Part shown: piece after piece, positions 1-64,000 of the stretch
Numbering within the stretch: position 1 is the stretch's first letter
Layout of the letters: every line of letters starts with the position of its first letter
Source of the DNA: an uncultured Candidatus Saccharibacteria bacterium
GTDB taxonomy: Bacteria > Patescibacteriota > Minisyncoccia > Phycocordibacterales > PALSA-1337
NCBI GenBank assembly: GCA_964358005.1
Contig: CAYHNH010000002.1
Location: 18,596 to 82,595 of the forward strand
Length of the DNA stretch: 64,000 nt
Direction of reading: 5' to 3'
Translations under genes and position numbers: made by a program
Notes under the pieces: model-generated
What the model saw: the letters and a program-made list of their open reading frames with translations, nothing else
Database searches by the model: none
Told to the model about the DNA's origin: nothing

Positions 1-183
1 TATCGATATATTTTGTGGGTAATGACCTGGCTACAGCATACTCAAAAGAATTCTGCGGAGGCCCTCATATAAAGAACACTGCGGAACTGGCTGGGCCAGA
101 GGGAAAGCTCCGCTTCAGGATAGCCAAGGAAGAGGCAGTCTCCCAGGGAGTGCGCCGGATAAAAGCCGTGTTAGAATAGTCGC

Positions 184-1293
184 ATGTTCTTCTTTGGCGA
201 CTCCAAGCCCAAGCTAAGCCTACTGTTAGAGATACAGAGCTCCCTTGTGAGAGGAACGTTGGCTCTATACGAGGATGGGAGGTTGAAGGAGGTTCTCTAC
301 AGCCTCGACATCGATATCCCATACATCCCACATGCCACTAGCGCATATTATGTTAAAACAGCGCTGCGCAATCTAACAGAAGCCATAGAGACAGCGCTCA
401 AGCACCTGCATCTCATATCGGAAGCGCGGCCGGAGCTCCGTATCCCGAAAAGGCCTGATGATGTCCACTTTGTGATGTCATCGCCATGGATAATATCCCA
501 GCCTAGGAACGTGGTCGTCCCATTCGGTAGGAAAACCGCAATAACGGAGGATAGAATAAAGAAAATCCTAGATGAGGAGCGAATGAAGATGGATTTCGGA
601 CAGAAGCTCAAGGTCGAGACCATAGAAGAAAAGATCTTCGAGGTACGTCTGAACGGATATGCTATAGGAGACTGGCACGGCAAGGAATCCGACAGCCTCG
701 AAGTCTCATATGCTCTATCTGCCGGAAGCTCTGATACTATAGACAAGCTACGAGACATTGCCATCCACTCAACCGGGACGAGGAAGGTATTATTCCACTC
801 AGCCCTCATACTCCACTATATGAGGCTTAGAAATCTGCCTTTGACTCCCCATTCCTACGCGCTCATATATATCCACGGCGAGCAGACTGACGTCATGATA
901 GTGGAGCGACAGCTCTGTTCGTTCTTCGGGTCATTCCCAGTGGGGGTAAATTCTGTGATACGGCGTATCACAGCTGCAGCCCACATCGACCGTCGATCGG
1001 CCGAATCCCTGCTGGCGCTGCATATCGGCGAACATATCGACAAGGAGCATGACAAAACGACTGATGCCCTCATGGCCACCGCATCTTTATATTGGAGAGA
1101 CGGTTTACGCAAGATCCTCGGACCAACCGATCCGGAAAGCAGGATGCCGGACAATGTATTCATGGCCTCCGGAACTCATGACGAATTCTTCACAAGGAGC
1201 CTCCTGTCATTTAAGTCGGACTGCCGGCTGCTACCACTGCCTGCTAGAGCAGAGAATGCATATGCACAGGCTATTAACAATGCTCCAAGGTAG
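184..1293 (+). CDS. hypothetical protein, possible actin-like ATPase fold (FtsA/PilM-like)
   Basis: 369-aa ORF. Two segments resemble the phosphate loops of actin-fold ATPases (LLLEIQSSLVRGTLA; ALIYIHGEQTDVMIVE). A TAGAAT -10 hexamer sits at 172-177, 6 nt before the ATG. Confidence 0.45.
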   Translation: MFFFGDSKPKLSLLLEIQSSLVRGTLALYEDGRLKEVLYSLDIDIPYIPHATSAYYVKTALRNLTEAIETALKHLHLISEARPELRIPKRPDDVHFVMSSPWIISQPRNVVVPFGRKTAITEDRIKKILDEERMKMDFGQKLKVETIEEKIFEVRLNGYAIGDWHGKESDSLEVSYALSAGSSDTIDKLRDIAIHSTGTRKVLFHSALILHYMRLRNLPLTPHSYALIYIHGEQTDVMIVERQLCSFFGSFPVGVNSVIRRITAAAHIDRRSAESLLALHIGEHIDKEHDKTTDALMATASLYWRDGLRKILGPTDPESRMPDNVFMASGTHDEFFTRSLLSFKSDCRLLPLPARAENAYAQAINNAPR

Positions 1294-1319
1294 CCGGTCT
1301 GTGTTATCATACAAGAAAT

Positions 1320-2720
1320 ATGCCTCGTAGAGTTGAAGACATAATCAGGACAGACCGGAGATCCATAAGAAACGTATCTGTCAAAGAATCTGAAAAGATA
1401 CCGGAGAAAAAGCCGGCCGCCAGAGTGCGCCCGGCATCCAAGCCGGATATAGAGGACATGAGTCCCGTGAGAAAAACAAGGACATCATCGGCTATCCGGC
1501 TACCCAAGATAGTTCAGGAACCGCCTATCGGCCGGACAGGCCGGAAGGGCAGAGGCGGGCGCCGGCTGTGGCTACTCATAGTAATCGGCGTGGTCGCAGT
1601 GGTCGGATTTACCGCATTTATCGCATCTTCTTATTTTTCACGCGCGACCTTTTCGATCGTACCTGTGACATTTCCGGTGAGCGTCAATAATGTGACGATT
1701 GTGGCAACAGGAACTTCCACGCCCGGATACATCCGCTACGACGTCGCAAGATACAACGGCACCGCCTCAACGAGCATACCCGCATCTGATGGGCCGATCA
1801 TATCCACGAAATCCACTGGGACGGTGACCTTGTACAACTACTTTGCGACCGAAGGGCAGAGACTCATAGCCGGCACACGCCTTTCTAATGACAACGGCAT
1901 GATATACAGGCTCACAAGCTCCATCTTCATACCTGGATACAAAGCTTCCGGGGGATCGATAATCCCGGGCACCATCCGGACGACAGTGGTGGCAGAGAGC
2001 GCGGGAGCGCAGTATGACCTGGGCAGGAATGAAGGTAGCGGCACGTTGAAGGTCGTCGCCTATAAAGGCGCTCCACGCTATGATTCTATATATGCTAAGG
2101 CCTATAGCGACATAGCAGGGGGCTTCTCCGGAACCAAGAAAACCGTGGATAAATCGCTCCTAGCTTCCACGACAGAGAATCTCCAGAAAGCCCTACAGAA
2201 GACGCTCGAGAGCCAGGCTCTCGCTAACGTCCCTCCAGGCTCTGTGACATACAACACTGCCTATACGATATCCTTCAGCCAACCCAAAATAGGCGGCGAA
2301 GCCGCAAAGAGCGCTACTGTCACCCTGACTGCTACACTCTACAGCGTCTTGTTCAAGAAATCAGAGCTGGTAGCCAAACTTGCCGGATCACAGAATGTAG
2401 GCCGTTTCGGCAAATGGCCATTTTCAAGCGATGGCTTGGAGAACCTAAAATTCTCCATAACCAATCCGGGAACATTTAAGCCTACCGCAGGAAACGCTCT
2501 GATCGCCCGCCTGAATGGAAATATGCAGCTCCGAGGAATAGTCCCGACTGACGAGCTCAGGCAAAAACTGGCAGGCCTATCTTTGGCTCAAACCCGTGCT
2601 GTCTTCGGTTCATATAGTTCCGTCATCGACATAAGCAAGAGCCTCGGGGAGCTATTCCCGTCATGGGCTTCCTCCGTGCCCAAAGACGAAAATAGGATCA
2701 CCGTGGTCGTAAAAGACTAA
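1320..2720 (+). CDS. hypothetical membrane-anchored protein (basic N-terminus, one TM helix, large extracytoplasmic domain)
   Basis: 466-aa ORF with the TM segment LWLLIVIGVVAVVGFTAFIASSYF. It follows the previous gene by 26 nt. Confidence 0.5.
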   Translation: MPRRVEDIIRTDRRSIRNVSVKESEKIPEKKPAARVRPASKPDIEDMSPVRKTRTSSAIRLPKIVQEPPIGRTGRKGRGGRRLWLLIVIGVVAVVGFTAFIASSYFSRATFSIVPVTFPVSVNNVTIVATGTSTPGYIRYDVARYNGTASTSIPASDGPIISTKSTGTVTLYNYFATEGQRLIAGTRLSNDNGMIYRLTSSIFIPGYKASGGSIIPGTIRTTVVAESAGAQYDLGRNEGSGTLKVVAYKGAPRYDSIYAKAYSDIAGGFSGTKKTVDKSLLASTTENLQKALQKTLESQALANVPPGSVTYNTAYTISFSQPKIGGEAAKSATVTLTATLYSVLFKKSELVAKLAGSQNVGRFGKWPFSSDGLENLKFSITNPGTFKPTAGNALIARLNGNMQLRGIVPTDELRQKLAGLSLAQTRAVFGSYSSVIDISKSLGELFPSWASSVPKDENRITVVVKD

Positions 2721-2725
2721 GTTTC

Positions 2726-2754
2726 TTGACTATATTATGGGTCTCTGCTAATAT
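2726..2754 (+). promoter_or_regulatory. sigma70-type promoter (TTGACT, 17-bp spacer, TAATAT) for the infA-rpmJ-rpsM-rpsK-rpsD-rpoA-rplQ cluster
   Basis: The -35 TTGACT lies at 2726-2731 and the -10 TAATAT at 2749-2754, with a 17-nt spacer. The infA ATG at 2775 is 20 nt downstream. Confidence 0.5.
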
Positions 2755-2774
2755 TCGGAAACGCGTTTATACGC

Positions 2775-3002
2775 ATGGATACCGCTCCTCAACCAAAGAA
2801 TACCGCGACCGGAACCGTCGTAGAGGCGTTACCGGACACGCTGTTTCGTGTTTCGATCACAAATGACGGGACTGAAACCATCGTACTGGCCTACTTGGCT
2901 GGAAAGATGAGGATGAACAGGATCCGTGTATTGGTAGGCGACCGGGTAGAGATAATGCAGGATCCATACGGAGGAAGAGCGCGCATCATAAAACGGTTAT
3001 AA
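2775..3002 (+). CDS. infA: translation initiation factor IF-1
   Basis: 75-aa S1-like protein ([49 protein letters not shown]) immediately upstream of rpmJ/rpsM. Confidence 0.9.
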
Positions 3003-3003
3003 A

Positions 3004-3120
3004 ATGAAAGTCAGAGCTGCGGTAAAAAAGATCTGCCCCAAGTGCCAAGTCGTCCGCCGCGGCGGATATGTGTATGTGACGTGCAAATCGAACCCGCGCC
3101 ATAAGCAGCGCCAAGGCTAA
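3004..3120 (+). CDS. rpmJ: 50S ribosomal protein L36
   Basis: Hand translation gives [38 protein letters not shown] (38 aa) with the C-x2-C...C zinc ribbon. It sits in the canonical infA-rpmJ-rpsM position. It is missing from the ORF track because it is shorter than 60 aa. Confidence 0.85.
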
Positions 3121-3151
3121 TCAAAAAAAGGCTTTTTAGTAAACATCCATC

Positions 3152-3532
3152 ATGCGTATTTTAGGTATTACACTCCCCGAGAGTAAAAGGATTGAGATAG
3201 CACTGACCGCCATTTATGGTATAGGAAGGTCACGGGCTCTGAGCATTCTCGAGCAATCGAAAGTCGATCCAGCCACCAAGGCCAAGGATATATCCGTAGA
3301 CCAGGAGAATGCGCTCCGCAAGCTTATCGAGGGCTTCAGGATAGAGGGTGACCTCAAGCGCGAGGTCGGCGCCAACGTCAAGCGCCTGAAGGACATCAAG
3401 GCCTATCGCGGTTTGCGCCATGCAAGACATCTCCCGACTCGCGGCCAGCGGACGAAGACCAACTGTCGCACTGTCCGAGGAAACGTGAGAAAGACCATGG
3501 GATCGGGCCGCCGTAAGGAAGAGAAGACATAA
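3152..3532 (+). CDS. rpsM: 30S ribosomal protein S13
   Basis: 126 aa (MRILGITLPESKRIEIALTAIYGIGRSRA...) in conserved gene order. Confidence 0.92.
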   Translation: MRILGITLPESKRIEIALTAIYGIGRSRALSILEQSKVDPATKAKDISVDQENALRKLIEGFRIEGDLKREVGANVKRLKDIKAYRGLRHARHLPTRGQRTKTNCRTVRGNVRKTMGSGRRKEEKT

Positions 3533-3537
3533 AATAT

Positions 3538-3963
3538 ATGGGTAAAAAAAGGATAGTCACAACTGAAGGAGGGGCAGAGGCAAAGCCAAAGGCTGCCGGA
3601 GCTGGAAGCAAAAAGCATGTAGATGCTGGCATTTTGCACGTGCAGTCTACCTACAACAACACCAAGGTCATGCTCACCGACAAGCAGGGCAACGCCCTTA
3701 TGTGGGGATCATCTGGTGGTGCAGGCTTTCGAGGCGCAAAGAAGGGCACTCCATTCGCAGCCGCCAAGGTCGGCGAAACTCTGGCGCTCAAGGCAGTCAA
3801 TCTCGGACTTAAGGAGATCGACGTCGTCGTCAAGGGAGTCGGTTCCGGCCGTGAGTCAGCCATACGTGGTTTTATCAGCAAGGGCGTCGTCATCACTTCC
3901 ATCAAGGATGCGACGCCTGTTCCTTTTAATGGCCCGCAACCTAAGAAGCCACGACGCGTCTAA
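3538..3963 (+). CDS. rpsK: 30S ribosomal protein S11
   Basis: 141 aa (HVQSTYNNTKVMLTDKQGNAL...GSGRESAIRG). Confidence 0.92.
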   Translation: MGKKRIVTTEGGAEAKPKAAGAGSKKHVDAGILHVQSTYNNTKVMLTDKQGNALMWGSSGGAGFRGAKKGTPFAAAKVGETLALKAVNLGLKEIDVVVKGVGSGRESAIRGFISKGVVITSIKDATPVPFNGPQPKKPRRV

Positions 3964-3972
3964 TATACATAT

Positions 3973-4578
3973 ATGCAAATCGGCCCACGCTACAAAAAAG
4001 CTCGCTATCTAGGTGCTCCTATATTCAGGAAGACCCAGACGCAGAAATACGCTATGCGATCTCAGCGCAAGGTCAAGACCACCAAGCGCCGTGGCGGCAA
4101 GAGCGAATACGGCCGTCAGATGCTAGAGAAACAGAAGGCCCGTTTCAGCTATGGAGTCTCGGGAGGACAGTTCTCAAATTACGTCAAGAAGGCCCTGCAG
4201 GCTTCAGGCGATAACGCCAAGAACCTGATCAGCATTCTCGAGGGCCGCCTCGATAATGTGATAGTTCGCGCAGGCTTTGCGCCGACGCGTTCGGCTGCTC
4301 GCCAGATGGTCTCTCACGGCCATATCACGGTCGGTGGAAAGAAGGTGAACATCCCGTCATATCAGGTAAGGACTGGCGAGGTGCTGTCAGTCCGCTCCGG
4401 CAGTGTCGGCAAGGCGATCTTCTCGAAGGTCAGCGAGGATGTGAAGGCCACCAAAGTGCCGACATGGATGAGCGTGGATGCCGACAAGAAAGAGATACGC
4501 ATATCGGGTGAGCCGACAGCGGATGCGACAGATCTTTTGTTCGATGTCCGTTCGGTCTTGGAGTTCTACACCCGCTAG
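3973..4578 (+). CDS. rpsD: 30S ribosomal protein S4
   Basis: 201 aa with the S4 N-terminal domain and an S4 RNA-binding domain (LDNVIVRAGFAPTRSAARQMVSHGHITVGGKKVNIPSYQV). Confidence 0.92.
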   Translation: MQIGPRYKKARYLGAPIFRKTQTQKYAMRSQRKVKTTKRRGGKSEYGRQMLEKQKARFSYGVSGGQFSNYVKKALQASGDNAKNLISILEGRLDNVIVRAGFAPTRSAARQMVSHGHITVGGKKVNIPSYQVRTGEVLSVRSGSVGKAIFSKVSEDVKATKVPTWMSVDADKKEIRISGEPTADATDLLFDVRSVLEFYTR

Positions 4579-4603
4579 AGCACTAGACAGTATGTTTTTT
4601 TAA

Positions 4604-4611
4604 TGTATAAT
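4604..4611 (+). promoter_or_regulatory. possible internal extended -10 promoter (TGTATAAT) ahead of rpoA
   Basis: TGTATAAT lies in the 59-nt spacer between rpsD and rpoA. Confidence 0.3.
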
Positions 4612-4637
4612 TATTCCTTCATTTAACTAATAATCAC

Positions 4638-5618
4638 ATGACTCACGACATCGTTGTCCCATCGAAGCCGAAGATAGTCCGAGAGGATGCGGTAAGCGGC
4701 GTATATGAGATAGATGGCCTCTATCCAGGTTATGGCCATACACTAGGCAATTCTCTGCGCCGCATCATCCTCTCTTCGCTCCCAGGGGCAGCGGTTACTC
4801 GCGTCAAGATATCAGGAGTCGAACATGAATTCTCGACCATAAATGGCGTCAAGGAAGATGTCATCACCATCATACTCAGCCTAAAGAAGCTGCGCATACG
4901 CCTTACTGGCGACGAGCCGGTCACCCTGACACTCAAGGGCAAGGGGGCTATGGAACTCACTGCCAAGGACATAGATGCTCCTGGGCAAGCTGAGATACTC
5001 AATCCTGACCTGTACATAGCTACGCTTTCGGACAAGTCAGCAGATCTGAACATTGAGATGACCGTCGAAAAGGGCTTGGGATACGTATCGAAGGAGAACC
5101 TCCAGAAGGAGCGCGTAGAGATTGGCGTCATCACCCTGGATGCGGCGTTTACACCTATCCGCAAGGCCAACTACGAAGTCGAGAATATGCGCGTCGGTGA
5201 TAGGACAGATTTCAACCGCCTCCGTCTATCGATTGAGACAGATGGGACAATAACCCCACACGAGGCTCTCGAGAATTCTATAGTGCTCATGATCAACCAG
5301 CTCAAGGCCGTCGTAGGTTTCGTAGAGAAGGAAGAGCCGAAACCGGAGGTCAAAGCCGATGAATCAGCCGATAGGAACGCTGGAGCAGAGGGCCGACTCC
5401 CGAAGGAAGTAGATACGGAGCTCCTGAAGACCCGCGTCGATGCTCTCGACCTGTCTTCGAGAACTGTGAAGGCTTTGACGAATGCCAATATCCGCACGCT
5501 GGGGGGTATGGCCCGCAAGAAGGAGTCGGACATCATGGACATAGACGGCTTGGGCGCCAAGGGCATGCAGGAGATAAAGAAGCTCCTCGCCCAGCACGGC
5601 ATTATCCTGAAACAATAG
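4638..5618 (+). CDS. rpoA: DNA-directed RNA polymerase subunit alpha
   Basis: 326 aa with alpha N-terminal and C-terminal domains (GHTLGNSLRRIILSSLPGAAV...; C-terminal HhH region LDLSSRTVKALTNANIRTLG). Confidence 0.93.
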   Translation: MTHDIVVPSKPKIVREDAVSGVYEIDGLYPGYGHTLGNSLRRIILSSLPGAAVTRVKISGVEHEFSTINGVKEDVITIILSLKKLRIRLTGDEPVTLTLKGKGAMELTAKDIDAPGQAEILNPDLYIATLSDKSADLNIEMTVEKGLGYVSKENLQKERVEIGVITLDAAFTPIRKANYEVENMRVGDRTDFNRLRLSIETDGTITPHEALENSIVLMINQLKAVVGFVEKEEPKPEVKADESADRNAGAEGRLPKEVDTELLKTRVDALDLSSRTVKALTNANIRTLGGMARKKESDIMDIDGLGAKGMQEIKKLLAQHGIILKQ

Positions 5619-5624
5619 ACTTAT

Positions 5625-5975
5625 ATGAGGCACCATTCCAACGTACGAAAATTCGGTCGCGAGAAGACACAGAGGCACGCCCTCATGCGTTCTCTGGCCC
5701 GCAACCTTATCCGCGACAACAGGATCAGGACCACCGGCGCCAAGGCCAAGGAATTGCGCCCGTACGTAGAGAAGCTGGTGACTCGCGCAAAGATCGGCAC
5801 GATCGCCTCCAGGCGTTTGGTGAGCTCGAGGCTCATGGGCGACCCTGAGGTCAAGAAGCTTTTTGACGAGATCGCTCCTAAGTACAAGGAGAGGAAGGGC
5901 GGCTACACCAGGATAGTCAAGCTCCCGAACCGCGATCTGGACGGCAGCTCGATGGCCCTCATCGAATTTGTATAA
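5625..5975 (+). CDS. rplQ: 50S ribosomal protein L17
   Basis: 116 aa (MRHHSNVRKFGREKTQRHALMRSLARNLI...). Confidence 0.92.
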   Translation: MRHHSNVRKFGREKTQRHALMRSLARNLIRDNRIRTTGAKAKELRPYVEKLVTRAKIGTIASRRLVSSRLMGDPEVKKLFDEIAPKYKERKGGYTRIVKLPNRDLDGSSMALIEFV

Positions 5976-5982
5976 TACGAAC

Positions 5983-6327
5983 ATGAAATACACCATTGAC
6001 GCACAAGGTAAGAAGATCGGACGCATAGCCTCGGCGGCTGCGGCACGCCTCATGGGCAAGTCCAGCGTCTCCTTCGCTAAGAATAAAGTGCATGCCGAGG
6101 TCGTAGAGATAGTGAACGCCTCGAAAACCGACATGAGCGCGGTGAAGAAGCAGAACGACACTTACGTCACCTATACTGGCCACCGTGGAGGCCTCGAGAG
6201 CGAGACCCTAGGTGAGCTCATCATCCGCCGCGGCATGAAGGAGGTCTATACCCGCGCCATAGAGCGCATGCTCCCGAGGAATAAGCTGCGCAAAGACCGT
6301 ATGAAGAACCTTATCATCAAAGACTAA
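5983..6327 (+). CDS. rplM: 50S ribosomal protein L13
   Basis: L13 family (GKKIGRIASAAAARLMGK...HTGHRGG). The ATG at 5983 is preferred over the track's TTG at 5968. A TATAAT at 5971-5976 lies 6 nt upstream of that ATG. Confidence 0.88.
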   Translation: MKYTIDAQGKKIGRIASAAAARLMGKSSVSFAKNKVHAEVVEIVNASKTDMSAVKKQNDTYVTYTGHRGGLESETLGELIIRRGMKEVYTRAIERMLPRNKLRKDRMKNLIIKD

Positions 6328-6328
6328 T

Positions 6329-6739
6329 ATGACAGCCACAAAACACACCGGAAAATATTTCGAGGCAGTAGGGCGCAGGAAGACTTCGGTCGCTCGCGTG
6401 CGCCTTTTCCCGGCCAAGGAGCTTTCTTTCGAGGTGAACGGCAAGGAGCTCGCGGTATATTTCCCGACTCGAGAGATGCAGGCTACAGCACATGAGGCGA
6501 TCAAGAATGCCAAGCCGGCTGAAAAGTTCTTCATCTCCGCAAAGCTCTCCGGAGGCGGCATCGTCTCCCAGTCTGAAGCCCTCCGTCACGGCATCGCTCG
6601 CGCTCTCCTCGTATACGATATACAGCTTCGCGGCACCCTGAAGAAAGCAGGTTTCCTCTCTCGAGATGCCCGCGCCAAGGAACGCAGAAAGTTCGGTCTG
6701 AAGAAGGCACGTAAGTCTCCGCAGTGGGCAAAACGTTAG
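6329..6739 (+). CDS. rpsI: 30S ribosomal protein S9
   Basis: 136 aa with an S9 C-terminus (GGGIVSQSEALRHGIARALL...ARKSPQWAKR). Confidence 0.92.
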   Translation: MTATKHTGKYFEAVGRRKTSVARVRLFPAKELSFEVNGKELAVYFPTREMQATAHEAIKNAKPAEKFFISAKLSGGGIVSQSEALRHGIARALLVYDIQLRGTLKKAGFLSRDARAKERRKFGLKKARKSPQWAKR

Positions 6740-6748
6740 GATCTAATA

Positions 6749-7306
6749 ATGAAAGAACACAAAAAGGACATCGAAAATAACGATCTCGATGACTCGGTTG
6801 TAGCCGAGGAGAATGCCGCAGAAGCCATAAAGAAGCTGCGCGAAAAGCTCAAGAAATGCGAAGCCGAGAAGATGGAATATCTGACCGGCTGGCAACGCGC
6901 CAAGGCTGACATGATAAATGCTCGCAAACGCGATGAGGCTGAGCGAGCAGAGTTCATCAAATTCTCAAACGAGCGCCTGATCGAGAGCCTCATACCTGTC
7001 CTCGAGAGCTTTGATCTAGCCATGGGCAATAAGGTGGCCTGGGAAAAGGCCGACAAGAACTGGCGTGTTGGGGTCGAGTATATCTATTCACAGCTAAAGA
7101 AGGCTTTGGCTGATTCGGGCCTGGAGGAGATTGACCCTATCGGAAAAGCATTTGACCACAGCCGTGACGAAGCGGCTGAATACGTGCCTGCTGAAAAAGA
7201 GGCAGACCATCATAAGATCATTGCTGTGATTCAAAAGGGGTATGTCCTGAATGGGAAAGCTCTAAGGCCACCGAAGGTGAGAGTGGGGGAGTTTAAGACT
7301 CTTTAA
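6749..7306 (+). CDS. grpE: nucleotide exchange factor GrpE
   Basis: 185 aa with a coiled-coil N-terminus and the GrpE C-terminal domain (ESLIPVLESFDLAM...PIGKAFDHSRDEAAEYVPAEKEADHHKIIAVIQKGYVLNGKALRPPKVRV). Confidence 0.9.
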   Translation: MKEHKKDIENNDLDDSVVAEENAAEAIKKLREKLKKCEAEKMEYLTGWQRAKADMINARKRDEAERAEFIKFSNERLIESLIPVLESFDLAMGNKVAWEKADKNWRVGVEYIYSQLKKALADSGLEEIDPIGKAFDHSRDEAAEYVPAEKEADHHKIIAVIQKGYVLNGKALRPPKVRVGEFKTL

Positions 7307-7574
7307 TCAGGATCTCATCTTTTATACCCAGGTGTTTGCTTATGGTATTAAGTTGGCGTGCCATTAGAACGATATTTTGATCTAAGACGTCTATTTTGTA
7401 GTCGATTCGGTTGAATCTAAGATCCATAGCGTCAAAACGACGATCTACAGCATCAAAGCGCTCATCGATCTTGTCGAATCTATCAAAGACGGACTGAAAG
7501 CTCTGGCCTATGTCGTCCATGCTCGTCTTAAATTCGGTCTTTGTAACGTAGTCTTGCATTTGTATTTGGTACAT
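7293..7574 (-). CDS. small coiled-coil protein (paralog of 44434..44694)
   Basis: 93 aa with heptad-like repeats (RFDKIDERFDAVDRRFDAMDLRFNRIDYKIDVL). It is followed by an AT-rich upstream region that shares a conserved block with the region upstream of the 44434..44694 gene. Confidence 0.55.
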   Translation of the reverse strand: MYQIQMQDYVTKTEFKTSMDDIGQSFQSVFDRFDKIDERFDAVDRRFDAMDLRFNRIDYKIDVLDQNIVLMARQLNTISKHLGIKDEILIKES

Positions 7575-7670
7575 TTTATTCCTATAAAATTAGTAATGCA
7601 ATAGTCTAGCAATATAGTAATGAAGAAACGTTCAAAAAAAGTTCAAATTTTAATGAATTTTTTGAAACCC

Positions 7671-7697
7671 TTGACTACCCAATACGTCTGATATAAT
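7671..7697 (+). promoter_or_regulatory. sigma70-like promoter (TTGACT, 15-nt spacer, TATAAT) ahead of the 7707 ORF and the dnaK locus
   Basis: TTGACT lies at 7671-7676 and TATAAT at 7692-7697. The ATG at 7707 is 9 nt downstream of the -10. Confidence 0.45.
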
Positions 7698-7706
7698 AGG
7701 AAAACA

Positions 7707-8030
7707 ATGCTTACCCCTTATTCACGCTCAAATTTCGTCGAAAAAGTCCTGACCGACCACTCCGGCCGCCAGTTCAGGGCGCTTTTCCTCGTTACGCTCG
7801 TAAATGGGGAAGTGAAGGGTCATCTCCTTTCCCTCAAGCCGATGCCGATGAAGACTCTTGCCATCGAGGGTGCTGTTTCTGATGGCTCTATCTGCCTGCC
7901 TTGCTGGACGACAGACTGCGAGATCGAGACTCCGTATGTCGCCTCATATGCACCAGTCATTTCTCCATACTTTAGCGAGCTCGACATTTTCCTATCTACA
8001 CAACCAACCAGGGCGCCTGCTTTTGCATAA
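7707..8030 (+). CDS. hypothetical protein
   Basis: 107-aa ORF directly downstream of a promoter-like element. No recognisable domain. Confidence 0.4.
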   Translation: MLTPYSRSNFVEKVLTDHSGRQFRALFLVTLVNGEVKGHLLSLKPMPMKTLAIEGAVSDGSICLPCWTTDCEIETPYVASYAPVISPYFSELDIFLSTQPTRAPAFA

Positions 8031-8040
8031 TATCCGCGCC

Positions 8041-8253
8041 ATGCTCATAAAACTCCGGGTCACTACCGGTGCGCGCGCGGAAAAGATCGTCAGGAAGTCA
8101 GACGATCATTTTATCGTCTCTGTAAAAGAAGAAGCGGAGAGGAACATGGCCAACAACCGCATTCTGGAGATCTTTCGAGAGATGCATCCCGACAGGGCAG
8201 TAAAGATCGTTAAAGGGCATCACTCTCCGTCGAAGATATTAGAGATTGTATAG
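8041..8253 (+). CDS. DUF167 (YggU-like) family protein
   Basis: About 70 aa (MLIKLRVTTGARAEKIVRKSDDHFIVSVKEEAERNMANNRILEIFREMHPDRAVKIVKGHHSPSKILEIV) matching the DUF167 pattern. The track's longer 7858 start is probably an upstream extension in the same frame. Confidence 0.55.
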   Translation: MLIKLRVTTGARAEKIVRKSDDHFIVSVKEEAERNMANNRILEIFREMHPDRAVKIVKGHHSPSKILEIV

Positions 8254-8296
8254 TCAGGCACCTTAAAAGTAAATATTAGCGAAATTAACTACTAAC

Positions 8297-10210
8297 ATGT
8301 CCAAAATCATCGGAATAGACTTAGGAACGACATTCTCGGCTGTGGCTGTCATGGAAGCCGGCGTGCCACGCGTTCTCGAGAACGCGGAGGGCCAAAGGAC
8401 GACCCCTTCCATCGTCGCCCAGTCGAAGACCGGCGAGCGTCTCGTCGGCCTTCTAGCGAAGCGTCAGGCCGTCACCAATCCCAGGAATACGATCTCCCAG
8501 ATCAAGCGATTCATGGGCCACAACTTCGATGAAGCTAGCGTTCAGTCAGACATTAAGAACGTTCCATTCGAAGTTCGAAAGGCCTCAAACGGTGGCATCG
8601 AAGTGAACCTCTCCGGTAAGTGGCTCCGCCCAGAAGAAGTCTCAGCCATGATACTCATGAAGCTGAAGACCGACGCGGAAGCTCGCCTCGGCGAGAAAGT
8701 AACCGAAGCGGTCATCACGGTTCCGGCATACTTCAACGACTCGCAGCGCCAGGCCACGAAAGACGCAGGCAAGATCGCCGGTCTCGACGTGAAGCGAATC
8801 ATCAATGAACCTACGGCTGCAGCGCTCGCGTACGGATTCAACAAAAAGAAGAATGAAAAGATCGCCGTATTCGACTTCGGAGGTGGAACATTCGATATAT
8901 CAGTCCTCGAAGTGGGGGATGATGTCGTCGAAGTAAAGTCCACTGACGGCGACTCGCACCTCGGAGGCCGCGACATCGATGCCAAGATAGTCGCATGGCT
9001 CGCAGACCAGTTCGCGCGCGAGAATGGCATCGACCTACGCAAGGACCCGCTTTCACTTCAGCGCATAGATGAGGCTGCGGAGAAAGCCAAGATAGAGCTT
9101 TCGACTGCAGTATCGACCGAGGTAAACATCCCATTCGTGACTTCTGGAGCTGACGGCCCGAAGCACCTCCTCGTCACCCTCACCCGCGCAAAGCTAGAGG
9201 AGCTAACCGCGGAATTCATCGACCGCGCCATGATGATCACCAAGCGCGCCATGGAGGCTTCTCCATTCAAGGTAGGTGAGATCAACGAAGTAGTCCTTGT
9301 CGGCGGCCAAACACGCATGCCGGCACTCCAAAATGCAGTCAAACAGTTCTTCGGAAAAGATCCTCACATGGGAGTGAATCCCGACGAGGTGGTTGCGGTG
9401 GGCGCCGCCATTCAGGGCGGAATATTGGGCGGTGACGTGAAGGATGTGCTCCTTCTCGATGTCATCCCGCTCTCTCTCGGTATCGAAACTATGGGTGGTG
9501 TAGCGACAAAATTGATCGAGAAGAACACCACCGTACCTACTCAGCGATCGCAGGTATTCTCGACTGCGGCGGATAATCAGACATCCGTGGAGATCCATAT
9601 CAGCCAGGGCGAGCGAGCTCTGTCAGCTGACAACAAGTCGCTCGGAAGGTTCATACTCGACGGCATCCCGCCGTCACCTCGCGGCATGCCGCAGATCGAG
9701 GTCTCATTCGACGTCGATGCGAACGGCATCTTGAATGTGACCGCCAAGGACAAGGCCACAGGCAAGGCGAACTCGATCAAGATCACTGCTTCTAGCGGCC
9801 TTTCAAAGGAAGAGGTCGAGAAGATGAAGCAGGAGGCGGCGGCGCATGAGACGGAGGATAAGACGAAGCGCGAGCATATCGAGACAAGGAATGTGGCGGA
9901 GCAGCTTGTCTACACGGCGGAGAAGGCATTGAAGGATGCGGGTGACAAAGTACCGGCCGATGTGAAGAAGACAATCGAAGAGAAGGTTGCTGCGCTTAAG
10001 ACCGCTAAGGACGCACAGCCCTTAGACGCCGCCGCAGTTAAGACGGCTACTGAAGCACTGTCGACTGAGATTCAGAAGATAGGGCAGTTCATGAATCAGC
10101 AGGAGTCGCAGGGTGGACCACAGGGAGGTGCCCAGGGCGGCGCAGACAACAAAAAAGGCCCGGATGCCGGACCTGAAGTAAAGGACGCCGAGTTCAAGGA
10201 GAAGAAGTAG
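8297..10210 (+). CDS. dnaK: molecular chaperone DnaK (Hsp70)
   Basis: 637 aa with canonical Hsp70 motifs ([14 protein letters not shown]; [13 protein letters not shown]; [13 protein letters not shown]). Confidence 0.95.
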
Positions 10211-10221
10211 TTCATCCTAGG

Positions 10222-10264
10222 TACCTATGCATTTTGGGACAGATTTTGTCTCAAAACGCATAGG
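10222..10264 (+). repeat. 43-nt palindromic intergenic element, copy 1
   Basis: TACCTATGCATTTTGGGACAGATTTTGTCTCAAAACGCATAGG lies 12 nt after the dnaK stop. A near-identical copy is at 16942..16984. Confidence 0.7.
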
Positions 10265-10543
10265 GAGTCGCACCCACGTATGCAGTTCTTAGATAAAAAG
10301 GCCCTCGTAGTTTCCCGGAAGCCTGTTATGAGCAGGGTTCGGGGAAACGAACGAGGGCCGGCAGATGACTTTTCAGTCCTTGGACTGCTAAAAGGGTCGT
10401 TGTTCAACCATCGTCAGGCCATGGGCCGAAAACGAGTTGCTTGAGAAATACGAGGATTGCCAATAGAACCGAGCCGAAATCCTTCAACGGTTCCCAAACC
10501 TCTTCGCGAACGAGTTCCTTGATCATGGAAGTAGAAGTCGAAG

Positions 10544-10768
10544 TTAAAGTGGTCGACCAGTAACTGGAAGATGTGGCGCTTGGTCAACTGCACGAATCAG
10601 GGCCTTCTTCGAAGAGGCTCGCCAAGACATAATACCGATGGCGGCAAACCCGACAGCGATGATATCGAGAATGAGCGCGGCCGTCCTCGAACCAAGTGAC
10701 CAGGCGAACCAGCCGTAAAAGCCGGCGACCAAAGCAAAAAAGAACAGAGTGAGCGAGAGCTGTTTCAT
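10544..10768 (-). CDS. small two-TM membrane protein, hypothetical
   Basis: 74 aa (MKQLSLTLFFFALVAGFYGWFAW...ILDIIAVGFAAIGIMS). Start chosen at the internal Met of the track ORF 10544..10819. Confidence 0.35.
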   Translation of the reverse strand: MKQLSLTLFFFALVAGFYGWFAWSLGSRTAALILDIIAVGFAAIGIMSWRASSKKALIRAVDQAPHLPVTGRPL

Positions 10769-10844
10769 GGTAACTGCGGGGCTGAAGTTTTCAAACAACT
10801 GGACACATTCAACATACAACGTATATTATTAGACGTCAATCAAC

Positions 10845-11960
10845 ATGAAAGACTACTACAAAACCCTAGGTGTGGAGCGGGGCGCTTCCAAGGAGGACAT
10901 CAAAAAGGCCTTCCGTAAGCTCGCGCACGAGCATCACCCTGACAAGACCAAGAACGACCCGACATCCTCGCAGAAATTCAAAGAGGCTAGCGAGGCGTAT
11001 TCGGTGCTATCTGACGACAGCAAACGCAAACAATACGACACCTTCGGCTCGGCTGGACCTGGTATGGGAGGCGGTCCCGGCGGTGGCGGTTTCGGAGGCG
11101 GCGCAGGCTTTAACCCCCAGGACTTCGCCGGTTTCGACTTCTCTGGATTCCAGAATGGTCAGGGCGGGGTAGAATTCGACCTCGGCGACATGTTCGGCGA
11201 TTTCTTCGGTGGCGGACGAAACAGGCAGACTCAAACCCAGAGAGGCAGGGATGTCTCCATCGACATCCAGATTTCATTCGAGGAGTCTATCTTCGGCGTC
11301 GAGCGCGACATCATCGTAACGAAGACAGCGCAATGCCTAGCATGCCACGGCACAGGCGCTGAGACCGGCTCAAGCATGGAAACCTGCAAGACCTGCAACG
11401 GAAAAGGCAAGATAAACGAGACGCGCAGGTCATTTATCGGCGTATTCTCGACGACTCGAGCGTGCGATTCATGCCACGGCAAGGGTCAAGTACCAAAAAA
11501 CAAATGCCATACATGCCACGGCCACGGTGTGCTCGAGCGCCAGCAAGAGATAACGGCGAAGATACCGCCTGGCATAGAGGATGGCGAGATGGTCAGGCTC
11601 GGCGGCATGGGCGAGGCCGTCTCTAACGGCGTCCCGGGCGACATGTACGTGAAGGTCCACGTGAAGCCTCACCAGTTCATACGCAAGCAGGGTCTCGACC
11701 TCGCATCCGACATCCGGATAAAGCTCACCGAGGCCCTGACCGGCGCCAAGATACCTTTCAAGTCCCTGGATGGCGAGCTCGAAGTATCTGTACCGGAGGG
11801 CACGAACACCGGCGACATCCTACGCGTGCGTGGCAAGGGAGTCCCGGGTGAGAACGGCCGTCGCGGCGACCTGCTCATAAGGATCGCAGTCGATATGCCC
11901 AAGAAGCTTTCCAAGAATGCGCGTAAGATCATCGATGATTTGAAAAATGAAGGTTTATGA
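10845..11960 (+). CDS. dnaJ: molecular chaperone DnaJ
   Basis: J domain with HPD (YKTLGV...HHPDK), a G/F-rich linker, and four CxxCxGxG zinc-finger repeats. Confidence 0.93.
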   Translation: MKDYYKTLGVERGASKEDIKKAFRKLAHEHHPDKTKNDPTSSQKFKEASEAYSVLSDDSKRKQYDTFGSAGPGMGGGPGGGGFGGGAGFNPQDFAGFDFSGFQNGQGGVEFDLGDMFGDFFGGGRNRQTQTQRGRDVSIDIQISFEESIFGVERDIIVTKTAQCLACHGTGAETGSSMETCKTCNGKGKINETRRSFIGVFSTTRACDSCHGKGQVPKNKCHTCHGHGVLERQQEITAKIPPGIEDGEMVRLGGMGEAVSNGVPGDMYVKVHVKPHQFIRKQGLDLASDIRIKLTEALTGAKIPFKSLDGELEVSVPEGTNTGDILRVRGKGVPGENGRRGDLLIRIAVDMPKKLSKNARKIIDDLKNEGL

Positions 11961-11975
11961 TATAGTATTCCGCCC

Positions 11976-13457
11976 ATGTCTATATTCTCATTTTTAAAAA
12001 GCCACGCAGTGCTAGCAAGCACTATCTGCATAGTCATAGTGGCAGGAGCGGTCATAACAGGCCGCATAGCTTCAAGGCCGGCAGTGGGACTTTTTGACTC
12101 GAATATGAAAAGGGTCGCGGTCGTGCCGGTCAGTAGTTTTAGCACTGGAACAGGCGTGGTAAGCGCGGACGGAATCGTCAAATCCGTGGCCCAGGTCGAC
12201 CTGCGAAGCCAGCTCAGTGCGCCCATATCCCATCTAGCCGTCGCTCTAGGCGACAACGTCTACGCCGGTCAAACCATCGCTGAGCTTTCCAATGCCGATA
12301 TCAGAGCCCAGCTCGACCAGGCTAAGCTCTCGCTCTCACTCGAAGGCATATCGCTCGATTCGGCCCGTAAGACGGCCGTCGACGCAGTCGAGAGCAGCTA
12401 TCTCAATGCCGATGAGGTCGTCCATACCCAGATCGATCCCATGCTTTTCAATAGCACGATGACCTCGGTCCAGCTCTCGGCCTTTTCCACAGACGCGGTC
12501 TATTATCAGCAGATCCTAGCTATGAGGACTGACATCACGAACCTATTCAACTCCTGGAAAGGGATCGTGAACGGCTTAGAGACTGCTAGCGACGCATCGC
12601 TAAGCTCGGCACTAGAGACATCTCAAGCGAACATCGAGAAGATCCGAACTCTCCTGGATGAGATCTCCAAGATATTAAATAGTGCCGCTATCATCGCCCT
12701 GCCAGCGGATTTGGTCAAAGTGAACAGCTGGAAGACTACCGTCACAGCCGCTAGATCCAGCATGAGTGCCGTAGGGACAGCCCTGATAAACGCCAAGAAA
12801 GCCCTATCGAGCTCTCTGGTATCCCAAGGTGGGACTGGAGCCGCGCCAGGCACGATCGCCCAGGCCGGAGTCAAGAATCTCCAGGCCCAGCTGGATAAGA
12901 CCATCATACGATCGCCGATTGCCGGCAAGGTTGCCGCGCTGCCATTGCGTAGCGGTGAATTCGCCGGGCCAGGCCAGCTCATAGCCACGATAGTCGGCGC
13001 TGGGTCATTGGAAATCCAGGCATTCGTTAGCGCTGAGGACATCTCCAGGATAAGCATCGGCGCCGAGGCAACCGTAGATGGCAATATCTCCGGAAAAGTT
13101 TCCAACATCTCACCTAGCGTGAACCCGGTGAACAAGAGGGTCGAGGTCAAAATACTGGTGAGCTCAGAGACTCCAGGCCTCATCATAGGCAGGAACGTGA
13201 GCGCATCTATAAAAGCCGCGGCGGCCGAGGCTTCGACGACTTCCGTATACAACATCCCCATACAGAACATCAGGATAGTGCCTGGCGACGCCTATGTCTT
13301 CACAGTCGATGAGTCGTCGAAGGTCGTAAAGCATAGAGTCACACTCGGCGAGGTCAAAGGGGATTTCGTCCAAGTGATCGCAGGTATCAACTCTGACATG
13401 AAGATAGTCTCCCCAGTATACGAGCTCGAGGAAGGACAGACGGTGGAGATAGAGTAA
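11976..13457 (+). CDS. efflux RND transporter periplasmic adaptor (membrane fusion protein, HlyD family)
   Basis: 493 aa with an N-terminal TM helix, coiled-coil hairpin segments and lipoyl/beta-barrel-like motifs. It lies immediately upstream of the RND permease. Confidence 0.8.
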   Translation: MSIFSFLKSHAVLASTICIVIVAGAVITGRIASRPAVGLFDSNMKRVAVVPVSSFSTGTGVVSADGIVKSVAQVDLRSQLSAPISHLAVALGDNVYAGQTIAELSNADIRAQLDQAKLSLSLEGISLDSARKTAVDAVESSYLNADEVVHTQIDPMLFNSTMTSVQLSAFSTDAVYYQQILAMRTDITNLFNSWKGIVNGLETASDASLSSALETSQANIEKIRTLLDEISKILNSAAIIALPADLVKVNSWKTTVTAARSSMSAVGTALINAKKALSSSLVSQGGTGAAPGTIAQAGVKNLQAQLDKTIIRSPIAGKVAALPLRSGEFAGPGQLIATIVGAGSLEIQAFVSAEDISRISIGAEATVDGNISGKVSNISPSVNPVNKRVEVKILVSSETPGLIIGRNVSASIKAAAAEASTTSVYNIPIQNIRIVPGDAYVFTVDESSKVVKHRVTLGEVKGDFVQVIAGINSDMKIVSPVYELEEGQTVEIE

Positions 13458-13461
13458 ACTC

Positions 13462-16400
13462 ATGGAAACAAAGAACAGCGAACATTCTTCGGATAGCCGC
13501 TATCTGGCCAAGCTGCAGTTCAGACCAGAACTGCGCAGGATGTGGCTCAATTTTTTTGTCACTAATTTCCGCGTAGTCATACTGCTCATCGCAGTCATCA
13601 CAGCTTGGGGCTTGTATTCATTCTTCACACTGCCGCGCGAATCCAATCCGGAGATAAAGATACCCATAGCCATAGTCATGACACCCTATCCGGGCGCTTC
13701 GCCGTCCGACGTAGAGGAATTCGTGACCAAGAAGATCGAGGCCGAGCTATCCGGCCTCAAGGGTCTAAAGCAATTGTCATCTAGCTCATATAATTCGCTT
13801 TCTTCTATCCAGGTGGAATTCGACGCGAACCAGGACGTAGACGATTCGATACGGCGCTTGAGGGACAAGGTAAATGCTGTTCAGCCCAAGATAACCACGG
13901 AGGCCGATGACTCCGTAGTCACAGAGATATCTATAGACGACGCACCTATATGGTCCATCTCCATCACCGGGCCTTATGACGGATTCACCCTGCGGTCATA
14001 TGCCGAGGACATCAAGGACGAGCTCGAGAAGATAGGCGGCGTTCGCGAGATATCTATATCAGGCGGCGACGAGTATCAGTACGAGGTTGCATACATCCCT
14101 GAGCAGCTGCTTTTCTATGGTTTGAGCGTAAATCAGGTCAATCAAATTATCGCGGCCTCGAATGTGGCCATACCTGCTGGCAACTTCGAGCAGGGCTCCC
14201 TGATATTCCCGGTGCGTACTGATGGAAGATTCACCGACATTAAGAGCCTGGGCGGGATAGCCATCTCCCATACCGATTCTGGATCGACTGTGTACCTGCG
14301 CGATATTGCCAAGGTCAGCGAGACAGCAGTGAAGAAGACAACTTATTCCAGGCTATCCATAAACGGAGGCGAACCCAAGAATTCCGTGAGCCTGGGGCTA
14401 ATAAAACGCCAAGGCTCATCGGTCCTAGAGACGGTAGATGCGGCCAAGAGGGCAGTAGACACAGCCATCGCTTCGTTTCCACCGGGCATAACCTATGACG
14501 TCACCATGGACATGGCTAAGGAGGTCCGTACCAGTTTCGATCAACTGTCGCATGACTTCGTCATCACAGTCCTTCTCGTGGCTGTCATTTTATTCCTCAT
14601 CGTCGGGCTCAAGGAGGCCTTCGTCGCCGGACTGGCCATACCGCTGGTGTTCTTCGTCAGCTTCGGAGTGCTCAAGATGATGGGCATAACCTTGAACTTC
14701 CTATCCCTGTTCTCGCTCATACTGGCCTTGGGCCTCCTGGTCGACGACGCCATCGTGGTCGTATCAGCGACCAAGCAGTACCTGAACACCGGCAAATTCA
14801 CGCCCGAAGAAGCGGTGCTATTGGTGCTCAATGACTTCAAATGGGTGCTCACCACAACGACGCTAGCCACAGTCTGGGCTTTCCTGCCGCTCCTATTCTC
14901 GACAGGCATAGTCGGCCAGTATCTGAAATCCATCCCCATCACGGTCTCCATAACACTCATTGCCTCGCTGTTCATAGCCCTCATGATCAACCACCCACTA
15001 GCGGCCGTGCTCGAGCGCATCCGGCTTACAAGGAGGTTCTTCTTCATCATCGAAGCTCTGCTCATAGTCTTCGCCGCTTGGATGGTCTACATGGGCGGCA
15101 TCATCTTCTACACGCTCGGCGCTCTTGCCGTCGTCATCGAGATATATCTCATCTGGTGGTATGAGCATGGAGGCAAAGGGAAGACGCTAGATAATGCCGT
15201 GCTCATGGAACGGGAATGGCAGGATGATGGTCTCATCAAGCAGAAGCTAGCGGAGCAGGGCGATCGCCACAACGAGAGCTTCTCGAGCCGACTCATCCAC
15301 GGCATCATACATTTCAATATATTCCTGCCCATCTACGAAAAGTACTTGCGGCACTACATTCTGGACAAGAAGCGTCGCCGCCGCGTACTCGCCGGTGTCG
15401 TTGTCCTTTTCGTCGCTTCCATCATGCTGGTGGCTACTGGCGTGATACGCAACGAATTCTTCCCGCCGTCCGACCAGGACTATGTCTACATAGACATGAA
15501 GACTCCGGTCGGGACTAATCTGCAGGCGACTGATTCAAAGGCAAGGGAAGTCGAGAAACTGCTCTACTCATATCCGGATATACAGAGCTTCACGACTACT
15601 ATCGGCCGCGGCAGTCCCAATTCCGGCAACTTCGGCGGGGGAGGTGTGGGCTCTGCGAACATAGCCTCGATAGCTCTCACTCTGAGGGAAAAAGGCGAGC
15701 GCTCCATGAAGTCATTCCTATTCGCCGATGTGGTGAGAGCCGATCTATCCAAAGCGCGCATACCTGGACTGGAGATAAACGTGGCTTCTCTGGCTGGCGG
15801 ACCGCCAGCAGGCGCAGCCTTCGAAGCGCGCGTGATGGGCGACGACTTCGAAACGCTCACCCAAGTGGTGAACGATCTTAAACCGATGCTCGCATCCATC
15901 CCGGGAGCTATAAACGTCAATGCATCTCTCAAGGATTCAGTGCCAGAATACACATTCAAGCTCGACCCGAAAAAGCTCGAAGAGAACCGTCTTAGTGCCA
16001 TAACAGTCGGGTCATACCTGCGTACGGCCATAGCAGGGACAGAGCTCATGAAGATCGTCCGCGACGAGAAGGAAATCAAGCTCATGGCCACATTCGACCA
16101 GGGATCTATACCGACCTTGCAAGCAATACAGAACCTGCAGATCGCGAACTCGCGTGGCGAAGCCGTCTACCTGAAGGATGTGGCCGAGATCGAACTCAAA
16201 CCAGCCGTGGACGTGATCATGCGCATAGACCAGAGGAGGACGGTCCTCTTATCAGCAGGAGCAGATTCGACTACGAACGGCCAGGCCCTGCTCGCTGAAT
16301 TCAATAAGAAGCTGGCCACATACAGCATGCCCTCTGGCTATGCCATCGTGTATGGCGGCGAGAATGAACAGAATGCCGAATCGCTGGTCTCGGTCATGCG

Positions 16401-16881
16401 CGCCATGGTGATCGCTCTCATTCTCATCGTCTCGACTCTCATCATCCAGTTCAATTCCTTTAGGAAGGCCCTCATAGTGCTGGTGCCTATACCGCTGGCG
16501 CTCATCGGCGTCTTCGTCGGCATGGCGGTGTTCGATGTGTCGCTCGGCCTGCCTGGGCTCATCGGCATCCTGGCGCTCTTCGGCATCGTGGTGAAGAACG
16601 CGATCATACTTGTCGACAAGATAAACATAAATATCAAAAGCGGCATCCCATTCGAAGAATCAGTAGTCGATGCCGGAAAGGCCAGGCTCGAAGCGATCTT
16701 CATCACTTCGCTCTGCACGATCTTCGGTATCCTGCCGGTCACATTGTCTGATGAGTTCTGGCAGGCCCTGGGCTCTGCAGTCATCTTCGGTCTACTATTG
16801 TCGTCGTTCCTGACTCTGTTCATCGTCCCGGCGTTCTATCTCATGTTTGTGAAGGATAAATCTTCTGCTGTCATTAATTAG
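13462..16881 (+). CDS. efflux RND transporter permease (AcrB/HAE family)
   Basis: 1139 aa with 12-TM architecture and an AcrB-like signature (SLFSLILALGLLVDDAIVVV). Confidence 0.9.
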   Translation: METKNSEHSSDSRYLAKLQFRPELRRMWLNFFVTNFRVVILLIAVITAWGLYSFFTLPRESNPEIKIPIAIVMTPYPGASPSDVEEFVTKKIEAELSGLKGLKQLSSSSYNSLSSIQVEFDANQDVDDSIRRLRDKVNAVQPKITTEADDSVVTEISIDDAPIWSISITGPYDGFTLRSYAEDIKDELEKIGGVREISISGGDEYQYEVAYIPEQLLFYGLSVNQVNQIIAASNVAIPAGNFEQGSLIFPVRTDGRFTDIKSLGGIAISHTDSGSTVYLRDIAKVSETAVKKTTYSRLSINGGEPKNSVSLGLIKRQGSSVLETVDAAKRAVDTAIASFPPGITYDVTMDMAKEVRTSFDQLSHDFVITVLLVAVILFLIVGLKEAFVAGLAIPLVFFVSFGVLKMMGITLNFLSLFSLILALGLLVDDAIVVVSATKQYLNTGKFTPEEAVLLVLNDFKWVLTTTTLATVWAFLPLLFSTGIVGQYLKSIPITVSITLIASLFIALMINHPLAAVLERIRLTRRFFFIIEALLIVFAAWMVYMGGIIFYTLGALAVVIEIYLIWWYEHGGKGKTLDNAVLMEREWQDDGLIKQKLAEQGDRHNESFSSRLIHGIIHFNIFLPIYEKYLRHYILDKKRRRRVLAGVVVLFVASIMLVATGVIRNEFFPPSDQDYVYIDMKTPVGTNLQATDSKAREVEKLLYSYPDIQSFTTTIGRGSPNSGNFGGGGVGSANIASIALTLREKGERSMKSFLFADVVRADLSKARIPGLEINVASLAGGPPAGAAFEARVMGDDFETLTQVVNDLKPMLASIPGAINVNASLKDSVPEYTFKLDPKKLEENRLSAITVGSYLRTAIAGTELMKIVRDEKEIKLMATFDQGSIPTLQAIQNLQIANSRGEAVYLKDVAEIELKPAVDVIMRIDQRRTVLLSAGADSTTNGQALLAEFNKKLATYSMPSGYAIVYGGENEQNAESLVSVMRAMVIALILIVSTLIIQFNSFRKALIVLVPIPLALIGVFVGMAVFDVSLGLPGLIGILALFGIVVKNAIILVDKININIKSGIPFEESVVDAGKARLEAIFITSLCTIFGILPVTLSDEFWQALGSAVIFGLLLSSFLTLFIVPAFYLMFVKDKSSAVIN

Positions 16882-16941
16882 GCATTAGCCAGACAGTCCC
16901 GCCGGCCCTTTTTCTAGGAGCTTCATACATGGGGGGGCGAC

Positions 16942-16984
16942 TACCTATGCATTTTGGGACAGATTTTGTCTCAAAAGGCATAGG
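16942..16984 (+). repeat. 43-nt palindromic intergenic element, copy 2
   Basis: TACCTATGCATTTTGGGACAGATTTTGTCTCAAAAGGCATAGGTA lies 60 nt after the RND permease stop. Two further perfect hairpins follow at 17001..17020 and 17021..17042. Confidence 0.7.
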
Positions 16985-17089
16985 TACTTAAGATGAACTA
17001 CTTCTTTGTCATGAAAGAAGCCTATAACAAAGATGTTATAGGTCTCATGTACGAACAGGTGTGAGGGCCGCATGGGTAGCGCTTAGATA

Positions 17090-17140
17090 ACAATAAACCC
17101 GCCTCACGACAAAGCTTGGGGGCTTATTGTCGGGGCGGGC
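17090..17140 (-). terminator. rho-independent terminator for the 17157..17450 gene
   Basis: On the minus strand, the stem CCCGCC(tca)CGACAA...TTGTCG(g)GGCGGG is followed by TTTATTGTT. Confidence 0.5.
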
Positions 17141-17156
17141 AAAGCGGCGCATCAGA

Positions 17157-17450
17157 TCACTTGGTCGCTTTCTCCGATTTGGAGTCGGTCGTCTTCGGCG
17201 ACGGCAAGCCGTCATCGAAGACAATCCAGACACCATAGAACATGTTCTTGACCTCGCCGTCGTAGTAGACGTTGAAACTGACGAGCTTCAATGTCGGATG
17301 ATCATCGATCCACTTGTCGATGACCGTCGCGACGGTTTGGGGAGTTATGCGGGTGTTGTCCGCGAGACTGACAAACACTGTGCGTTGTTTGGCAAAGGCG
17401 ACTGAAGTCGCCGAAAGGAAAAGGCAAACCAGTAGGAGCATCTTTTTCAT
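17157..17450 (-). CDS. small secreted protein, hypothetical
   Basis: 97 aa with a signal peptide (MKKMLLLVCLFLSATSVAFA) and a terminator downstream. Confidence 0.5.
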   Translation of the reverse strand: MKKMLLLVCLFLSATSVAFAKQRTVFVSLADNTRITPQTVATVIDKWIDDHPTLKLVSFNVYYDGEVKNMFYGVWIVFDDGLPSPKTTDSKSEKATK

Positions 17451-17545
17451 AGGAAGGAATTGTCAAAGCTGTGGTGCATTCTAGCACGTTAATGTATATA
17501 TGTCAACCTCTGCTAAACGGCCCTGATTCCTGCTATCATTCATCC

Positions 17546-18493
17546 ATGAAGAAAATCCTCCTCTCCGGCGTGAAGCCATCCGGGCGGCCGCACATAGGCA
17601 ACTATTTCGGCGCCATGAAGCAATTCGTGGAACTGCTCGCCTCCGACAAATACGAGTGCTACTTTTTCATCCCCGACTATCACGCTCTCAACACCGTCCA
17701 GAACGCCGAGGAGATGAGACATAACTCCCTGGATGTGGCCATTGACTACATGGCGCTCGGGCTCGACCCCACCAAGGCCACGCTCTTCAAACAGTCAGAC
17801 GTGTCGGCACATACCGAGCTCGCTTGGATATTCGATACGCTAGTATCCGTCCCGTACCTACAGCGCGCTCACGCCTACAAAGACGCCGAAGCCAAGGGCA
17901 CCGAGATCAGCATGGGCACATTCAACTATCCCGTGCTCATGGCGGCCGACATACTCCTCTACGATACGGACGTCGTGCCAGTAGGCCAGGACCAGAAGCA
18001 ACACATAGAATACGCGCGCGACATCGCCGCCAAGTTTAACAACACCTTTGGCGAGACTTTCAAGCTGCCGGAGCCCTTCATTCTCGAGAATATGGCGACA
18101 GTTCCAGGTACTGATGGGCGCAAGATGTCCAAGAGCTACAACAACACGATACCGCTCTTCGCCACCCGCGAGGAGATAGTCAAGGCCGTCATGGGCATAG
18201 TCACTGATTCGGGTGCAGACGTGCCGACCAACGTATATGCCATGCACAAGCTGTTCCGACCAGAAGGGGATATAAAAGCGCTCTACGAGGCGAATAAGGG
18301 CAAATACAAGGCTTTAAAGGAGGCTTTGATAGAGGATATAGACGCCTTTCTGAAGCCTCTGCGCGAGCGCCGAGCCGAGATAGCCAAGAATGAAAAGCAG
18401 GTCATGATAGTGCTAGACAAGGGAGCCGAGAAGGCTCACGGCAAGGCTTCGGCCAAACTGCGCGACGTCAAAAAGAAGATAGGCGTATTGTAG
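17546..18493 (+). CDS. trpS: tryptophan--tRNA ligase
   Basis: Class I aaRS with the HIGH-type motif (GRPHIGNYFGA) and KMSKS. About 315 aa from the internal Met at 17546. A TATCAT hexamer lies 6 nt upstream. Confidence 0.85.
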   Translation: MKKILLSGVKPSGRPHIGNYFGAMKQFVELLASDKYECYFFIPDYHALNTVQNAEEMRHNSLDVAIDYMALGLDPTKATLFKQSDVSAHTELAWIFDTLVSVPYLQRAHAYKDAEAKGTEISMGTFNYPVLMAADILLYDTDVVPVGQDQKQHIEYARDIAAKFNNTFGETFKLPEPFILENMATVPGTDGRKMSKSYNNTIPLFATREEIVKAVMGIVTDSGADVPTNVYAMHKLFRPEGDIKALYEANKGKYKALKEALIEDIDAFLKPLRERRAEIAKNEKQVMIVLDKGAEKAHGKASAKLRDVKKKIGVL

Positions 18494-18496
18494 GAA

Positions 18497-19219
18497 ATGT
18501 CATTCACTGTCAAAACCCAAGCATTCGAGGGACCGCTCGACCTCCTGCTCGATCTCATCGAGAGGCGCAAGCTTTTCATTAGCGATATCGCGCTCTCGAA
18601 GGTCACGGACGACTTCATCGAACATGTGAAGCGATTCGAGAACCTGCCCATGGGGGAGTCGGCACACTTCATATTGGTGGCCTCGACTCTGTTGCTCATA
18701 AAATCAAAATCACTTTTGCCTGATCTGGCTCTCACAGAGGAGGAGCAAGGCGACATCAAGGACCTCGAGACGCGCCTCAAGATATACAGACGGGTGAAGG
18801 AGGCCAGTAAGCACGTTGAAAGCCTCTTCGGTAAAGATATGATCTTCGGGGTATCGCAGTCCAGACCGTTCAGCCCAATCTTCGCACCTGACCCAGAATT
18901 CAACCTCGAGCGAGCGCTAAATTCTCTGAAGGACCTGGTCAAGAGATTGCCCAAGGCCGAAACATTGCCGAAGCTCACAGTGAAGAAGATCATCAGTCTC
19001 GAGGATATGATAGGTAACTTGACGAGCCGGATAACTAGCCAGCTCCGGATGAGCTTCAAACAATTCACTTCAGAGCACAAGGGTGAGAGGATAAACGTCA
19101 TCGTGAGCTTCCTGGCCATGCTCGAGCTCGTGAAGCACGGGGTTCTCGAGGTCACCCAGAGAGGCGATTTTTCAGATATTGAAATGGAAACGAAACAGGT
19201 TGGGGTGCCGAAATATTAA
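18497..19219 (+). CDS. scpA: segregation and condensation protein A
   Basis: 240 aa with an ScpA N-terminal signature (FEGPLDLLLDLIERRKLFISDIALSKVTDDF). Confidence 0.85.
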   Translation: MSFTVKTQAFEGPLDLLLDLIERRKLFISDIALSKVTDDFIEHVKRFENLPMGESAHFILVASTLLLIKSKSLLPDLALTEEEQGDIKDLETRLKIYRRVKEASKHVESLFGKDMIFGVSQSRPFSPIFAPDPEFNLERALNSLKDLVKRLPKAETLPKLTVKKIISLEDMIGNLTSRITSQLRMSFKQFTSEHKGERINVIVSFLAMLELVKHGVLEVTQRGDFSDIEMETKQVGVPKY

Positions 19220-19252
19220 ACAAAAAAGCCGCCGATGGAGATGTCGGCGGCA
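19216..19252 (-). terminator. rho-independent terminator for the 19279..19686 gene
   Basis: On the minus strand, the hairpin GCCGCCGACATCTCCATCGGCGGC is followed by TTTTTTGTTT. Confidence 0.55.
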
Positions 19253-19278
19253 GAGGGAAGCAGGTGAAGCTCCGGCGG

Positions 19279-19686
19279 TCAGGCAGTGTGGCCATGTCTC
19301 CGCAGCCCTTGGAGCTCATCCAGAAGCTGTCGTTCCTTTGCTTCGAAATGAGAGAGCTTTCCAGCCAATCCGGGACCGGCCGAGGAGGATTTGGCTTGGT
19401 CGATGTCCTGCTTGATCTCAACGAGACCCTGGTGAATCTCCCCCTCCCGAATCACCTCATACCGGTGCCTCAGGTGCTTGAGATCTTTGCGCAGGCGTTC
19501 CAGCTCCGCCTCAGGCGTGATAAGGACGCTGCTGCTCTGCTTCGCCTTGATGAGTGCCTCCAAGGCCCCGATCTGCGAGGCGATCTCGAGGCTGGTCTGG
19601 GGCTTTTTGCGAAGCTGTCGGACGATAAGATAAACGGCGGCAATCACTGCCACGACGAGCGGGAGTAGCCAGAAGTAAATGTGCAT
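19279..19686 (-). CDS. hypothetical membrane-anchored coiled-coil protein
   Basis: 135 aa with an N-terminal TM helix (MHIYFWLLPLVVAVIAAVYLIV) and a charged helical remainder. It has its own terminator. It sits antisense between scpA and scpB. Confidence 0.5.
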   Translation of the reverse strand: MHIYFWLLPLVVAVIAAVYLIVRQLRKKPQTSLEIASQIGALEALIKAKQSSSVLITPEAELERLRKDLKHLRHRYEVIREGEIHQGLVEIKQDIDQAKSSSAGPGLAGKLSHFEAKERQLLDELQGLRRHGHTA

Positions 19687-19758
19687 ATTTTATATGGTTC
19701 AAATCGAATCTTATTCCTTTCGCCGTACAAGTCAATAGTGTAAAATAAGCCGCATAAT

Positions 19759-20319
19759 ATGGACTTACCGCAAAAGATAGAGGCCGTGCTTTTCTGGAAG
19801 GCTGAACCTGTTTCATTCAGGAAGCTCGCAACGCTTTTGGATACCGACATAGGCGCGGTGAAGGCCGGTGTCGACCAGCTGGAACAAGCCCTGAAGGGAA
19901 GAGGGGTCACCCTAGTACAAACTGATGAAGAAATATCACTCGGCACTGCCAAGGAACTGTCTCCGCTCATAGAGAAATTGACGAAGGACGAGCTAACGAA
20001 AGATCTGGGTAAGGCCGGGCTAGAAACACTCTCGATAGTCCTCTATCAGGGTCCGATTTCCCGGAGCAACCTCGACTACATACGAGGAGTCAATTCGCAA
20101 TTCATCCTCCGATCACTGCTCATACGCGGACTAGTCGAGCGTGTAGACAATCCAGAGGATTCTAGGAGCTTCCTCTACAAGCCGACCCTAGCACTACTCT
20201 CACATCTAGGCATCTCCAAGATCACAGACCTGCCCGAATACGAACAGGTGAGAAGCGAGATCGAAAGCTTCAAAGCTACACCAAAAGCGCCCGCATCTGA
20301 TGCTACAATAGCCGAGTAA
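19759..20319 (+). CDS. scpB: segregation and condensation protein B
   Basis: 186 aa with ScpB winged-helix repeats (IEAVLFWKAEPVSFRKLATLL...GLETLSIVLYQGPISRSNLDYIRGV). Confidence 0.85.
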   Translation: MDLPQKIEAVLFWKAEPVSFRKLATLLDTDIGAVKAGVDQLEQALKGRGVTLVQTDEEISLGTAKELSPLIEKLTKDELTKDLGKAGLETLSIVLYQGPISRSNLDYIRGVNSQFILRSLLIRGLVERVDNPEDSRSFLYKPTLALLSHLGISKITDLPEYEQVRSEIESFKATPKAPASDATIAE

Positions 20320-21416
20320 TGTCCTCGAGAGCCCACATCGACAGATTCTTTCTTTACTCTACCGGAGCACTGACTATCGCCGGCTTCATCATATTCCTTT
20401 CGGCATCTCTTGGGCTTTTGTCCCAGACGGGAGCCACCTTCGGGACTGTTGCGGTAAAACAGGGGATAAGCCTGGCCATAGGCCTCGCGGCTTTCTTCGT
20501 CTTCTCTCGCCTCAAATACACGATATTCCGGAAAACAGCGACTATCATACTCGTAGGTGCGATCTTGCTGAACCTGCTCCTCTTCATTCCTAGCCTGACA
20601 CTCCACTACAATGGCGCTTCGCGCTGGATAAACCTCGGCTTGTTCTCATTCCAACCATCTGAATTCCTAAAGATAGCGGCGATCATATATTTTGCCGCCT
20701 GGCTCCACTTCGCCAAGGAGCGCATAAAATCCATGAAATTCGGCCTGCTGTCATATGTGGCCATCATGGCGATCCTAGGAGGGCTGCTACTCATCCAATC
20801 CGATACGGACACTCTGGTCATCATCGGCGTCACCGGCTTGGCCATGTATATAGTCGCAGGCATGCCCATAAAGCACTTTCTGCTGTCACTCATACTGCTC
20901 GGCACAGTCGTGGCGGGAGTCATATATTTCAGGCCCTACGCAGCCGAGCGCTTCAAGGTGTATCTGGACCCAACCACAAATACCCAAGGCTCCGGATATC
21001 AGATCAATCAGTCGCTCATAGCCATAGGCTCTGGGGGCATGTTCGGACGCGGCTTCGGCCAGAGCGTCCAAAAGTTCGGCTACCTGCCACAGCCGACCGA
21101 TGACTCGATATTCGCAGTCGCAGCTGAGGAATTCGGGTTCGTCGGCGGATTGGCTTTGCTCGTCATATACTGCCTATTCGCCATAAGCTCGTTCAGGATA
21201 GGGACGCGGTCGGTAGATGTATTCGGGGGGATGATGGCGGTCGGGTTAGCCATATTGGTCATATCGGAGTCATTCCTGAACATGGCGGCAATGCTCGGTC
21301 TGGTGCCGATATCCGGCCTGCCGCTCCTATTCGTGTCACATGGCGGCACAGCGCTCATCATCATCCTCCTTAGCGCCGGGATAGTGGCGAATGTGTCGAA
21401 GCATGGGAGAGCCTAA
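20319..21416 (+). CDS. ftsW: SEDS-family peptidoglycan glycosyltransferase (FtsW/RodA)
   Basis: 365 aa, polytopic membrane protein with conserved SEDS motifs (GSGGMFGRGFGQS; LPQPTDDSIFAVAAEEFGFVG). It overlaps the scpB stop and precedes murG. Confidence 0.85.
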   Translation: MSSRAHIDRFFLYSTGALTIAGFIIFLSASLGLLSQTGATFGTVAVKQGISLAIGLAAFFVFSRLKYTIFRKTATIILVGAILLNLLLFIPSLTLHYNGASRWINLGLFSFQPSEFLKIAAIIYFAAWLHFAKERIKSMKFGLLSYVAIMAILGGLLLIQSDTDTLVIIGVTGLAMYIVAGMPIKHFLLSLILLGTVVAGVIYFRPYAAERFKVYLDPTTNTQGSGYQINQSLIAIGSGGMFGRGFGQSVQKFGYLPQPTDDSIFAVAAEEFGFVGGLALLVIYCLFAISSFRIGTRSVDVFGGMMAVGLAILVISESFLNMAAMLGLVPISGLPLLFVSHGGTALIIILLSAGIVANVSKHGRA

Positions 21417-21437
21417 AAATTTGATATAATAAAGCCT

Positions 21438-22574
21438 ATGAAAATCCTTCTTGCAGGCGGCGGCTCAGGCGGCCATTTCTACCCGATAATAGCCGTCGCC
21501 CAGGCGATCCGAGACATCGTGGCCGAGCGCAAGCTCATACCTCCGGAGCTCTATTACATGGCTTGCGAGCCTTATAACGCCCGCATCCTCTTCGAGAGCG
21601 ATATCCAGTTCATCGGAGTCCCGACAGGCAAGAGGCGCCGGTATTTCTCGCTCCTCAACTTCACCGACATATTCAAGACCGCATACGGTTGCCTGACGGC
21701 GCTCCTAAAAGTCTATTCCGTGTACCCAGACGTCGTATTCGGCAAAGGAGGGTACCAGAGCTTTCCGGCTCTGTTCGCTGCAAAGCTCCTGCACATTCCA
21801 GCCGTCATCCACGAATCCGACTCACACCCGGGCCGCGTCAATCTCTGGGCAGGCAAGTTCGCGAGGAAGATCGCCATCTCATATCCGAATGCCGCGCCGT
21901 TCTTCGGCGCGCGCCAGCAGGAGAAGATAGCGGTGACAGGGAATCCAGTCCGTCCAGACATAGCCAATCCGCTCCGTAACGGCGCCCACGAATTCTTGAA
22001 GCTCGAACAGGGGACCCCGGTCGTCCTGATACTCGGCGGATCGCTAGGTTCGGCCAGCATCAATGATTCAGTCATGGAGGCACTGCCGGAACTTTTGAAC
22101 CGCTACCAGATCATCCATCAAACAGGTAAGAATAATATCGAGGAGATAAGAGCGACGACTGGGGTCATCCTGAAGGACCATCCTTATGCCTACAGGTATC
22201 ATCCATTCGACTATCTAAACGAGCTCGCCCTGCGAATGTCAGCCGGAGCCGCTGATCTGGTGGTCTCACGAGCGGGCTCGACCATATTCGAGATCGCAGC
22301 CTGGGGCGTGCCCTCTATCATAATCCCGCTCTCTCCAGAGGTCTCTCACGACCAGAATGCCAACGCTTTTGCCTACAGCTCGACTGGTGCGGCTTCGGTC
22401 ATAGAGGACAGTAACCTGCACGCCCACATATTGATCTCTGAAATAGACCGCATACATGGCACGTCTAGTATCAAGGAAACCATGAAACAGAGCGCCCAAG
22501 CCTTTGCCCGCCAGGATAGCGCCAAAGTCATAGCTGGGGCCATATTGGATATTGCGCTCGCCCACGAGAAGTGA
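21438..22574 (+). CDS. murG: undecaprenyldiphospho-muramoylpentapeptide beta-N-acetylglucosaminyltransferase
   Basis: 378 aa with MurG motifs (LLAGGGSGGHFYPIIAVAQ; GGSLGS). A TATAAT at 21425-21430 lies 7 nt upstream of the ATG. Confidence 0.9.
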   Translation: MKILLAGGGSGGHFYPIIAVAQAIRDIVAERKLIPPELYYMACEPYNARILFESDIQFIGVPTGKRRRYFSLLNFTDIFKTAYGCLTALLKVYSVYPDVVFGKGGYQSFPALFAAKLLHIPAVIHESDSHPGRVNLWAGKFARKIAISYPNAAPFFGARQQEKIAVTGNPVRPDIANPLRNGAHEFLKLEQGTPVVLILGGSLGSASINDSVMEALPELLNRYQIIHQTGKNNIEEIRATTGVILKDHPYAYRYHPFDYLNELALRMSAGAADLVVSRAGSTIFEIAAWGVPSIIIPLSPEVSHDQNANAFAYSSTGAASVIEDSNLHAHILISEIDRIHGTSSIKETMKQSAQAFARQDSAKVIAGAILDIALAHEK

Positions 22575-22633
22575 TATCTTAAAAACTCGATAAAGTCGTA
22601 TTAGAAGCCTTAATAGCTTAGCGTTTAAAACAT

Positions 22634-23137
22634 ATGAATCCAGAATCATCAGGTTTGAGGACGTGGCAGTGGGTCGTAACAGCAGTAGTCGTCATCATCC
22701 TTATAATTATAGGGATCATGGTGTTCGGCAAGAAATCGCCGACAGCAGAGGTCCCGGCTCCGATAGCCACGACCACCCCCTCCAATACTCCGGGGGTCAA
22801 CGCCATAGTCATGTCAGACCAGTATCCTGGCAACGTAGTCTACCTATCTTCAGTCCAGGTCACCAAAGCAGGCTGGGTCGCTATCCACAAGGACGATGCA
22901 GGCAAGCCTGGCGCAATCATAGGATCAGCCTGGGTCAATGAGGGAGTCAGCCCAGTGAAAGTCACCCTGACATCTCCGATGATCGACGGCTCGACATACT
23001 ACGCCATGCTGCACTCCGATGACGGAGACAAGAAGTTCGATGCCGTGAAGGATGCACCTCTCAAGGATTCCAACAACAACGTCGTGATGCGCGTCTTCCG
23101 AGCTACGGTGACGGCGGATCAGAACACGAAGGGGTAA
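22634..23137 (+). CDS. hypothetical membrane-anchored extracytoplasmic protein
   Basis: 167 aa with an N-terminal TM helix and a Thr/Pro-rich linker. No recognised domain. Confidence 0.5.
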   Translation: MNPESSGLRTWQWVVTAVVVIILIIIGIMVFGKKSPTAEVPAPIATTTPSNTPGVNAIVMSDQYPGNVVYLSSVQVTKAGWVAIHKDDAGKPGAIIGSAWVNEGVSPVKVTLTSPMIDGSTYYAMLHSDDGDKKFDAVKDAPLKDSNNNVVMRVFRATVTADQNTKG

Positions 23138-23512
23138 ACAGGTGGCAGGAAAAGGGATTGATCTCAGAGACACAACGTCGGCTCCTTCACGGGAGCCGCG
23201 TCTCGTTCTCGGATGTCTTCCTGTATCCACACTATCATTTGCTTAGAGGAAGTGACTGTCGTCACTTCCTCCGCTGCTTACCCATACAGCATCTATCTCA
23301 GTCAGCCATCCTGCGAAAGGTCTCTTCGATCCAATTCCTTTTCCTGCCTCACACCCTTTACTACAGTAAAGGGTGACATCCCGAGCACATGAGGAGGATG
23401 AGGCAAGGAGACATTGCGAGCGCGACTGGCGCGAGCACGAGGAATTTCCCAGCAGGGAAATATCCGTGTCTCCTGGATGCATTCTCCTCATGTGCTAAGA
23501 GGGGATCGTTTT

Positions 23513-23521
23513 TGCTATAAT
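23513..23521 (+). promoter_or_regulatory. extended -10 (TGCTATAAT) 6 nt upstream of the gltX start codon, leaderless-type
   Basis: TGCTATAAT lies at 23513-23521 and the ATG at 23528. Confidence 0.45.
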
Positions 23522-23527
23522 GCTTTC

Positions 23528-24979
23528 ATGAACAAAGTAGTAACCCGCTTCGCCCCGTCGCCGACTGGATTCATGCACATAGGTGGAGTCAGGACAGCCA
23601 TTTTTGCCTATCTGACCGCCCGCAAATACGGCGGCACATTTATCTTGCGCATCGAGGACACTGACAAGGAGCGCGAGGTGGAGGGCTCAATAGAGCACAT
23701 CCAGAAGGCTTTACGCTGGTTAAACCTAGAGTGGAACTACGGCCCGGATAAGCCGGGGCCATTCGGCTCATGCATCCAGTCGGAGAGATTGCCAACCTAC
23801 AAGGAATTCGCACTGAAACTCATAGAAAAAGGCCTGGCATACCCTGATCCATATACGGCCGGCCAGGTTGAGACATTCCGCAAGAAGGCCGAGGCGGAGA
23901 AGAGACCGTTCCTTTACCGCGATCATCGCCCGAAGGAATTCGGCGTATGGGATGGTACCAAGCCCCTGCGCCTCAAGGTGCCAGAGGTGAAGCGCTGGCA
24001 CTGGAAAGACGCCGTCCGCGGAGATCTCGAGGGCGGCGAGGAGATGCTAGATGATTTTGTGCTCATAAAGAGCGACGGCTACCCGACATATAATTTCGCC
24101 CACATCATAGACGACCACCTCATGGGCGTCACACATATACTGCGAGCCGATGAATTCATTTCTAGCACCCCTAGATTCTTGAGCCTCTATCAGGCTCTCG
24201 ACATCGAGCCGCCTGTCTTCGCGACTCTGCCGCCCATACTACGCGACGACCGCACCAAGAAGCTCGGCAAGCGCGATGGCGCTAAAGATGTCATGGAATA
24301 TGAGAGGGAGGGCTATCTATCCGAAGCCATGCTCAATTACCTGACCCTACTCGGCTGGCATCCGTCAGACGACCGCGAGATACTCTCACTGGATGAGATT
24401 CTCAAGGAGTTCTCGCTCGAGCGCATCCAAAAGGCTGGCGCGGTCTTCGATGAGGAAAAGCTCAAATGGTTCAACCGCCAATACATCCTTCGGAAGTCTG
24501 ATGAGGAATTCTCTGAACGAGCGCAGACATTCCTGCCGGAATGGATGTCTACGAAGACCACCGCCTTCAAGCGGTTGCTACCGGTGCTCAAAGACAAGAT
24601 CCAAGTCTTTGGCGAGATATCTGGTCTTTTCGGTGAGGGTGGGGAACTGCATTTTATAAAAGCCCTGCCTGACTATACGGTCGAACTGCTTTTGTGGAAG
24701 AAGAATCCAGACAGAGCAGCCGCCTTGGCCAATCTGAATGAATGCAGAGACTTGCTCGGAAAGATCAGGAACGAGGATTTCTCTGCCGAGGCGGTCAAGG
24801 CGGCCGTCTGGCCATACGCCGAAGCCAAGGGCAGGGGAGAAGTCCTGTGGCCACTGCGGATGGCTCTCACGGGGCAGGACAAGTCCCCCGATCCATTTGT
24901 TTGCGCGGCAATACTGGGCAAGGATGAGTCGCTTTCCAGGATAGACCAGGCCGTCAAAAAATGCATCTCCGAAAAATAA
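23528..24979 (+). CDS. gltX: glutamate--tRNA ligase
   Basis: Class I aaRS (RFAPSPTGFMHIGGVRTAIF) with a KMSKS-type region and an anticodon-binding C-terminus. The internal Met of the track ORF 23414..24979 is chosen because the upstream extension is not protein-like. Confidence 0.88.
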   Translation: MNKVVTRFAPSPTGFMHIGGVRTAIFAYLTARKYGGTFILRIEDTDKEREVEGSIEHIQKALRWLNLEWNYGPDKPGPFGSCIQSERLPTYKEFALKLIEKGLAYPDPYTAGQVETFRKKAEAEKRPFLYRDHRPKEFGVWDGTKPLRLKVPEVKRWHWKDAVRGDLEGGEEMLDDFVLIKSDGYPTYNFAHIIDDHLMGVTHILRADEFISSTPRFLSLYQALDIEPPVFATLPPILRDDRTKKLGKRDGAKDVMEYEREGYLSEAMLNYLTLLGWHPSDDREILSLDEILKEFSLERIQKAGAVFDEEKLKWFNRQYILRKSDEEFSERAQTFLPEWMSTKTTAFKRLLPVLKDKIQVFGEISGLFGEGGELHFIKALPDYTVELLLWKKNPDRAAALANLNECRDLLGKIRNEDFSAEAVKAAVWPYAEAKGRGEVLWPLRMALTGQDKSPDPFVCAAILGKDESLSRIDQAVKKCISEK

Positions 24980-26244
24980 TATTCCTATCAGCGCTAGCTG
25001 CATGCCTCATTCCTGTAGGCCTGTCCGCACAGGATTCGGCAGACGAGCTGCAGTCGAAGATAGATGCGAGGGCTAGAGACATAGAGAGCCTGACGAAGGT
25101 CATAGACCAGTATCAGGCTGAGATAGATGCTCTGGGAGACCAAGGAATGAGCTTGTCGAAGACCCTAGCCGAGCTATCCCTCACACAGAAGAAGCTTCAG
25201 GCAGACATAGCGCGTACCAGCGGTAGGATTGATTCCAAGAACTCCGAGATCAGGCAGCTGTCATCGAAGATCGGCAAGGCGGAGGGAAATATCGCTGACG
25301 GCAAGCTCTATGTATCCGAGGCGCTCCGGAAGATGAACGAGTTGGACGATCGGTCCATACCTGCCATATTTTTATCAGGACAATCACTGTCAGATGCCTG
25401 GAGCGCCGTGAATAAGCTCGGCCTCTTAGAGAGCAGTGTCACCAAGAGGGTCAGGGAGATATCCTACACAAAAAAGGGTCTTGAAACGAATCGCAAGGCC
25501 ACCGAAAGGGCTAAGACAGAGCTTGTTAAGCTAGAGGTCCAGCTGAACGGCCAGAGAAAAGTCGTCATCGAGACCACGAAGGCCCAGCAACGCCTGCTCG
25601 CCGACACCAAGAACTCCGAAGCTGGATACAAAAAACTTTTGGCTGAGAAGGTAGCGCTCAAGAATGAATTTGAGAGGGAGATCCAGCTCTTCGAATCACA
25701 GCTACAACTGTCAGTAGACGCATCCAAACTGCCAAGGATGAGCTCGATCTTGTCGTGGCCGCTCGATAGCGTCCTCGTGACACAGTACTTCGGCAATACG
25801 CCGTTCGCCAGCGCCAATCCACAGGTTTACAGCGGAAACGGGCATAACGGCATCGATCTGCGAGCGAGCATAGGCACACCAGTCAAAGCTTCGCTTGCCG
25901 GCACTGTTATCGGGAGCGGGAATACCGATGCTATACGCGGCTGCTATTCTCTGGGCAAATGGATACTCATAAAGCACGCGAATGGCATCTCGACGCTCTA
26001 CGCCCATCTGTCCGTACAGAACGTCAGCGCTGGCAATCAGGTCGCAACCGGGCAAGTGATCGGCTACAGCGGCAATACTGGCTACACGACGGGTCCGCAC
26101 CTGCATTTCGGCGTCTACGCCTCTTCAGGCATAGAAATAAAGCAGTTTTCCGCGAGTAGGAGCTGCCGCGGTGCCACCATACCCATAGCCGTGACGAAGG
26201 CCTACCTTAATCCACTTTCTTATTTGCCGCAGGGCCGTATCTAA
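24961..26244 (+). CDS. M23 family metallopeptidase with N-terminal coiled coil (EnvC-like murein hydrolase activator)
   Basis: 427 aa with a signal peptide, a long coiled coil, and a C-terminal LytM domain (HNGIDLRA...TLYAHLS...GPHLHFGVY). Confidence 0.85.
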   Translation: MHLRKIIFLSALAACLIPVGLSAQDSADELQSKIDARARDIESLTKVIDQYQAEIDALGDQGMSLSKTLAELSLTQKKLQADIARTSGRIDSKNSEIRQLSSKIGKAEGNIADGKLYVSEALRKMNELDDRSIPAIFLSGQSLSDAWSAVNKLGLLESSVTKRVREISYTKKGLETNRKATERAKTELVKLEVQLNGQRKVVIETTKAQQRLLADTKNSEAGYKKLLAEKVALKNEFEREIQLFESQLQLSVDASKLPRMSSILSWPLDSVLVTQYFGNTPFASANPQVYSGNGHNGIDLRASIGTPVKASLAGTVIGSGNTDAIRGCYSLGKWILIKHANGISTLYAHLSVQNVSAGNQVATGQVIGYSGNTGYTTGPHLHFGVYASSGIEIKQFSASRSCRGATIPIAVTKAYLNPLSYLPQGRI

Positions 26245-26259
26245 GGATATACTTAGACC

Positions 26260-26589
26260 ATGAAAAATAAAATGGCAAGGGAAGGGGGCCTTATAAAGAC
26301 GATACTCCTCATAGTCATTGCCATCCTCGTAGTCAGCTATTTCGGGATCAATCTAAGGGCCCTAGTGACCTCGCCGACCACCCAAGACAACGTTACCTAT
26401 GTCACAACCGCGGCCATTAACCTCTGGAACAATTATCTCAAGGGTCCAGTCACATATCTATGGAACGAGGTCTTCCTGAGCCTGATCTGGAATACAGCGA
26501 TGAATAATCTCAAGAATGGCAGCCTAGGGCAGCCTTCCATGACTGCCAGCTCGACGCCTGGCCTATCGATGCCTTCGGCGGTGCAATAA
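26260..26589 (+). CDS. small membrane protein, hypothetical
   Basis: 109 aa with an N-terminal TM helix. A TATACT hexamer lies 6 nt upstream of the ATG. Confidence 0.45.
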   Translation: MKNKMAREGGLIKTILLIVIAILVVSYFGINLRALVTSPTTQDNVTYVTTAAINLWNNYLKGPVTYLWNEVFLSLIWNTAMNNLKNGSLGQPSMTASSTPGLSMPSAVQ

Positions 26590-26637
26590 TAGGGATATTC
26601 GGTATATTACTAATACGACCTGCGTAAAAGATATATT

Positions 26638-27324
26638 GTGCGACGTAGGACTTCTATGCAGAAATGTACACATAACGACATCTCCATCATCATCCCCTTT
26701 TATAACGAGGAGGACAATGTGGAGCCGGTCATAAGAGAGGTTATGGAAAAAGTTCCGGGTGCTGAAATAGTCGCCATTGACGATGGCTCGACCGATCGCA
26801 CTGCCAGTGAGCTCCGAAAATTCCCTACCCTAAGGGTAGTCACCTTTTTTGAGAACCTTGGACAGGGGTTTGCCATTTACGCCGGGCTCGGCAGAGCGGC
26901 TAACGAGCGGTGTGTTGTTATGGATGGCGATGGTCAGTATGATCCCCTGTCTGTTATAGGTCTCGCCGATGGTCTGGACTCCGTTCACCTAGTCTGCGGG
27001 CGGCGTATGAATAGGAGCGACAGAGCTAGCGCGATTTTTGCTTCTAGATTCTCAAATTCGGTCCGCAGACTCATTTTCGGCGATCAAATCATGGACACCG
27101 GAGGTATAAAAGCCATAAGACGTTCCACCGCCCTGGACCTCCTCTGGCCTTTTGAGGGATTACACAGATATATAGCTTCCATATTCTTCCGTGCAGGGCT
27201 TCCTATGTCCGAGGTACCTGTGAATCATCGACCGAGGCTGTTCGGCACGACCAAATATACGCATTCCGGGAGAGCAATGAGAGGCCTGGTCGATCTAGTG
27301 ATGGTAAGATGCCAGATACGATGA
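26638..27324 (+). CDS. family 2 glycosyltransferase (polyprenol-phosphate sugar transferase, DPM1/ArnC-like)
   Basis: GT2 motifs (ISIIIPFYNEEDNV; AIDDGSTDRT; VVMDGDGQYDP). Confidence 0.85.
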   Translation: MRRRTSMQKCTHNDISIIIPFYNEEDNVEPVIREVMEKVPGAEIVAIDDGSTDRTASELRKFPTLRVVTFFENLGQGFAIYAGLGRAANERCVVMDGDGQYDPLSVIGLADGLDSVHLVCGRRMNRSDRASAIFASRFSNSVRRLIFGDQIMDTGGIKAIRRSTALDLLWPFEGLHRYIASIFFRAGLPMSEVPVNHRPRLFGTTKYTHSGRAMRGLVDLVMVRCQIR

Positions 27325-27623
27325 CGGGTAACATCCTGAACACGGCCACCCAGATAGCTACGATATGGACTGTAATAGGCCTCGTAGGCGCAGTGATGTT
27401 CACTTCTCGCTGGTTTGTACAGTTCTTGCATTCCCGCACAAAAGGAGTTTCGTCTGTACCGCCGCTATTTTGGGTCATGAGCGCGCTCGGCAGCGTCGCT
27501 ACTTTAGCCTATTTCATATTCGGCAACCCTGATCTCATAGGTATCATATCGAATCTCTTCCCTCTTTTCGTCTCGGTTTATAATCTTATCCTTATATCTA
27601 GACAGAAAGACAAGGTTGAATGA
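27309..27623 (+). CDS. small membrane protein, possible lipid-A-disaccharide synthase N-terminal (LAB_N) domain
   Basis: 104 aa with three TM helices. It overlaps the GT2 stop. This pairing is typical of GT2/LAB_N two-component polyprenol-P glycosyltransferases. Confidence 0.5.
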   Translation: MPDTMTGNILNTATQIATIWTVIGLVGAVMFTSRWFVQFLHSRTKGVSSVPPLFWVMSALGSVATLAYFIFGNPDLIGIISNLFPLFVSVYNLILISRQKDKVE

Positions 27624-27650
27624 ATAGAAGATTACTGTAGGCTTTTTTTG

Positions 27651-28517
27651 CTATCGCTGGAACTCCTCCAATAGCTCAGACGAGTAATAGAACTCGTAGG
27701 CCAAACGCCCGAAGGAATAGCGCCGCCCATCGAAGCTGACTACGGCCGCCCCTCCGACTTTCGGTTCTGAATTGGGTCTGGAATTTGAAAAGCCTATATT
27801 ATAAAGCGTAGCAATTATCTCGGGGCGCTCAGATATGTCGTAACCATAGCGATTCCATTGGGCGATAATCTCCCTGCTATACATCGCGGCATATAGATAA
27901 GAATAATAATGATCTACGGCAGTAAAACGAAGGAACAGCTCCTCTTCCGAATTCACGGCCCCCGTAGTAGATATCAAGCGCACCAAGCCAGGCCCAGGAT
28001 AAAAAGGCGTAGATTCATTTAATGCATGTGATTCAATCTTCTTCGCTGTACTGACCTTCAGCCCCATTGGTCCCAATGATATGCCGATTTTCGGATTCAT
28101 AAGGACATTCTTAACCCCCGTCAGACGTTCGAACCTGCCTTTGGATGAAAAATGGTATCTCATCTGTTCGGCAACAAGCTCGGAAACTATGAGCCGAGCA
28201 CGAATACCTGTCTCGCGCTCAACCCTATCGAGCACTGACCGGTCTGAGAGAACAGACTTCTTGAACGCTAACCACTGAGAGGTGCCGGAAAGAAAGAACG
28301 GCTTTGGTCTGCCATCCCTACCGGCTTCCCAGTACGACGCAGGTTCTGGATCAGCGATGCCCACAGCTGCAGGAAGATATATATTTGCGCCAGACACTCG
28401 TAGAAGTTGGACCACGGCAATGACCGCAACGAGCACGACGAATAGATATCTGAAGGACGTCAAAAGTTCTCTAACGCTTTTCATTGTATTTCGAATAGTG
28501 CTCAAGGATGCCGGCAA
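27651..28517 (-). CDS. hypothetical membrane-anchored protein
   Basis: 288-aa ORF with an N-terminal TM helix. Its start overlaps the stop of the upstream amidase gene by 47 nt (28471..28517), so it is probably operonic with it. Confidence 0.5.
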   Translation of the reverse strand: MPASLSTIRNTMKSVRELLTSFRYLFVVLVAVIAVVQLLRVSGANIYLPAAVGIADPEPASYWEAGRDGRPKPFFLSGTSQWLAFKKSVLSDRSVLDRVERETGIRARLIVSELVAEQMRYHFSSKGRFERLTGVKNVLMNPKIGISLGPMGLKVSTAKKIESHALNESTPFYPGPGLVRLISTTGAVNSEEELFLRFTAVDHYYSYLYAAMYSREIIAQWNRYGYDISERPEIIATLYNIGFSNSRPNSEPKVGGAAVVSFDGRRYSFGRLAYEFYYSSELLEEFQR

Positions 28518-29304
28518 CAGTCGCCTTGGCCATCACTTCAAATGCATATGCTCGCGACCGCTCTGATTGGAACTGCGGCTCATATACAAAGCCGTATTCC
28601 ACTAGGACAGAGCTAGCATCAAGCGTATTATATGCGCCAAGCGCGATAAGGCTATTGCTGGGGAAAATACCTTCTCTAACCTTATCCGAAATCGTCACAG
28701 GAATAACCTTTTTCAACTCGGCGTACAATGATCTTCCTATGGCGAGCGAGGTGGATGCGTTATGAAGTCCATCACCAGGAATGAACACAGTGAATCCCCT
28801 GCTCCGGCCAGGTTGATCAGCCTTTCTGAAGTCATCATTGAAATGAACGCTGAGAACCAGGTCTATATCGTTCTCGTTAGCCCACAGATTTGTGCCATAT
28901 AAATGTATCGCTGTTTCATCGCTCACCTCAGTGTGTGCATCCCCTCGGTCGCCCTTGGGGCGCAATCCGATTATGTAGAGAAAACGCTCCCAAAACTGAT
29001 GGCGGCGCTTGAAGCTTAGGATGTCCTCCTTGCGCGCCACGAAATGATCAGCTAACTCGGGCAACCAGAGGGATGCATCTCTCGATATGATCGCATCGAA
29101 TTTTCCGTCATGTATCAATTCATCGGCAATCAGGATCGACAGCTCGAGGGCCAAGTCGCGTTCGTGTGTATCACGAAAGCTGGCACCGCCGGAGGTAGGT
29201 TCATGGCCTGGAATTACGAGAATCCGCGTAGTAGCACCTGCAGCTGCTGGAAAATAAAACAGCAATATGAATGTCGCAAGTCCTATTATAGCCAATCTTT
29301 TCAT
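28471..29304 (-). CDS. N-acetylmuramoyl-L-alanine amidase (Amidase_3 family)
   Basis: Signal peptide plus Amidase_3 motifs (RILVIPGHEPTSGGA...ERDLALELS...LSVHFND...GFTVFIPGD). Confidence 0.75.
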   Translation of the reverse strand: MKRLAIIGLATFILLFYFPAAAGATTRILVIPGHEPTSGGASFRDTHERDLALELSILIADELIHDGKFDAIISRDASLWLPELADHFVARKEDILSFKRRHQFWERFLYIIGLRPKGDRGDAHTEVSDETAIHLYGTNLWANENDIDLVLSVHFNDDFRKADQPGRSRGFTVFIPGDGLHNASTSLAIGRSLYAELKKVIPVTISDKVREGIFPSNSLIALGAYNTLDASSVLVEYGFVYEPQFQSERSRAYAFEVMAKATVAGILEHYSKYNEKR

Positions 29305-29325
29305 AGGTCGACTTCATCATACCAT

Positions 29326-29359
29326 GCAAAAAAAGGCCGGCGAACTAAATCACCGGCCC
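29326..29359 (-). terminator. rho-independent terminator
   Basis: On the minus strand, GGCCGG-loop-CCGGCC is followed by TTTTTTT, downstream of the 29381..30349 gene. Confidence 0.5.
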
Positions 29360-29380
29360 GTGCAAAAGCGACAACCACAA

Positions 29381-30349
29381 CTACGGAGCGGAGGCGATGC
29401 GGACGTCTGACCGGCGCTTCATGTAGGGCTGGATTATCTCCGCCTTGACCATGATGTGCCGAATCGAGGGGCCATCTCGGACATTGAAAACTAGATCGCC
29501 TAGTTCGGTGAACACCGCGCCGAGGATGACCATACCGGCCTTCATGCCGGCATCCGCGTATGGCTTGTCAGCCTTGACGCTGACGACGCGGAGACCGACG
29601 AGATTGCCATCGCCATCACGCTCGTTCTTGATCTCCATCCACGTCTTGATCTCATCGACGATGAACGGCTTCATTACGAGAGCCTCCCCTTCCGTCACGA
29701 TCGGGGCCCGCCAGTCCAGGATCAGATCCGGACGGCTGGCGATGGATTTCGGGAGAGGTAGCGTCACCTTGTGCATCTGTGACACCCTGGAACGGAACTC
29801 TTCAGCGCTCCTGGTCGAATCCTTGAATCCGACCGTGAATTTGCCCGGTCCGAGCTCTTGGACGAACCAGCGCGAATCGGAAAACCGATACCAGAGCCCG
29901 TGGACGACAGTGCGGTCGCCGGTCTTTTTCGTGTTGATGGCGACTGGCTCCGCGCGATCTCGATCGAGCTTCCGTGCTGTTACACGCCAGGTTTCCTTGA
30001 GGACATCTTCCGTAGACATCCCCTCAGGAAGAACGAACGGGGCCTCACTGCGGACATAGGCTAGGAAGACCGGTGTCCGTTTTTTCGAAGCGGACCAATA
30101 GACCTTCCAGCCAGTGAGCGCGTCATTCGAGATGATCGGCTCGTAGCTGATGATCTGCGCATTTGGCGTGACATTCATCCAGCGATCGACCATCACGGTC
30201 GAACTGAACGCCTGTCGGCCGATCGTCTCCACTGGGAGCGGGCGATACAGCTGAATCACCTGAATCTGCGTATCCACAGACTCTCCGGCAAATGCCTGGG
30301 GAAAGATCCCCAGCATGAGCAATGCAAAGAACAAGCGAATCATTTTCAT
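29381..30349 (-). CDS. secreted hypothetical protein
   Basis: Signal peptide (MKMIRLFFALLMLGIFPQAFA). Start chosen at the internal Met of the track ORF. Confidence 0.55.
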   Translation of the reverse strand: MKMIRLFFALLMLGIFPQAFAGESVDTQIQVIQLYRPLPVETIGRQAFSSTVMVDRWMNVTPNAQIISYEPIISNDALTGWKVYWSASKKRTPVFLAYVRSEAPFVLPEGMSTEDVLKETWRVTARKLDRDRAEPVAINTKKTGDRTVVHGLWYRFSDSRWFVQELGPGKFTVGFKDSTRSAEEFRSRVSQMHKVTLPLPKSIASRPDLILDWRAPIVTEGEALVMKPFIVDEIKTWMEIKNERDGDGNLVGLRVVSVKADKPYADAGMKAGMVILGAVFTELGDLVFNVRDGPSIRHIMVKAEIIQPYMKRRSDVRIASAP

Positions 30350-30436
30350 TTTCGATTCCTCCAAATTTATGTGGTTTGTGGGAACTATGTTTAGTCGGAA
30401 TATATCACATCTAAGAGGAAATATCAAGCCCCCCGC

Positions 30437-31705
30437 TCAGAATCTATAAACCCATATTTGACCGGATGGCGACGATCCATGGCTGTAAAAAAGCAATCTT
30501 ATCCGACTGTTATCCACAATGTAATGCATCCTATTATTCCTTAGCATTTTGAAAACATACCCGTCGATAACTATAAAGCCGTGACTATTCTCGATTATGC
30601 CTTTGAGCTGCTCTAGTGTGCGGATCGGATTGACCCCGCTATAAAAGTCGGCTTCCCTTTCTGACATGCTTTGTGCTGGGATCCAGAGACCATAACGGCC
30701 AAGGTAGAGGTTCGCGAGAGCTGGATGAATCGAGATGATCACGTCATCAGGCCGCATGATTTGATGTATGAGTCCGTAGGCACCGTTGTAATCTGGTTGG
30801 GGAGAAACTAGATTGATGGCATAGGCTTTTCTCGGTATGAAATTATAAAATGGTGCTACCACTGACACCAGGATGAGAAATGCAATCAACGATCTAACGC
30901 GCTTGGGAAGCCTATTGGCCAGCGTAAGATCTACTACCTTCATACACATGTAGACAGCAAGCACGGTCCATAGGGGTAGAAATGGAAATAGCACATATCT
31001 AGGAAGCATCACCCACATATCAAGAGCGAGCAATATCGAAATATAGCCAACAAGGATCACAAAAATTAGGTACGCCACTCTTTTTTTTGACTGAAGGATG
31101 AATGACCTAGGACGGTCATGTAGCATCAGAACAAATGCGGGGAGAAATGCCAACGCCACCCAATGAGAAAGCGCGGCCAGGATAAAGAATACCATCGTCA
31201 AAGCTAGGTCTGATCGTCGCCTACTTTCAAAATATTTCCAAAGGAAAAGAGTGGTAAGAACGATAAATACCGCCAGTGCCGCATATCCCCTAGCCTGACG
31301 TGACCATGCAATCTCATAGTAAAGAAATGCGACGATAAACGCGCTCGCAAGTGACACGTCTGCCCTACTAAACAGCGCACGTGCGAGAGCATATACGCAA
31401 TATATGAGCAACGTGCCAAACAAAACCCCAGGCAACCTGACTACCCATGGATTGAACGGGTCGAATCCAAAGATTTTTATAGTGAGAGCCGCCGCGTATA
31501 CGCTTACGAAGTTATTCGTATACAAGGATCCAGAGCCCATTAAGGGGTAGCCTCGGTCCAATACAGCATGAGCGGCATGCACTGTATATGCCTCATCGAG
31601 CCAGAGCGGCTGGCAACCTAGACAATAGGCTCTAAGAAAAAAACCCGACACTATCAAAGCGCCCAGTACAAGATATCGCCAGTGACTAGTGCAAAAATTC
31701 TTCAA
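30437..31705 (-). CDS. GT-C glycosyltransferase, family 39/83-like (PMT/ArnT-type)
   Basis: 422-aa polytopic membrane protein. The first loop carries the DE motif and an aromatic-rich segment (LWLDEAYTVHAAHAVLDRGYPL). Confidence 0.75.
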   Translation of the reverse strand: MKNFCTSHWRYLVLGALIVSGFFLRAYCLGCQPLWLDEAYTVHAAHAVLDRGYPLMGSGSLYTNNFVSVYAAALTIKIFGFDPFNPWVVRLPGVLFGTLLIYCVYALARALFSRADVSLASAFIVAFLYYEIAWSRQARGYAALAVFIVLTTLFLWKYFESRRRSDLALTMVFFILAALSHWVALAFLPAFVLMLHDRPRSFILQSKKRVAYLIFVILVGYISILLALDMWVMLPRYVLFPFLPLWTVLAVYMCMKVVDLTLANRLPKRVRSLIAFLILVSVVAPFYNFIPRKAYAINLVSPQPDYNGAYGLIHQIMRPDDVIISIHPALANLYLGRYGLWIPAQSMSEREADFYSGVNPIRTLEQLKGIIENSHGFIVIDGYVFKMLRNNRMHYIVDNSRIRLLFYSHGSSPSGQIWVYRF

Positions 31706-31709
31706 TCAG

Positions 31710-32195
31710 TTAGTCAGGATACAACACTATGAAGCCTGCCGGCTTGCGGCCGTCATTGCAGGAATATGTCCGAGTCTGAAAACCCCGAGGAGGGACATAC
31801 TGGGGCATGATGTCTGAAATCGCAAGGTTCTTCGAGCCCTTTGCTGGTATCATGACAGTCGTCGAACCAAACGTAAGTTTTACAGTTGAGGTTGCGGCCA
31901 AATTCAGAAACTCGACACGCTCATCCGGAAACATCTTCAGGACGGGTACACTGGCCTTGCAGGTGGAGTCTATATACACCTTGTTCGTCTGGACAGCGGA
32001 CGTCACTGCGATACCAAGACGCTTTGACAAGGACTCATCTGTGACATTTCTGGTGAAATTGGATTCAAAGAGCACCTTAGAGTCCGCAAGACGTGATTTG
32101 CCGGACAATTGGCCCTGAAAGAATCCGTACAAATAGCCAGCAACAACTGCTACGATGAGGATGGCTGACAGAGCTACGTAGATAAGCTTATTCAT
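31710..32195 (-). CDS. hypothetical membrane-anchored protein
   Basis: 161 aa with an N-terminal TM helix. It overlaps the start of the downstream GT39 gene, so it is probably operonic. Confidence 0.5.
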   Translation of the reverse strand: MNKLIYVALSAILIVAVVAGYLYGFFQGQLSGKSRLADSKVLFESNFTRNVTDESLSKRLGIAVTSAVQTNKVYIDSTCKASVPVLKMFPDERVEFLNLAATSTVKLTFGSTTVMIPAKGSKNLAISDIMPQYVPPRGFQTRTYSCNDGRKPAGFIVLYPD

Positions 32196-32205
32196 GATTT
32201 ATAGA

Positions 32206-33468
32206 TTATATGCACTGGATGTCCCACGAATCGCATTCCGCGCCGCATGACATACTTGTTCCAGTAACCGTACACCCATCAAGAACATCTCCTATATACT
32301 CACCGTAGTCATTGTATGCTGGCGAATAAGTGCAATCCATCTTGCTGCACGAGCAACCGTCCCCAGAGCAATCCATGTCACCTTCGTCGCAAGAGCATGT
32401 TATCGTGTATGACACACAGACTTCTTGTTCTATACACCCACCACCCCCTCCTCCACCACCGGTCGGTGGTTCCGAAGGTGGTTCTGAAGGCGCCTCAGAT
32501 GGCGGCTCTGAAGGAGCTTCCGAGGGTGGTTCTGAAGGAGGAGTTGAAGGCGGCTCGGTTGGTGGTTCCGAGGGTGGATCAGAAGGAGGTGTCGAGGGTG
32601 GTTCCGACGGCGGTTCTGAAGGAGGAGTCGAAGGCGGCTCTGAAGGAGCTTCTGAGGGCGGTTCTGAAGGAGGAGTTGAAGGTGGCTCGGATGGTGGTAC
32701 CGAAGGAGGTTCAGATGGCGGCACACTTGGCTCTGGGGTAGGTGTAGATCCTCCACAAGCGGCCGTTCCATAGTCACTGCAACCAAGGTCACAATGATCG
32801 CCGCAGACAGTCGAACCGTCGCTACCAGTGGCTCCACACGAGGCATTTGCGCAAGGATTGGTGCATACAGGCAGCCCAGCCAATGGGCAACCGGCATCGC
32901 AAGAATCGCCGCAAGTCGTCACACCGTCGCTGCCGGTCTGGCCGCAACTCTTTCCGTCACAGACACCTACGCACGCCGCCGTTCCAGCATCTGGACACCC
33001 AGTATCGCAGTGGCTACCACAGGTGGTCGAGCCGTCAGTGCCAGTCTCGCCGCAATCATACCCGCTAGGACAGGCGCAAGCGGCGGTTCCGGCATCGGGA
33101 CAGCCTGTGTCGCAGCTGCTGCCGCAGGTCGTCACACCGTCCGACCCGGTATCTCCACAGGAGACACCGGTGCAGACATCCACTCCACAATTATTCAAGG
33201 AAACGTTCGGAGCACCGTTGTTCACAATAGAAAGCCACTCATTTTGGGTCTTTGTGCCTATGAAAAGGTTCTTGGAATTGGCATTGTCGACATCTCTACA
33301 GATGCTGTACTCGTCTATGGTCTCCACAGCCCCCGCTCCGACATCATACCAGTTGTAATTAGCCGCCAAGGCGGGTGTAATCTGAAATGAGAAAAATGAG
33401 AAAACAGCCACCGCAGCGAACGCGATCCTAAGAGCCTTGAATACTGATGTATATACGTTTCTCTTCAT
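32206..33468 (-). CDS. secreted cysteine-rich repeat protein with (PPSE)n low-complexity linker
   Basis: Signal peptide, then four roughly 40-aa Cys-rich modules (SCG.TGSDG.TTCG..CD.GCP.AG), then about 25 tandem PPSEPPS-type repeats, a Gly8 run, and a Cys-rich C-terminus. Confidence 0.8.
   Translation of the reverse strand: MKRNVYTSVFKALRIAFAAVAVFSFFSFQITPALAANYNWYDVGAGAVETIDEYSICRDVDNANSKNLFIGTKTQNEWLSIVNNGAPNVSLNNCGVDVCTGVSCGDTGSDGVTTCGSSCDTGCPDAGTAACACPSGYDCGETGTDGSTTCGSHCDTGCPDAGTAACVGVCDGKSCGQTGSDGVTTCGDSCDAGCPLAGLPVCTNPCANASCGATGSDGSTVCGDHCDLGCSDYGTAACGGSTPTPEPSVPPSEPPSVPPSEPPSTPPSEPPSEAPSEPPSTPPSEPPSEPPSTPPSDPPSEPPTEPPSTPPSEPPSEAPSEPPSEAPSEPPSEPPTGGGGGGGGCIEQEVCVSYTITCSCDEGDMDCSGDGCSCSKMDCTYSPAYNDYGEYIGDVLDGCTVTGTSMSCGAECDSWDIQCI
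32461..32735. repeat. 12-nt periodic tandem repeat (coding; PPSE-type peptide repeat)
   Basis: The unit ggtggttctgaa(ggn) is repeated about 23 times. This repeat produces the false ORFs in several alternative frames. Confidence 0.85.
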
Positions 33469-33854
33469 TGTGTTTTATAGTAAATTCTGCCGACATCCTT
33501 CATCTGGTCACAATCATAAGACATCGAACCTGGGGTTTTGAAAAAACCTAGGTTGACCAATTTCTTCGAGTTGGCCGGAATGACGTACTTGTTATCGATC
33601 CCGAAATAAATTGCATGCTGCCTCCTGTCGCTGTTCTTGAATGTGATCCTCGTGCCAGCTGCGGCTGGAAGCTTCACCATCTGCGGATCAGGCTCGCATC
33701 CGGTTATGTTCACCACATCTGTGACTGCCTGCCCGGCGACTGGTGAGCGGGCGTCTTTGATAGAAGAAATATATCCCCAATACATGAGGAGGCCTAGAAT
33801 CAAAATAGCAACAGCCACTTCCAGCGCTAAGGCTTTTTTAGGTTGGGTATCCAC
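33465..33854 (-). CDS. hypothetical membrane-anchored protein (possible cupredoxin-like beta domain)
   Basis: 129 aa with an N-terminal TM helix. It overlaps the start of the downstream gene by 4 nt. Confidence 0.5.
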   Translation of the reverse strand: MDTQPKKALALEVAVAILILGLLMYWGYISSIKDARSPVAGQAVTDVVNITGCEPDPQMVKLPAAAGTRITFKNSDRRQHAIYFGIDNKYVIPANSKKLVNLGFFKTPGSMSYDCDQMKDVGRIYYKTQ

Positions 33855-33917
33855 TTCCCGATAAGTTTACCTCATTGGGCCACTTTTAGGGCCTTTGCAC
33901 TGTGGATATCGTGACAT

Positions 33918-33950
33918 GAAGAAACCCCTCCGGAAGGAGGGGTTTCTTTG
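33918..33950 (-). terminator. hairpin terminator (GAAACCCCTCC ggaa GGAGGGGTTTC)
   Basis: A perfect 11-bp stem lies downstream of the 33965..34441 gene. The flanking T-rich tracts are partly within the stem. Confidence 0.4.
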
Positions 33951-33964
33951 ATCCATCGGATGGA

Positions 33965-34441
33965 TTATTTCTGGGCCAAATCCTTCGGAGTTCCCCAGCA
34001 TGCCTTGGAGGAAGCCCACGGCGAAGTGCCAAATTTATCATAAAGATGCTTGGCGTAGGCGATGTTGCCCTCTATTGAATAGATGTCAACGCCGAGCTTG
34101 ACGGCATCCTCAGCGTGGTATTTTTCATTGATCTGCATGACCCCCACGTCAGCCGAATTCACTAGCCCGCGTATGACGCGGCCATCGGGACCATACTGGC
34201 GGAAGGTGGACTCACAGCGCGCAATCTCAACGAGAATGGGCGCATCCGAGAACTCCCTCTTGAGGAAAGCCTCAACCTTTTTTGCATCCGTAAGAGTCCT
34301 AGATATGGGCGCAGGCTGAGCTGGGAAAGCCTCGTTTATTTCTGCATTCACATGACCTGCTCCGTAGAGCGAAGCCATAAGGAATGCGGCACCTGTTGCG
34401 GCTTCAATCATGTTTAATAAAAAACGAGAGCCTGTAAACAT
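33965..34441 (-). CDS. lysozyme-like / lytic transglycosylase-like domain protein
   Basis: 158 aa with a signal/TM N-terminus and an ES...GVMQI pattern (IARCESTFRQY...DVGVMQINEKYH) like the SLT catalytic core. Confidence 0.5.
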   Translation of the reverse strand: MFTGSRFLLNMIEAATGAAFLMASLYGAGHVNAEINEAFPAQPAPISRTLTDAKKVEAFLKREFSDAPILVEIARCESTFRQYGPDGRVIRGLVNSADVGVMQINEKYHAEDAVKLGVDIYSIEGNIAYAKHLYDKFGTSPWASSKACWGTPKDLAQK

Positions 34442-34595
34442 GGTGTTTACTTAGCTCAGTTTTGTGATATAAGTATAGCACCTTTGGACTCATTCGTCAA
34501 TACCTAATCGTAGGGTATCCTTATTTAGAGCCATTCTCTGGACTTACTCCACAGCATTTTTGGTCATTTGGCAATAGTCACGTATAATTGGGGCT

Positions 34596-35999
34596 GTGGC
34601 CCCCCTATTTATCCTTATCACGAGCGCTGTCGCTCATTTTTGGAACTTCGGCTTCCCTGCTTCCATAGTCTTCGATGAGGTCTACTTCGGCCGTTTTGTG
34701 GCAGATTACTGGCACGGCACATACTTCTTCGACGTCCACCCACCACTCTCGAGACTGCTCATAGCTATATTCGGTAAACTCACAAGCATCGATCAGATAC
34801 CGACGGAGTGGCTCGCGGTCGGTGGAGATCTCTCGCCGGCCATGACCGCCCTGCGATTCCTACCCACACTAGCAGGAACTCTTCTGCCTGTCGTCATCTA
34901 CTTTATATGCAGGAATTTCAAATTCTCGAAAGTCTCGTCAGCGGTCGCAGCCCTGCTGATATGCTTCGAGAACTCGCTCCTAGTCCACTCGCGTTTCATA
35001 ATGCAGGAAAGCATGCTCATCTTATTCGGTTTTTTGGCGATACTCTTCTATCAGAAATATAAGATCGACGGCAAAAAGGGCTGGTTCGCCCTCTCCGCCG
35101 TGTTCATCGCATGCTCGATCTCCTCAAAATGGATCGGGCTTTCATATCTAGCGGTGATCATAGTCCTGGAGGCGTGGGATCAGATGCATAAACATGGAGT
35201 CGCTCATCGGATTAGGAGAAGCATAGTGGAGCTCATCAAGGTGGGATCGATCTACCTAGCTTTTATCGCAGTCATCTATAGCAGCTCGTTTGCGCTCCAC
35301 TTTGCCCTACTGCCCAAAACAGGCTCTGGCGACGGATTCATGACGCCAGGATTCCAGAAAACGCTCACTGGTAATAGATACGAGAATGATCAACTTCTAA
35401 GCACTCCAAATTTCTTCGAGAAGCTGATTGAGATCAATAAGCAGCTGTACCTGTCCCAGAAGAGCATCACCACAGCGCACCCTTCTGGTACAAAATGGTA
35501 CACATGGCCGATCATGCAGCGCGGCGTATACCTTTGGCATAACAATGACTGGTCTGCGCGTGAGGAAAAGAACGAGCTATACATCCTTGGCAACCCGCCT
35601 ATTTATTGGCTGGGTACGCTTTCTATAGTTTTTCTCATTATCTACACGATGTGGCTTGCGATAAGGCGCTTCAAAAAGCGCGCATGGGCTACTGTTGATC
35701 CAGACAAAAACAAGCTCCTGCTTTTCTTGCTATTCGGTTACTTGATGAATCTTCTTCCCTATTTGTTTATAGGCAGGACGCTCTTTCTCTACCATTATGA
35801 GACAGCTCTCGTATTCAGCATCATAGCCATTGCCGCAGTTTTGGAATATTTCTGTCCTACCGAGAAGCGGACCCGGGTTGCAATAGTCCTTGTTACGACA
35901 GCCTTCCTGATATTTTTATACTTCAGCCCGCTAACGTACGGGACTCCGATAACACCGAAGGAGCTTGATAAAAGAATGTGGTTGTCGACCTGGCGTTAG
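34596..35999 (+). CDS. dolichyl-phosphate-mannose--protein mannosyltransferase family (GT39, PMT-like)
   Basis: PMT signature DEVYFGRF...FFDVHPPL with multiple TM helices. It has a GTG start. A TATAAT at 34583-34588 lies 7 nt upstream. Confidence 0.8.
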   Translation: MAPLFILITSAVAHFWNFGFPASIVFDEVYFGRFVADYWHGTYFFDVHPPLSRLLIAIFGKLTSIDQIPTEWLAVGGDLSPAMTALRFLPTLAGTLLPVVIYFICRNFKFSKVSSAVAALLICFENSLLVHSRFIMQESMLILFGFLAILFYQKYKIDGKKGWFALSAVFIACSISSKWIGLSYLAVIIVLEAWDQMHKHGVAHRIRRSIVELIKVGSIYLAFIAVIYSSSFALHFALLPKTGSGDGFMTPGFQKTLTGNRYENDQLLSTPNFFEKLIEINKQLYLSQKSITTAHPSGTKWYTWPIMQRGVYLWHNNDWSAREEKNELYILGNPPIYWLGTLSIVFLIIYTMWLAIRRFKKRAWATVDPDKNKLLLFLLFGYLMNLLPYLFIGRTLFLYHYETALVFSIIAIAAVLEYFCPTEKRTRVAIVLVTTAFLIFLYFSPLTYGTPITPKELDKRMWLSTWR

Positions 36000-36033
36000 G
36001 GCGCACAAAAGCAATCTTAGTAATTTGATTGAG

Positions 36034-37668
36034 TTACTTTGTTTTCAAAACAAGCGTCGATCCTGACGAGTAAACTGTCTCGTAGGTATCCTTAAGTAGC
36101 GGATCAATCTTAAAACTCTTGGACGCACCTGCGTCTACTATGATATGAGAAATGTTGTACTTGTTGATAATCGCGCCAGCATCGCGGGCATTCTCATATA
36201 CCTTCTGCATATCGGTCTTACGTACGGATCCATCTAGACCATAGCTCCATATCCACCCAGGGTATCCTTGAACTACGCTCCGACCGGCTAAAGAGAACAC
36301 CGGATTGTTGTGGTTCAAACCAGTGAGGAAAACGCTGTCTTTCGGAGTATCGCGTCTGATGAAATCAGCTAGCTCCATATCCGCTCTTGAGAACAGCCGC
36401 GTGCTGGAATTCAGCTCACGGATGGAGACAAGGACGCCCACCGGAATCATCAGGACAATGAGGCACAGTGACGCAGCTCTTCGAAGCCAACCATTTTTCC
36501 ATAGATGTTCGAGCAGGAACGCGGTCATGACGCAAGATATCAAAAAGAATATGACTATGAATTTCGTGTTGTCCCAGGCATTCGGCTGGAACACTACGGC
36601 ATTCCCAACCACAAAAAGAAAGATGGCTCCGTTAAAGAAGGTCCGAAATCTCATCGGCGCAACAAGGTAGGCCGCAATGAAGACCGGGATATAGATGAGC
36701 AGATTCTTGAACCAGAATATTATCGGATTGGCTTCACCGAAGAATCCCAGGTGTGCGCCTGGAGACTTATCTGTCGGAAATATTAGCCACATCTGGGCAG
36801 CTGCCAGAACTATGATCGGCAAGCCGAAATAGATCAACCAACGCTTTACGATCATGTCTAATACTGCTCTCTTTCTGTACACTAGAATGATCTCTCCGCA
36901 GAACATGGCAAAGGCAATCAGACCCAAACTAATGAACGTATGCAGATGAACGAGTGGTAGAGCACACAGAACAAGCGAAAAGATAAGCAGATCTCGTTGG
37001 GTCTTCCCTTCCCAATAGCGCCAAAGGAAATATACGGCTACTAGACCTATAGTCAACCCGAATATGAACGCCCTCTGCGGCAAGATAAAATCGCTTATGA
37101 CATTTGAGAATACGACATTTGCGCCCTTCAGATACGAATAGTTCGTCGACTGATGTAGAAGCGCGTACAGGAGCGGCTTCCCTTCTCTTATATAATCAGA
37201 AATGAAATAGAAAAGCCCCCAAAGGCTCCCGCCGAACAAAAATATGATCGGCGTAAAGAATGAGCCTATCGCGCTCTTTGTGATCTTGAAAGACACGACC
37301 CAGAGACATAATATGAAAGCCATTATCGCAAGGAATGTCGGCCAAAGGAACGCATTGCGTGGCGACGCCCCAAGACTCATGAGAAGGCCGCTTATATAAT
37401 CCGGGACAAAGGGATACGAGACGGAAGTGCCTGAGAAGACTGGGTTGTCATTGAGAGTCTTAGATAGTCCCCTCAGAGCGAAGCTCGACCCCAAGGCCAT
37501 ATGTCCCGGAAGATCGCCCCAGACATTGCTAGCTGAGTACAGGCCATCAGGTTTCTCATAAAGATAGTGAGATGAGCATAGATTCCAGAAGAATATGCCG
37601 AACAGCATGTAGGCACAAAAGAATATGCCGAACAGCGTTTTATTGCTTTTTATGCGCTCAAGGATCAT
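36034..37668 (-). CDS. large polytopic membrane protein, possible GT-C-fold glycosyltransferase
   Basis: More than 12 predicted TM helices plus a C-terminal soluble domain. Start set at the internal Met (MILERIK...) so that it does not overlap rpmA. Confidence 0.5.
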   Translation of the reverse strand: MILERIKSNKTLFGIFFCAYMLFGIFFWNLCSSHYLYEKPDGLYSASNVWGDLPGHMALGSSFALRGLSKTLNDNPVFSGTSVSYPFVPDYISGLLMSLGASPRNAFLWPTFLAIMAFILCLWVVSFKITKSAIGSFFTPIIFLFGGSLWGLFYFISDYIREGKPLLYALLHQSTNYSYLKGANVVFSNVISDFILPQRAFIFGLTIGLVAVYFLWRYWEGKTQRDLLIFSLVLCALPLVHLHTFISLGLIAFAMFCGEIILVYRKRAVLDMIVKRWLIYFGLPIIVLAAAQMWLIFPTDKSPGAHLGFFGEANPIIFWFKNLLIYIPVFIAAYLVAPMRFRTFFNGAIFLFVVGNAVVFQPNAWDNTKFIVIFFLISCVMTAFLLEHLWKNGWLRRAASLCLIVLMIPVGVLVSIRELNSSTRLFSRADMELADFIRRDTPKDSVFLTGLNHNNPVFSLAGRSVVQGYPGWIWSYGLDGSVRKTDMQKVYENARDAGAIINKYNISHIIVDAGASKSFKIDPLLKDTYETVYSSGSTLVLKTK

Positions 37669-37745
37669 GTAATAAGGAAATTTTAGCACGACTAGCGCTA
37701 AAAACAGCTGTGTGTTATGATATTTCGACCTAATAAAACACCTAT

Positions 37746-38018
37746 ATGGCACATCGCAAAGCGGAAGGCACAACAAAAAACGGGCGTGATTCAAACCCGA
37801 AATACCTAGGCGTCAAGATAAACCACGGCCAGGCTGTCGGCGTAGGTCAGATCATCATCCGCCAGCGCGGCACAGACGTACTCCCAGGCAGGAATGTTGG
37901 TACAGGCAAGGACTATACCCTCTTCGCCTTGAAGGACGGCAAGGTCTCTTTTGGTACCAAGCGCAAGACTAGCTACAACAACGACATCGAGCGCAAGAAG
38001 ATAGTGCACGTCGTCTAG
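37746..38018 (+). CDS. rpmA: 50S ribosomal protein L27
   Basis: 90 aa ([24 protein letters not shown]...IIIRQRGT...[15 protein letters not shown]). Confidence 0.9.
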
Positions 38019-38035
38019 GTTAACTCCTTTAGGGA

Positions 38036-38156
38036 AGGTCGTGCAATCAGTCGAAACAGACTTTCGGAGGAGATTTCTAGCAGGAAATCTCCGAGAACAG
38101 AACCGACCCTCTGCAGAGGGTCGAGTTCGGGTCTGTTGAGGTTGATTGCACGACCT
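38036..38156. other. nested multi-stem structured element between convergent genes
   Basis: A perfect 13-bp outer stem pairs AGGTCGTGCAATC (38036-48) with GATTGCACGACCT (38144-56). It encloses three hairpins (CGAAA/TTTCG; GGAGATTTC tagcag GAAATCTCC; CGACCCTC tgca GAGGGTCG). Confidence 0.55.
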
Positions 38157-38169
38157 TTCGCATGTATAC

Positions 38170-39663
38170 CTATACGTTTTGGAAAATCGATATGCTGGCA
38201 AAAAAGCAAATTGAGCAAAGGATGAATAAATAAATAACCGATACAAGCAAACCAGCGAAAAATCCACTGAATCTCGACCCCTTAGATCTAAGGTCAGCGA
38301 TTATATAAGCCAAAAGAGCTGAAACAGGGATGACTATCGGGTAAACGAAACGGAAATCTGAACTCGGAAAATAAGGGTAGAGATATCGTCCAACAACAGC
38401 TGACACAATCAAAAGCGCGATCGAGAATAGGGTGAGCACTCGCATAGGCGCATCGGATTGAATCGCAAAAAAATCCCTAGTGAATCCTTTTGCAATAAAC
38501 ATAAGCCCGACCACCATGGCCAACAGCATAAGAATAAGAAGGTAGCTCATCAGAATCGCCTGAAATGCAAACGTATTTCCATCAAAACGATACTCTCCAA
38601 AAAGAGAGCTCTTTAGGAAAACATTCAGGAAGTACTGCCGCCCAGTGGTATCGTGGCTTAGGTCCATGAATGGATACTGAACAAAAGACTGCAGGTCGAA
38701 ACTGATGAAATTTTTGATATCATTTGTCGTAAGTACATCAGTCATTAAAATTGCATTAGGATTCAACTCCGATCTAAAATCAAAAGCCTTGTTCCCATAA
38801 AACTTGCTATGTCTAAGACCTGCAAAACACAATAAGATCAATACCGCTGGCAACATTATCTTGCAGACATCGATCAGTATCTCTTTCTTGCTTTTGGCTA
38901 GGATGAGCTTAAGCAAAATCGCAATAATAATAACAGCGAGCAGCACGAGACCGGTACCCTTGGTAAGCAGAGAAGCGATCAGGAAAATAACTGACAATAG
39001 TAAGCTTTTCCATCGGGCGTCCTTGAACCATTTTGTGATGAAATAAGCTCCGCCAGCTATAAAAAAATATGATAAAGCGTCGTTATTTATTGTAACTGAG
39101 GTGATGATCCCCGCAGGCCAGAAGATGAGCAGCATCGCTGAAAGATTAAAATATATATCGTTTGTTCCCTCTGGGATAAACAAACGCAATAGCTTAATCC
39201 CAAAATATAGGAAACCGACACTAGCGAGAAGCGATAGCAGCTGTAAAATCAACAATCCTTCACCATCATTAGAACAAGAGCTGAAATAACATACAGGGCT
39301 CACACTCATGTAATATAAAGGCGGATGGAAACCTTCCCAGCAATCGTTAGCTGATGGGAGGGAGTGATTGCTTGATATGTAATTGATATTGCAGATATGG
39401 CCTTGCACATCGTGACCGCGTACAAATGGGGGCGTTTCGCTAAGATATGCAATACGCAGAAGCAAGCCCGCGAGAAGAATCAGCGTTACCAGGTAACTGC
39501 CGGCAATAGGTTTCTTCCTAGCTATGTATAGGAGAACAATAGCGCTAGTCAACGCCAGGATTATAGGAATGTATGGTGCTGCTACAAAATTAGCGCTGTG
39601 GAAAGAATTTACTAGGATCATCAGGAAAAGAACTATCAGTCCGATGAAAGCTAGATTTTTCAC
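38170..39663 (-). CDS. GT-C glycosyltransferase, PMT/ArnT-like (family 39/83)
   Basis: 497-aa polytopic membrane protein with a first-loop motif (RGHDVQGH...WEGFHPPLYY) resembling the PMT/ArnT DE-HPPL region. Confidence 0.65.
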   Translation of the reverse strand: MKNLAFIGLIVLFLMILVNSFHSANFVAAPYIPIILALTSAIVLLYIARKKPIAGSYLVTLILLAGLLLRIAYLSETPPFVRGHDVQGHICNINYISSNHSLPSANDCWEGFHPPLYYMSVSPVCYFSSCSNDGEGLLILQLLSLLASVGFLYFGIKLLRLFIPEGTNDIYFNLSAMLLIFWPAGIITSVTINNDALSYFFIAGGAYFITKWFKDARWKSLLLSVIFLIASLLTKGTGLVLLAVIIIAILLKLILAKSKKEILIDVCKIMLPAVLILLCFAGLRHSKFYGNKAFDFRSELNPNAILMTDVLTTNDIKNFISFDLQSFVQYPFMDLSHDTTGRQYFLNVFLKSSLFGEYRFDGNTFAFQAILMSYLLILMLLAMVVGLMFIAKGFTRDFFAIQSDAPMRVLTLFSIALLIVSAVVGRYLYPYFPSSDFRFVYPIVIPVSALLAYIIADLRSKGSRFSGFFAGLLVSVIYLFILCSICFFASISIFQNV

Positions 39664-39728
39664 ATGGATATTTTAACATACTCTATATCCAATTCAGAAA
39701 AAAAAGTGCTAAAGTACAAGCAAAAAAC

Positions 39729-40445
39729 ATGGCAACCCCTATGATGAAAATGTTAAGGATCGCCAGGGCGTCAGGGTCACCTGAATCATATTATAATTCC
39801 ATTGCTGGTTTATATGACCATGGAAAAAAGAAGAACCTCTATTATTTTGATAATCTAGTTAGTCTTTATAGATTTTTTATACCTACTGGAAGGAATATAT
39901 TGGAGATTGGCTGTGGGACTGGCGACCTTATAACTAAGCTCGATGCGCGCGAGGCGCTTGGGATAGATTTGAGCGCTGAAATGATAAAAACTGCGCAAAG
40001 AAAATATCATAACCTCAAAAAAATCAGATTCGAACGCATGGACATAACATCTTCCTCCGAATTATTTCGAACCGAGTACATAATGATAGTCGATGTGCTT
40101 GAACATGTGATCGATGTGCCTAAATTCATCAAGCAGGTTTATATACGCGCCCCAAGAGAAGCAAGGGTGATCATCTCAGTCGCAAATCCGATCTGGGAGC
40201 CATTTTTAATGCTAGCTGAAAAATTACGCATGAAGATCCCCGAAGGACCCCACAAACGCCTTACCATTAAGAAAACCGAGGAAATCTATGGCCAAGCTGG
40301 CTTTCTGATCGAGCAAAAAGGCTATAGACTCCTTGTACCAAAAAGACTTCCATTTTCGGATTGGATAAATGAGCGATTTTATAGGAGCAGACTGATGGGT
40401 CACCTAGGCCTAGTGGTATTCTGGGTTTTAGTGAAGCGAACCTAA
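39729..40445 (+). CDS. class I SAM-dependent methyltransferase
   Basis: Motif I (ILEIGCGTGDL) and post-I acidic residues; 238 aa. Confidence 0.75.
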   Translation: MATPMMKMLRIARASGSPESYYNSIAGLYDHGKKKNLYYFDNLVSLYRFFIPTGRNILEIGCGTGDLITKLDAREALGIDLSAEMIKTAQRKYHNLKKIRFERMDITSSSELFRTEYIMIVDVLEHVIDVPKFIKQVYIRAPREARVIISVANPIWEPFLMLAEKLRMKIPEGPHKRLTIKKTEEIYGQAGFLIEQKGYRLLVPKRLPFSDWINERFYRSRLMGHLGLVVFWVLVKRT

Positions 40446-40457
40446 ATCAACCTTTCC

Positions 40458-40901
40458 TTACGCCACCTCGATGACTAGCTTGAACTTCGCGGACTTACCT
40501 CCGGCTTTGACCTCGATCATGTGTTCGCCGACCTCCTTGATCGGATGTTCTATCTGTATGAATGACGGATCTATCTGAAGTTCTGTCTTCTTTTGCAATT
40601 CCGCGGCTATGGCCTCTCGATGCAATCCGGCAAAGAGATGTCCTTTTTCGTTGGCCTTCCCAGATACATTCAGCGTGAGCCCGTCGAGGTCCTTGATATT
40701 CTTGGCGATCAGGTCTTCGCGGACTGCCCTCTCCTGGTCTATCTTAGCCTTCTGGGCCTTCATTGTATTCATGGCCGATGATGTGGCTGGCATAGCCTCG
40801 CCTCTCGGGATCAGGAGATTCAGGGCGTGGCCGCTCTTCACCTCCTTCACATCGAACTTCTTGCCGAGCTTGGCGACATCTTTCAGTAATATGACTTTCA
40901 T
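40458..40901 (-). CDS. rplI: 50S ribosomal protein L9
   Basis: 147 aa (MKVILLKDVAKLGKKFDVKEVKSGHALNLLIP...). Confidence 0.88.
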   Translation of the reverse strand: MKVILLKDVAKLGKKFDVKEVKSGHALNLLIPRGEAMPATSSAMNTMKAQKAKIDQERAVREDLIAKNIKDLDGLTLNVSGKANEKGHLFAGLHREAIAAELQKKTELQIDPSFIQIEHPIKEVGEHMIEVKAGGKSAKFKLVIEVA

Positions 40902-40919
40902 GGATATGTTTATTATTGG

Positions 40920-42125
40920 CTAATCTTTCAGTATCTCGAGGGCTTTGTCCATCTGCGGGTCTCTGTTCGCCTTGACGTCCTCTTCGGTGAACTCCACCTT
41001 GTGGTCGGGCTCTAGGCCATCATGCGAGAGGTTGTGTCCCTTGGGTGTGAGCCAGTTGGCCACGGTCACTTTGAGCGAGGTGGCTGGGGTTATAGGCACC
41101 AATTCCTGGACAGAGCCCTTGCCGAAGGTCTTCATGCCGACCAGTTTGGCCGTAGTCTGCTCACGGAGCGCTCCAGCCAATATCTCCGCGGCCGAGGCTG
41201 AACCAGCATCCACCAGTATGGCGATCTTTATGTCGCGGCTAAGGCCAACATAGCCCTTGCTGCGGAAGTGGAGCTGCATGCCCGGCTTGCCGAAGTCCTC
41301 CGTCACAATGACGGTGCCGGCTGGCAGGAAGTACGAGGACATGTCCACTGCCGCCTCTAAGTAGCCGCCTGGATTGCCGCGCAGGTCGAGGACCAGCTTG
41401 CGGCTACCCGACAGTACGAAATTACGCAAAGCCTCTCTGAAGAGCTCCGGCGACTGCGCGGTGAAGCTGAATAGCCTGATCACGAATACGCCGCCCGGCT
41501 TCTCGAGAGTGTCGAGAGTCGGGATCTTTATCACGGCGCGAGTTATCGTCCTTTCGACCGGCTTGGTGGAGTCCTTTGGCAGGAATGAGATCTTGACCTT
41601 GGTTCCCGCAGGGCCTCGAATGTAACCGACTGCCCGGTCAGTGCTCATGCCAGCCGTAGATGTGCCGTTTATAGTGAGGATGGCGTCGCCACTCTTCACA
41701 CCTGCGGCCTCAGCCGGACTGCCCTTCAGAGGCGAGACCACAACCAGCTGATTGGCCTTGATGCCTATCTCCATGCCGACTCCGCCAAAATCTCCGGCGA
41801 TGTTCTCGGCAAATATCTTGGACTGGGCCGGCGGGAAAAAGACCGTATATGGATCGTTGTACGAAGAGGCCAGACCCTGGATAGCGCCCCAGACCTTGCT
41901 CTCCGAGTTGGTCGACGAGGCATTCATGGCCTTCTCGTCGAGAACCTGCCAGGCCTTCCAGAAAGGGTTGAATTGGTCGCCTGTGACAAAACTGCCGTTA
42001 GTAGCCTGCGGATTGCCGACATTCCCGGAGGAGACACTGCCGAAATAGAGGCCGATCAGGAAGGCCACGATGACGATCGGTATGCCGATGAGCAGGCCGG
42101 ATAGCCTTTTTTCTGGGTTGTTCAT
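40920..42125 (-). CDS. ctpA: carboxyl-terminal processing protease (S41 family)
   Basis: N-terminal TM helix, a PDZ domain (GVKSGDAILTINGTST), and the S41 catalytic region (LVLDLRGNPGGYL...ILVDAGSASAAEILAGAL). Start at the internal Met. Confidence 0.85.
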   Translation of the reverse strand: MNNPEKRLSGLLIGIPIVIVAFLIGLYFGSVSSGNVGNPQATNGSFVTGDQFNPFWKAWQVLDEKAMNASSTNSESKVWGAIQGLASSYNDPYTVFFPPAQSKIFAENIAGDFGGVGMEIGIKANQLVVVSPLKGSPAEAAGVKSGDAILTINGTSTAGMSTDRAVGYIRGPAGTKVKISFLPKDSTKPVERTITRAVIKIPTLDTLEKPGGVFVIRLFSFTAQSPELFREALRNFVLSGSRKLVLDLRGNPGGYLEAAVDMSSYFLPAGTVIVTEDFGKPGMQLHFRSKGYVGLSRDIKIAILVDAGSASAAEILAGALREQTTAKLVGMKTFGKGSVQELVPITPATSLKVTVANWLTPKGHNLSHDGLEPDHKVEFTEEDVKANRDPQMDKALEILKD

Positions 42126-42140
42126 AAAATTAGTTTCGCA

Positions 42141-42146
42141 TATAAT
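42141..42146 (+). promoter_or_regulatory. TATAAT -10 hexamer 7 nt upstream of the corA-like start (leaderless-type)
   Basis: Sequence is TATAAT cattcac ATG. Confidence 0.4.
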
Positions 42147-42153
42147 CATTCAC

Positions 42154-43077
42154 ATGACAACAACTCATTCAGCCCGCGGCTTAGTTTGGATAGATATGCA
42201 GTCCCCCACCGAGGACGAGGTGAGCGGCCTGATCAAGCGCTACGGCCTCCATCCGCTCGTGGGAGAGGAACTACGTAACTCCCCATCCCTGCCGAAGATA
42301 AGCATACAAAAGGACTACATACTGGTCGTGCTCATGTTGCCGGTGAGGATAAAGAAGAACGGCTCGCACTCCATAGTGAACCGAGAGGTGGACTTCGTCA
42401 TAGGCAAGAACTATCTCATTACCGCCCATCCGGACGGCCTCGAGCAGTTGGAATACTTCGCCCGGATATTCGAGACCAACGCTATACTCAACAAGGATTC
42501 CAAGATAGAGCACACTGGCCACCTATTTTATTACATGGTGAAGAGGCTCTATGCCGGCATGTACGAGGACCTGGAGAATCTCCGGGACACCTTGGCGCAC
42601 GCGGAGGAACAGGTATTCCTGGGCGAGGAGCGCAAGATGGTCCAGGCCCTGTCCAGCATATCGAGAGAGCTCATAGATTTCCGCGAGGCCATCAGGATAC
42701 ACCGCGACATTTGGGAGGAGCTCACGGCTTTTCCTGGCGAAACTCTGCTACCTGAGGACTTCAGGCCATATACCAGGGATATACGCGACGAATTCACCCG
42801 CATCAACGAACTCATACACAATTCCCGCGAGCTGGTCGGCGATCTCCGCGAGACAAATGACTCCCTCCTGAATTCTAAGCAAAATGAGATCATCAAGACC
42901 CTGACTCTCATGGCCTTTATGACCTTCCCACTGTCCCTCATCGCCGCCATCTTCGCCCTACCATCGAAGAATGTGCCCATTATCGGCGGCCAGTATGACT
43001 GGTTCGTCATTATCGGCATTATGGCCGTGGTCGCTGGCATACTGCTCTGGCAATTCAAGAGGAATAAATGGATATAA
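42154..43077 (+). CDS. CorA-like divalent cation transporter (MIT family) with degenerate GMN motif
   Basis: CorA cytoplasmic domain followed by two C-terminal TM helices. The position of the canonical YGMNF is occupied by FALPSKN, on a hand alignment. Confidence 0.65.
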   Translation: MTTTHSARGLVWIDMQSPTEDEVSGLIKRYGLHPLVGEELRNSPSLPKISIQKDYILVVLMLPVRIKKNGSHSIVNREVDFVIGKNYLITAHPDGLEQLEYFARIFETNAILNKDSKIEHTGHLFYYMVKRLYAGMYEDLENLRDTLAHAEEQVFLGEERKMVQALSSISRELIDFREAIRIHRDIWEELTAFPGETLLPEDFRPYTRDIRDEFTRINELIHNSRELVGDLRETNDSLLNSKQNEIIKTLTLMAFMTFPLSLIAAIFALPSKNVPIIGGQYDWFVIIGIMAVVAGILLWQFKRNKWI

Positions 43078-44417
43078 GCCTCTACAATACGCTCTCCAAG
43101 AAGAAAGAGACCGTAAAGCCTCTCAAGGCAGGCGCGATTTCGATGTACAACTGCGGCCCGACCGTCTATGACACTCCTCATATCGGCAATTACCGCACAT
43201 TCACCATGAGCGATATCTTGCGGCGTGTCTTCGAGTACAGCGGGTACAAGGTGACAGAGGTCATGAATGTGACCGATGTGGATGACAAGACCATAAAGAG
43301 GAGCCGCGCCGAGAATGTCTCGCTCGGGGATCTGACCAGAAAATACGAGAAGCTCTTCCTGTATGGTCTGGATTCGCTCAACATCGAGCTCCCCCACCAG
43401 CTCACCAGAGCTACGGAGCATGTCCAGGCTATGATAGACCTAGTTTCTGTCCTGCTCGAAAAGGGCGTCGCCTATAAAGCCGATGATGGCGTATATGTAG
43501 ACATCTCGAAGGTCAAGGGCTATGGCGCACTGGCGCATTTGGATGTAAAAGCGGCTGCGAGATCACGTGTAGCCAAAGACGAATACGACAAGGAGAACGC
43601 CCGCGACTTCGCCGTCTGGAAATTCAGGAGCGCAGATGACGGCGACGTATCATGGCCCGCTCCGTTCGGAGAAGGCCGACCGGGCTGGCACATAGAATGT
43701 TCAGCCATGTCCATGGAAGCTCTCGGACCGACGATAGACGTGCACACTGGGGGCAATGACCTGGTCTTCCCTCATCATACGAATGAGATAGCTCAGTCAG
43801 AGTCCGCTACCGGTAAGCAGTTCGTTCGCTATTGGGTGCATGGCGGCTTCATGAATGTGAGCGACGAGAAGATGGCCAAGTCGAAAGGTAATTTCATCAA
43901 GCTCGATACGCTGGCCGAGGAATCCATCTCGCCCGTAGCCTTTCGTTATTGGCTCATGACCGCGCATTATCGCTCCCCGGTGAATTTTACATTCGACAGC
44001 GTCAAGGCGGCCCAGAATGCGCTCATCAAATTCATGGCGGCTGTTGCTCTATTCCCTGATGGAGGCAACATCAATAAGGATTACCAGGGACGATTCCTGG
44101 CCTTCATAAACGACGATATGGACATGCCGAAGGCCATCGCCCTGTCCTGGGACCTCATCAATGATCCCGCAGTCGCGGCGGCCGACAAGCGCGCCACTTT
44201 GCTGGATTTCGATCGCGTCTTCGGCCTGAAGCTAGCCGAGGCCCCTAGATTCAAGGAGGAGCCCATCCCCACGGAGATACAGGCCCTAGCAGACGCCCGC
44301 GAAGAAGCTCGCAAGACCAAAGACTGGAAGAAGGCCGATGCCCTGCGTTCCGAGATCGAGGCGCGCGGATTTGACGTGGATGATACGCCGGAAGGACCGA
44401 GGATAATGGCCAAATAA
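43068..44417 (+). CDS. cysS: cysteine--tRNA ligase
   Basis: Class I aaRS with the HIGH-type motif (CGPTVYDTPHIGNYRT), zinc-binding residues, and KMSKS (KMAKSKGN). Confidence 0.9.
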   Translation: MDISLYNTLSKKKETVKPLKAGAISMYNCGPTVYDTPHIGNYRTFTMSDILRRVFEYSGYKVTEVMNVTDVDDKTIKRSRAENVSLGDLTRKYEKLFLYGLDSLNIELPHQLTRATEHVQAMIDLVSVLLEKGVAYKADDGVYVDISKVKGYGALAHLDVKAAARSRVAKDEYDKENARDFAVWKFRSADDGDVSWPAPFGEGRPGWHIECSAMSMEALGPTIDVHTGGNDLVFPHHTNEIAQSESATGKQFVRYWVHGGFMNVSDEKMAKSKGNFIKLDTLAEESISPVAFRYWLMTAHYRSPVNFTFDSVKAAQNALIKFMAAVALFPDGGNINKDYQGRFLAFINDDMDMPKAIALSWDLINDPAVAAADKRATLLDFDRVFGLKLAEAPRFKEEPIPTEIQALADAREEARKTKDWKKADALRSEIEARGFDVDDTPEGPRIMAK

Positions 44418-44433
44418 TGGCGCCAGATGCTTC

Positions 44434-44694
44434 CTAGGCAAACTCCGTGCGATCGCGGAAGCGCATGGCGTCCCTGACTTCTGCTTTTACGTCCCCTATC
44501 TCATCAGACATATCCTGCCTACAGGCCTCTACCTTGTCCTCGGCGTCAGCTAGGCGGCTGCACAGCCTGGCCTCCACCATATCTATCCGCTCTTCAAGCC
44601 TTTCGAAGCTCCTGGATATGGATACAGCCACATCATCGCTGTTCTTATACATGAGTTTCTCTAATAATTCGACGTCCTTTTGGTCTAAAGCCAT
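44434..44694 (-). CDS. small coiled-coil protein (paralog of 7293..7574)
   Basis: 86 aa (SISRSFERLEERIDMVEARL...). It shares heptad pattern and sequence blocks with the 7293..7574 gene, and their upstream DNA is also conserved. Confidence 0.55.
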   Translation of the reverse strand: MALDQKDVELLEKLMYKNSDDVAVSISRSFERLEERIDMVEARLCSRLADAEDKVEACRQDMSDEIGDVKAEVRDAMRFRDRTEFA

Positions 44695-44837
44695 ATAATT
44701 GGGCTAATTTGCTTATAATCCTCTGACTGCAGTAACTCTAGCAATCCACAGTTCAAATTTGCTTCAAAAAAAGTTAAAATTATGATGAAGAAGTTCTAAA
44801 AATCTGTCGAAGATTTTATAAACAGCTTGTCCACCTA

Positions 44838-46292
44838 TTGATACATTTCCCGATGGACAGAGATTTTTCTGTTTATGCTAGAATCAAGTCTTCCAATATT
44901 GAAATTTTAATGAGTCCGATATCGCCATACGTCAAATCGAGAGATCTGAAGATACCTCCTCAGAGCCTCGACGCAGAAAAGGCCCTACTGGGGTCACTTC
45001 TTATTAGGGGTGAGACTATGCACGATATTGTCGACTCCGTCTCTGAGCAATCCTTCTATGCGACCCAGCACAAGATGGTCTGGTCTGCCCTTTTCGAACT
45101 TCATAGCAAGGGCACGCCCATAGACATACTATCCATATCAGCCCGTCTGAAGGACAAGGGCGCTCTGGAGCAGGTCGGCGGCATGTCTTACCTCACCGAG
45201 CTCATAAACATGGTGCCCTCCTCGACCAACGCCGGCCACTATGCCGAAATAGTCGAGAAAAAGCACGTCATGCGCGAGCTCCTGCGAGCCGCCGAGAACA
45301 TCACCGGCCTTGGCTATGACGAGGAGGCCGATCTTCACGATCTTCTCGAGAAGGCTGAGAAGGAGCTGTATTCGGTGACGAACAAGACCGGCTCGCACAA
45401 GTTCGTGGAGCTCAAGGATACGTTGACGGAGGCCTGGGACCGCCTCGATCATCTCCATAAGACACGCGATGAGCTGCGCGGCGTCCCCACCGGATTCTCC
45501 GATCTAGACAACAAGCTGGCCGGCTTTCAGAAGTCCGATCTCATCATCTTGGCCGCCAGGCCTTCCATGGGTAAGACTGCCCTGGCTCTCGACATCGCTA
45601 GGAGGGCCGCCATCAACCACAAGGTTCCTGTAGCTATATTTTCCCTAGAAATGAGCTCTCAACAGCTCGTAGATCGCATGCTTTCAGCAGAATCGCAGGT
45701 GGATGCCTGGAAGATACGCACTGGCCACAATCTATCCGTGGAAGGCGATTTTAAGGCCATTGGAGACGCTATAGGCAGGCTTTCCGAGGCTCCGATATTC
45801 ATCGACGACCAGCCCGGCAATAATATCCTCAAGATGCGCGCCGTGGCTCGCCGCCTCAAGAATGAGAAGAAGCTCGGGCTCATCATAGTTGACTATCTCC
45901 AGCTCATGGTCCCGACCCAGCAGGGCCGCTACAACGACAACCTGGTCCAGCAGGTCACGGAGATCTCCCGCTCGCTCAAGAACATGGCTCGAGAATTGGA
46001 GCTGCCTGTTTTGGCGTTGTCACAACTCTCTCGTGCCGTGGAGGCGCGCGGCGGCAAACCTCGACTTTCCGATCTGCGTGATTCAGGCTCTATCGAGCAG
46101 GATGCGGATGTTGTCATGTTCATCCACCGCGAGAATGCCGAGGATGGCGGCGGCCGCAAGCAAGAGGCCGAGATATTGATCGAGAAGCACCGCAATGGTC
46201 CCACCGGCGTTGCCAAGCTCTACTTCGATACCAAGAAGGCCACCTTCTTGCCGATGGACAAGGCTGATTTCGGAGATTTTGATAAGGCTTGA
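44838..46292 (+). CDS. dnaB: replicative DNA helicase DnaB
   Basis: N-terminal domain (PPQSLDAEKALLGSLL), Walker A (ARPSMGKTALAL), and RecA-like C-terminal motifs. The start is ambiguous among 44838, 44853 and 44910. Confidence 0.88.
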   Translation: MIHFPMDRDFSVYARIKSSNIEILMSPISPYVKSRDLKIPPQSLDAEKALLGSLLIRGETMHDIVDSVSEQSFYATQHKMVWSALFELHSKGTPIDILSISARLKDKGALEQVGGMSYLTELINMVPSSTNAGHYAEIVEKKHVMRELLRAAENITGLGYDEEADLHDLLEKAEKELYSVTNKTGSHKFVELKDTLTEAWDRLDHLHKTRDELRGVPTGFSDLDNKLAGFQKSDLIILAARPSMGKTALALDIARRAAINHKVPVAIFSLEMSSQQLVDRMLSAESQVDAWKIRTGHNLSVEGDFKAIGDAIGRLSEAPIFIDDQPGNNILKMRAVARRLKNEKKLGLIIVDYLQLMVPTQQGRYNDNLVQQVTEISRSLKNMARELELPVLALSQLSRAVEARGGKPRLSDLRDSGSIEQDADVVMFIHRENAEDGGGRKQEAEILIEKHRNGPTGVAKLYFDTKKATFLPMDKADFGDFDKA

Positions 46293-46792
46293 GTTCGTTC
46301 TATCTTATTCCTTCTAGAAATGGACAGTGGCGGCTCGCTCATCGAAACCCCAAAAAATCTGAAAGGCATATTTCACGTCGTAAAATATTTTCATCGCCAG
46401 GAAACCCTTGTGGCGCCTACTCAACTAGACAATGCTTTTATGGACTTGTCCGTGATTGCTTTTGGAGTTTGGAATGAGGCCAGGCTTCCTGATGTGATTT
46501 TGTGCCATTTCCATCTCCTCAATCTCCGCCGCCGCCAGTACTATCTCCGGTACAAGGAAAAAATTTATTTACACGAACTGCTAAGCGTGACGGCGTAAAG
46601 GATTTCCCAGTCAATTTTTTGAAAATTTGGCTAAAAACTATAGATGTTTCATGATATCTCATCATGTCCACCACAAAAATACCTAACCACAAAACATCTG
46701 GGCAAACATGTAAATGAAATTTTGCGAGCCGCCGGACAACCTGCCCCCCGCCCGCTCCACAATGACCGGTTTTTTATTTGAATCCATCATCT

Positions 46793-46826
46793 TCACAAAA
46801 AAGCGGCCCGTACTGAAACAGGCCGC
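46793..46826 (-). terminator. rho-independent terminator downstream of the MFS transporter gene
   Basis: On the minus strand, the hairpin GCGGCC...GGCCGC is followed by TTTTTTGT. Confidence 0.45.
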
Positions 46827-46860
46827 CGTGATAAAGAACAATGGACACACAAGCAACAAA

Positions 46861-48090
46861 CTAACCCCTATCCGACGCACTATTCCAATCCGACACGCTA
46901 TTCCCGCTTCCATTCCCATTCCTTGCGACAACGAGACTCCCTCCGATGAGGACCAGCCCCGAAACAAGCCAAGCGATAGAAATGCCGAAATACTCGGCGA
47001 TTACTCCGCTAACCACGAGCCCTATGGCGCCCCCGATATGCGGCGCAGTGGAACAGAAGGATGATATGGTCGCACGTTCCTCTGAGGGTATTCTCTGTTG
47101 GAGATAACCTTCCTTGACTGGGAACCAGCTTCCGCGTGGAAGCTCATGGACCATGAAGAAAAACAGCGCCACCGACAGAGTCGGCACGAACGCCACGACC
47201 CCGACGACAAGACCAGCGGCCATCTGGGTCACCAGTATTATCTGCTTTTCCCTGCCCTGCGTGTCGATCTTCGAAACGATGAATCCTCCTAGCGCCAGGA
47301 ATGACATCATACCAAAGAACAGCCAGCCGAAATATATTGGCTCCAGACCCTTTGCTTGGAAGAACGGCTGCCAATACATATTGAGTGACATCACCGCGAA
47401 TATCTGCACGAACGTCACGACAAGAACGAATCTGACTGGTTTATGGACCTTCGCGTAGTAGAAGCTTTTTTTGGCTATCTCCCACATCGATCCTGCCCCT
47501 GCCCTCAAGGAAAATTCTCTTTTCTGGAAGTAGCTCTCCTTCATCGCGACGTTGGCGATGATTGCGAGGATGAGCAGCATGAAGGCACCTGACCACCACG
47601 GAATGCTCGATCCCATTGCGAACAGATACGATCCGGTCAGGGCCCCGATTGCGCCACAGCCCTGATTGATCAGCGTAAGCCGCGCGAATTTCTTGGTCAG
47701 TGAGCCTTCGTGCCCATAATGGCGCATGCTATCCACGAACCAGGCCTGGAAGGCGCCGTTCTGGAATGTGAATGCCAGAGCTGCCACCACTTCAGCGCAA
47801 ACGAAATACCAGAACGAGGTGGATAGCGCATATATGCATTTCGCCAGCGCTAACAGCAGGCAGGCGAGCACAACGGCCCTTTTGCGGCCGAAGATATCCG
47901 CATATGCCCCCGTCGGTATCTCGAATATGAACAGCATCGCAAAAAACATGCCATTCACCAGATTGACCTCCATGAGGCTCAATCCGTGTCGCATGAGGAA
48001 CGTTGCGTAGATGGCAGACGTCAGGCTAAGGCCGCAGAATGAGAGCAGTCCGGACAGAACATAATACTGAATCGTTATCTTTTTTTGCAT
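46861..48090 (-). CDS. MFS transporter
   Basis: 409 aa with 12 TM helices and MFS motif A (GAYADIFGRKR). An SD-like AGGGGAG precedes the ATG. Confidence 0.85.
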   Translation of the reverse strand: MQKKITIQYYVLSGLLSFCGLSLTSAIYATFLMRHGLSLMEVNLVNGMFFAMLFIFEIPTGAYADIFGRKRAVVLACLLLALAKCIYALSTSFWYFVCAEVVAALAFTFQNGAFQAWFVDSMRHYGHEGSLTKKFARLTLINQGCGAIGALTGSYLFAMGSSIPWWSGAFMLLILAIIANVAMKESYFQKREFSLRAGAGSMWEIAKKSFYYAKVHKPVRFVLVVTFVQIFAVMSLNMYWQPFFQAKGLEPIYFGWLFFGMMSFLALGGFIVSKIDTQGREKQIILVTQMAAGLVVGVVAFVPTLSVALFFFMVHELPRGSWFPVKEGYLQQRIPSEERATISSFCSTAPHIGGAIGLVVSGVIAEYFGISIAWLVSGLVLIGGSLVVARNGNGSGNSVSDWNSASDRG

Positions 48091-48138
48091 AACTCCCCTA
48101 TTTGATTGTTAATGTTCCAATTCTTCTGGACGAATCTC

Positions 48139-48174
48139 GGAAAAAGAAAATCCCGACTTTCGTCCAGTCGGGAT
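48139..48174 (-). terminator. intrinsic terminator / possible attenuator in the MFS leader
   Basis: On the minus strand, the stem GATCCCGACT-ggacgaa-AGTCGGGATT is followed by TTTCTTTTTCC, about 50 nt upstream of the MFS start codon. Confidence 0.5.
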
Positions 48175-48421
48175 CTTTCCAAAGCAATGAGATGAGATTA
48201 ATGGAGATTAATTCATGGGCATTTGAAAAACATCACGACTGGGCGCAAGCGAACCGGTAAATCCGGTATTCTGCGCACCGACGATCGTATAACCGCAATC
48301 CTGATGGAGCGGCATGGACCAATTCGTGTTGTTCTTATATGCGTGCATATATAAACCGTACAGCATGTGCACAGACATGTCAACATAGCTATGGTGAATA
48401 GCCTCTAATATACTTACCCGA

Positions 48422-49033
48422 ATGGACAACATGCACCGCCTCGAAGAGATCTTTGCCCGTTTTCCCGGCATCGGGCCGAGGCAAGCCAAACGCTTCGTCT
48501 ATCATGTGCAAAGCCGGACGTCAGCGGCAGTGAAGGAGATGGCCGACCTAATCAGGGAGATAAAAAGCTCGACAGTAGAGTGTTCCGACTGCCACAGATT
48601 TTTTATTGACAAGAATGGAAAAAATAATCTTTGTAATATCTGCAACGACGAATCGCGCGACGGATCCAGGCTGATGGTAGTCGCCAGGGATTCCGACCTG
48701 GAGAGTATCGAGAAAAGCGGCGCTTACAAGGGCCTGTATTTCGTGCTTGGAGGCACAGTGCCAATCCTAGACAAGGAGCCCGAACGCCGAGTACGCCTGG
48801 GTGCACTGATGGAGAGGATGACTAAGGGCAAAGAAGGCATAAAAGAAATGATATTGTCAATGAATCTAACGCCTGAAGGCGAGAATACTGCCGACGTCGT
48901 AAAGGAAGCGATCACAGCTCAGAAGAAAGGCGCGACTAAAGTCACCATCCTCGGCCGCGGTCTCTCGACCGGAGCCGAGCTCGAATACGTCGATTCGGAC
49001 ACCATAAGGAACGCCCTCGAGAATAGGCACTAA
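48422..49033 (+). CDS. recR: recombination protein RecR
   Basis: HhH (FPGIGPRQAKRF), C4 zinc finger (CSDCHRF...CNIC), and Toprim domain. Confidence 0.88.
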   Translation: MDNMHRLEEIFARFPGIGPRQAKRFVYHVQSRTSAAVKEMADLIREIKSSTVECSDCHRFFIDKNGKNNLCNICNDESRDGSRLMVVARDSDLESIEKSGAYKGLYFVLGGTVPILDKEPERRVRLGALMERMTKGKEGIKEMILSMNLTPEGENTADVVKEAITAQKKGATKVTILGRGLSTGAELEYVDSDTIRNALENRH

Positions 49034-49066
49034 AAAACTCCCGACTGGGAGCTTTTATTTCTTTTA
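49032..49066. terminator. bidirectional rho-independent terminator between recR and rplU
   Basis: AAAAAA CTCCC gact GGGAG CTTTTATTTCTTTT. Confidence 0.6.
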
Positions 49067-49384
49067 TTTCAGCGAGTCGATCTTGACCTTGAAGAAAGGC
49101 TGACGGTGGCCATTGCGCTTCCATCCTGAACGGTTCTTCTGACGATATTTGACTACGAGGACTGTCGGGAGCTTGCCGATCTTAGCGATGGTGCCGCTGA
49201 CCTTGGCCTTATCAATGAAAGGAGTGCCGATGGATGTATTCTTGCCATCGTCTACCAAGAGGACCTTGTCGAAAACGATCTTGTCGCCCTCCTTGTGGGT
49301 GCCCTGAAGCTTCTCGATGGTGATAGTGTCACCCTTCGAAACCGTATATTGCTTGCCTCCAGTTGCGATGACTGCGAATTCCAT
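49064..49384 (-). CDS. rplU: 50S ribosomal protein L21
   Basis: MEFAVIATGGKQYTVSKGDTITIEKL... matches L21. Start at the internal Met of the track ORF. Confidence 0.85.
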   Translation of the reverse strand: MEFAVIATGGKQYTVSKGDTITIEKLQGTHKEGDKIVFDKVLLVDDGKNTSIGTPFIDKAKVSGTIAKIGKLPTVLVVKYRQKNRSGWKRNGHRQPFFKVKIDSLK

Positions 49385-49457
49385 AATTGAGCCATTATAC
49401 ACGAAAGCCCCTTTTCCGCAACTGGGGCTGTAATTGGGGCTTTTAGGCAAAACCAGC

Positions 49458-50543
49458 CTATTCGGCCTCTGGCTTATCCAACATCGTCGCAGTGAGCTCT
49501 GGAGCCACGTCGGTTATGCGCAAGACGTCCTTATCGAGCTTCTTGAATTCCTTGCTAGAGCTATTGTAATGGTTCACCACCGTGCTTAGAGAGGCCCCGA
49601 GCTTGGCATGATATTCGTTGTACTTATTCAGGTGTGTACCGAGCTCGCCCACACGCTTGACGATATCCTTGGCCGTCTCCTCTATCTGCATAGCCTTGAG
49701 CCCCTGGAGAACCGTCTGTAGATACGCCAGGAATGAAGTCGGTGACACGATGATGACCTTGTACTTGCTCGCCGCGCGTTGGATCAGATTATCGGTTTCC
49801 TCGGCTATGGCCCCTATCTTGTTCACCAGGAGATCGTAATAGATGGCCTCGTGAGGAATGAACATGAAGGCAAAATCCATCGTACCCTCGGCCGGGCGCA
49901 CGTATTTGGCCGTCTCCTGGATGCGGGTCTTCAGGTCGTTCACGAATTCCTTCTCCAGCTTGGCCCTGGTCTCGGCATTGCGTTCACCGGATAGCTTGTT
50001 GTAGTTCTCGAGCGAGAACTTGGAGTCCACCGGTATGACCTTGTCCTTCACGAATACAGCCGCGTCCACGACTTCCCCATTCTTGAATGCGTACTGCATC
50101 TTGTACTGGCCAGGAGCCAGGACGTTAGCGAGAAGCGTCTCGAGATAGTATTCACCGAGGATGCCGCGGTGCTTGGGATTCTTAAGGATATCCTGGAGAT
50201 TCTCGAGCTGATCGGCGAATGACACGACCTGCTTGTTGGTCTCATCGAGCTTGGTCAGACCCTGCGTGACTTCCTTGATCAGCTTGGCGGACTCTGACAG
50301 CTGGGCGCGCATCGAGTCCTGCATCGAGACGGCGCTCTGGTGGATCTTGTTATCGACGGTCCTGGTGAGATCGCCGACCTTGCGGTCCACGGTACGGTTG
50401 AGCTCGTTTACCTGCTCCAGGATCAGGCTCAAGCCTTCACCATCCTGCTTCTGCTGTTCCGGCTTGCGACGCAGGAATACTAGGGCGAATATGACATTGG
50501 CAATTACGGCCAAAATGACTAGAATGATGAGTATAGTCTCCAT
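49458..50543 (-). CDS. rmuC: DNA recombination protein RmuC
   Basis: N-terminal TM helix, coiled coil, and an RmuC C-terminal nuclease-like domain (FAFMFIPHEAIYYDLL). Confidence 0.8.
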   Translation of the reverse strand: METILIILVILAVIANVIFALVFLRRKPEQQKQDGEGLSLILEQVNELNRTVDRKVGDLTRTVDNKIHQSAVSMQDSMRAQLSESAKLIKEVTQGLTKLDETNKQVVSFADQLENLQDILKNPKHRGILGEYYLETLLANVLAPGQYKMQYAFKNGEVVDAAVFVKDKVIPVDSKFSLENYNKLSGERNAETRAKLEKEFVNDLKTRIQETAKYVRPAEGTMDFAFMFIPHEAIYYDLLVNKIGAIAEETDNLIQRAASKYKVIIVSPTSFLAYLQTVLQGLKAMQIEETAKDIVKRVGELGTHLNKYNEYHAKLGASLSTVVNHYNSSSKEFKKLDKDVLRITDVAPELTATMLDKPEAE

Positions 50544-50566
50544 GAGCTTAGTATATAAGAAATAAC

Positions 50567-51034
50567 ATGCTACACCAAACCATCAAAAACCAGATCAAAG
50601 ACGCCCTGCGTGCCAAAGACACCGTGAAGCTCGAGACCTTGCGAGGCCTCAATGCCCTGTTCCAGAACGAGATACTCACAGGCGCGGTTCCTGCAGGCAC
50701 TGAATTCCTGACCGATGACAAGGCTATGGCACTAGTCAAAAGGAGCGTCAAACAGCGCAAGGATTCTATCGAGCAATTCACCAAGGGCGGCCGCAAGGAC
50801 CTAGCGGACAAAGAAAAGGAGGAGCTAGCCATACTCGAGGCCTATCTGCCGTCCATGATGCCCCGTGAGGAGATCCGTCTCATCGCACGCGGAAGGATAG
50901 AGAAAATGAAATCAGAAGGCTCCTTCGACCCCAAGGCCGTGGGCAAGATCACTGGCATGCTCATGAAAGAACTGGCCGGCAAGGCTGATGGAGCCGATGT
51001 GAAAGCGGTGGTGGATGAGCTACTGAAGGCTTAG
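50567..51034 (+). CDS. GatB/YqeY domain protein
   Basis: 155 aa (LRAKDTVKLETLRGLNALFQNEIL...), YqeY-like. Confidence 0.7.
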   Translation: MLHQTIKNQIKDALRAKDTVKLETLRGLNALFQNEILTGAVPAGTEFLTDDKAMALVKRSVKQRKDSIEQFTKGGRKDLADKEKEELAILEAYLPSMMPREEIRLIARGRIEKMKSEGSFDPKAVGKITGMLMKELAGKADGADVKAVVDELLKA

Positions 51035-51043
51035 CGGAGCGAA

Positions 51044-51673
51044 ATGACACCCTCACGAAAGCAATTATCAATAGGTCTGGCGGTGCTTGCTGTGCTCATC
51101 GTCCTTTGGTCCTTATTTGGTCCAGAGAAGAAAACCGATGTCCTCAATCTCGATTCGAGAGGTACAACCATAGTGGCCTTCGGCGACAGCCTGGTACAAG
51201 GCGTCGGCTCCACAAGCGGCAACGACTTTGTTTCTCTGCTTTCTGGCGCCATAGGACGACCTATAGTGAACCTCGGCAAGAGCGGCGATACCACAGCATT
51301 GGCGTTGGCGAGGATCGACACCATATTCGAACATGACCCGCGCATAGTCATCGTCCTCTTAGGCGGCAATGACTTCCTGCGGAGAATCCCCATGGATACG
51401 ACCTTTGAGAATCTCTCCATCATAGTGAAAGCTATCCAAGCCCGCGGTGCCGCTGTGCTCGTTCTAGGTGTGAGAGGCGGCCTTCTCTATGACAGCTACA
51501 GAGCGCGCTTCGCCAGCTTCGCAAAGGAACACAGGACCGCCTTCGTTCCGAATGTTCTCGATGGCCTCGTCGGAGATGTCAGGTTGATGTCGGATTCCAT
51601 ACACCCTAATAACGTGGGACATGAAATGATAGCTAATAAGGTGTTGCCCGTACTCAAAGGGATGCTTGATTGA
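51044..51673 (+). CDS. SGNH/GDSL hydrolase family protein
   Basis: Signal/TM N-terminus, block I GDSL (VAFGDSLVQG), and block III/V (LLGGNDFL; DSIHPN). Confidence 0.75.
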   Translation: MTPSRKQLSIGLAVLAVLIVLWSLFGPEKKTDVLNLDSRGTTIVAFGDSLVQGVGSTSGNDFVSLLSGAIGRPIVNLGKSGDTTALALARIDTIFEHDPRIVIVLLGGNDFLRRIPMDTTFENLSIIVKAIQARGAAVLVLGVRGGLLYDSYRARFASFAKEHRTAFVPNVLDGLVGDVRLMSDSIHPNNVGHEMIANKVLPVLKGMLD

Positions 51674-51724
51674 CAACTCTCTTTTTTTAAGGTTAAGCTG
51701 ACAGCAGACCTCAATGCCAGCTAT

Positions 51725-52330
51725 TTGAAAACCCTTCTTTTTCTTCCCATGCTTTTCTCTATCACAGCCCCCTCTGGAGGCGGTAAAGAGTTCCTAAAAA
51801 AGGCCCTCTTAAAACGTTTCCCTCAGCTCAGTGAATTATGTTGGACCACCACGCGCTCGCTCCGCCACGGAGAGATCCAGGGCGTCACGCGTGAAAGCGT
51901 CACGCCTGACGAATTTGCCGCTATCAAGGACGAGCTCGAGCTCGTCCAGGAATTGCCCGGCGGCTCATATGGGATACGGAGAAAATTCCTTGAGCTTGGC
52001 TCCGGGAACTTCCTGACCGAATTCCATATCGAGAATCTGATGCGGTTCAGTGCTACTGGACCGCACCCGATAGCGATCGCCCTCGTCCCTCGAGACGTCA
52101 GCTTCCTCTCGGAGCGCCTCGAAAGACGGAAAACGGAATCTCCAGCCGAGATTGCCGCCCGCCTCAAAGCAGCTCCGATGGAGATCGAACTGATCTGCCA
52201 AAACCGTAGCCTTTTTTCTCTTATTGTGGAATTCACAAAAGAGGACGAGGATACTGTAGTAGGCAGAGTCTGCGAATTCGTCGGACAGATACTCGAACGA
52301 CAACCAACGGCAGCAACATCTTCAATATGA
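51725..52330 (+). CDS. guanylate kinase family protein with atypical P-loop (APSGGGKEF)
   Basis: Recognisable in a hand alignment to E. coli Gmk (written out from memory, not searched): P-loop region SITAPSGGGKEFLKKALLK and NMP-binding TTTRSLRHGEIQGV. The Ser/Thr after the P-loop Lys is replaced by Glu. Confidence 0.55.
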   Translation: MKTLLFLPMLFSITAPSGGGKEFLKKALLKRFPQLSELCWTTTRSLRHGEIQGVTRESVTPDEFAAIKDELELVQELPGGSYGIRRKFLELGSGNFLTEFHIENLMRFSATGPHPIAIALVPRDVSFLSERLERRKTESPAEIAARLKAAPMEIELICQNRSLFSLIVEFTKEDEDTVVGRVCEFVGQILERQPTAATSSI

Positions 52331-53475
52331 ACATTGCTTCACAAGTGGGTCCGATAACATTCGACACCCCTCTCCTCGTAGCCTCCGGCTACATCACCGA
52401 AACACCAGGATTCTTCCTTCGGGCTAGCCGCTTCGGCTGCTCTGGGATTATCACCCGTTCGCTCAAGGAATCAGTTCCGCCGGACGGCTCCGGGTTTCGG
52501 GCCCCGCGCTACAGCGTCTTCGACGGCCGTTCTATGCTCAATTGCGAATGGGGCAACGAACACCCTTGGACGAGCTGGCGGGATGTCTGGGCCGATCAGG
52601 TCAAGGCTACGGGCAAACGCCTGATCATATCGCTATCCGGCCGGGACATCGAGGGCTGTTCTCATCTCATCAGCGCCTTCGACAACAAGGCAGACGGATT
52701 CGAGGTGAACATCTCCTGCTCGCACTCAGGGGCGCTGCACGGCAACCTCAACCTGGACTTTGCCCACCTCCGGAAGCTCTTCTCCTCGATCCGGCCGCTC
52801 ACCAAGCTGCCGATCTGGCTCAAGCTCTCATATTCGCCCTTCGTGGTGGAAATGGCAGCCGAAGGCGAGAGGGTCGGAGCCGACGCGATCGTCTGCACGA
52901 ACAGCATCGGTCCGGGCATGCTCATCGATATCGAGACTGGTAGCCCCAGGGTCGGCATCAAAGGCGGAGCTGGCGGCGTCACTGGACCAGCCATCTTCCC
53001 TATCGCGCTGCGCTGTGTCTATGAGATCAAAAAAGCCGTATCCATACCAGTTGTGGGCGTCGGTGGCATCTCGAGCGCGGGCGACGTGATCCAGATGATG
53101 ATGGCAGGAGCGTCGGCTGTCCAGCTCTACACACTGCCGGCACTGCGTGGTCCTAAGGCGTTTGGGGAGATAAGGGAGGAGCTGATGGCATTCCTGGCTG
53201 CTCATCCGCAGTTCCCCAGCCTGTCCAGTATCGTCGGACTTAGCCTGGACAAGGCCACCGAGCACCGCTTTGCAGCGCCAGCCCCGATCGTGGATGGCGA
53301 CAAATGCACGGGCTGCGGCATCTGCATTCCAAGCTGTTCCTTCGGGGCGATCAGGCTTTCGGCGATGAACGGCCCAGCCAAGGCCGTGATCAAGGACACC
53401 TGCATCGGCTGCAACGCCTGTGTCGGAGTCTGCCCGCCCGAATTAGGGGCGATCTCAACCACCTACCAATCATGA
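52327..53475 (+). CDS. dihydroorotate dehydrogenase-family flavoprotein with C-terminal 2x[4Fe-4S] ferredoxin domain (PreA/DPD-like)
   Basis: DHOD-like TIM barrel with a Cys active-site motif (NISCSHSG) and two CxxCxxCxxxCP clusters at the C-terminus. It overlaps both neighbours by 4 nt. Confidence 0.75.
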   Translation: MNIASQVGPITFDTPLLVASGYITETPGFFLRASRFGCSGIITRSLKESVPPDGSGFRAPRYSVFDGRSMLNCEWGNEHPWTSWRDVWADQVKATGKRLIISLSGRDIEGCSHLISAFDNKADGFEVNISCSHSGALHGNLNLDFAHLRKLFSSIRPLTKLPIWLKLSYSPFVVEMAAEGERVGADAIVCTNSIGPGMLIDIETGSPRVGIKGGAGGVTGPAIFPIALRCVYEIKKAVSIPVVGVGGISSAGDVIQMMMAGASAVQLYTLPALRGPKAFGEIREELMAFLAAHPQFPSLSSIVGLSLDKATEHRFAAPAPIVDGDKCTGCGICIPSCSFGAIRLSAMNGPAKAVIKDTCIGCNACVGVCPPELGAISTTYQS

Positions 53476-53723
53476 GTAAACCGATATTCCCGATAGAGAT
53501 CTATTGCAAAGGCTGCAATACGCTCCTCTACAAATACGACAAGGAGGGCGCCGGCTCTCTGGTGAAGTGCTTCGTCAATCGGATCACCCAGAACAACACG
53601 CAAGGCGACTGCAGGTGCCCGAAGTGCGGCACACGGTTCGCGAGGCCGAGTCAGATTATGAATCGGCCGATCCACAAGATCATCGGCGGAAAGGTGTATA
53701 CCAAGGGTCACTGCCCGAAGTGA
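53472..53723 (+). CDS. small zinc-ribbon protein
   Basis: 83 aa with two CxxC pairs (CKGCNT...CRCPKCGT). It overlaps the previous stop (ATGA). Start chosen at the internal Met of the track ORF 53304..53723. Confidence 0.45.
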   Translation: MSKPIFPIEIYCKGCNTLLYKYDKEGAGSLVKCFVNRITQNNTQGDCRCPKCGTRFARPSQIMNRPIHKIIGGKVYTKGHCPK

Positions 53724-53740
53724 TGCCTGCCCCGCGTTAC

Positions 53741-53776
53741 CGAGGCGACTCCGTGTCGCCTCTTTTTATTTATTCA
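53741..53776 (+). terminator. rho-independent terminator
   Basis: GAGGCGAC tccgt GTCGCCTC TTTTTATTTATT. Confidence 0.6.
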
Positions 53777-54377
53777 GATACCTTCTGTCACGAAAATATC
53801 CAGGTTCGTATTTTGCATAATCAAAAATCGAGTTGGCCTCCCTGTTCAGAGTCTCGATATAGGCATAGAAGCCTTCGTCGGTGAATGTCTTGAGCTTGAG
53901 CTCTTCGCATAGTGCGAGTAGTTCGGCTTCGGCTTTGTGCGCATCAACTGCAGTGGCCAGTATCTCGGCCTCAAAATAGTAGCTGTGCCCAGGCACCTCT
54001 ACTAGGGCGAACTCCACATTCTTGTAATCATAAACAAGGCTGTTCCTGACGCAGAGAACGCCCTTCGTGTATCCAAGCTCACCAAAAGCCCTGACAAGAT
54101 CGTCGAAACTGCCCTTTTCTGTATGAATTGATATCTCCTCCCTTTTTTCAGAACCACCCCAGGCACCCAGCTTTATGATTATCTCCGGTATACCGTTAGT
54201 TTCCCTGACCCGTATGTCCTTCTTCCTATCCCTGACGCCAGAGGAAAAATCTATCAGGACGCGCTCCTTCTTCTGTTTGAAAATAGAGTTCTTTGAGAGA
54301 AAAGAGTTCAACACATCGAATTCATCCTTCGAGAGAAGTCCTCGCACCTCTGCTTCGATATTCTTTACATTTGTCAT
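53766..54377 (-). CDS. CYTH-like domain protein (putative triphosphate tunnel metalloenzyme)
   Basis: An N-terminal ExExR/K-like motif (NIEAEVRGLL) and overall size fit a CYTH domain. Start at the internal Met. The assignment is tentative. Confidence 0.35.
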   Translation of the reverse strand: MTNVKNIEAEVRGLLSKDEFDVLNSFLSKNSIFKQKKERVLIDFSSGVRDRKKDIRVRETNGIPEIIIKLGAWGGSEKREEISIHTEKGSFDDLVRAFGELGYTKGVLCVRNSLVYDYKNVEFALVEVPGHSYYFEAEILATAVDAHKAEAELLALCEELKLKTFTDEGFYAYIETLNREANSIFDYAKYEPGYFRDRRYLNK

Positions 54378-54381
54378 TGGT

Positions 54382-55401
54382 TTAGGCCGTAGCTTTTTGG
54401 ATAAGCTGCCGCACGCACATGGTAGCATAGCATCCGGCAGGTAGGAAAAATGCCAGCCTTAGCTTGCAGCACCCTTTATTGAGATCGTCATCCCCGACTT
54501 CGAGAACATATATGGCCGTAGTTATGATAGCACAGCGAGAGTTCTCCCTTCGGATAGGCTTCATGCCAGGACCTATCTTATACCCTTCATTAGAAAAAAT
54601 ATTCTTAGCCACAAAGACATTGCCACCTGGGACAAAGAGCTCTGCGACGTTCTCGAACTTATGATGCGCACCATTATTCGACTTCTGGAGATCTTCCGAC
54701 AGTGCGTGATTCCAATGATAGCTCTCATACGCCGAAACGAAAAAATCGACCTTCTTCGGGTTTAGGCCAGCGAATATCCCCTTAGGCTCGGCACTGGGTG
54801 GAATTGTCCCGATCTTGTTATTCGATCTCACTAGCTGGGTGTATGCCTCTTCCCAGTCTTCTTCGATTATAGCTTTGCCGATTAGGTGAGTGTTAAACGG
54901 CCCCCCAGGCATGCCGAACCGCTGGGAATCGTAATAATTTATAAAGCTTATGAACTTGTTATCCCTGCAATATTCGACGACGCTCTCCGCGGCATCTTTC
55001 TCCAGATCGCGCACGATGAGGTCGAAACAATTGCCATGAAGCATCTTGGGCTGGACTGGCTCGCGGCCGTAGCCAAGGATCCTCTCCAGAGAAATATATG
55101 ATTTCTCACCAGAGTGACTTCCATTGAAAGCATCTAAGTCAGACTGGACGAGAGCCTTACGCATCGAAATGATCTGGGAGGTTATACCATCCTCATCTTT
55201 GAGCCCTTCCGCAGACACATCTTCGTATTCAAGCTCGAAAAATATCTTGAGAAATTCCTGGGCGTCGAATGTAGTATATCCGCTCTTCTTGAGCCAAATA
55301 TAGGTGAATGGGCCTTCTCCACGAAAGCGAGGGAGGAGCGGGACCTCGGTGACTTCAAAGTCATCATTCCTAACCTTCAACATGTAATTCGTGGAAGCCA
55401 T
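54382..55401 (-). CDS. truD: tRNA pseudouridine synthase TruD/Pus7 family
   Basis: Conserved N-terminal block (DFEVTEVP...GEGPFTYIWLKKSGYTTFDAQEFL...DVSAEGLKDEDG) and the NYYDSQRFG motif (canonical form NYFGxQRFG). The first ~158 aa of the track ORF are non-protein-like, so the start is set at the internal Met. Confidence 0.7.
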   Translation of the reverse strand: MASTNYMLKVRNDDFEVTEVPLLPRFRGEGPFTYIWLKKSGYTTFDAQEFLKIFFELEYEDVSAEGLKDEDGITSQIISMRKALVQSDLDAFNGSHSGEKSYISLERILGYGREPVQPKMLHGNCFDLIVRDLEKDAAESVVEYCRDNKFISFINYYDSQRFGMPGGPFNTHLIGKAIIEEDWEEAYTQLVRSNNKIGTIPPSAEPKGIFAGLNPKKVDFFVSAYESYHWNHALSEDLQKSNNGAHHKFENVAELFVPGGNVFVAKNIFSNEGYKIGPGMKPIRRENSRCAIITTAIYVLEVGDDDLNKGCCKLRLAFFLPAGCYATMCVRQLIQKATA

Positions 55402-55537
55402 AAGGTAAAAAATAGGAAATGCTATTAACATTAGCATAGGTGCATTTGAGCGCAATACTGGGTGTGAATTGCCTACATGCAGCATGACAGGTTGTCGAAA
55501 CCTGATTTTCATCGTAAAATTACGCCAGTCCTTGAAA

Positions 55538-56125
55538 ATGCATCCCACATTTACCTTTGACGCCGACGCATTCGCGCGCGTCCAAAGGATCCTTAGCCTG
55601 AGATCAGACGACATCGCGCACATGCTAGCGACTGACAGATGCCTAGTGATCGGCAGAACCGGGCTGGGCAACATCCAGATCCTCTTCTGGAGCCAAGACG
55701 ACCGGAAATTCTTCGTTGCCGAGGTGATCGAGCTCGAAAGACGCGTAATCTCGATCGAGCTACTGACCCGGAACCATCCCAAGGTGGAGGAGGATGACCT
55801 CCTAGCCATGATCAGCCAAAGCTCTCGTGAATCAGCCTGCAAGAGACAGCGGCGGGAGAGGAGACAGCCGACCAATCCCCAAAACTACATCTTCACTTTT
55901 TCGCTCGGTCGGCCGGGCGCGGTGCCGCGGATAAAAAGGGTGAAGATACCTGTCAGCGATTTTCCGAGCTATGTTAGGGACCCGACCGGTCTCGAACGCG
56001 AGCGCGCTTTGATCGAGCGCCTCCAGTTCCTGATCGCGCAGGAGATCCAGCCGGGAGAGAATCTCCTCGGCATCAGAGTGAGCTCTGGTCAAAATGCTTG
56101 GCGGTTGCCCTTCAATCTGCCCTAG
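55538..56125 (+). CDS. hypothetical protein
   Basis: ORF divergent from truD and followed by a terminator. No recognised domain. Confidence 0.35.
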   Translation: MHPTFTFDADAFARVQRILSLRSDDIAHMLATDRCLVIGRTGLGNIQILFWSQDDRKFFVAEVIELERRVISIELLTRNHPKVEEDDLLAMISQSSRESACKRQRRERRQPTNPQNYIFTFSLGRPGAVPRIKRVKIPVSDFPSYVRDPTGLERERALIERLQFLIAQEIQPGENLLGIRVSSGQNAWRLPFNLP

Positions 56126-56130
56126 TTACA

Positions 56131-56162
56131 CAACCGGCGGCTTTGCCTCCGGTTTTATTGTT
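56131..56162 (+). terminator. rho-independent terminator
   Basis: AACCGGCGG ctttg CCTCCGGTT TTATTGTT. Confidence 0.5.
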
Positions 56163-56178
56163 CACGGAAATAACCACT

Positions 56179-57792
56179 CTACGCTTTCCTAAATGGCTCC
56201 AATTCCACCACGAATGTCGAGCCCTTGCCTTCTCCGGCTGATTCCGCCCTTATGGTGCCATGATGTGCCTCCACCATCTGCTTGGCCACGAACAGTCCGA
56301 GTCCGGTGCCCTTGATGTTGACCTTGTTGGCATTGTTGGCTCGCGAGAATTTCTGGAAGAGATGCGGCAATATCTCCGGATCTATGCCTATGCCAGTGTC
56401 CTTGATCTCAAATATGATGACCTGCCTCTTGTGATCGAATGACAGAGTAACTGCAACCGAGCCGGAAGGCGTGTATTTCACCGAATTATCTACGAGGTTG
56501 GCTATGACCTGCTTCAGCTTGTCGCGGTCAGCGGTTATGCGGTAATCGGTACCGTTGTTCTCGGCAGCGAAACTGAAGTTCAAGCCCTTACCCTCAATGT
56601 TCGGCTTGAGCTCGGCTATGACGTCCTCGACCATGAGTTTGAGGTCAATGGTCTCGAATGTATATTTCATCGTTCCGAGCTCTATCCTGCTGATATTAAG
56701 GTAGTCGTTAACTATACTGACCAGTGTGTTCGTAGAATCAAATATGCGCTCTATGCCCTCCTTGGCCGCCGGCGGCAGTTCTCCCATGTCGCCTTCGAGC
56801 AATAGAGAGCCGTAACCCTTCATGGCCGTAAGCGGCGCGCGCAGCTGATGCGTAGCGAACGACACGAACTCTGACTTCTGCCTATCCAGCTCCGTGAGGC
56901 GCGTATTGGCCTTCTCCAGATCATCTGCCAGCTTTTGGATGCGTTCGCGTTGTTCAATCTCGTTAAACACATTCTTTACCAACCAAATTCCAAATATAAC
57001 AGTCAAAACAAGGATAACTCCACCAATAATTGCATCCTCAAAACTCTGTGCAAGTACAACCCTAAATAGTAAGGTTATCCAGATCGTTGCTGTCAGCAAT
57101 TGAGCTGTTATAACCCTAATATCAAACAGCTTATATTTTAAAATCGCATAGGCAATAATGAGTGGATAAAATGCAAATAATATCACTGGAAACGGTGGAA
57201 TCAGTACATTGAAGGTCAGAAGGAAAACACTACTACCACCTATAAATCCAGCTACCGATGAAAAAAGGATGTACTTAAGTCTGTGACCTTCCTCTTTTGA
57301 AACCTTCTTTATCTTTAATGATAGTAATATCAACGCAAAAATTACCGTCGCAAAAAAGTAAACAGTAAATGCAACATACAGCGGCCCTGCATTTGGTACA
57401 TAGGGCAAAGTTCCCTTAGAGAATACATCGGTAACAAATAATACAGAAGGCGTAACGGATGCAAAATATATAGCTATTATTCCAAAAACAAATAAAAAGG
57501 GCTTATATTTTTTTAATTCTTCAATAACAGTAATTATAAAAAACAAATAAAAAAATGGAATAAATGATGCACCGATATGTAAAATAATATCGCTTAAAAC
57601 TGCGGCTTCTTTACTTGAGGCTATTAGCATACTGTAATAACCAAAACTCCATATGCCTGTTGATATAGAGAGCAAAAGCCAAATTATGCTTTTAAGTTGC
57701 TTCGAGTTACTTAAAAAAACCAACAATCCAGAACCGAGAGCAACTAAACCACCTATAAAAAGAGACAAGCTATAGTATGTAAAGAAAAACAT
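56179..57792 (-). CDS. sensor histidine kinase with N-terminal 7TM receptor domain (orphan)
   Basis: 7 TM helices, a coiled-coil linker, a HisKA H-box (SFATHQLRAPL), and HATPase_c N/G1/G2 boxes. Confidence 0.85.
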   Translation of the reverse strand: MFFFTYYSLSLFIGGLVALGSGLLVFLSNSKQLKSIIWLLLSISTGIWSFGYYSMLIASSKEAAVLSDIILHIGASFIPFFYLFFIITVIEELKKYKPFLFVFGIIAIYFASVTPSVLFVTDVFSKGTLPYVPNAGPLYVAFTVYFFATVIFALILLSLKIKKVSKEEGHRLKYILFSSVAGFIGGSSVFLLTFNVLIPPFPVILFAFYPLIIAYAILKYKLFDIRVITAQLLTATIWITLLFRVVLAQSFEDAIIGGVILVLTVIFGIWLVKNVFNEIEQRERIQKLADDLEKANTRLTELDRQKSEFVSFATHQLRAPLTAMKGYGSLLLEGDMGELPPAAKEGIERIFDSTNTLVSIVNDYLNISRIELGTMKYTFETIDLKLMVEDVIAELKPNIEGKGLNFSFAAENNGTDYRITADRDKLKQVIANLVDNSVKYTPSGSVAVTLSFDHKRQVIIFEIKDTGIGIDPEILPHLFQKFSRANNANKVNIKGTGLGLFVAKQMVEAHHGTIRAESAGEGKGSTFVVELEPFRKA

Positions 57793-57815
57793 GTTCTGTG
57801 GATTGATTATAACAT

Positions 57816-59471
57816 CTATTTCATCATTCCTTGATATAGGTATTTGTTGCCCAATTCAGATGCATTTGGTGTAGATATTAGAAATTCAGCAAGATCCTCT
57901 ATTGAGGAAAAAACTATGTTTGTCCCATGATGAGGCTCAATATGTACATCACCCATATACAAGGATTTGGATTTTAATGCATTTTCAAATACGTCCATTT
58001 TACCGGCTAATGCATATATTGAGGATTGAATGGTAGAACAAGCTACGTGTGGATTATCATATCCATGTACATAAAAACCCTCCGGAATAAGATTATGTTG
58101 AATATATCCATGCCAATGGACAAGAGCAACCCCATTTTTTGCCATACGGTTAGAAAATTCTTGTTGGATTCCAGTAGACTTCTCTATACGATTAAGAACT
58201 GACGAAATGATTGCATTACCAACGGCATGAGCGAGAATTACTCTGGTGTCAAACGAGGGACGATAGTCTCTCCTAATACGACAGCCTATTGGAGTCCTTA
58301 AATACATTTTCCCATTCACAAGACCCATGAGAAAAATGTCGCGATGGGGATCTATTTTTGTTTTATCCGAACCAGACCTTTGTGTTAAAACCCAGACATC
58401 AGGTACTTTTAAAAAAAACCTGCCCAGCGGCAATTCCATGATTAAGTAAAGCTCGTCGTTCTTAATGAAATAATCCTGACCAAGTTTAATAGAATGTTTA
58501 GAAATATCCTCGTCAGAAAGAGGTACTAATCCTACAGGGACCGATGGAAGCTGCCTGGCGAGAAATCCATAACTCATACCGCTCCTGTGATCTAAATGAA
58601 GCTTTCCAATCCACTTATAAAAACCAGACCTAAATGGCAAATCTTCAACTTTTTTACCAGGCGGGTACAAATTAGTTTTATTAAACTTTTCTCCCCCGGT
58701 AACGAAATCTTTTAGAAGAGTTTTATATGGGTCTGAATCTACATCAAAAGATTCTGGCTCTACTATGAAATCCTTAAGGTAAGGTGGTCTAATTGGAGCA
58801 GCTACCTTTGGTATAAGTGCCTTTAAAATATTTCCCTTAAAATTTTTATGTAAGGGATACACCGGGTGTGAAGCATTGAAATTATAAATTATAAACTTAT
58901 CCGCAGAGACAAGTATCGCAATTTGTGTCATATGATAAGAAAAAATATTCATCGCGGCATCAAAGTGCGTAGAGAAGTTGCTTGTTTCATCTATGCCTGC
59001 AGGACATTTTAATACAGTAATTATTGTGTTCTGCGTAAAACTAGATGTGTAATCCATAGGCAACTGAGAGGATCTATTCTCACCCAAAGCAACAACTGTT
59101 ATTCCTTTTCTTATTCGCATTCTTTTAAAAAGGTTTAAAAAAGCTCCAGCGTGAATATTATGATAGGAATGGTCTTTGTTGATCATCTCTAAAACCGTAT
59201 ATAAAAAATTATTTGCGCAAATCTTTAGGAATCTTTTTAAAATTGTTGCAATAGAAATTTTCTCGAGAGATTTTTCATATGGAACTATCCTAACTCCTAG
59301 CTCTAGAAGTGCAGCCTCGAGCAAATCTTTAAAAATCAAGGTCTCCCTACTACAACTTTCAGAACTATATGGAAAAAAAGTAAAAACTAGTTTTTTGGCC
59401 ATCTGCTCAGGCTGAAGATCAGTAGAGGTTTCGATGCCCAGAATTCGCTCTATCGCTAATTTACTTAACAT
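57816..59471 (-). CDS. hypothetical 551-aa cytoplasmic protein, AT-rich, co-operonic with histidine kinase
   Basis: No TM helix or signal peptide, and no recognised motif. It lies 23 nt upstream of the histidine-kinase gene on the same strand. Confidence 0.6.
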   Translation of the reverse strand: MLSKLAIERILGIETSTDLQPEQMAKKLVFTFFPYSSESCSRETLIFKDLLEAALLELGVRIVPYEKSLEKISIATILKRFLKICANNFLYTVLEMINKDHSYHNIHAGAFLNLFKRMRIRKGITVVALGENRSSQLPMDYTSSFTQNTIITVLKCPAGIDETSNFSTHFDAAMNIFSYHMTQIAILVSADKFIIYNFNASHPVYPLHKNFKGNILKALIPKVAAPIRPPYLKDFIVEPESFDVDSDPYKTLLKDFVTGGEKFNKTNLYPPGKKVEDLPFRSGFYKWIGKLHLDHRSGMSYGFLARQLPSVPVGLVPLSDEDISKHSIKLGQDYFIKNDELYLIMELPLGRFFLKVPDVWVLTQRSGSDKTKIDPHRDIFLMGLVNGKMYLRTPIGCRIRRDYRPSFDTRVILAHAVGNAIISSVLNRIEKSTGIQQEFSNRMAKNGVALVHWHGYIQHNLIPEGFYVHGYDNPHVACSTIQSSIYALAGKMDVFENALKSKSLYMGDVHIEPHHGTNIVFSSIEDLAEFLISTPNASELGNKYLYQGMMK

Positions 59472-59545
59472 TTAATTGGGTTAAACCAGGGTAGTGGATA
59501 TACGAGTATTATTGTATCATAGGAATTTGACCACTACTTATAGTT

Positions 59546-61255
59546 ATGACAATCACAATATATTCAATATTAAACTGGATAACAGGGCTGATTCTTATTT
59601 CGGTAGCCTTTGCCATATATTTTCCAAGTGATAAATCACTTTCCGCAAGACTTTGTTCATTACTTTCGCTGGTAACAGGAGTATGGAGCTTGTTTATAGC
59701 TTTATCAGTTTCCGCAAATGACCTTTTTGTTGGGCTTATATTGCTAAAATCATGTCACTTTCTTGGAACACTAATTGCATCAGTTTTTATATTATTTTCA
59801 CTATCATATCCTAGTACAAAAAAAATAAAACCCGGAATAATCGCTGCATTTGCCATTGCTGAATTTATATTTGTATATCTAATCTTTTTCACTGACACAA
59901 TAATTCTAAATTCTCTGCTTTTACCGAATTTAGAATACTTTGCCTGGGAGTATGGCTCATTGCAGATATTTTTTGATATTTACTTTATTTTTTGTTGGAT
60001 AATTGGAATATTTGTACTTTATAACAAATTAAAGAGCTGTAGGGACGTAGAAATTACCAAAAATCTACAACTCATGCTAATTGCATTCATAATAAGTATT
60101 ACACCACCAACCTTTCTTACAATACTTTTACCGCAACTCGGAATTTTTGATTATTATTGGCTAAGCCCACTCTCCTGCTTATTTTGGATTATTGTTATCT
60201 CATACTCAATAACACGACATCATCTATTTAGGATAAAGGTTGTTGCCGCACAATTGATTACCTTTGTTCTCTGGATATTTATCCTCATCAGGATATTACT
60301 GGCAACCAATCCAAAGGAAATCATTATTGAGGGCACACTTCTTGGAATTACAATTATATCTGGAGTGTTTCTCGTAAAAGCAGTATTAAAGGAAACAAGA
60401 CAAAGAGAGAAAATTGAGCAATTGGCAAACAAATTACAGGATGCCTACAGGATAACTAGTGACCTCAACCACACCCTCGAAGCCAAGGTTGCGGCGCAGA
60501 CAGTGGAGATACGCAAGGCTTACGAGGCCGAGAAGCACGCTCGCCTGGAGCTGGAGAAGCTCAACGATGCCAAGGACCAGTTCATAATGATAACCCAGCA
60601 TCATTTGAGGACTCCGGTCACAAGCATGCTCTGGGCCATAGAATCGTCGCTCCAGGGAGCCTACGGGAAGATGGGCGCGGCGCTTCGGTCCGTTCTCGAA
60701 GATGCCCAGACATCCGGAAAGCGTCTGATGAAGATAGTCGATGATTTCTTGAACATAACTGCCATAAAGATCGGCACTAACATCTTGAATATATCCAAAG
60801 TCAGTCTGAAACCGGCCATGGATGACATTCTGCTGGAATTGAAGGGCAGCATAGACAAAATGAGGCTCATGGTTTCGTTCCCTGCTGATGGTAATAGCTG
60901 GCCAGAACTGCCGGTAGATTACGACAAGATGCGCGAGAGTCTCTTCATAATCATGGAGAATGCCGTGAGATACAACGAGGAAGGCGGCTCTGTGAAGATA
61001 GCAACGTCCAGGCAGGAGGATCGATTCGTGATATCGGTGGAGAATACCGGTCTCGGCATATCCGGCGAGGAGTCGACAAGGATAGGCAACGCTCTGTTCT
61101 ACAGAGGTGACTATGCCAGGAAGGCCTACCCCATTGGCATGGGAATCGGGCTGTCTGTCGTAAAGGCGATCATCAGGGCCCATCATGGGACTTTCAGCAT
61201 CACCTCCGAGGGCAAAGGTAAGGGTGCCAAAGCGTCGGTCTCCCTTCCCATATGA
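59546..61255 (+). CDS. sensor histidine kinase with N-terminal 7TM receptor domain (orphan; paralog of 56179..57792)
   Basis: Same architecture as the 56179..57792 kinase: 7 TM helices, an H-box (ITQHHLRTPV), and HATPase_c. The two linker regions align (KYKLFDIRVITAQLL vs RHHLFRIKVVAAQLI). Confidence 0.85.
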   Translation: MTITIYSILNWITGLILISVAFAIYFPSDKSLSARLCSLLSLVTGVWSLFIALSVSANDLFVGLILLKSCHFLGTLIASVFILFSLSYPSTKKIKPGIIAAFAIAEFIFVYLIFFTDTIILNSLLLPNLEYFAWEYGSLQIFFDIYFIFCWIIGIFVLYNKLKSCRDVEITKNLQLMLIAFIISITPPTFLTILLPQLGIFDYYWLSPLSCLFWIIVISYSITRHHLFRIKVVAAQLITFVLWIFILIRILLATNPKEIIIEGTLLGITIISGVFLVKAVLKETRQREKIEQLANKLQDAYRITSDLNHTLEAKVAAQTVEIRKAYEAEKHARLELEKLNDAKDQFIMITQHHLRTPVTSMLWAIESSLQGAYGKMGAALRSVLEDAQTSGKRLMKIVDDFLNITAIKIGTNILNISKVSLKPAMDDILLELKGSIDKMRLMVSFPADGNSWPELPVDYDKMRESLFIIMENAVRYNEEGGSVKIATSRQEDRFVISVENTGLGISGEESTRIGNALFYRGDYARKAYPIGMGIGLSVVKAIIRAHHGTFSITSEGKGKGAKASVSLPI

Positions 61256-61794
61256 TATACGCCTATTTGACCGCGATTGCCGCGCTTTCGGTCATCCTGC
61301 TTTTTGTGATCATCCCACGAATCATAAGGACTTCGAAGAAAAAGGCACCCTTTGTTCGAACACGCAACGGAGCAGTGCCTGAGATCCTGAAACTGCTCCA
61401 GTTGAATGATGGAAGCGTGCTATACGACCTCGGATGCGGCGACGGCAGAATCCTTCGGGCGGCGGTAGCCTCGACAAAAGGGCTGACAGGGGTCGGCATT
61501 GAGAATGATTGGTTGCCGATCATATTCTCACATTTTAGACCCAAACTGGCAGGAACAGAGATCATCAAAGGAGACATCTTCAAGACTCCGCTCGACAAGG
61601 CGACCCATATCTACTGCTACCTCTTCCCACAGGTCATGATCAATCTTGAGCCAGTTGTACTAGCCAAATGCCGTCCAGGCACAAGGATAGTCTCATGCGA
61701 CTTCCCTTTTCCCAATCTGACGCCGGTACAGACTGTCACGTTGCCAGGCAATAGATACATGCTAGCCAGGACTTTATACCTATACGTGCTCTAA
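61252..61794 (+). CDS. small membrane-anchored class I SAM-dependent methyltransferase
   Basis: N-terminal TM helix and motif I (LYDLGCGDGRIL). It overlaps the kinase stop (ATGA). Confidence 0.65.
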   Translation: MIYAYLTAIAALSVILLFVIIPRIIRTSKKKAPFVRTRNGAVPEILKLLQLNDGSVLYDLGCGDGRILRAAVASTKGLTGVGIENDWLPIIFSHFRPKLAGTEIIKGDIFKTPLDKATHIYCYLFPQVMINLEPVVLAKCRPGTRIVSCDFPFPNLTPVQTVTLPGNRYMLARTLYLYVL

Positions 61795-61926
61795 AATACG
61801 CGATAATACGCCCAAGAATGGCCGCGAATAAAATCTTCATTAAAATTTGAACTTTTCTTCATCGTTCCTTGAACCTTGTTGTTGTAGGATGGTGTTCGAT
61901 GATTTCATCACTGACGACAATCGGTA

Positions 61927-62700
61927 TCACGTTACTGGCGTTATCGGCGCTTTCCATTGGTATTTTGGCTGTTTTAGCGTACGGGATCTACTGGTCTCAC
62001 AAGGGGAAGTAGGAGCCGGCAAAGCGCGGATCCTGTCCATGACATAGTTGGCCTGAGCTTTGAAATCCTCAGCCGTCGGGACGACCGAGCTTTTGGCTAT
62101 GCCCCATACAGGCTCACCGAACGAGACTGACAGCTTGCAACGACCAAGGAATAGATCCGCGGGCGTAAGACCAAAAGTGCCACCAATGCGGACAGGTACT
62201 ATCGGCCTGCCGGTCGCGTATGAGAGATATGCCACGCCGCCCTTACCCTGTTGAATCGTGCCATCTGGAGTCGCTCGGCCTTCCGGGAAGATGCACAAGC
62301 TGCCCCCCTCGCGAAGTATGAGCTCGTGAGGAGCGAGCGACTTGGCATAGTCATGCAGGCCGACTTTGACCGCGTAAGCGCCCCAGATATTGAAGAAGGC
62401 TCCGCCATAGAAGCGCTGTCTCCAGCCGGCGCGCCTGTAGAACGCCTGTTCTCGCGAGGTATAGAAGATAGGCGAGAAGCGCGAGAAAAACGGCAGGCAT
62501 CCAGGCACCATGAATACATCCATCTCGCTCGAATGATTGCAGGCGAATATGGCATTGTGAGGGACTTTCTTGAGATTCTCTCTGCCCTTCATCTCCACGT
62601 GGCCGAATAGGACAAGGAGCAGGCGTGTCGGGACCCAGATGATCTGCTGGAGGAGCCACGGACTCACGAAATACCAGAGCTTGACCGATTTCATTTCCAA
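61927..62700 (-). CDS. plsC: 1-acyl-sn-glycerol-3-phosphate acyltransferase
   Basis: HX4D motif (CNHSSEMD) and the FPEGRATP block. Confidence 0.8.
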   Translation of the reverse strand: MEMKSVKLWYFVSPWLLQQIIWVPTRLLLVLFGHVEMKGRENLKKVPHNAIFACNHSSEMDVFMVPGCLPFFSRFSPIFYTSREQAFYRRAGWRQRFYGGAFFNIWGAYAVKVGLHDYAKSLAPHELILREGGSLCIFPEGRATPDGTIQQGKGGVAYLSYATGRPIVPVRIGGTFGLTPADLFLGRCKLSVSFGEPVWGIAKSSVVPTAEDFKAQANYVMDRIRALPAPTSPCETSRSRTLKQPKYQWKAPITPVT

Positions 62701-62716
62701 ATTTGTAACATAAAAA

Positions 62717-63544
62717 TCAACCTAAATCAATACCGAAGATTCTCTTAGCATTGGCAAGAAGCGCATCCTCGACTACCGCCAGCGGCAGCTTTTTTATCTG
62801 GGCTATTTTCTCGATGGTATGCGACACAAATGAAGGCTCATTGCGCTTTCCCCTATTCGGGACTGGCGAGACGAACGGGCAGTCCGTCTCTGCCTGAATC
62901 ATGTCGAGCGGGATATATTCTACGAGCTCCTCATACTGACGAGCGAAGGTGATGACACCCGTGAATGAAAGCGTGTAGCCGAGATCCAGAAAAGCCCGAG
63001 CCTCACTGGTAGTCCCGGCGAAGAAATGCACATCGCCAGCCACTCTAGAATGAGCTTTGAGTATGTCGAGAGCATCACGATATGCCTCTCGAATATGGAG
63101 CATCAGCGGTTTGCCGGATTCATTGGCAAGCTCGATCTGCGATAGGAATGCCCTCTTTTGCTTTTCAGCAGCAGCCGGTTCGGACCTGTAATAATCCAGG
63201 CCGCACTCTCCTATGCCAACAACCTTCGGATGCTTCAGAAACTCGCGGTAGACGACCGGATTGAATTCCTCGCCGCGCGAAGAGAATTCCTGCCCACCCT
63301 CGCCCAACTCCTCTTTGTCATGAAATGAGGCCGAGGTGTGGACTGGATGCAAGCCGACTATGGCATATACTCCCTTGTCATATTTGGAGGCTACATCTAC
63401 GGAAGCTTTCGAGGTGTCGCGCTGAGTACCGACGTTTATGAAAGCCGTCCCGCTATCGAGCGAGCGGGCTACGACCTCATCCCTGTCCGCTTCATAAGCG
63501 GCAAAGTTCAGATGGGCGTGAATGTCGATACGGCGAAAAGGCAC
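62717..63544 (-). CDS. tatD: TatD family hydrolase (DNase)
   Basis: Metal-binding HxH at the N-terminus (IDIHAHL), with conserved E/H/D positions. Confidence 0.8.
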   Translation of the reverse strand: MPFRRIDIHAHLNFAAYEADRDEVVARSLDSGTAFINVGTQRDTSKASVDVASKYDKGVYAIVGLHPVHTSASFHDKEELGEGGQEFSSRGEEFNPVVYREFLKHPKVVGIGECGLDYYRSEPAAAEKQKRAFLSQIELANESGKPLMLHIREAYRDALDILKAHSRVAGDVHFFAGTTSEARAFLDLGYTLSFTGVITFARQYEELVEYIPLDMIQAETDCPFVSPVPNRGKRNEPSFVSHTIEKIAQIKKLPLAVVEDALLANAKRIFGIDLG

Positions 63545-63545
63545 G

Positions 63546-64000
63546 TTATATCTCGCCTTCAGTGGAGGAATTTATCTTCAGCTGGACGCTGACGATCTGG
63601 GTAGGGTTGTTATTGGCCGTGCAAGTGATCTTGAATTGGTATATCCCGGGCGCCGCTCCGCCAATGAGGTTTGTGCTGGTGTTACCTGACCACGTCTTGG
63701 TGCCATTGTTGTTATTCTGCATGCCGAGGTTACCGCTCCAATTGGAATTCCAGTTCTGATAACCGGGATTGGATCCATCCGAGGCTGTGACGGTCGGCGA
63801 GCATGAGTAGACATTTGACATAGTGAATGGTCCCCAGGCCAGAGCAAAACCATTCCCCTGCTTCACCGTGAGTGAGGATAGCGTGGCGGTGCTTACAGTG
63901 CGTCCTATACGCAGATCGCTCTGGCCGACTGGTACTATCACAGTCACACTAGGACAGGTTATGAGGGACGAGAGCGAACTACCGCTCCTGATCTTCACTG
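63546..64000 (-). CDS. hypothetical secreted/surface protein, Asn/Ser/Thr-rich (5' end probably beyond the window edge)
   Basis: The ORF runs to the window end with a GTG at 63998. The region is low-complexity and N/S/T/G-rich. Confidence 0.4.
   Translation of the reverse strand, partial: VKIRSGSSLSSLITCPSVTVIVPVGQSDLRIGRTVSTATLSSLTVKQGNGFALAWGPFTMSNVYSCSPTVTASDGSNPGYQNWNSNWSGNLGMQNNNNGTKTWSGNTSTNLIGGAAPGIYQFKITCTANNNPTQIVSVQLKINSSTEGEI

Follow-up and report, generated by a model that had tools for sequence, protein, structure and literature searches.

Many genes in the window (the whole 64,000-nt stretch of DNA analyzed here) carry a −10 promoter hexamer at a fixed, short distance before the start codon. 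We consider it probable, at about 0.78, that these elements place the transcription start at, or 1–3 nt before, the A of the start codon, so that the mRNAs would be approximately leaderless and lack a Shine–Dalgarno (SD) sequence. Many of these mRNAs probably begin at the AUG itself. A sequence-only reading had proposed leaderless transcripts on the basis of 10 hexamers, and that proposal is supported by the promoter features of the sites, their conserved spacing, their depletion at abutting genes, and the lack of SD enrichment.

All 10 hexamers were found in a repeated sequence check where they had been placed, with spacers to the start codon of 6 nt at genes 184, 5983, 17546, 23528, and 26260, 7 nt at genes 21438, 34596, 42154, and 50567, and 9 nt, as originally described, at gene 1320; two of the listed genes, rplM and yqeY, are probably not examples (see below). 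Using a start rule that is blind to upstream sequence (the first ATG of long nonoverlapping ORFs in the window, n = 60), we observed TANNNT at a spacer of 6–7 nt in 11 of 60 genes, whereas ∼2 are expected (binomial p = 5 × 10⁻⁶ for at least 11 of 60), with 12% of genes at spacer 6 and 7% at spacer 7 against a background of 1.7% per position. The recurrence exceeds chance. A scan of both strands that makes no use of gene calls returned 66 occurrences of TANNNT-N6/7-ATG, ∼14 of which fall on gene starts compared with ∼1.7 expected. These starts come from a simple rule or from gene callers that may use upstream motifs themselves. Public gene calls on identical Hainich contigs give the same starts, among them the GTG at 34596. 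Family profiles back the starts of trpS, gltX, and murG, and orthologue N termini back those of corA and ctp. Among 63 window genes, we count ∼11 strong sites and ∼12 short-leader sites. The candidate leaderless-type sites are the following:

169..186, plus strand: gene 184 (369-aa hypothetical protein), TGtTAGAAT-N6-ATG.
17531..17548, plus strand: trpS, TGcTATCAT-N6-ATG, a strong leaderless signature.
21422..21440, plus strand: murG, TGaTATAAT-N7-ATG.
23513..23530, plus strand: gltX, TGcTATAAT-N6-ATG.
26248..26262, plus strand: gene 26260 (109-aa hypothetical protein), TATACT-N6-ATG.
34583..34598, plus strand: PMT-family glycosyltransferase, candidate leaderless gene with a GTG start, TATAAT-N7-GTG.
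39661..39678, minus strand: second PMT_2-like gene, candidate start, TGtTAAAAT-N6-GTG.
42141..42156, plus strand: corA, TATAAT-N7-ATG.
44839..44855, plus strand: dnaB, TGaTACATT-N5-ATG.
48409..48424, plus strand: recR, TATACT-N7-ATG.
50541..50555, minus strand: rmuC, TATACT-N6-ATG.

The cases at 39663 (minus strand), 44853, 48422, and 50543 (minus strand) were absent from the original list. Public gene calls agree on the starts of gene 184, trpS, gltX, corA, dnaB (44853), recR, and rmuC, and also on the GTG of the PMT gene at 34596, with which the family alignment is compatible; for the second PMT_2-like gene, the public call on a variant contig is five codons longer. The trpS start coincides with position 1 of the TrpS profile, and the GltX profile begins two residues after the gltX ATG. 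The gene 184 promoter sits within the terminal part of the preceding gene (TAG stop at 177–179), and the corA −10 box lies in the 28 nt that separate corA from the divergently oriented ctp (start 42125, minus strand).

Enrichment of the hexamer over background is found not only in the window but in about 160 related loci, where TANNNT peaks at spacer 6 in 13–20% of genes versus about 2% background (20% in 17 close loci, 17% in 55 CPR loci, and 13% in 80 independent metagenome loci). The pattern is present in every Paceibacteria-like locus among those compared. The spacer-6 peak is absent from non-CPR controls, the AT-rich non-CPR loci showing 0–8%. Pooled counts give, by arithmetic, an excess over spacers 6–9 of ∼22% of 1802 genes. 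The motif precedes 7% of genes that abut an upstream gene (gap ≤5 nt) versus 26–42% of other genes. Motif and spacing are kept among orthologues although the flanking sequence diverges: TANNNT occurs at spacer 6–7 in 24 of 26 orthologues of gene 184 and 21 of 25 of trpS (in both cases mostly with TGn), and at spacer 6 in 12 of 14 of gene 26260, and 11 of 12 corA orthologues align from residue 1 with TATAAT or TACAAT at spacer 6–7. TGCTATA(A/C)T at spacer 6 is kept upstream of gltX in Taylorbacteria-like loci, and the motif stands at spacer 6–7 in 18 of 42 murG orthologues, several others among those displayed having spacer 8–9, often with TGn. On sequence comparison, the leaderless-type signature is a genome- and lineage-wide habit in this Paceibacteria/Parcubacteria (CPR) group, to which the window's genome, that of an ultra-small bacterium from Hainich groundwater, belongs. 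Roughly one gene in five carries the signature, and the share of transcription units is larger.

The hexamers were picked solely as TANNNT at −12 to −7, and the unselected positions around them have the character of a promoter. T is found at −15 in 68% and G at −14 in 70%, the interior is TATAAT-like (T/A/A at −10/−9/−8), a pyrimidine occupies −1 in 80%, and A is at +1. TATAAT itself is the commonest form at spacer 6 (45 of 141 hexamers), and only 51 of the 141 open with TAA or TAG, which argues against an artefact of upstream stops. The TG of the extended −10 position accompanies 49, 43, 22, 32, and 29% of hexamers at spacers 6, 7, 8, 9, and 10, respectively, compared with about 6% of hexamers that lie in coding sequence or at any other spacer. 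The −35 box matches at 4/6 positions or more in 27%, versus 12% in controls. Because of the extended −10 TG and the pyrimidine at −1, the hexamers appear to be genuine σ70-type −10 elements, often TGnTAnnnT with a weak −35, rather than compositional noise. Many of these promoters are nested in the final codons of the gene ahead, and the gaps between such genes are 4–25 nt.

Real promoters could also start transcription 1–6 nt before the start codon, yielding mRNAs with very short leaders whose initiation may differ in detail. We regard this as an unlikely account of the pattern as a whole. It draws on the TGn-associated hexamers at spacers 8–10, which imply short leaders and not strictly leaderless transcripts, on about a dozen window genes with spacers of 8–13, and on scpB, where TAAAAT stands at spacer 12 in the window and in locus L016 but at spacer 6 in most orthologues. 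The short-leader sites are the following:

1302..1322, plus strand: gene 1320 (466-aa hypothetical protein), TGtTATCAT-N9-ATG, predicted leader ∼3 nt.
7689..7709, plus strand: 107-aa hypothetical gene, TGaTATAAT-N9-ATG, short leader.
11958..11978, plus strand: membrane-fusion protein gene, TGaTATAGT-N9-ATG (or TAGTAT-N7).
20301..20321, plus strand: ftsW, TGcTACAAT-N9-ATG, short leader.
29302..29324, minus strand: amidase, TGgTATGAT-N11-ATG, predicted leader ∼5 nt.
32193..32210, minus strand: 161-aa hypothetical gene, TATAAT-N9-ATG.
49382..49399, minus strand: rplU, TATAAT-N9-ATG.

The spacer-9 cases at 7707, 20319, 32195 (minus strand), and 49384 (minus strand) were likewise additional to the original list. 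Orthologues of gene 1320 have TGnTAnnnT at spacers 6–10. The last part of scpB contains the ftsW promoter, and TGcTACAAT recurs at spacer 9–10 in the orthologues from loci L024 and L027. The L21 profile begins two residues after the rplU ATG, on which the public gene call concurs. The main peak, however, falls at spacer 6, where a pyrimidine at −1 precedes A at +1; this is the canonical geometry between a −10 element and its transcription start, and the modal class is therefore likely to be truly leaderless. Leaders of the length proposed would, in any case, be too short for an SD sequence.

SD elements are as sparse as the sequence-only reading had suggested. A clear SD-like element precedes ∼3 of 63 window genes (GGAGG at 30358–30362, cysS at 43068, and a GDSL gene at 51044), and four further genes have a bare AGGA. 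The MFS transporter, put forward earlier as having such an element, does have a GGAG, but it is merely 2 nt from the ATG. In the window's relatives, scoring of starts placed SD 4-mers at −16 to −5 at or below background, in 5.8% of genes versus 7.9 and 8.4% in control windows; the figures for non-CPR loci are 31.5% versus 8%. All genes have upstream regions rich in A and poor in G. These properties would also suit a hexamer acting in RNA, as an AU-rich non-SD ribosome-binding or enhancer motif inside longer 5′ UTRs; such motifs close to starts have been proposed for Bacteroidetes-type genomes, group B of GeneMarkS-2 (PMC6028130). We consider this very unlikely: TG one base upstream and the weak −35 enrichment belong to promoters and have no known role in RNA; operon-internal abutting genes, where a ribosome-binding motif would be expected too, are poor in the motif; and no positional motif is seen upstream of those genes in the relatives' set that lack the hexamer.

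That the signal is a by-product of composition, generated by AT-rich intergenic DNA and the TAA or TAG stops of tightly packed upstream genes, accounts for single sites such as rplM and rpsD and for the 51 of 141 spacer-6 hexamers that begin TAA or TAG, but is highly improbable and, as a general explanation, largely refuted by the lack of a peak in overlapping shadow ORFs built alike with an in-frame stop (window and related loci), the low values in AT-rich non-CPR loci, the confinement of TGn enrichment to spacers 6–10, and the retention of the motif by orthologues with differing hexamer variants.

From the motif, its spacing, enrichment, and conservation, and the absence of SD sequences, we infer a leaderless architecture in which RNA polymerase would start at, or 1–3 nt before, the A of the start codon and leave a 5′ leader of nil or nearly nil length with no SD site. 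The AUG would then be chosen by direct binding of the ribosome to the 5′-terminal start codon (as 70S or as 30S–IF2–initiator tRNA) and not by pairing with the 16S rRNA tail. The remaining genes would be translated from A-rich, G-poor upstream regions, again with no SD. This mechanism is known in other bacteria, and the architecture seen here looks to be genuinely leaderless-type without SD use. In bacteria, leaderless transcription is conventionally recognized by a Pribnow box located 6–8 nt from starts (PMC6028130). We found no report in the literature of leaderless genes in Parcubacteria.

The closest known arrangement is GeneMarkS-2 group C, which comprises most Actinobacteria (such as Mycobacterium and Streptomyces) and Deinococcus-Thermus, with 25–50% of transcripts leaderless (PMC6028130). 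There, the −10 box stands 6–8 nt ahead of the start codons of operon-leading genes, which brings the transcription start onto the start codon; the geometry and the pyrimidine at −1 with A at +1 would agree with such a position here. As in that group, a −10 box lies near many starts, here with a peak at spacer 6–7, the −35 is weak, and a sizeable fraction of genes is involved, with a substantial share of units on the counts given above (∼22% of 1802 genes in excess; 26–42% of nonabutting genes). Unlike in group C, the host lineage is CPR/Parcubacteria, which the GeneMarkS-2 paper (PMC6028130) does not mention; the other genes do not use SD sequences, which here are at or below background for all genes; and many promoters are embedded in the preceding gene's last codons. 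The sites resemble extended −10 σ70 promoters (TG in about half, TATAAT interior, weak −35) and do not constitute a distinct system, but here such promoters keep a set distance to the start codon. Group B (Bacteroidetes) shares the little or no SD use and the A-rich upstream regions; its motif, however, is no promoter and stands ahead of every gene, those inside operons included, whereas the present motif has promoter features and avoids abutting genes. The archaeal-type TATA box of group D lies ∼26 nt upstream, and no peak near −26 is seen in the window or its relatives, the peak being at −12 to −7.

Tsurumaki et al. (2022, PMC9297842) reported a Parcubacteria subgroup whose 16S rRNA has no anti-SD motif, and the broad lineage and lack of SD enrichment on the mRNA side are similar here. 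That study addressed rRNA and ribosomal proteins and proposed no replacement mechanism of start selection; it reported a short uL13 for Parcubacteria, and uL13 here is 114 aa. There are no rRNA genes in the window, and the related loci compared include no 16S 3′ end. Tentatively, at slightly less than even odds, we suggest that this CPR class has dropped SD-guided initiation, with leaderless extended −10 first genes, SD-independent internal genes, and an mRNA-side match to the reported loss of the 16S anti-SD. If true, this would be the first bacterial lineage with 5′-AUG recognition plus SD-independent initiation for essentially its entire proteome. The class in question consists of Paceibacteria/Parcubacteria relatives, including MAGs labeled Taylor-, Zambryski-, Nomura-, and Kaiserbacteria.

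Several sites are weak or doubtful, and two serve as contrast cases:

3961..3975, plus strand: rpsD, TAATAT-N6-ATG, doubtful, includes the rpsK TAA stop.
5971..5985, plus strand: rplM, TATAAT-N6-ATG, hexamer made of rplQ codons GTA-TAA (stop) plus T.
6737..6751, plus strand: grpE, TAGGAT-N6-ATG, possible, weak hexamer including the rpsI TAG stop.
50554..50569, plus strand: yqeY, TATAAG-N7-ATG, weak.
30347..30362, minus strand: SD-like contrast case, GGAGG-N8-ATG.
2746..2777, plus strand: infA, leadered contrast case, TGcTAATAT-N20-ATG.

At rplM, the hexamer corresponds to conserved L17 C-terminal codons plus the stop, a conserved GAATT(C/T)GTATAAT lies 3, 6, or 20 nt from the ATG among relatives, and only 9 of 67 orthologues have TANNNT at spacer 6–7; with this rplQ stop overlap and variable spacing, the site is probably coincidental as a leaderless example. 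The yqeY hexamer has G in place of the near-invariant final T and is probably not an example either; an alternative, TAGTAT, stands at spacer 12, and the rmuC −10 box overlaps the box of this divergent gene. None of the related loci compared has a yqeY orthologue. The motif is at spacer 6–7 in 11 of 66 rpsD orthologues, without TGn, and a better TANNNT is at that distance in 10 of 20 grpE orthologues. The site at the RND gene at 13462 is accounted for by the upstream stop codon or coding constraint. The GGAGG at 30358–30362 is the only canonical SD-like site among 63 genes. Only 1 of 56 infA orthologues has TANNNT at spacer 6–7; the infA ATG is preceded by a conserved element, ACGCGTTTATACGC, and nearly all of the nine closest orthologues displayed have a conserved TGCTAATAT plus ACGCG-loop-ACGC upstream.

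The ten hexamers that the sequence-only reading had placed before start codons are all present at their positions in the re-checked sequence. They are listed below by start-codon position together with candidates that it had missed, the spacer being the number of nucleotides between the last base of the hexamer and the start codon.

Start codons with a −10 hexamer upstream
184: spacer 6 nt, gene of 369 aa
5983: spacer 6 nt, rplM
17546: spacer 6 nt, trpS
23528: spacer 6 nt, gltX
26260: spacer 6 nt
21438: spacer 7 nt, murG
34596: spacer 7 nt, PMT-like glycosyltransferase, GTG start
42154: spacer 7 nt, corA
50567: spacer 7 nt, yqeY
1320: spacer 9 nt
39663, minus strand: missed candidate, TGtTAAAAT-N6-GTG
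44853: missed candidate, spacer 5–7 nt, dnaB
48422: missed candidate, spacer 5–7 nt, recR
50543, minus strand: missed candidate, spacer 5–7 nt, rmuC
7707, 11976, 20319 and, on the minus strand, 29304, 32195, 49384, 57792: missed candidates, spacer 9–13 nt, extended −10 TG (TGn) or perfect TATAAT

The start codons chosen for the listed genes stand, with profiles, orthologues, and public gene calls in agreement. NCBIfam profiles for trpS, gltX, and murG start no more than two residues from the proposed Met, the alignment of corA orthologues begins at residue 1, and public calls on identical contigs agree on the starts at 184, 1320, 5983, 17546, 21438, 23528, 34596 (GTG), 42154, and 50567. When starts are taken without bias as the first ATG of long nonoverlapping ORFs (60 window genes), TANNNT is found at spacer 6 in 12%, at spacer 7 in 7%, and at spacer 9 in 10%, against a background of 1.7% per position; for 11 or more of 60 at spacers 6–7, the binomial probability is 5e-6. 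A scan of both strands that is free of gene calls returns 66 occurrences of TANNNT-N6/7-ATG, about 14 of which fall on gene starts versus about 1.7 expected.

Individual sites differ in quality. Those at 184, 17546, 21438, 23528, 26260, and 42154 are robust as leaderless-type sites, and 34596, whose GTG start is the same in the public call, is from its sequence a plausible candidate leaderless gene. At 1320 the hexamer is present but would leave a short leader of about 3 nt, and at yqeY the TATAAG is present but weak, without the near-invariant final T. The proposal probably fails for rplM: its TATAAT is made of the conserved C-terminal codons GTA-TAA of rplQ plus a T and is probably coincidental. 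The distance of the rplQ-derived TATAAT from the rplM ATG varies among relatives (3, 6, or 20 nt), and a hexamer at spacer 6–7 is present in only 9 of 67 orthologues. Overall, of the 63 window genes, about 11 have a strong leaderless-type site and about 12 a very-short-leader site.

The identity of the motif emerges from 141 genes picked solely on T, A, and T at −12, −11, and −7, with the remaining positions unselected. At those unselected positions, T at −15 (68%) and G at −14 (70%) make up the extended −10 element TGn; T, A, and A occupy −10, −9, and −8 in 53%, 72%, and 74%; the segment from −20 to −17 is T-rich; and a pyrimidine at −1 (80%) precedes A at +1. The most frequent hexamer is TATAAT (45 of 141). 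TG accompanies TANNNT at spacers 6, 7, 8, 9, and 10 in 49%, 43%, 22%, 32%, and 29% of cases; for the remaining spacers and within coding sequence the share is about 6%. Matches of at least 4/6 to a −35 element show modest enrichment only (27% versus 12%). The motif precedes 26–42% of genes that diverge from, or lie more than 5 nt from, the upstream gene and just 7% of those abutting or overlapping it; because of this scarcity at abutting and overlapping genes, the distribution within operons fits a promoter and not a ribosome-binding motif. Judged by sequence, the hexamers are extended −10 promoters, with a predicted transcription start on the A of ATG or no more than about 4 nt before it.

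Many of these promoters lie within the final codons of the gene before them. In the case of 184 (169–186), the −10 box overlaps the upstream TAG stop (177–179), and the promoter at 20301–20321 is likewise nested in the preceding same-strand gene. The motif is carried by 31% of lineage genes with a gap of 6–25 nt. Taken together, the layout suggests single-gene transcription units for many genes of this very compact genome. Two divergent pairs share tiny intergenic regions, 23 nt for rmuC/yqeY (50544–50566) and 28 nt for ctp/corA (42126–42153); in the former, the −10 boxes overlap on opposite strands (50550–50555, minus; 50554–50559, plus).

Orthologues retain the motif and its spacing amid freely diverging upstream sequence.

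TANNNT at spacer 6–7 in orthologues of window genes
184: 24/26, nearly all TGn; protein just 33–38% identical
trpS: 21/25, mostly TGn
corA: 11/12
26260: 12/14
scpB: 23/39
grpE: 10/20
murG: 18/42, several others among those displayed at 8–9
gltX: TGCTATA(A/C)T-N6 kept in the Taylorbacteria-like group

The motif is mostly missing in orthologues of dnaK, dnaJ, rpsM, rpsK, rpoA, rplQ, rpsI, DUF7282, and rplI. infA is leadered, its conserved extended −10 being about 20 nt upstream of the ATG. In this region (2746–2777), conserved TGCTAATAT about 20 nt 5′ of the ATG is followed by conserved ACGCGTTTATACGC, a GCGT/ACGC inverted repeat adjoining the ATG. Among the nine closest orthologues displayed, nearly all have both elements, with no covariation, and ACGCGTTTATACGC may form a small hairpin or serve as a protein operator.

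The same arrangement recurs across the lineage.

Hexamers before genes of related loci
55 Paceibacteria-like loci around gltX, 771 genes: TANNNT at spacer 6, 17%; at least 5/6 of TATAAT, 14%; 5/6 background, 0.8%
17 closest of these loci, 260 genes: 20%; 13%; 0.7%
80 independent metagenome loci around rpoA, 971 genes: 13%; 8%; 0.9%

Stop codons of upstream reading frames could in principle place TAA or TAG before a start. An in-frame stop does explain the hexamer at rplM and rpsD, and probably that at the RND gene. As a general cause of the spacer-6 peak it is rejected because only 51 of the 141 hexamers begin with TAA or TAG; shadow ORFs, overlapping ORFs that share the upstream in-frame stop by construction, show no spacer-6 peak. 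The 28 non-CPR loci from the same scan have no −10 peak and instead a normal Shine-Dalgarno (SD) peak. AT-richness as the cause is also rejected, since AT-rich non-CPR loci (GC 0.36–0.38) likewise lack the −10 peak. Per locus, the motif is found at 6–86% of genes in Paceibacteria-like loci, with SD mostly at 0–12%, and at 0–11% in non-CPR loci, with SD at 8–69%.

SD sequences, scored as GGAG, GAGG, or AGGA within −16 to −5, are not enriched in the lineage (5.8% of 1802 genes versus 7.9% and 8.4% in control windows); in non-CPR loci they reach 31.5% versus 8%. Genes lacking a −10 box are A-rich and G-poor before the ATG, with no positional motif. It had been proposed that only a few window genes carry an SD-like element, and about three are convincing, one of them canonical with GGAGG at 30358–30362. 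This GGAGG-N8-ATG (30347–30362, minus strand) precedes a gene for a 322-aa hypothetical protein in a genome otherwise without SD and may reflect chance or recent gene acquisition. A subgroup of Parcubacteria is reported to have no anti-SD motif in 16S rRNA (PMC9297842), and the lack of SD use seen here matches that loss, compared on the mRNA side only; neither the window nor the related loci examined include a 16S 3′ end.

What is seen directly is an extended −10 at a fixed distance from starts, in a conserved arrangement and with SD absent. In σ70 promoters, transcription starts about 7 nt after the last T of the hexamer, preferably at a purine that follows a pyrimidine. With this geometry, transcripts would begin pppAUG, and the 5′-terminal start codon would be recognized directly for translation, by analogy with Mycobacterium and Deinococcus (PMC6028130). 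Conjecturally, operon-internal genes without SD might be translated through reinitiation after termination or through loading on unstructured A-rich RNA. A Pribnow box 6–8 nt from starts is the signature of group C, the GeneMarkS-2 class of bacterial genomes with frequent leaderless transcription (PMC6028130), and the window and its lineage share it; however, the remaining genes of group C use SD, whereas those of this lineage do not.

Literature searches on leaderless genes in CPR, Patescibacteria, Parcubacteria, and Saccharibacteria gave incidental citations only, a coverage that is incomplete and does not allow a claim of priority. Nothing relevant was found on SD in Patescibacteria or on leaderless initiation and SD in metagenome-assembled genomes. 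The proposed leaderless reading would offer a concrete answer to how start codons are chosen in Parcubacteria reportedly without anti-SD, and an mRNA-side explanation, so far missing, for that reported loss. It would link the small CPR ribosomes to a mode of initiation treated mainly in the context of Actinobacteria, Deinococcus, and archaea. Where a gene caller assumes SD, starts in these genomes can be misplaced, and TGnTAnnnT-N6-ATG could serve as a simple predictor of both starts and promoters. Groundwater metatranscriptomes already in existence could test the leaderless reading directly.

All relatives of gltX and rpoA belong to CPR/Patescibacteria of the Paceibacteria/Parcubacteria type; among their deposited labels are Taylorbacteria, Zambryskibacteria, Nomurabacteria, Kaiserbacteria, and Paceibacterota. 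Hainich groundwater contigs from the 0.1-μm fraction of well H41 (ENA ERZ1292624, ERZ1292625) encode identical proteins.

Housekeeping genes of the window
infA-rpsM-rpsK-rpsD-rpoA-rplQ-rplM-rpsI-grpE, then dnaK, dnaJ
MFP/RND pump
trpS-scpA-scpB-ftsW-murG, then gltX
PMT-like glycosyltransferases
rplI, ctp, corA-cysS, dnaB, recR, rplU, rmuC, yqeY

Scans for tRNA and Rfam families gave no matches in the window. The encoded uL13 is short (114 aa, 5983–6327) and aligns with the bacterial L13 profile from profile position 12 onward, in agreement with the short uL13 described for Parcubacteria (PMC9297842); bL9 is present (40458–40901). Three clustered genes for PMT/PMT_2-like membrane glycosyltransferases (30437–31705, minus; 34596–35999, plus; 38170–39663, minus) are accompanied by several for hypothetical membrane proteins. 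GC content falls to 0.44 at 36000–40000 and to 0.39 at 56000–60000, versus about 0.52 elsewhere in the window, and these stretches may be acquired islands; the latter holds two HisKA_7TM histidine kinases (56179–57792, minus; 59546–61255, plus) and an unknown 551-aa gene. The closest relatives of gltX (23528–24979) are in related loci L014 (69%) and L001 (63%), followed by MAGs labelled Nomura- or Kaiserbacteria (about 55%). The neighbouring trpS, scpB, ftsW, and murG have other closest relatives, at 70–80%, in loci L016 (Taylorbacteria), L013, and L027, and sequence identity thus hints that the history of gltX differs from that of its neighbours. Two Hainich strain variants differ in their gene calls: L165 has two shorter calls (195 and 157 aa) where the window has the 369-aa gene at 184, and the L164 call for the gene at 39663 is five codons longer.

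What the first reader, a model, noticed from the sequence alone, without database searches (positions are those of the whole stretch)
7293..7706. Paralogous small coiled-coil genes with a conserved ~55-nt upstream block (locus A, next to grpE/dnaK)
The 93-aa minus-strand gene 7293..7574 and the 86-aa gene 44434..44694 share the protein pattern S(F/V)F(E/D)R(L/F)(E/D)..ID.(V/R)(E/F)A.L and the same arrangement. Each converges on a housekeeping gene (grpE here, cysS at the other locus). Each is followed by an AT-rich divergent promoter region.

The upstream DNA is also conserved:
- TCTAGCAAT: 7604-7612 here, 44736-44744 at the other locus.
- Exactly 19 nt later, CAAAAAAAGTT: 7632-7642 and 44764-44774.
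- Then AAATT-TGATGAA-TTyTrAAA.

Read on the coding strand, this gives TTGAA(C/G), a 17-nt spacer, then TTGCTAGA. That spacing suggests a shared, non-consensus promoter or operator, so the two genes may form a small co-regulated family.
Basis: seen in the sequence. Interest (0 to 1): 0.6.

Follow-up and report, generated by a model that had tools for sequence, protein, structure and literature searches.

The report
Repeat-array promoter of putative competence regulon
The conserved DNA block in front of two small genes is a promoter made of head-to-tail 11-base repeats, and in related ultrasmall (CPR/Paceibacterota) bacteria the same promoter sits in front of DNA-uptake and recombination genes, so it probably marks a previously undescribed competence regulon.

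Summary
The two proteins are not demonstrably paralogues (BLASTP E=0.018; hhalign probability 8%). Each is predicted as one long helix.

The "block" is an array of strictly 11-bp-phased direct repeats (unit WWYTTBADC; T5, T6 and A8 about 99% conserved). It ends 8-9 nt before a -10 hexamer TAnnnT, usually the extended form TGnTAnnnT. There is no -35.

The window has exactly three such arrays:
- A, 7618-7661(-), before the 93-aa gene
- B, 44750-44815(-), before the 86-aa gene
- C, 61832-61875(+), before a 37-aa membrane peptide

None appears in shuffled sequence.

The array is conserved before about 40 orthologues of gene B in Paceibacterota, and before the one orthologue of gene A. An array-based metagenome scan, blind to gene identity, found it before comM, a comGA/pilB-comGB-pilin operon, comEC, comF, rpsF-ssb-rpsR-recA, pilin and MazF-like genes. 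Most of these have a start codon exactly 6 nt after the -10, implying leaderless mRNAs.

Best reading: an activator-type promoter with pho-box-like geometry that marks a putative natural-competence regulon. The two small coiled-coil genes are unrelated members of it. The binding factor is unknown, and all evidence is computational.

The parts
7618..7661 (-). Array A. Four head-to-tail 11-nt units: AAAATTCATTA, AAATTTGAACT, TTTTTTGAACG, TTTCTTCATTA.
   Evidence: TRF independently reports period 11 at 7626-7647.
7603..7611 (-). Extended -10 of gene A: TGC TAGACT (hexamer 7603-7608). It lies 9 nt after the last unit.
   Evidence: position and consensus shared by 72 arrays
7575..7597 (-). Predicted 5'UTR of gene A. 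It starts at ATTACTAA (predicted TSS about 7596/7597) and contains AGGA 7 nt before the ATG.
   Evidence: Sequence. TSS position inferred from the ATTA offset and the leaderless starts.
7293..7574 (-). Gene A: 93 aa, acidic (pI 4.85), heptad RFDxxDx repeats, predicted single long helix 2-82. Its 3' end overlaps the grpE stop codon region by 14 nt.
44750..44815 (-). Array B. Six 11-nt units: four strong (44750-44793: CTTCTTCATCA, TAATTTTAACT, TTTTTTGAAGC, AAATTTGAACT) and two weaker distal ones.
44735..44743 (-). Extended -10 of gene B: TGC TAGAGT (hexamer 44735-44740). It lies 9 nt after the last unit.
44695..44728 (-). Predicted 5'UTR of gene B (about 34 nt, TSS about A44728), with no Shine-Dalgarno sequence near the ATG.
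   Evidence: Sequence. B-family UTRs are 28-40 nt in most loci.
44434..44694 (-). Gene B: 86 aa, acidic (pI 4.54), predicted single long helix 5-85 (pLDDT 94). It belongs to a conserved small-protein family (invariant DDxAVSIxRSFERLEERID) and is convergent with cysS.
61832..61875 (+). Array C. Four units: AATCTTCATTA, AAATTTGAACT, TTTCTTCATCG, TTCCTTGAACC.
61885..61890 (+). -10 hexamer TAGGAT of gene C, 9 nt after the last unit.
61899..62012 (+). Gene C: 37-aa hydrophobic peptide MISSLTTIGITLLALSALSIGILAVLAYGIYWSHKGK. Its ATG is 8 nt after the -10, so the mRNA is (near-)leaderless.

Best explanation
The conserved block is the upstream half of a specialised promoter.

Shown:
- It consists of 4-6 head-to-tail copies here (4-9 in the 72 arrays analysed) of an 11-bp unit, WWYTTBADC plus 2 nt, in strict 11-bp register.
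- The last unit ends 8-9 nt before a sigma-70-type -10 (TAnnnT, TGn-extended in two thirds of cases).
- There is no -35 hexamer.
- Counted from the promoter, TTTYTT-type and RRATTT-type units alternate, giving a 22-bp super-period.
- The element marks a gene set. In this window it comprises three small genes: coiled-coil A, coiled-coil B and membrane peptide C. In related Paceibacterota it also comprises comM, a comGA/pilB-comGB-pseudopilin operon, comEC, comF, a type IV pilin, rpsF-ssb-rpsR-recA, MazF/PemK-like genes and an unknown family of about 120 aa.

Inferred:
- A sequence-specific DNA-binding protein oligomerises head-to-tail on one face of the helix, as dimers on 22-bp sites. It substitutes for the -35 contact and recruits RNA polymerase, as PhoB does at pho boxes.
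- An OmpR/PhoB-type winged-helix response regulator is the leading candidate but is unproven.
- The regulon is a natural-competence (DNA uptake and recombination) programme.
- A and B are unrelated small helical proteins expressed with that machinery. Their molecular roles are unknown.
For: Array architecture:
1. Register. Spacings between unit hits in 80 upstream regions are 11 (61 times), 22 (23), 33 (3) and 44 (2), with almost nothing else.
2. Unit conservation. In 219 in-phase units, T5 is 0.99, T6 0.98, A8 0.98, and position 7 is never A.
3. Fixed geometry in 72 arrays. The gap to TAnnnT is 8 nt (32 cases) or 9 nt (40 cases). TGn is present in 67%. None has a 5/6 or better match to TTGACA at a 16-18-nt spacer.
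4. The -10 and TSS are corroborated independently. In 17 of 21 non-B targets the ATG or GTG lies exactly 6 nt after the hexamer (leaderless). B-family loci have ATTA at that same offset in 25 cases.

Specificity and conservation:
5. Only 3 arrays occur in 64 kb, with 3-unit scores of 30-33 against a null maximum of 21.
6. Arrays precede about 40 B orthologues across Paceibacterota at 50-90% protein identity. They also precede the only A orthologue, L001. The more distant relative P0004 shows TGATATAAT-N7-ATTA at the edge of its contig.

Regulon content:
7. A metagenome scan with an array-only pattern recovered true arrays before these genes:
   - ComM/YifB: TIGR00368, E=7e-162, in four different species.
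   - T2SSE ATPase: PF00437, E=5e-99, followed by PilC-like and pseudopilin genes.
   - ComEC: DUF4131 plus Competence domains.
   - ComF: TIGR00201, E=1.6e-22.
   - An N_methyl pilin, PemK, and S6 followed by ssb, S18 and recA.

Activator and regulator leads:
8. A 22-bp alternation is anchored to the promoter.
9. Response-regulator genes abut the B array in 7 loci. In L013 an OmpR-type regulator has its stop codon touching the first unit.
10. The PHO box is defined as two 11-nt direct repeat units bound head-to-tail, with a sigma-70 contact (PMC4415409).
Against: - There is no expression, TSS or binding data. Everything rests on sequence comparison.
- In the window itself the arrays precede only three small genes of unknown function. 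The competence genes carrying arrays are on other contigs. Some come from the same aquifer samples with similar composition, but none is proven to be the same genome.
- Loci L206-L324 were selected by the array pattern, so the target list is not an unbiased census, and related species are not independent.
- Two thirds of the promoters have an extended -10. That could work without an activator, so the array could equally be a repressor site.
- No regulator gene is in the window. Adjacency to response-regulator genes is seen in only two lineages and could be coincidental.
- Several targets are not classical competence genes: MazF-like, an M16 peptidase, a 962-aa secreted protein and the unknown families.
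Confidence: 0.6

Rival explanations
1. Repressor operator. The array is coated by a protein that oligomerises along the repeats and occludes the -35 to -21 region of an otherwise self-sufficient extended -10 promoter. The genes are silenced until the repressor is released.
For: - 67% of array promoters carry TGn extended -10 elements, which in other bacteria can work without a -35 (general knowledge).
- The array reaches to about -21 and so overlaps the RNA polymerase footprint.
Against: - comM promoters lack TGn (GCGCTA..., CGGCTA...) and have no -35, so they should need help.
- The strict 8-9-nt register between the last unit and the -10, and a 22-bp phase anchored on the promoter, are typical of activator-polymerase contact rather than simple occlusion.
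Confidence: 0.15
2. Protein-independent or RNA-polymerase-intrinsic upstream element. Phased T-tracts act as curved DNA or UP-element-like contacts for the alpha C-terminal domains. On this reading the arrays mark strong promoters, not a regulon.
For: - The units are T-rich on the non-template strand and helically phased.
- One target is the ribosomal-protein operon rpsF.
Against: - Only 3 of about 70 genes in the window have an array. The ribosomal-protein/rpoA cluster, dnaK and dnaJ do not.
- Neighbouring promoters have ordinary -35/-10 hexamers, for example TTGACT...TATAAT at 7671-7697.
- The invariant TTBA core with variable T-tract length indicates base-specific recognition.
- The targets are functionally coherent DNA uptake and recombination genes.
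Confidence: 0.12
3. The two genes are paralogues sharing a non-consensus promoter (-35 TTGAAS, 17 nt, -10 TTGCTA), perhaps read by an alternative sigma factor and linked to the adjacent chaperone or housekeeping genes.
For: The strings exist at identical spacing at both loci.
Against: - There is no significant protein homology.
- In 72 aligned promoters the conserved downstream element is TAnnnT, 3 nt further on. Leaderless start codons lie 6 nt after it.
- TTGAAS is one unit of a 4-9-unit array and is variable (TTTATC, TTCATC and others).
- There is no CIRCE element.
Confidence: 0.05
4. Replication-related repeats (oriC unwinding element or iterons). Locus B lies next to dnaB and has DnaA-box-like 9-mers nearby.
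For: GGTGGACAA-gc-TGTGGAGAA-like pairs lie just distal to the array in many dnaB-B intergenic regions.
Against: - Arrays occur at more than 30 other loci without DnaA boxes, always at a fixed distance from a -10 and a start codon.
- There is no GC-skew inflection at 44.8 kb.
- The window contains three arrays in 64 kb.
Confidence: 0.02

Closest known systems
PhoB/PhoP-dependent promoters (PHO boxes) and other OmpR/PhoB-family tandem direct-repeat operators (KdpE, ArcA, Streptomyces PhoP direct-repeat units)
   Same: - 11-bp direct repeat units, with about 7 informative and 4 loose positions.
- Units pair into 22-bp boxes, and the number of units varies per promoter.
- Head-to-tail arrangement that replaces the -35 and ends about 10 bp upstream of the -10.
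(PMC4415409)
   Different: - The unit sequence is WWYTTBADC, not CTGTCAT or GTTCACC.
- Up to 9 units occur in unbroken register.
- The regulon is DNA uptake and recombination plus small unknown proteins, not phosphate scavenging.
- Transcripts are mostly leaderless.
- The binding protein is unidentified.
Competence regulons defined by a shared cis-element: CRP-S/Sxy sites in gamma-proteobacteria, ComK boxes in Bacillus, the cin-box/ComX in streptococci
   Same: - Gene content: pilus/pseudopilus ATPase and pilins, comEC (rec2), comF, comM, ssb and recA share one promoter signature.
- The regulon was found by phylogenetic footprinting (PMC1635313).
- From my own knowledge, the H. influenzae regulon also contains a toxin-antitoxin pair. 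That parallels the MazF-like targets here.
   Different: - The cis-element is unrelated. It is not a 22-bp CRP dyad, not AAAA-N5-TTTT (0 matches at the three window loci), and not a -10-type sigma box.
- Evidence for ComK, Sxy/TfoX or ComX homologues was not sought here.
- The lineage is CPR/Patescibacteria. I found no description of competence regulation there in four full-text searches.
UP elements and phased A/T tracts upstream of strong sigma-A promoters
   Same: A/T-rich, helically phased DNA upstream of the core promoter.
   Different: - The element extends into the -35 position instead of lying upstream of it.
- It has an invariant TTBA core.
- It is restricted to a small, functionally coherent gene set.
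Generic heptad-repeat coiled-coil small proteins (DUF7310, DUF16, XhlA-like)
   Same: Gene A has RFDxxDx heptads. It gives sub-threshold hits to DUF16 in Pfam and to an XhlA-like 'hemolysin' family in PHROGs. Its relatives P0001-P0006 give sub-threshold DUF7310 hits.
   Different: - All hits are below the curated cut-offs.
- Gene B hits none of them and has no Pfam, NCBIfam or PDB relative.

Membership tests
Paralogous protein family (A and B) | Statistically significant sequence or profile similarity | tested here: not met
   BLASTP gives E=0.018 with 6/19 identities. hhalign of A3 against A2 gives probability 8.3% over 18 columns. A was not among the 120 listed of the 190 hits to B, and no B-family member is among the 6 hits to A.
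Paralogous protein family (A and B) | Same fold | tested here: inconclusive
   Both are predicted as one long alpha-helix (B residues 5-85, pLDDT 94; A residues 2-82, pLDDT 81). A single helix carries no information about homology.
Sigma-70 extended -10 promoter | TGn immediately upstream of a TAnnnT hexamer about 7 nt before the transcription start | tested here: met
   A has TGCTAGACT and B has TGCTAGAGT. TGn is present in 67% of 72 arrays. Start codons lie 6 nt after the hexamer in 17 leaderless targets. The TSS itself was not measured.
PHO-box-like (OmpR/PhoB-type) activated promoter | Tandem direct repeats with an 11-bp period | tested here: met
   Spacings are 11, 22, 33 or 44 bp almost exclusively. 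A 22-bp super-period is present.
PHO-box-like (OmpR/PhoB-type) activated promoter | Repeats replace the -35 and end about 10 bp upstream of the -10 | tested here: met
   The gap from the last 11-mer to the hexamer is 8-9 nt, so the conserved core ends about 10 nt upstream. None of 72 promoters matches TTGACA at 5/6 or better.
PHO-box-like (OmpR/PhoB-type) activated promoter | Bound and activated by a phosphorylated winged-helix response regulator | not testable with these tools
   Only leads exist. An OmpR-type regulator gene abuts the array in L013, and REC-REC genes abut it in 6 loci. No regulator gene is in the window. Two orphan HisKA_7TM kinases lie at 56179-57792 and 59546-61255.
Natural-competence regulon | One cis-element shared by DNA-uptake genes (pseudopilus ATPase, pilin, comEC, comF) and DNA-processing genes (comM, ssb, recA) | tested here: met
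   This holds across related Paceibacterota contigs. It was not shown for the window's own genome, where only A, B and C carry arrays.
Natural-competence regulon | Co-induction with, and requirement for, transformation | not testable with these tools
   No expression or genetic data are available. Natural competence has been shown experimentally only in Saccharibacteria (PMC11665869).
ComK-box promoters | Paired AAAA-N5-TTTT boxes | tested here: not met
   There are 0 matches on either strand at the three window loci.
HrcA/CIRCE heat-shock control (suggested by the grpE/dnaK neighbourhood) | The inverted repeat TTAGCACTC-N9-GAGTGCTAA | tested here: not met
   There are 0 matches in the window with up to 3 mismatches.
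oriC / DNA-unwinding element | A unique locus with DnaA boxes, AT-rich repeats and a GC-skew switch | tested here: not met
   The window has three arrays, and dozens elsewhere lack DnaA boxes. There is no skew inflection at 44.8 kb.

The most novel reading that the evidence does not exclude
The 11-bp repeat array is the binding site of a so-far unidentified master regulator of natural competence in Paceibacterota (CPR/Patescibacteria). It would provide the first cis-regulatory code for DNA uptake in this radiation. On this reading the B family (conserved beside cysS in about 60 genomes), protein A, the small membrane peptide, the 120-aa family and the MazF-like proteins are new, lineage-specific components or controllers of the transformation machinery.
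Probability: 0.45. Interest if true: 0.85.

Novelty: new variant of a known kind. Interest (0 to 1): 0.7.

Why it matters
Patescibacteria/CPR lack nucleotide biosynthesis and are enriched in competence machinery. Natural competence has been demonstrated, and used for genetics, only in Saccharibacteria. [quoted passage not shown] That text contains neither "transcription factor" nor "two-component".

A conserved, easily scanned promoter signature would have four uses:
1. It would let the regulon be read from any Paceibacterota genome.
2. It nominates uncharacterised small proteins (B, A, C, the A4 family) as competence-associated.
3. It gives a concrete bait for finding the regulator, by DNA-affinity capture or DAP-seq.
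4. It supplies candidate regulated promoters for genetic tools.

It also shows pho-box-type promoter geometry combined with leaderless transcripts in a deep-branching lineage.

Tried and rejected
- Rfam gathering scan and tRNA scan of the whole window: nothing found.
- The consensus sigma-70 scan did not see these promoters, because they have no -35.
- Pfam, NCBIfam, PHROGs and PDB sequence searches of A, B and C gave only sub-threshold coiled-coil noise. Fold search was not run, because both models are single helices.
A degenerate 5-unit pattern on viral contigs returned only AT-rich giant-virus junk, L086-L205, which I ignored. The specific pattern has no viral hits.
- About two thirds of the 119 metagenome hits were 3-unit chance matches in AT-rich DNA. 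I filtered them by requiring at least 4 in-phase units, a score of at least 30, and TAnnnT at 8-9 nt.
- Rejected readings: oriC or iterons, CIRCE and ComK boxes.
- The A4 family, a possible regulator, has no Pfam or PDB relative.
- I tried to extend beyond the window ends to find competence genes of the same genome. Only short Hainich contigs came back.
This remains a lead, not a result.
- Four full-text literature searches found no description of this element. The library is incomplete.
Full report
**1. What is at the coordinates**

The window is a CPR/Paceibacterota-type contig. Identical copies of gene A occur on Hainich aquifer (H41) metagenome contigs. Gene B's relatives are annotated as Paceibacterota, Taylorbacteria or Parcubacteria MAGs.

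Gene A (7293-7574, minus strand, 93 aa) lies tail-to-tail with grpE (6749-7306) and overlaps it by 14 nt. Gene B (44434-44694, minus strand, 86 aa) ends 17 nt from the cysS stop. Both have divergent neighbours: ORF 7707-8030 with a canonical TTGACT...TATAAT promoter for A, and dnaB for B.

Each occurs exactly twice in 64 kb, at identical spacing and 1 nt to the right of the stated coordinates: TCTAGCAAT at 7605 and 44737, CAAAAAAAGTT at 7633 and 44765.

**2. The proteins are not demonstrable paralogues**

- BLASTP gives 6/19 identities, E=0.018 for the single comparison.
- hhalign of an A-family alignment (A, P0001, P0004) against 30 B-family members gives probability 8.3% over 18 columns.
- A has only one clear orthologue (P0001, 52% identity). 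Otherwise it hits generic RFDxxDx heptad-repeat proteins.
- B belongs to a compact, well-conserved family. It has at least 190 clusters at 90% identity, and 225 representatives at 50% identity with E<=1e-3. The stretch DDxAVSIxRSFERLEERID is invariant.
- Neither protein has a Pfam, NCBIfam or PDB relative above threshold.
- AlphaFold2 predicts each as one long helix: B residues 5-85 with pLDDT 94, A residues 2-82 with pLDDT 81. Both are acidic, with pI 4.5 and 4.9.

**3. What the upstream block is**

I printed the 170 nt upstream of 80 B-family loci from GTDB species genomes. The block is not a single motif. It is an array of direct repeats.

- Register. Spacings between unit matches are 11 nt (61 cases), 22 (23), 33 (3) and 44 (2), with almost nothing else.
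- Unit. From 219 in-phase units the consensus is W W Y T T B A D C n within an 11-mer. T5, T6 and A8 are 98-99% conserved, and position 7 is never A.
- Size. In the 72 arrays that pass all filters there are 4-9 units.
- Distance to the -10. The last 11-mer is followed by 8 nt (32 cases) or 9 nt (40 cases) and then TAnnnT. TGn precedes the hexamer in 67% of cases.
- No -35. None of the 72 promoters matches TTGACA at 5/6 or better at a 16-18-nt spacer.
- Super-period. Counted from the promoter, units -2 and -4 are mostly TTTYTT-type (61/72 and 43/72). Units -1, -3 and -5 are mostly RRATTT-type. The alternation beats every one of 2000 permutations (p<0.0005). The loci are phylogenetically related, so this is indicative rather than a true probability.

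In the window the arrays are:
- A, 7618-7661, four units, then TGCTAGACT.
- B, 44750-44815, four strong and two weak units, then TGCTAGAGT.

TRF independently reports period 11 at 7626-7647.

**4. More than chance, and specific**

With the PWM, a three-unit phased score reaches 30-33 bits at exactly three places in the window. The maximum over 30 shuffles is 21, and the next real hit scores 18. A strict regex gives 3 arrays against 0 in 50 shuffles.

The third array (61832-61875, plus strand) precedes a 37-aa hydrophobic peptide whose ATG lies 8 nt after the -10 TAGGAT.

None of the ribosomal-protein, rpoA, dnaK or dnaJ genes in the window has an array.

**5. Conservation**

- Arrays precede about 40 B orthologues at 50-90% protein identity, while the surrounding intergenic sequence differs.
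- The single A orthologue, on a farmland-soil contig (L001), has four units followed by TATAAT and then ATTGCATTAC.
- The more distant relative P0004 shows TGATATAAT-N7-ATTA at the very edge of its contig.
- B is convergent with cysS in about 60 CPR loci and divergent from dnaB in about 24.
- Verrucomicrobial copies of B have no array. They sit in mobile-element-like clusters containing Replic_Relax, a CHC2 plus Toprim primase, and RadC.

**6. The regulon**

A pattern built only from the array (TTCATNNWWATTTKAAYNTTTYTTSA, which matches A, B, C, L001 and L006) has no hits in viral contigs.

About two thirds of those hits are 3-unit chance matches in AT-rich DNA. The rest are true arrays: at least 4 in-phase units with the -10 at the right distance. 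Their downstream genes are:

| Target | Loci | Evidence |
|---|---|---|
| ComM/YifB | L208, L212, L281, L318 | TIGR00368, E=7e-162 |
| PilB/ComGA-type ATPase, followed by PilC/ComGB-like and pseudopilin genes | L225, L228, L254, L303, plus L048 from the B-selected set | PF00437, E=5e-99 |
| ComEC | L271 | DUF4131 plus Competence |
| ComF family | L210 | TIGR00201, E=1.6e-22 |
| Type IV pilin | L039 | N_methyl |
| rpsF-ssb-rpsR-recA operon | L227, L249 | — |
| PemK/MazF-like | L206, L289, L234, L013 | — |
| Unknown basic family, 113-144 aa (alignment A4) | L206, L234, L246, L252, L248 | — |
| M16 peptidase | L320 | by inspection of the sequence; not scanned against Pfam |
| 962-aa secreted protein | L236 | by inspection of the sequence; not scanned against Pfam |
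| B itself | L222, L304, L312 | — |

In 17 of 21 non-B targets the ATG or GTG lies exactly 6 nt after the -10 hexamer. B loci have ATTA at that same offset. This agreement independently supports the -10 and TSS assignment and implies leaderless mRNAs for most targets. A and B instead have leaders of about 23-40 nt.

The gene content matches competence regulons defined elsewhere by a shared cis-element, such as the CRP-S regulon of H. influenzae (pil, rec2, comF, comM, ssb, radC, dprA; PMC1635313).

**7. Mechanism (inferred)**

The geometry is that of PhoB-type promoters. It has 11-bp direct repeat units with about 7 informative positions, paired into 22-bp boxes and variable in number. They are arranged head-to-tail, abut the -10 region and replace the -35. 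At such promoters the regulator contacts sigma-70 (PMC4415409).

I therefore favour a sequence-specific activator that oligomerises along the array.

Leads to its identity:
- In L013 an OmpR/PhoB-type regulator (Response_reg plus Trans_reg_C) ends at the base before the first unit.
- In six related loci a REC-REC protein ends just before the array.
- The window contains two orphan HisKA_7TM kinases close to array C.

None of this is proof. A repressor is possible, because the extended -10 could be self-sufficient. An RNA-polymerase-intrinsic UP-like element remains possible but fits the specificity and the invariant TTBA core less well.

oriC or iterons, ComK boxes, CIRCE and chance are rejected.

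**8. Limits**

- There are no expression or binding data.
- The competence genes with arrays are on other contigs. Some come from the same aquifer samples with similar GC content and tetranucleotide usage; L228, for example, has GC 0.527 and a correlation of 0.88.
- The metagenome loci were selected by the array itself.
- The roles of A, B and C are unknown.
- No intrinsic terminator follows A or B, so their transcripts may read antisense into grpE and cysS. This is speculation.

**9. Novelty**

Four full-text searches found no description of such an element or of competence regulation in Patescibacteria. A 2024 perspective notes that the competence machinery is enriched in the group and that inducible systems and reporters still need developing (PMC11665869).

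The kind of element is known: a tandem direct-repeat activator site that defines a regulon. What appears new is the motif, the lineage, its pairing with leaderless transcripts and the small-protein members.

**Verdict:** a real and specific feature. Interest 0.7.

Noticed in passing
window 44816-44835 (minus strand); also L011, L075, L222, L082, L034, L050 and others: A tandem pair of DnaA-box-like 9-mers lies just distal to the array, only in dnaB-B intergenic regions. Elsewhere it reads GGTGGACAA-gc-TGTGGAGAA; in the window it reads GGTGGACAAGCTGTTTATAA. L234, L309 and L317 have perfect TGTGGATAA near arrays. It may reflect DnaA control of dnaB.
   Followed up: partly
L013 959-1648; L041, L052, L053, L054, L080, L084 (about 2030-2890): Response-regulator genes lie immediately upstream of the B array. 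L013 has an OmpR/PhoB-type regulator whose stop codon abuts unit 1. Six related genomes have a 265-aa REC-REC protein there. These are candidate links to two-component signalling.
   Followed up: partly
L206, L234, L246, L252, L248 (alignment A4): A basic protein family of 113-144 aa with no Pfam or PDB relative is a recurrent leaderless target of the array. It could be a regulator or a nucleic-acid-binding factor.
   Followed up: partly
L206, L289, L234, L013: PemK/MazF-like proteins with an N-terminal extension are recurrent array targets. No adjacent antitoxin gene was noticed, but none was specifically searched for.
   Followed up: no
L044 (Verrucomicrobia) 600-5300; also L029-L033, L035, L037, L042-L044, L049, L059, L061: Family B also occurs in Verrucomicrobia, without the array. 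There it follows a conserved protein of about 100 aa ending ...FWIITEADRSxTTVLLPDDY, inside a mobile-element-like cluster (XRE, Replic_Relax, excisionase-like, CHC2 plus Toprim primase, RadC).
   Followed up: partly
window 7293-7306 and 44417-44434: Gene A overlaps the grpE 3' end by 14 nt, and gene B ends 17 nt from cysS. No intrinsic terminator is predicted after either, so array-driven transcripts may run antisense into grpE and cysS. The B-cysS convergence is conserved in about 60 genomes.
   Followed up: partly
window 7671-7699 and 7707-8030: A canonical TTGACT...TATAAT promoter and a 107-aa ORF with no Pfam hit lie back-to-back with array A. The ORF is called as a gene on all four Hainich/Logan contigs (L002-L005).
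   Followed up: no
window 56179-57792 (-) and 59546-61255 (+): Two orphan histidine kinases lie in a low-GC stretch (35-49% over 54-62 kb), just upstream of array C. The first was scanned and has a HisKA_7TM N-terminal domain; the second looks similar but was not scanned. No cognate response regulator is nearby.
   Followed up: partly
window 1-64000: There are no tRNA genes and no Rfam gathering-level hits in 64 kb.
   Followed up: no
window 32465-32715: A long imperfect tandem repeat (periods 24, 48, 84 and 132) lies inside the 420-aa minus-strand ORF 32206-33468. It encodes a Gly/Ser/Glu-rich repeat region.
   Followed up: no

What the first reader, a model, noticed from the sequence alone, without database searches (positions are those of the whole stretch)
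10222..10264. 43-nt palindromic element present twice, each just downstream of a plus-strand gene
TACCTATGCATTTTGGGACAGATTTTGTCTCAAAA(C/G)GCATAGG(TA) occurs 12 nt after the dnaK stop and again 60 nt after the RND permease stop (16942..16984). The two copies are about 95% identical. The only change is a single central C/G difference, which falls at the same mismatched stem position in both copies.

Each copy folds into a 13-15-bp stem with a roughly 16-nt loop and has no U-tract. Candidates are a U-tract-less terminator, a REP/MITE-like mobile repeat, or a protein-binding site.
Basis: seen in the sequence. Interest (0 to 1): 0.55.

Follow-up and report, generated by a model that had tools for sequence, protein, structure and literature searches.

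The report
Low-copy hairpin repeat with flipped core
The 43-base palindrome is real, but it is the core of a roughly 110-base intergenic repeat in a groundwater Patescibacteria (CPR) genome that was copied from the end of dnaK to other sites, with its central hairpin turned around in one copy; it is an uncatalogued but fairly ordinary kind of small dispersed repeat.

Summary
The 43-mer is at both stated coordinates with one mismatch (42/43), where chance predicts none. It folds into a 17-19 bp stem with a 5-nt loop, not a 13-15 bp stem with a 16-nt loop.

The two copies are not parallel. Their flanks match only when copy 2 is reverse-complemented. This defines a ~110-nt unit at 10194-10303 (+) and 17006-16904 (-).

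Six of the seven asymmetric core positions agree in the direct orientation and none in the inverted one. So the 27-nt centre is flipped relative to the flanks in one copy.

A third copy lies in a metagenome contig from the same aquifer. The unit's left end carries the native dnaK stop region, and relatives lack the palindrome downstream of dnaK. The dnaK copy is therefore the founder.

All three copies sit between convergent genes. In each, the gene lacking its own terminator (dnaK, RND permease, pth) reads the same RNA version of the hairpin.

There was no Rfam, plasmid, phage, viral-contig or GTDB-representative match. No transposase was found among the Pfam-scanned ORFs of at least 120 aa.

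Best reading: a low-copy, REP-like 3'-end hairpin module spread by segmental duplication, with a hairpin inversion by template switching. Function is inferred, not shown. Interest is modest.

The parts
10194..10303 (+). Repeat unit, copy 1 (founder). It comprises the last ~17 nt of dnaK with its stop codon, the L flank TTCATCCTAGG, the palindromic core, the R flank GAGTCGCACCCACGTATGCAGTTCTTAGATAAAAA, and the first GGCC of the adjacent terminator stem.
   Evidence: Local alignments to copy 2(-) and to L001. nhmmer E=3e-36. blastn against L001 gives 112 nt at 85%, E=5.5e-28.
10222..10264 (.). Palindromic core, copy 1: the 43-mer. The stem-forming 41-mer is 10224-10264.
   Evidence: RNA -23.6 kcal/mol and DNA -13.7 kcal/mol, with no shuffle folding as well.
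10231..10257 (.). 27-nt centre between the outer arms CCTATGC and GCATAGG. It holds all seven asymmetric positions: the A.C mismatch, the G.U pair and the loop GATTT.
10295..10359 (-). Strong minus-strand intrinsic terminator: a 60-nt hairpin followed by UUUUUAU. It is conserved downstream of dnaK in relatives that lack the palindrome. The unit's R end abuts it.
   Evidence: Fold at -42.8 kcal/mol, z -5.9. Conserved in L005 and L006.
16904..17006 (-). Repeat unit, copy 2, inverted relative to copy 1. Homology with the third copy (L001) continues to 16882, right up to the RND stop codon.
   Evidence: Flanks match only in the inverted orientation (0 of 1000 shuffles on each side).
16942..16986 (.). 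Palindromic core, copy 2: the 43-mer plus TA, giving a 9+10 bp stem.
   Evidence: It is the longest inverted repeat listed in the window (I1, 20-nt arms 5 nt apart).
16951..16977 (.). 27-nt centre of copy 2. It has the same + strand orientation as copy 1 although the flanks are reversed, so it is flipped relative to its own flanks.
   Evidence: 6 of 7 asymmetric positions agree in the direct orientation and 0 of 7 in the inverted one.
16882..16913 (+). Decayed remnant of a terminator downstream of the RND permease gene. It is homologous to the intact terminator of the S1-domain gene in L001 but no longer forms a stable hairpin.
   Evidence: Fold at -10.1 kcal/mol, z -0.5, against -29.4 kcal/mol for L001. 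Alignment.
17001..17042 (-). Two small hairpins, CTTCTTTGTCATGAAAGAAG and CCTATAACAAAGATGTTATAGG, between the small minus-strand gene and copy 2. The second is terminator-like on the minus strand.
8297..10210 (+). dnaK. Its last codons (K E K K stop) form the left end of the repeat unit.
   Evidence: All close homologues end in KDAEFKEK(K/N).
13462..16881 (+). AcrB-type RND permease. It reads into copy 2 without a functional terminator of its own.
   Evidence: Pfam ACR_tran, E=2e-175. Fold.
17157..17450 (-). 97-aa ORF with a hydrophobic, signal-peptide-like N-terminus (judged by eye), convergent on copy 2. A strong promoter-like site lies at 17506-17478 (TTGACA-17-TAGAAT, 11 of 12).
   Evidence: No Pfam hit.
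10544..10819 (-). Possible small membrane-protein ORF (two hydrophobic stretches, judged by eye) convergent on copy 1. Coding status is uncertain because it is not conserved in relatives.
   Evidence: Relatives have other small ORFs at this place.

Best explanation
The 43-mer is the core of a low-copy (three copies known), ~110-nt dispersed intergenic repeat in a Patescibacteria (Paceibacterota-like) genome from Hainich groundwater.

Shown:
- The founder copy sits directly behind dnaK.
- The other copies carry 9-17 nt of the native dnaK 3' end on one side. On the other side they carry the native A-tract and the start of the neighbouring terminator.
- They therefore arose by copying a DNA segment from the dnaK locus, not by a transposon cutting at its own ends.
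- In copy 2 the flanks are inverted relative to copy 1, yet the 27-nt centre has the same + strand orientation. The centre has been flipped within its outer arms.

Inferred:
- The flip arose by intramolecular template switching, or by recombination between the hairpin arms. This is the known mechanism of inverted-repeat spacer inversion.
- The element works as a stable RNA hairpin, equally stable on both strands, at the 3' end of convergent transcripts. It would block 3'-to-5' exonucleases and read-through for a gene that lacks its own canonical terminator (dnaK, the RND operon, pth).
- It would not act as a classical intrinsic terminator, because it has no U-tract.
- The core is more conserved than the flanks. 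In all three copies the same RNA version (loop GAUUU) faces the unterminated gene. Both points suggest the core sequence is under selection.
For: - Exact two-copy repeat with none expected by chance.
- Stable hairpin on both strands, as RNA and as DNA. It is the longest hairpin-type inverted repeat listed in the window.
- Flank homology appears only in the inverted orientation: 0 of 1000 shuffles reach the observed score on each side, while the direct orientation is not significant. The core agrees at 6 of 7 asymmetric positions in the direct orientation and 0 of 7 in the inverted one.
- A third copy, L001, from the same aquifer lies between pth and an S1-domain gene.
- All close DnaK homologues end in KDAEFKEK(K/N).
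- Relatives L005, L006 and L007 lack the palindrome. L005 and L006 keep the big terminator, and L006 keeps AGTTCTTAACAAAAAACGGCCC, which corresponds to the unit's right end.
- Core divergence is 1/43 against 12/60 in the flanks (Fisher p=0.007).
- Copies 1 and 2 have identical sequence in independent assemblies of the same aquifer sample series.
- Terminator layout: a strong terminator on the opposite-strand side of copy 1 and of L001, a decayed one after the RND gene, and a terminator-like hairpin after the small minus-strand gene.
- Spacer inversion and arm homogenisation by template switching between inverted-repeat arms are documented (PMC8604942, PMC8794818, abstracts seen).
Against: - There are no expression or 3'-end data, so the RNA function rests only on position.
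- The hairpin has no U-tract. Other terminator-like hairpins seen in the window are short and GC-rich, some with A/T tracts.
- Only three copies are known, so the match between orientation and gene direction has a chance probability of about 0.25.
- There is no compensatory covariation. L001's two changes weaken the outer stem.
- Higher core identity together with the flip could both come from a single event instead of from selection. That event could be ectopic conversion or re-insertion of the core.
- The mechanism of the segmental duplications themselves is unknown.
- L001 is a 1.2-kb, 3x-coverage contig whose assignment to the same genome is inferred from sample and GC content only.
Confidence: 0.45

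Rival explanations
1. The 41-bp palindrome CCTATGC...GCATAGG is itself a miniature mobile element of the MITE, REP or RPE type. A trans-acting transposase inserts it in either orientation, duplicating TA, into a preferred target. That target happens to be an older, diverged ~70-nt repeat.
For: - TA flanks both sides of the core in copy 2 and in L001.
- The core is much better conserved than the flanks.
- Core orientation is uncoupled from flank orientation.
- A core-like sequence lies in frame inside a variable loop of truB. It is 25/25 identical in a related genome, and 26 of 33 aligned positions (~79%, counted by eye; nhmmer E=4e-5) in what is probably the same organism. This recalls Rickettsia palindromic elements.
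Against: - Every known copy has homologous flanks on both sides. No copy has unrelated flanks and no empty L-R junction was found.
- TA...TA is self-complementary and may simply extend the stem.
- No transposase, integrase or reverse-transcriptase domain was found among the Pfam-scanned ORFs of at least 120 aa in the window.
- Only 2 copies occur in about 85 kb of sequence from this organism.
- An exact 21-mer scan of metagenome contigs gave only 3 loci.
- There were no matches in viral contigs, in the plasmid or phage collections, or among GTDB representative genomes.
Confidence: 0.2
2. The palindrome is a DNA-level binding or processing site for a dimeric protein: a regulator, a nucleoid or topology factor at convergent gene ends, or a recombinase. 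Its orientation is set relative to the chromosome, not to the flanks.
For: - The symmetry is near perfect, and conservation is at the level of sequence, not only structure. It includes the loop and the mismatch positions.
- Both window copies have the same + strand orientation.
- All sites are convergent intergenic regions, where REP/BIME elements in E. coli bind gyrase and IHF (own knowledge).
Against: - At 41 bp it is far longer than usual operators.
- No candidate binding protein is encoded next to any copy.
- The site is absent downstream of dnaK in close relatives, so it is not part of a conserved regulon.
- It does not match CIRCE.
Confidence: 0.12
3. The repeat is a neutral by-product. 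A fragile hairpin-containing segment was duplicated a few times by replication errors and has no function. The high core identity reflects recent ectopic conversion.
For: - Copy number is very low.
- Native flanks were carried along in the duplicates.
- The terminator remnant in copy 2 has decayed.
- There is no covariation.
- The element is absent from relatives.
Against: - The core is significantly better conserved than the flanks (p=0.007).
- The only core substitution between the two window copies falls at an already unpaired position.
- Small CPR genomes rarely keep useless repeats (general knowledge).
Confidence: 0.2

Closest known systems
REP / REPIN elements (repetitive extragenic palindromes mobilised by RAYT transposases; PMC3116915, PMC3337134)
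   Same: - A short imperfect palindrome.
- Extragenic, at gene 3' ends and between convergent genes.
- Occurs in both orientations.
- Plausible role as an mRNA 3'-end stabiliser.
   Different: - There is no conserved GTAG foot next to the stem.
- Three known copies, against tens to hundreds for REPs.
- No RAYT domain was found among the scanned ORFs in the window.
- Each arm is not itself a REP palindrome, so it is not a REPIN doublet.
- Copies share co-duplicated native flanks.
MITEs with a TA target duplication (IS630/Tc1-type, for example Correia/NEMIS elements)
   Same: - TA on both sides of the inverted-repeat core in two of three copies.
- Intergenic location.
- Hairpin-forming.
   Different: - At 41 bp it would be unusually small for a MITE (own knowledge).
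- Flanking DNA is homologous between copies.
- No empty sites were found.
- No parent IS was found in the window or the fetched loci.
Small hairpin-associated inversions and inverted-repeat spacer inversion by template switching (PMC8604942, PMC8794818; chloroplast examples PMC6824564, PMC12928735)
   Same: - The segment between two short inverted arms is inverted as a block.
- All asymmetric positions flip together while the stem is preserved.
   Different: - Here the flip is seen between paralogous copies in one bacterial genome, not between orthologues.
- The inverted block includes most of the stem, not just the loop.
Rickettsia palindromic elements (RPE; own knowledge, Ogata et al. 2000)
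   Same: - A palindromic repeat found both intergenically and, possibly, in frame inside a housekeeping gene (the truB variable loop in L003 and L022).
   Different: - RPEs are 100-150 bp and numerous.
- The truB case here is a 25-33-nt similarity whose origin (insertion or native coding sequence) is unresolved.
Rho-independent (intrinsic) terminators
   Same: - A stable hairpin just after stop codons.
- It is the first strong hairpin for dnaK, the RND operon and pth.
   Different: - There is no U-tract on either strand.
- The stem is AT-richer and about twice as long as the GC-rich terminator-like hairpins seen elsewhere in the window.

Membership tests
REP / RAYT system | Imperfect palindrome of 20-40 nt in extragenic space | tested here: met
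   A 41-43-nt imperfect palindrome, with both window copies in intergenic DNA.
REP / RAYT system | Conserved GTAG/GTGG tetranucleotide at the 5' foot of the hairpin (own knowledge of the family) | tested here: not met
   The stem starts with (TA)CCTATGC. GTAG occurs only 11 nt upstream, within the dnaK stop region, and in copy 2(-) just after the stem. It is not at a conserved foot position.
REP / RAYT system | High copy number (tens to hundreds per genome) | tested here: inconclusive
   Two copies in the 64-kb window and none in a further ~21 kb from the same population. The exact 21-mer gave 3 metagenome loci. The whole genome was not available.
REP / RAYT system | A cognate RAYT (Y1 transposase) gene in the genome, usually flanked by REPs | tested here: inconclusive
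   No Y1_Tnp or other transposase domain among 51 window ORFs scanned with Pfam. The rest of the genome was not seen.
MITE (non-autonomous DNA transposon) | Terminal inverted repeats bounded by a target-site duplication, with unrelated flanks at each insertion | tested here: not met
   TA...TA is present in 2 of 3 copies. The flanks of all three copies are homologous for 20-40 nt on both sides.
MITE (non-autonomous DNA transposon) | A parent IS with matching terminal inverted repeats | tested here: inconclusive
   None in the window. There was no match in the plasmid, phage, viral-contig or GTDB-representative searches.
Intrinsic terminator | GC-rich hairpin immediately followed by a U-tract | tested here: not met
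   There is no run of T within 10 nt after the stem on either strand. The site was not called by the terminator scan.
Intrinsic terminator | Transcript 3' ends map at the hairpin | not testable with these tools
   No RNA data are available.
Known RNA family (Rfam 15) | Score at or above a family's gathering threshold | tested here: not met
   No hits in the whole window at gathering thresholds. Only generic miRNA-precursor hairpin models scored 11-24 bits, against thresholds of 51-113.
Integron attC site | R'' RYYYAAC ... R' GTTRRRY core sites at the ends of the imperfect palindrome (own knowledge) | tested here: not met
   By eye, the ends are CCTATGC and GCATAGG. The only GTT-containing heptamer, GTTTTGA on the minus strand, violates RRR.
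CIRCE (HrcA operator of dnaK/groE operons) | TTAGCACTC-N9-GAGTGCTAA | tested here: not met
   No match in the window at up to 3 mismatches. The element also lies downstream of dnaK, not upstream.
Hairpin spacer inversion by template switching | All asymmetric positions between two inverted arms change together to their reverse complement while the sequence outside the arms is unchanged | tested here: met
   Seven asymmetric positions: 6 agree in the direct orientation and 0 in the inverted one, while the flanks are homologous only when inverted.

The most novel reading that the evidence does not exclude
The 25-27-nt inner palindrome TTTTGGGACA-GATTT-TGTCTCAAAA is a sequence-specific, orientation-dependent signal recognised by a factor of these Paceibacterota, either an RNA-binding protein or nuclease or a DNA recombinase.

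It would be able to move or be re-oriented independently of its surroundings. It flips within the 110-nt unit so that the same RNA version always faces the unterminated gene. It has also entered the truB coding sequence in frame in two related genomes.

That would make it a new kind of small mobile or self-reorienting 3'-end element in CPR bacteria.
Probability: 0.12. Interest if true: 0.6.

Novelty: new member of a known kind. Interest (0 to 1): 0.35.

Why it matters
CPR/Patescibacteria genomes are small, and I found no description of dispersed palindromic repeats in them (a single literature search returned none).

This element gives a clean natural example of three things:
- an intergenic module born at one locus (the dnaK 3' end) and then copied elsewhere together with its native flanks;
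- a block inversion of a hairpin core between paralogues, the signature of template switching;
- a candidate U-tract-less 3'-end hairpin in a lineage whose transcription termination is unstudied.

If the orientation rule holds genome-wide, it would give a testable handle on how these organisms end or stabilise transcripts. If it does not hold, the element is a minor curiosity.

Tried and rejected
1. Rfam. At gathering thresholds on the whole window there was nothing. E-value mode on both loci gave only sub-threshold miRNA-hairpin models.

2. Exact 21-mer core against GTDB representative genomes: 0 hits. A degenerate inner pattern gave 10 loci in unrelated phyla, none with CCTATGC/GCATAGG arms. 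I judged these to be unrelated hairpins. Viral contigs gave 0 hits. Plasmid and phage blastn of the 121-nt unit gave none.

3. Apparent half-sites TATACCTATACG at 38165 and 61775. Both lie at the 3' ends of ORFs, inside coding sequence, so they are chance similarities.

4. A profile (nhmmer) of the 113-nt unit on the window and all loci found no further copy and no empty L-R junction.

5. A peptide search for ORFs that read through the element, using six-frame translations, found nothing. The method is insensitive.

6. A small-ORF reading of the element is rejected. MHFGTDFVSKRIGSRTHVCSS (copy 1) and MNYFF... on the opposite strand are not conserved between copies and have no Shine-Dalgarno sequence (by eye).

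7. A promoter reading is rejected. Weak -35/-10-like hexamers (TTGTCY-17-TARGAT) exist by eye, but they were not called by the scan.

8. An active phase-variable flip is not supported at consensus level. Independent assemblies R1, R3 and the window show the same orientation at both loci.

9. The small minus-strand ORFs between dnaK and dnaJ are not homologous among relatives. The claim of a convergent gene at copy 1 therefore rests mainly on the conserved minus-strand terminator.

Full report
**Observation.** The 43-mer TACCTATGCATTTTGGGACAGATTTTGTCTCAAAA[C/G]GCATAGG occurs at 10222-10264 and 16942-16984 on the + strand. These are the only two matches at up to 3 mismatches, and none is expected in shuffled sequence. 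Identity is 42/43.

Copy 1 has 7+10 bp and copy 2 has 9+10 bp. Each has one 1x1 internal loop, one G-U pair and a 5-nt loop. Energies are -23.6 and -25.7 kcal/mol as RNA, and the complementary strand folds equally well. As DNA the values are -13.7 and -16.3 kcal/mol. It is the longest hairpin-type inverted repeat listed in the window. The single difference lies at the already unpaired position. No T-tract follows on either strand.

**Source and gene context.** DnaK homologues, where a source names the organism, are labelled Patescibacteria, Paceibacterota, Parcubacteria or Taylorbacteria. Contigs identical to the window come from the 0.1-um filter fraction of Hainich well H41: L004 has 1 mismatch and L002 has none.

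Gene order is rpsI-grpE-orf107-dnaK, then copy 1, then dnaJ, a HlyD-type membrane-fusion protein and an AcrB-type RND permease, then copy 2, then trpS.

Both copies lie in convergent intergenic regions:
- Copy 1 is followed by a strong minus-strand terminator at 10295-10359 (-42.8 kcal/mol, then UUUUUAU).
- Copy 2 lies between the RND gene and a 97-aa minus-strand ORF with a hydrophobic, signal-peptide-like N-terminus. That ORF has a near-consensus promoter-like site and its own terminator-like hairpin.

**The repeat is larger, and copy 2 is inverted.** Alignment with copy 2 reverse-complemented extends the homology in both directions. On one side it runs from AAGAAGTAGTTCATCYTARG. On the other it runs through GKAGTCGC..CCCAYGTATGMAGYTCYTAGA-AAAAGGSCC. 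This defines a ~110-nt unit at 10194/10202-10303 (+) and 17006-16904 (-).

In a shuffle test the flanks match only in the inverted orientation, with 0 of 1000 shuffles reaching the observed score on each side. In the direct orientation they do not exceed chance.

The core behaves the opposite way. The 41-mer has seven asymmetric positions: 8, 14, 19, 21, 23, 28 and 34. Copy 2(+) agrees with copy 1(+) at six of them, and copy 2(-) agrees at none. The 27-nt centre between the arms CCTATGC and GCATAGG is therefore flipped relative to its flanks in one of the two copies.

**Third copy.** An exact 21-mer scan of metagenome contigs returned three loci:
- L002, which is the copy 2 locus itself.
- L001, a third copy from the same aquifer. 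It lies between pth and an S1-domain gene, and its centre and flanks are oriented as in copy 1.
- L003, discussed below.

L001 and copy 2 share an additional ~25 nt on the R side. In L001 this is an intact terminator of the S1-domain gene (-29.4 kcal/mol). In copy 2 it has decayed (-10.1 kcal/mol, z -0.5).

**Origin.** All close DnaK homologues end in KDAEFKEK(K/N). The AAGGAGAAGAAGTAG at the unit's left end is therefore native dnaK sequence. L001 contains 11-17 nt of it outside any long ORF, and copy 2 contains at least 9 nt.

Relatives with 88-90% identical DnaK lack the palindrome downstream of dnaK:
- L005 and L006 conserve the big minus-strand terminator.
- L006 conserves AGTTCTTAACAAAAAACGGCCC, which corresponds to the unit's right end.
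- In L007, dnaJ follows dnaK directly.

The dnaK copy is therefore the founder. The other copies are segmental duplicates that carried native flanks with them. This argues against a transposon that cuts at its own ends.

**Searches for relatives or known families.**
- Rfam gave nothing at gathering thresholds, and only sub-threshold miRNA-hairpin models otherwise.
- There was no hit in the plasmid or phage collections or in viral contigs.
- There was no hit to the exact core in 185,579 GTDB representative genomes.
- A degenerate inner pattern gave ten unrelated hairpins in other phyla.
- A profile of the unit finds no further copy in the window, nor in ~21 kb of additional sequence from the same population.
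- Pfam scans of 51 window ORFs (44 ORFs of at least 120 aa, plus genes and small ORFs next to the copies) show ordinary housekeeping genes and no transposase, integrase or reverse transcriptase.

**Conservation.** Between the two window copies the core has 1 difference in 43 positions. The flanks have about 12 in 60 aligned positions (Fisher p=0.007). L001 has two changes in the right outer arm. These weaken the stem without abolishing it, and there is no compensatory covariation.

**Mechanism.** The block inversion of everything between two short inverted arms, with the stem preserved, is the known outcome of intramolecular template switching or recombination between inverted-repeat arms (PMC8604942, PMC8794818; chloroplast small inversions in PMC6824564). 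I favour this explanation for the flip.

Two alternatives would explain both the flip and the high core identity in a single step:
- ectopic conversion in antiparallel register;
- independent insertion of the core.

**Function (inferred only).** In each of the three copies one of the two convergent genes has its own terminator: the minus-strand unit at copy 1, the small ORF at copy 2, and the S1-domain gene in L001. The other gene does not: dnaK, the RND operon and pth. For that gene the palindrome is the first strong hairpin.

In all three cases the unterminated gene's transcript would contain the same version of the hairpin, with loop GAUUU. This fits a REP-like 3'-end hairpin that blocks exonucleases and read-through. 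With n=3 the match has a chance probability of about 0.25. There is no U-tract and there are no RNA data.

**Unresolved side observation.** L003 comes from a related Paceibacterota: against L022, HisS is 78%, sigma factor 97% and TruB 66% identical. It carries a 25/25 match to the core, plus a second similar unit next to it. Both are in frame inside a length-variable loop of truB.

The probable truB of the window organism is on L022, from the same sample at the same 5x coverage. At the same place it has a version matching at 26 of 33 aligned positions (~79%, counted by eye; nhmmer E=4e-5). This may be an old RPE-like in-frame insertion, or the source of the core, or coincidence. I could not decide among these.

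**Verdict.** It is a new family of a known general kind: small dispersed palindromic intergenic repeats. It fails the membership tests for REP/RAYT, classical MITE, intrinsic terminator, attC and CIRCE. Its function is not established. Interest is modest.

Noticed in passing
L003:6108-6181 (truB-like ORF 5844-6656); L022:10267-10305 (truB 10001-10720): A sequence identical to the core over 25 nt, with a second similar unit next to it, lies in frame in a variable loop of truB in a related Paceibacterota. The probable truB of the window organism has a version matching at 26 of 33 aligned positions (~79%) at the same place. It could be an RPE-like insertion, the source of the core, or coincidence.
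   Followed up: partly
window 10295-10359 (-); L005:4965-5035; L006:2420-2490: A ~60-nt long hairpin preceded by an A-tract, which is a terminator on the minus strand, is conserved between dnaK and dnaJ in three relatives. The small minus-strand ORFs upstream of it are not homologous to one another. The region between dnaK and dnaJ seems to be a hotspot for small, fast-changing genes. In L007 the two genes are adjacent.
   Followed up: partly
L006:2333-2422: In the relative L006, the place occupied by the palindrome holds a small hydrophobic ORF, MRNAITWLAILIVIPACILLGIYIWLFSS. Its last codons (AGT TCT TAA) correspond to the AGTTCTTAG retained at the right end of the repeat unit in the window.
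   Followed up: no
window 46406-46437 and L001:397-428: Another short repeat, 32 nt at 87.5% identity. One copy lies downstream of dnaB in the window, possibly within a 92-aa ORF of unknown status. The other lies immediately upstream of the L flank of the third copy. This hints that intergenic regions here are mosaics of short modules.
   Followed up: no
window 32453-32757 (within ORF 32206-33468, minus strand): A 12-nt tandem repeat encodes a (PPSE)n linker, followed by a G8 run, in a Cys-rich protein with a hydrophobic N-terminus and no Pfam match. The N-terminal half has four ~45-aa Cys-rich repeats.
   Followed up: partly
window 56000-60000: A low-GC island (35-43% against about 52% for the window) carries a 7TM-sensor histidine kinase (56179-57792), a 551-aa protein with no Pfam match (57816-59471) and a further large membrane ORF with kinase-like motifs that was not Pfam-scanned (59546-61255). 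It may have been acquired horizontally.
   Followed up: no
window 49458-50543 (-): An RmuC-family gene. In E. coli, rmuC mutants show raised inversion at short inverted repeats (own knowledge). This is a curiosity given the flipped hairpin core.
   Followed up: no
window 1-64000: No tRNA or tmRNA genes were found (ARAGORN), and no Rfam family reached its gathering score in 64 kb. No CIRCE operator was found near the grpE-dnaK-dnaJ genes.
   Followed up: yes
L008:2779-2863 and 5074-5158 (Gemmataceae MAG): Two near-identical long hairpins (GGAAC[C/T]TTTTTGAGACAAGTCGTGTCTCAAAAAGCTTCC with conserved flanks) lie 2.3 kb apart. This is an unrelated palindromic repeat family met by chance in the pattern scan.
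   Followed up: no
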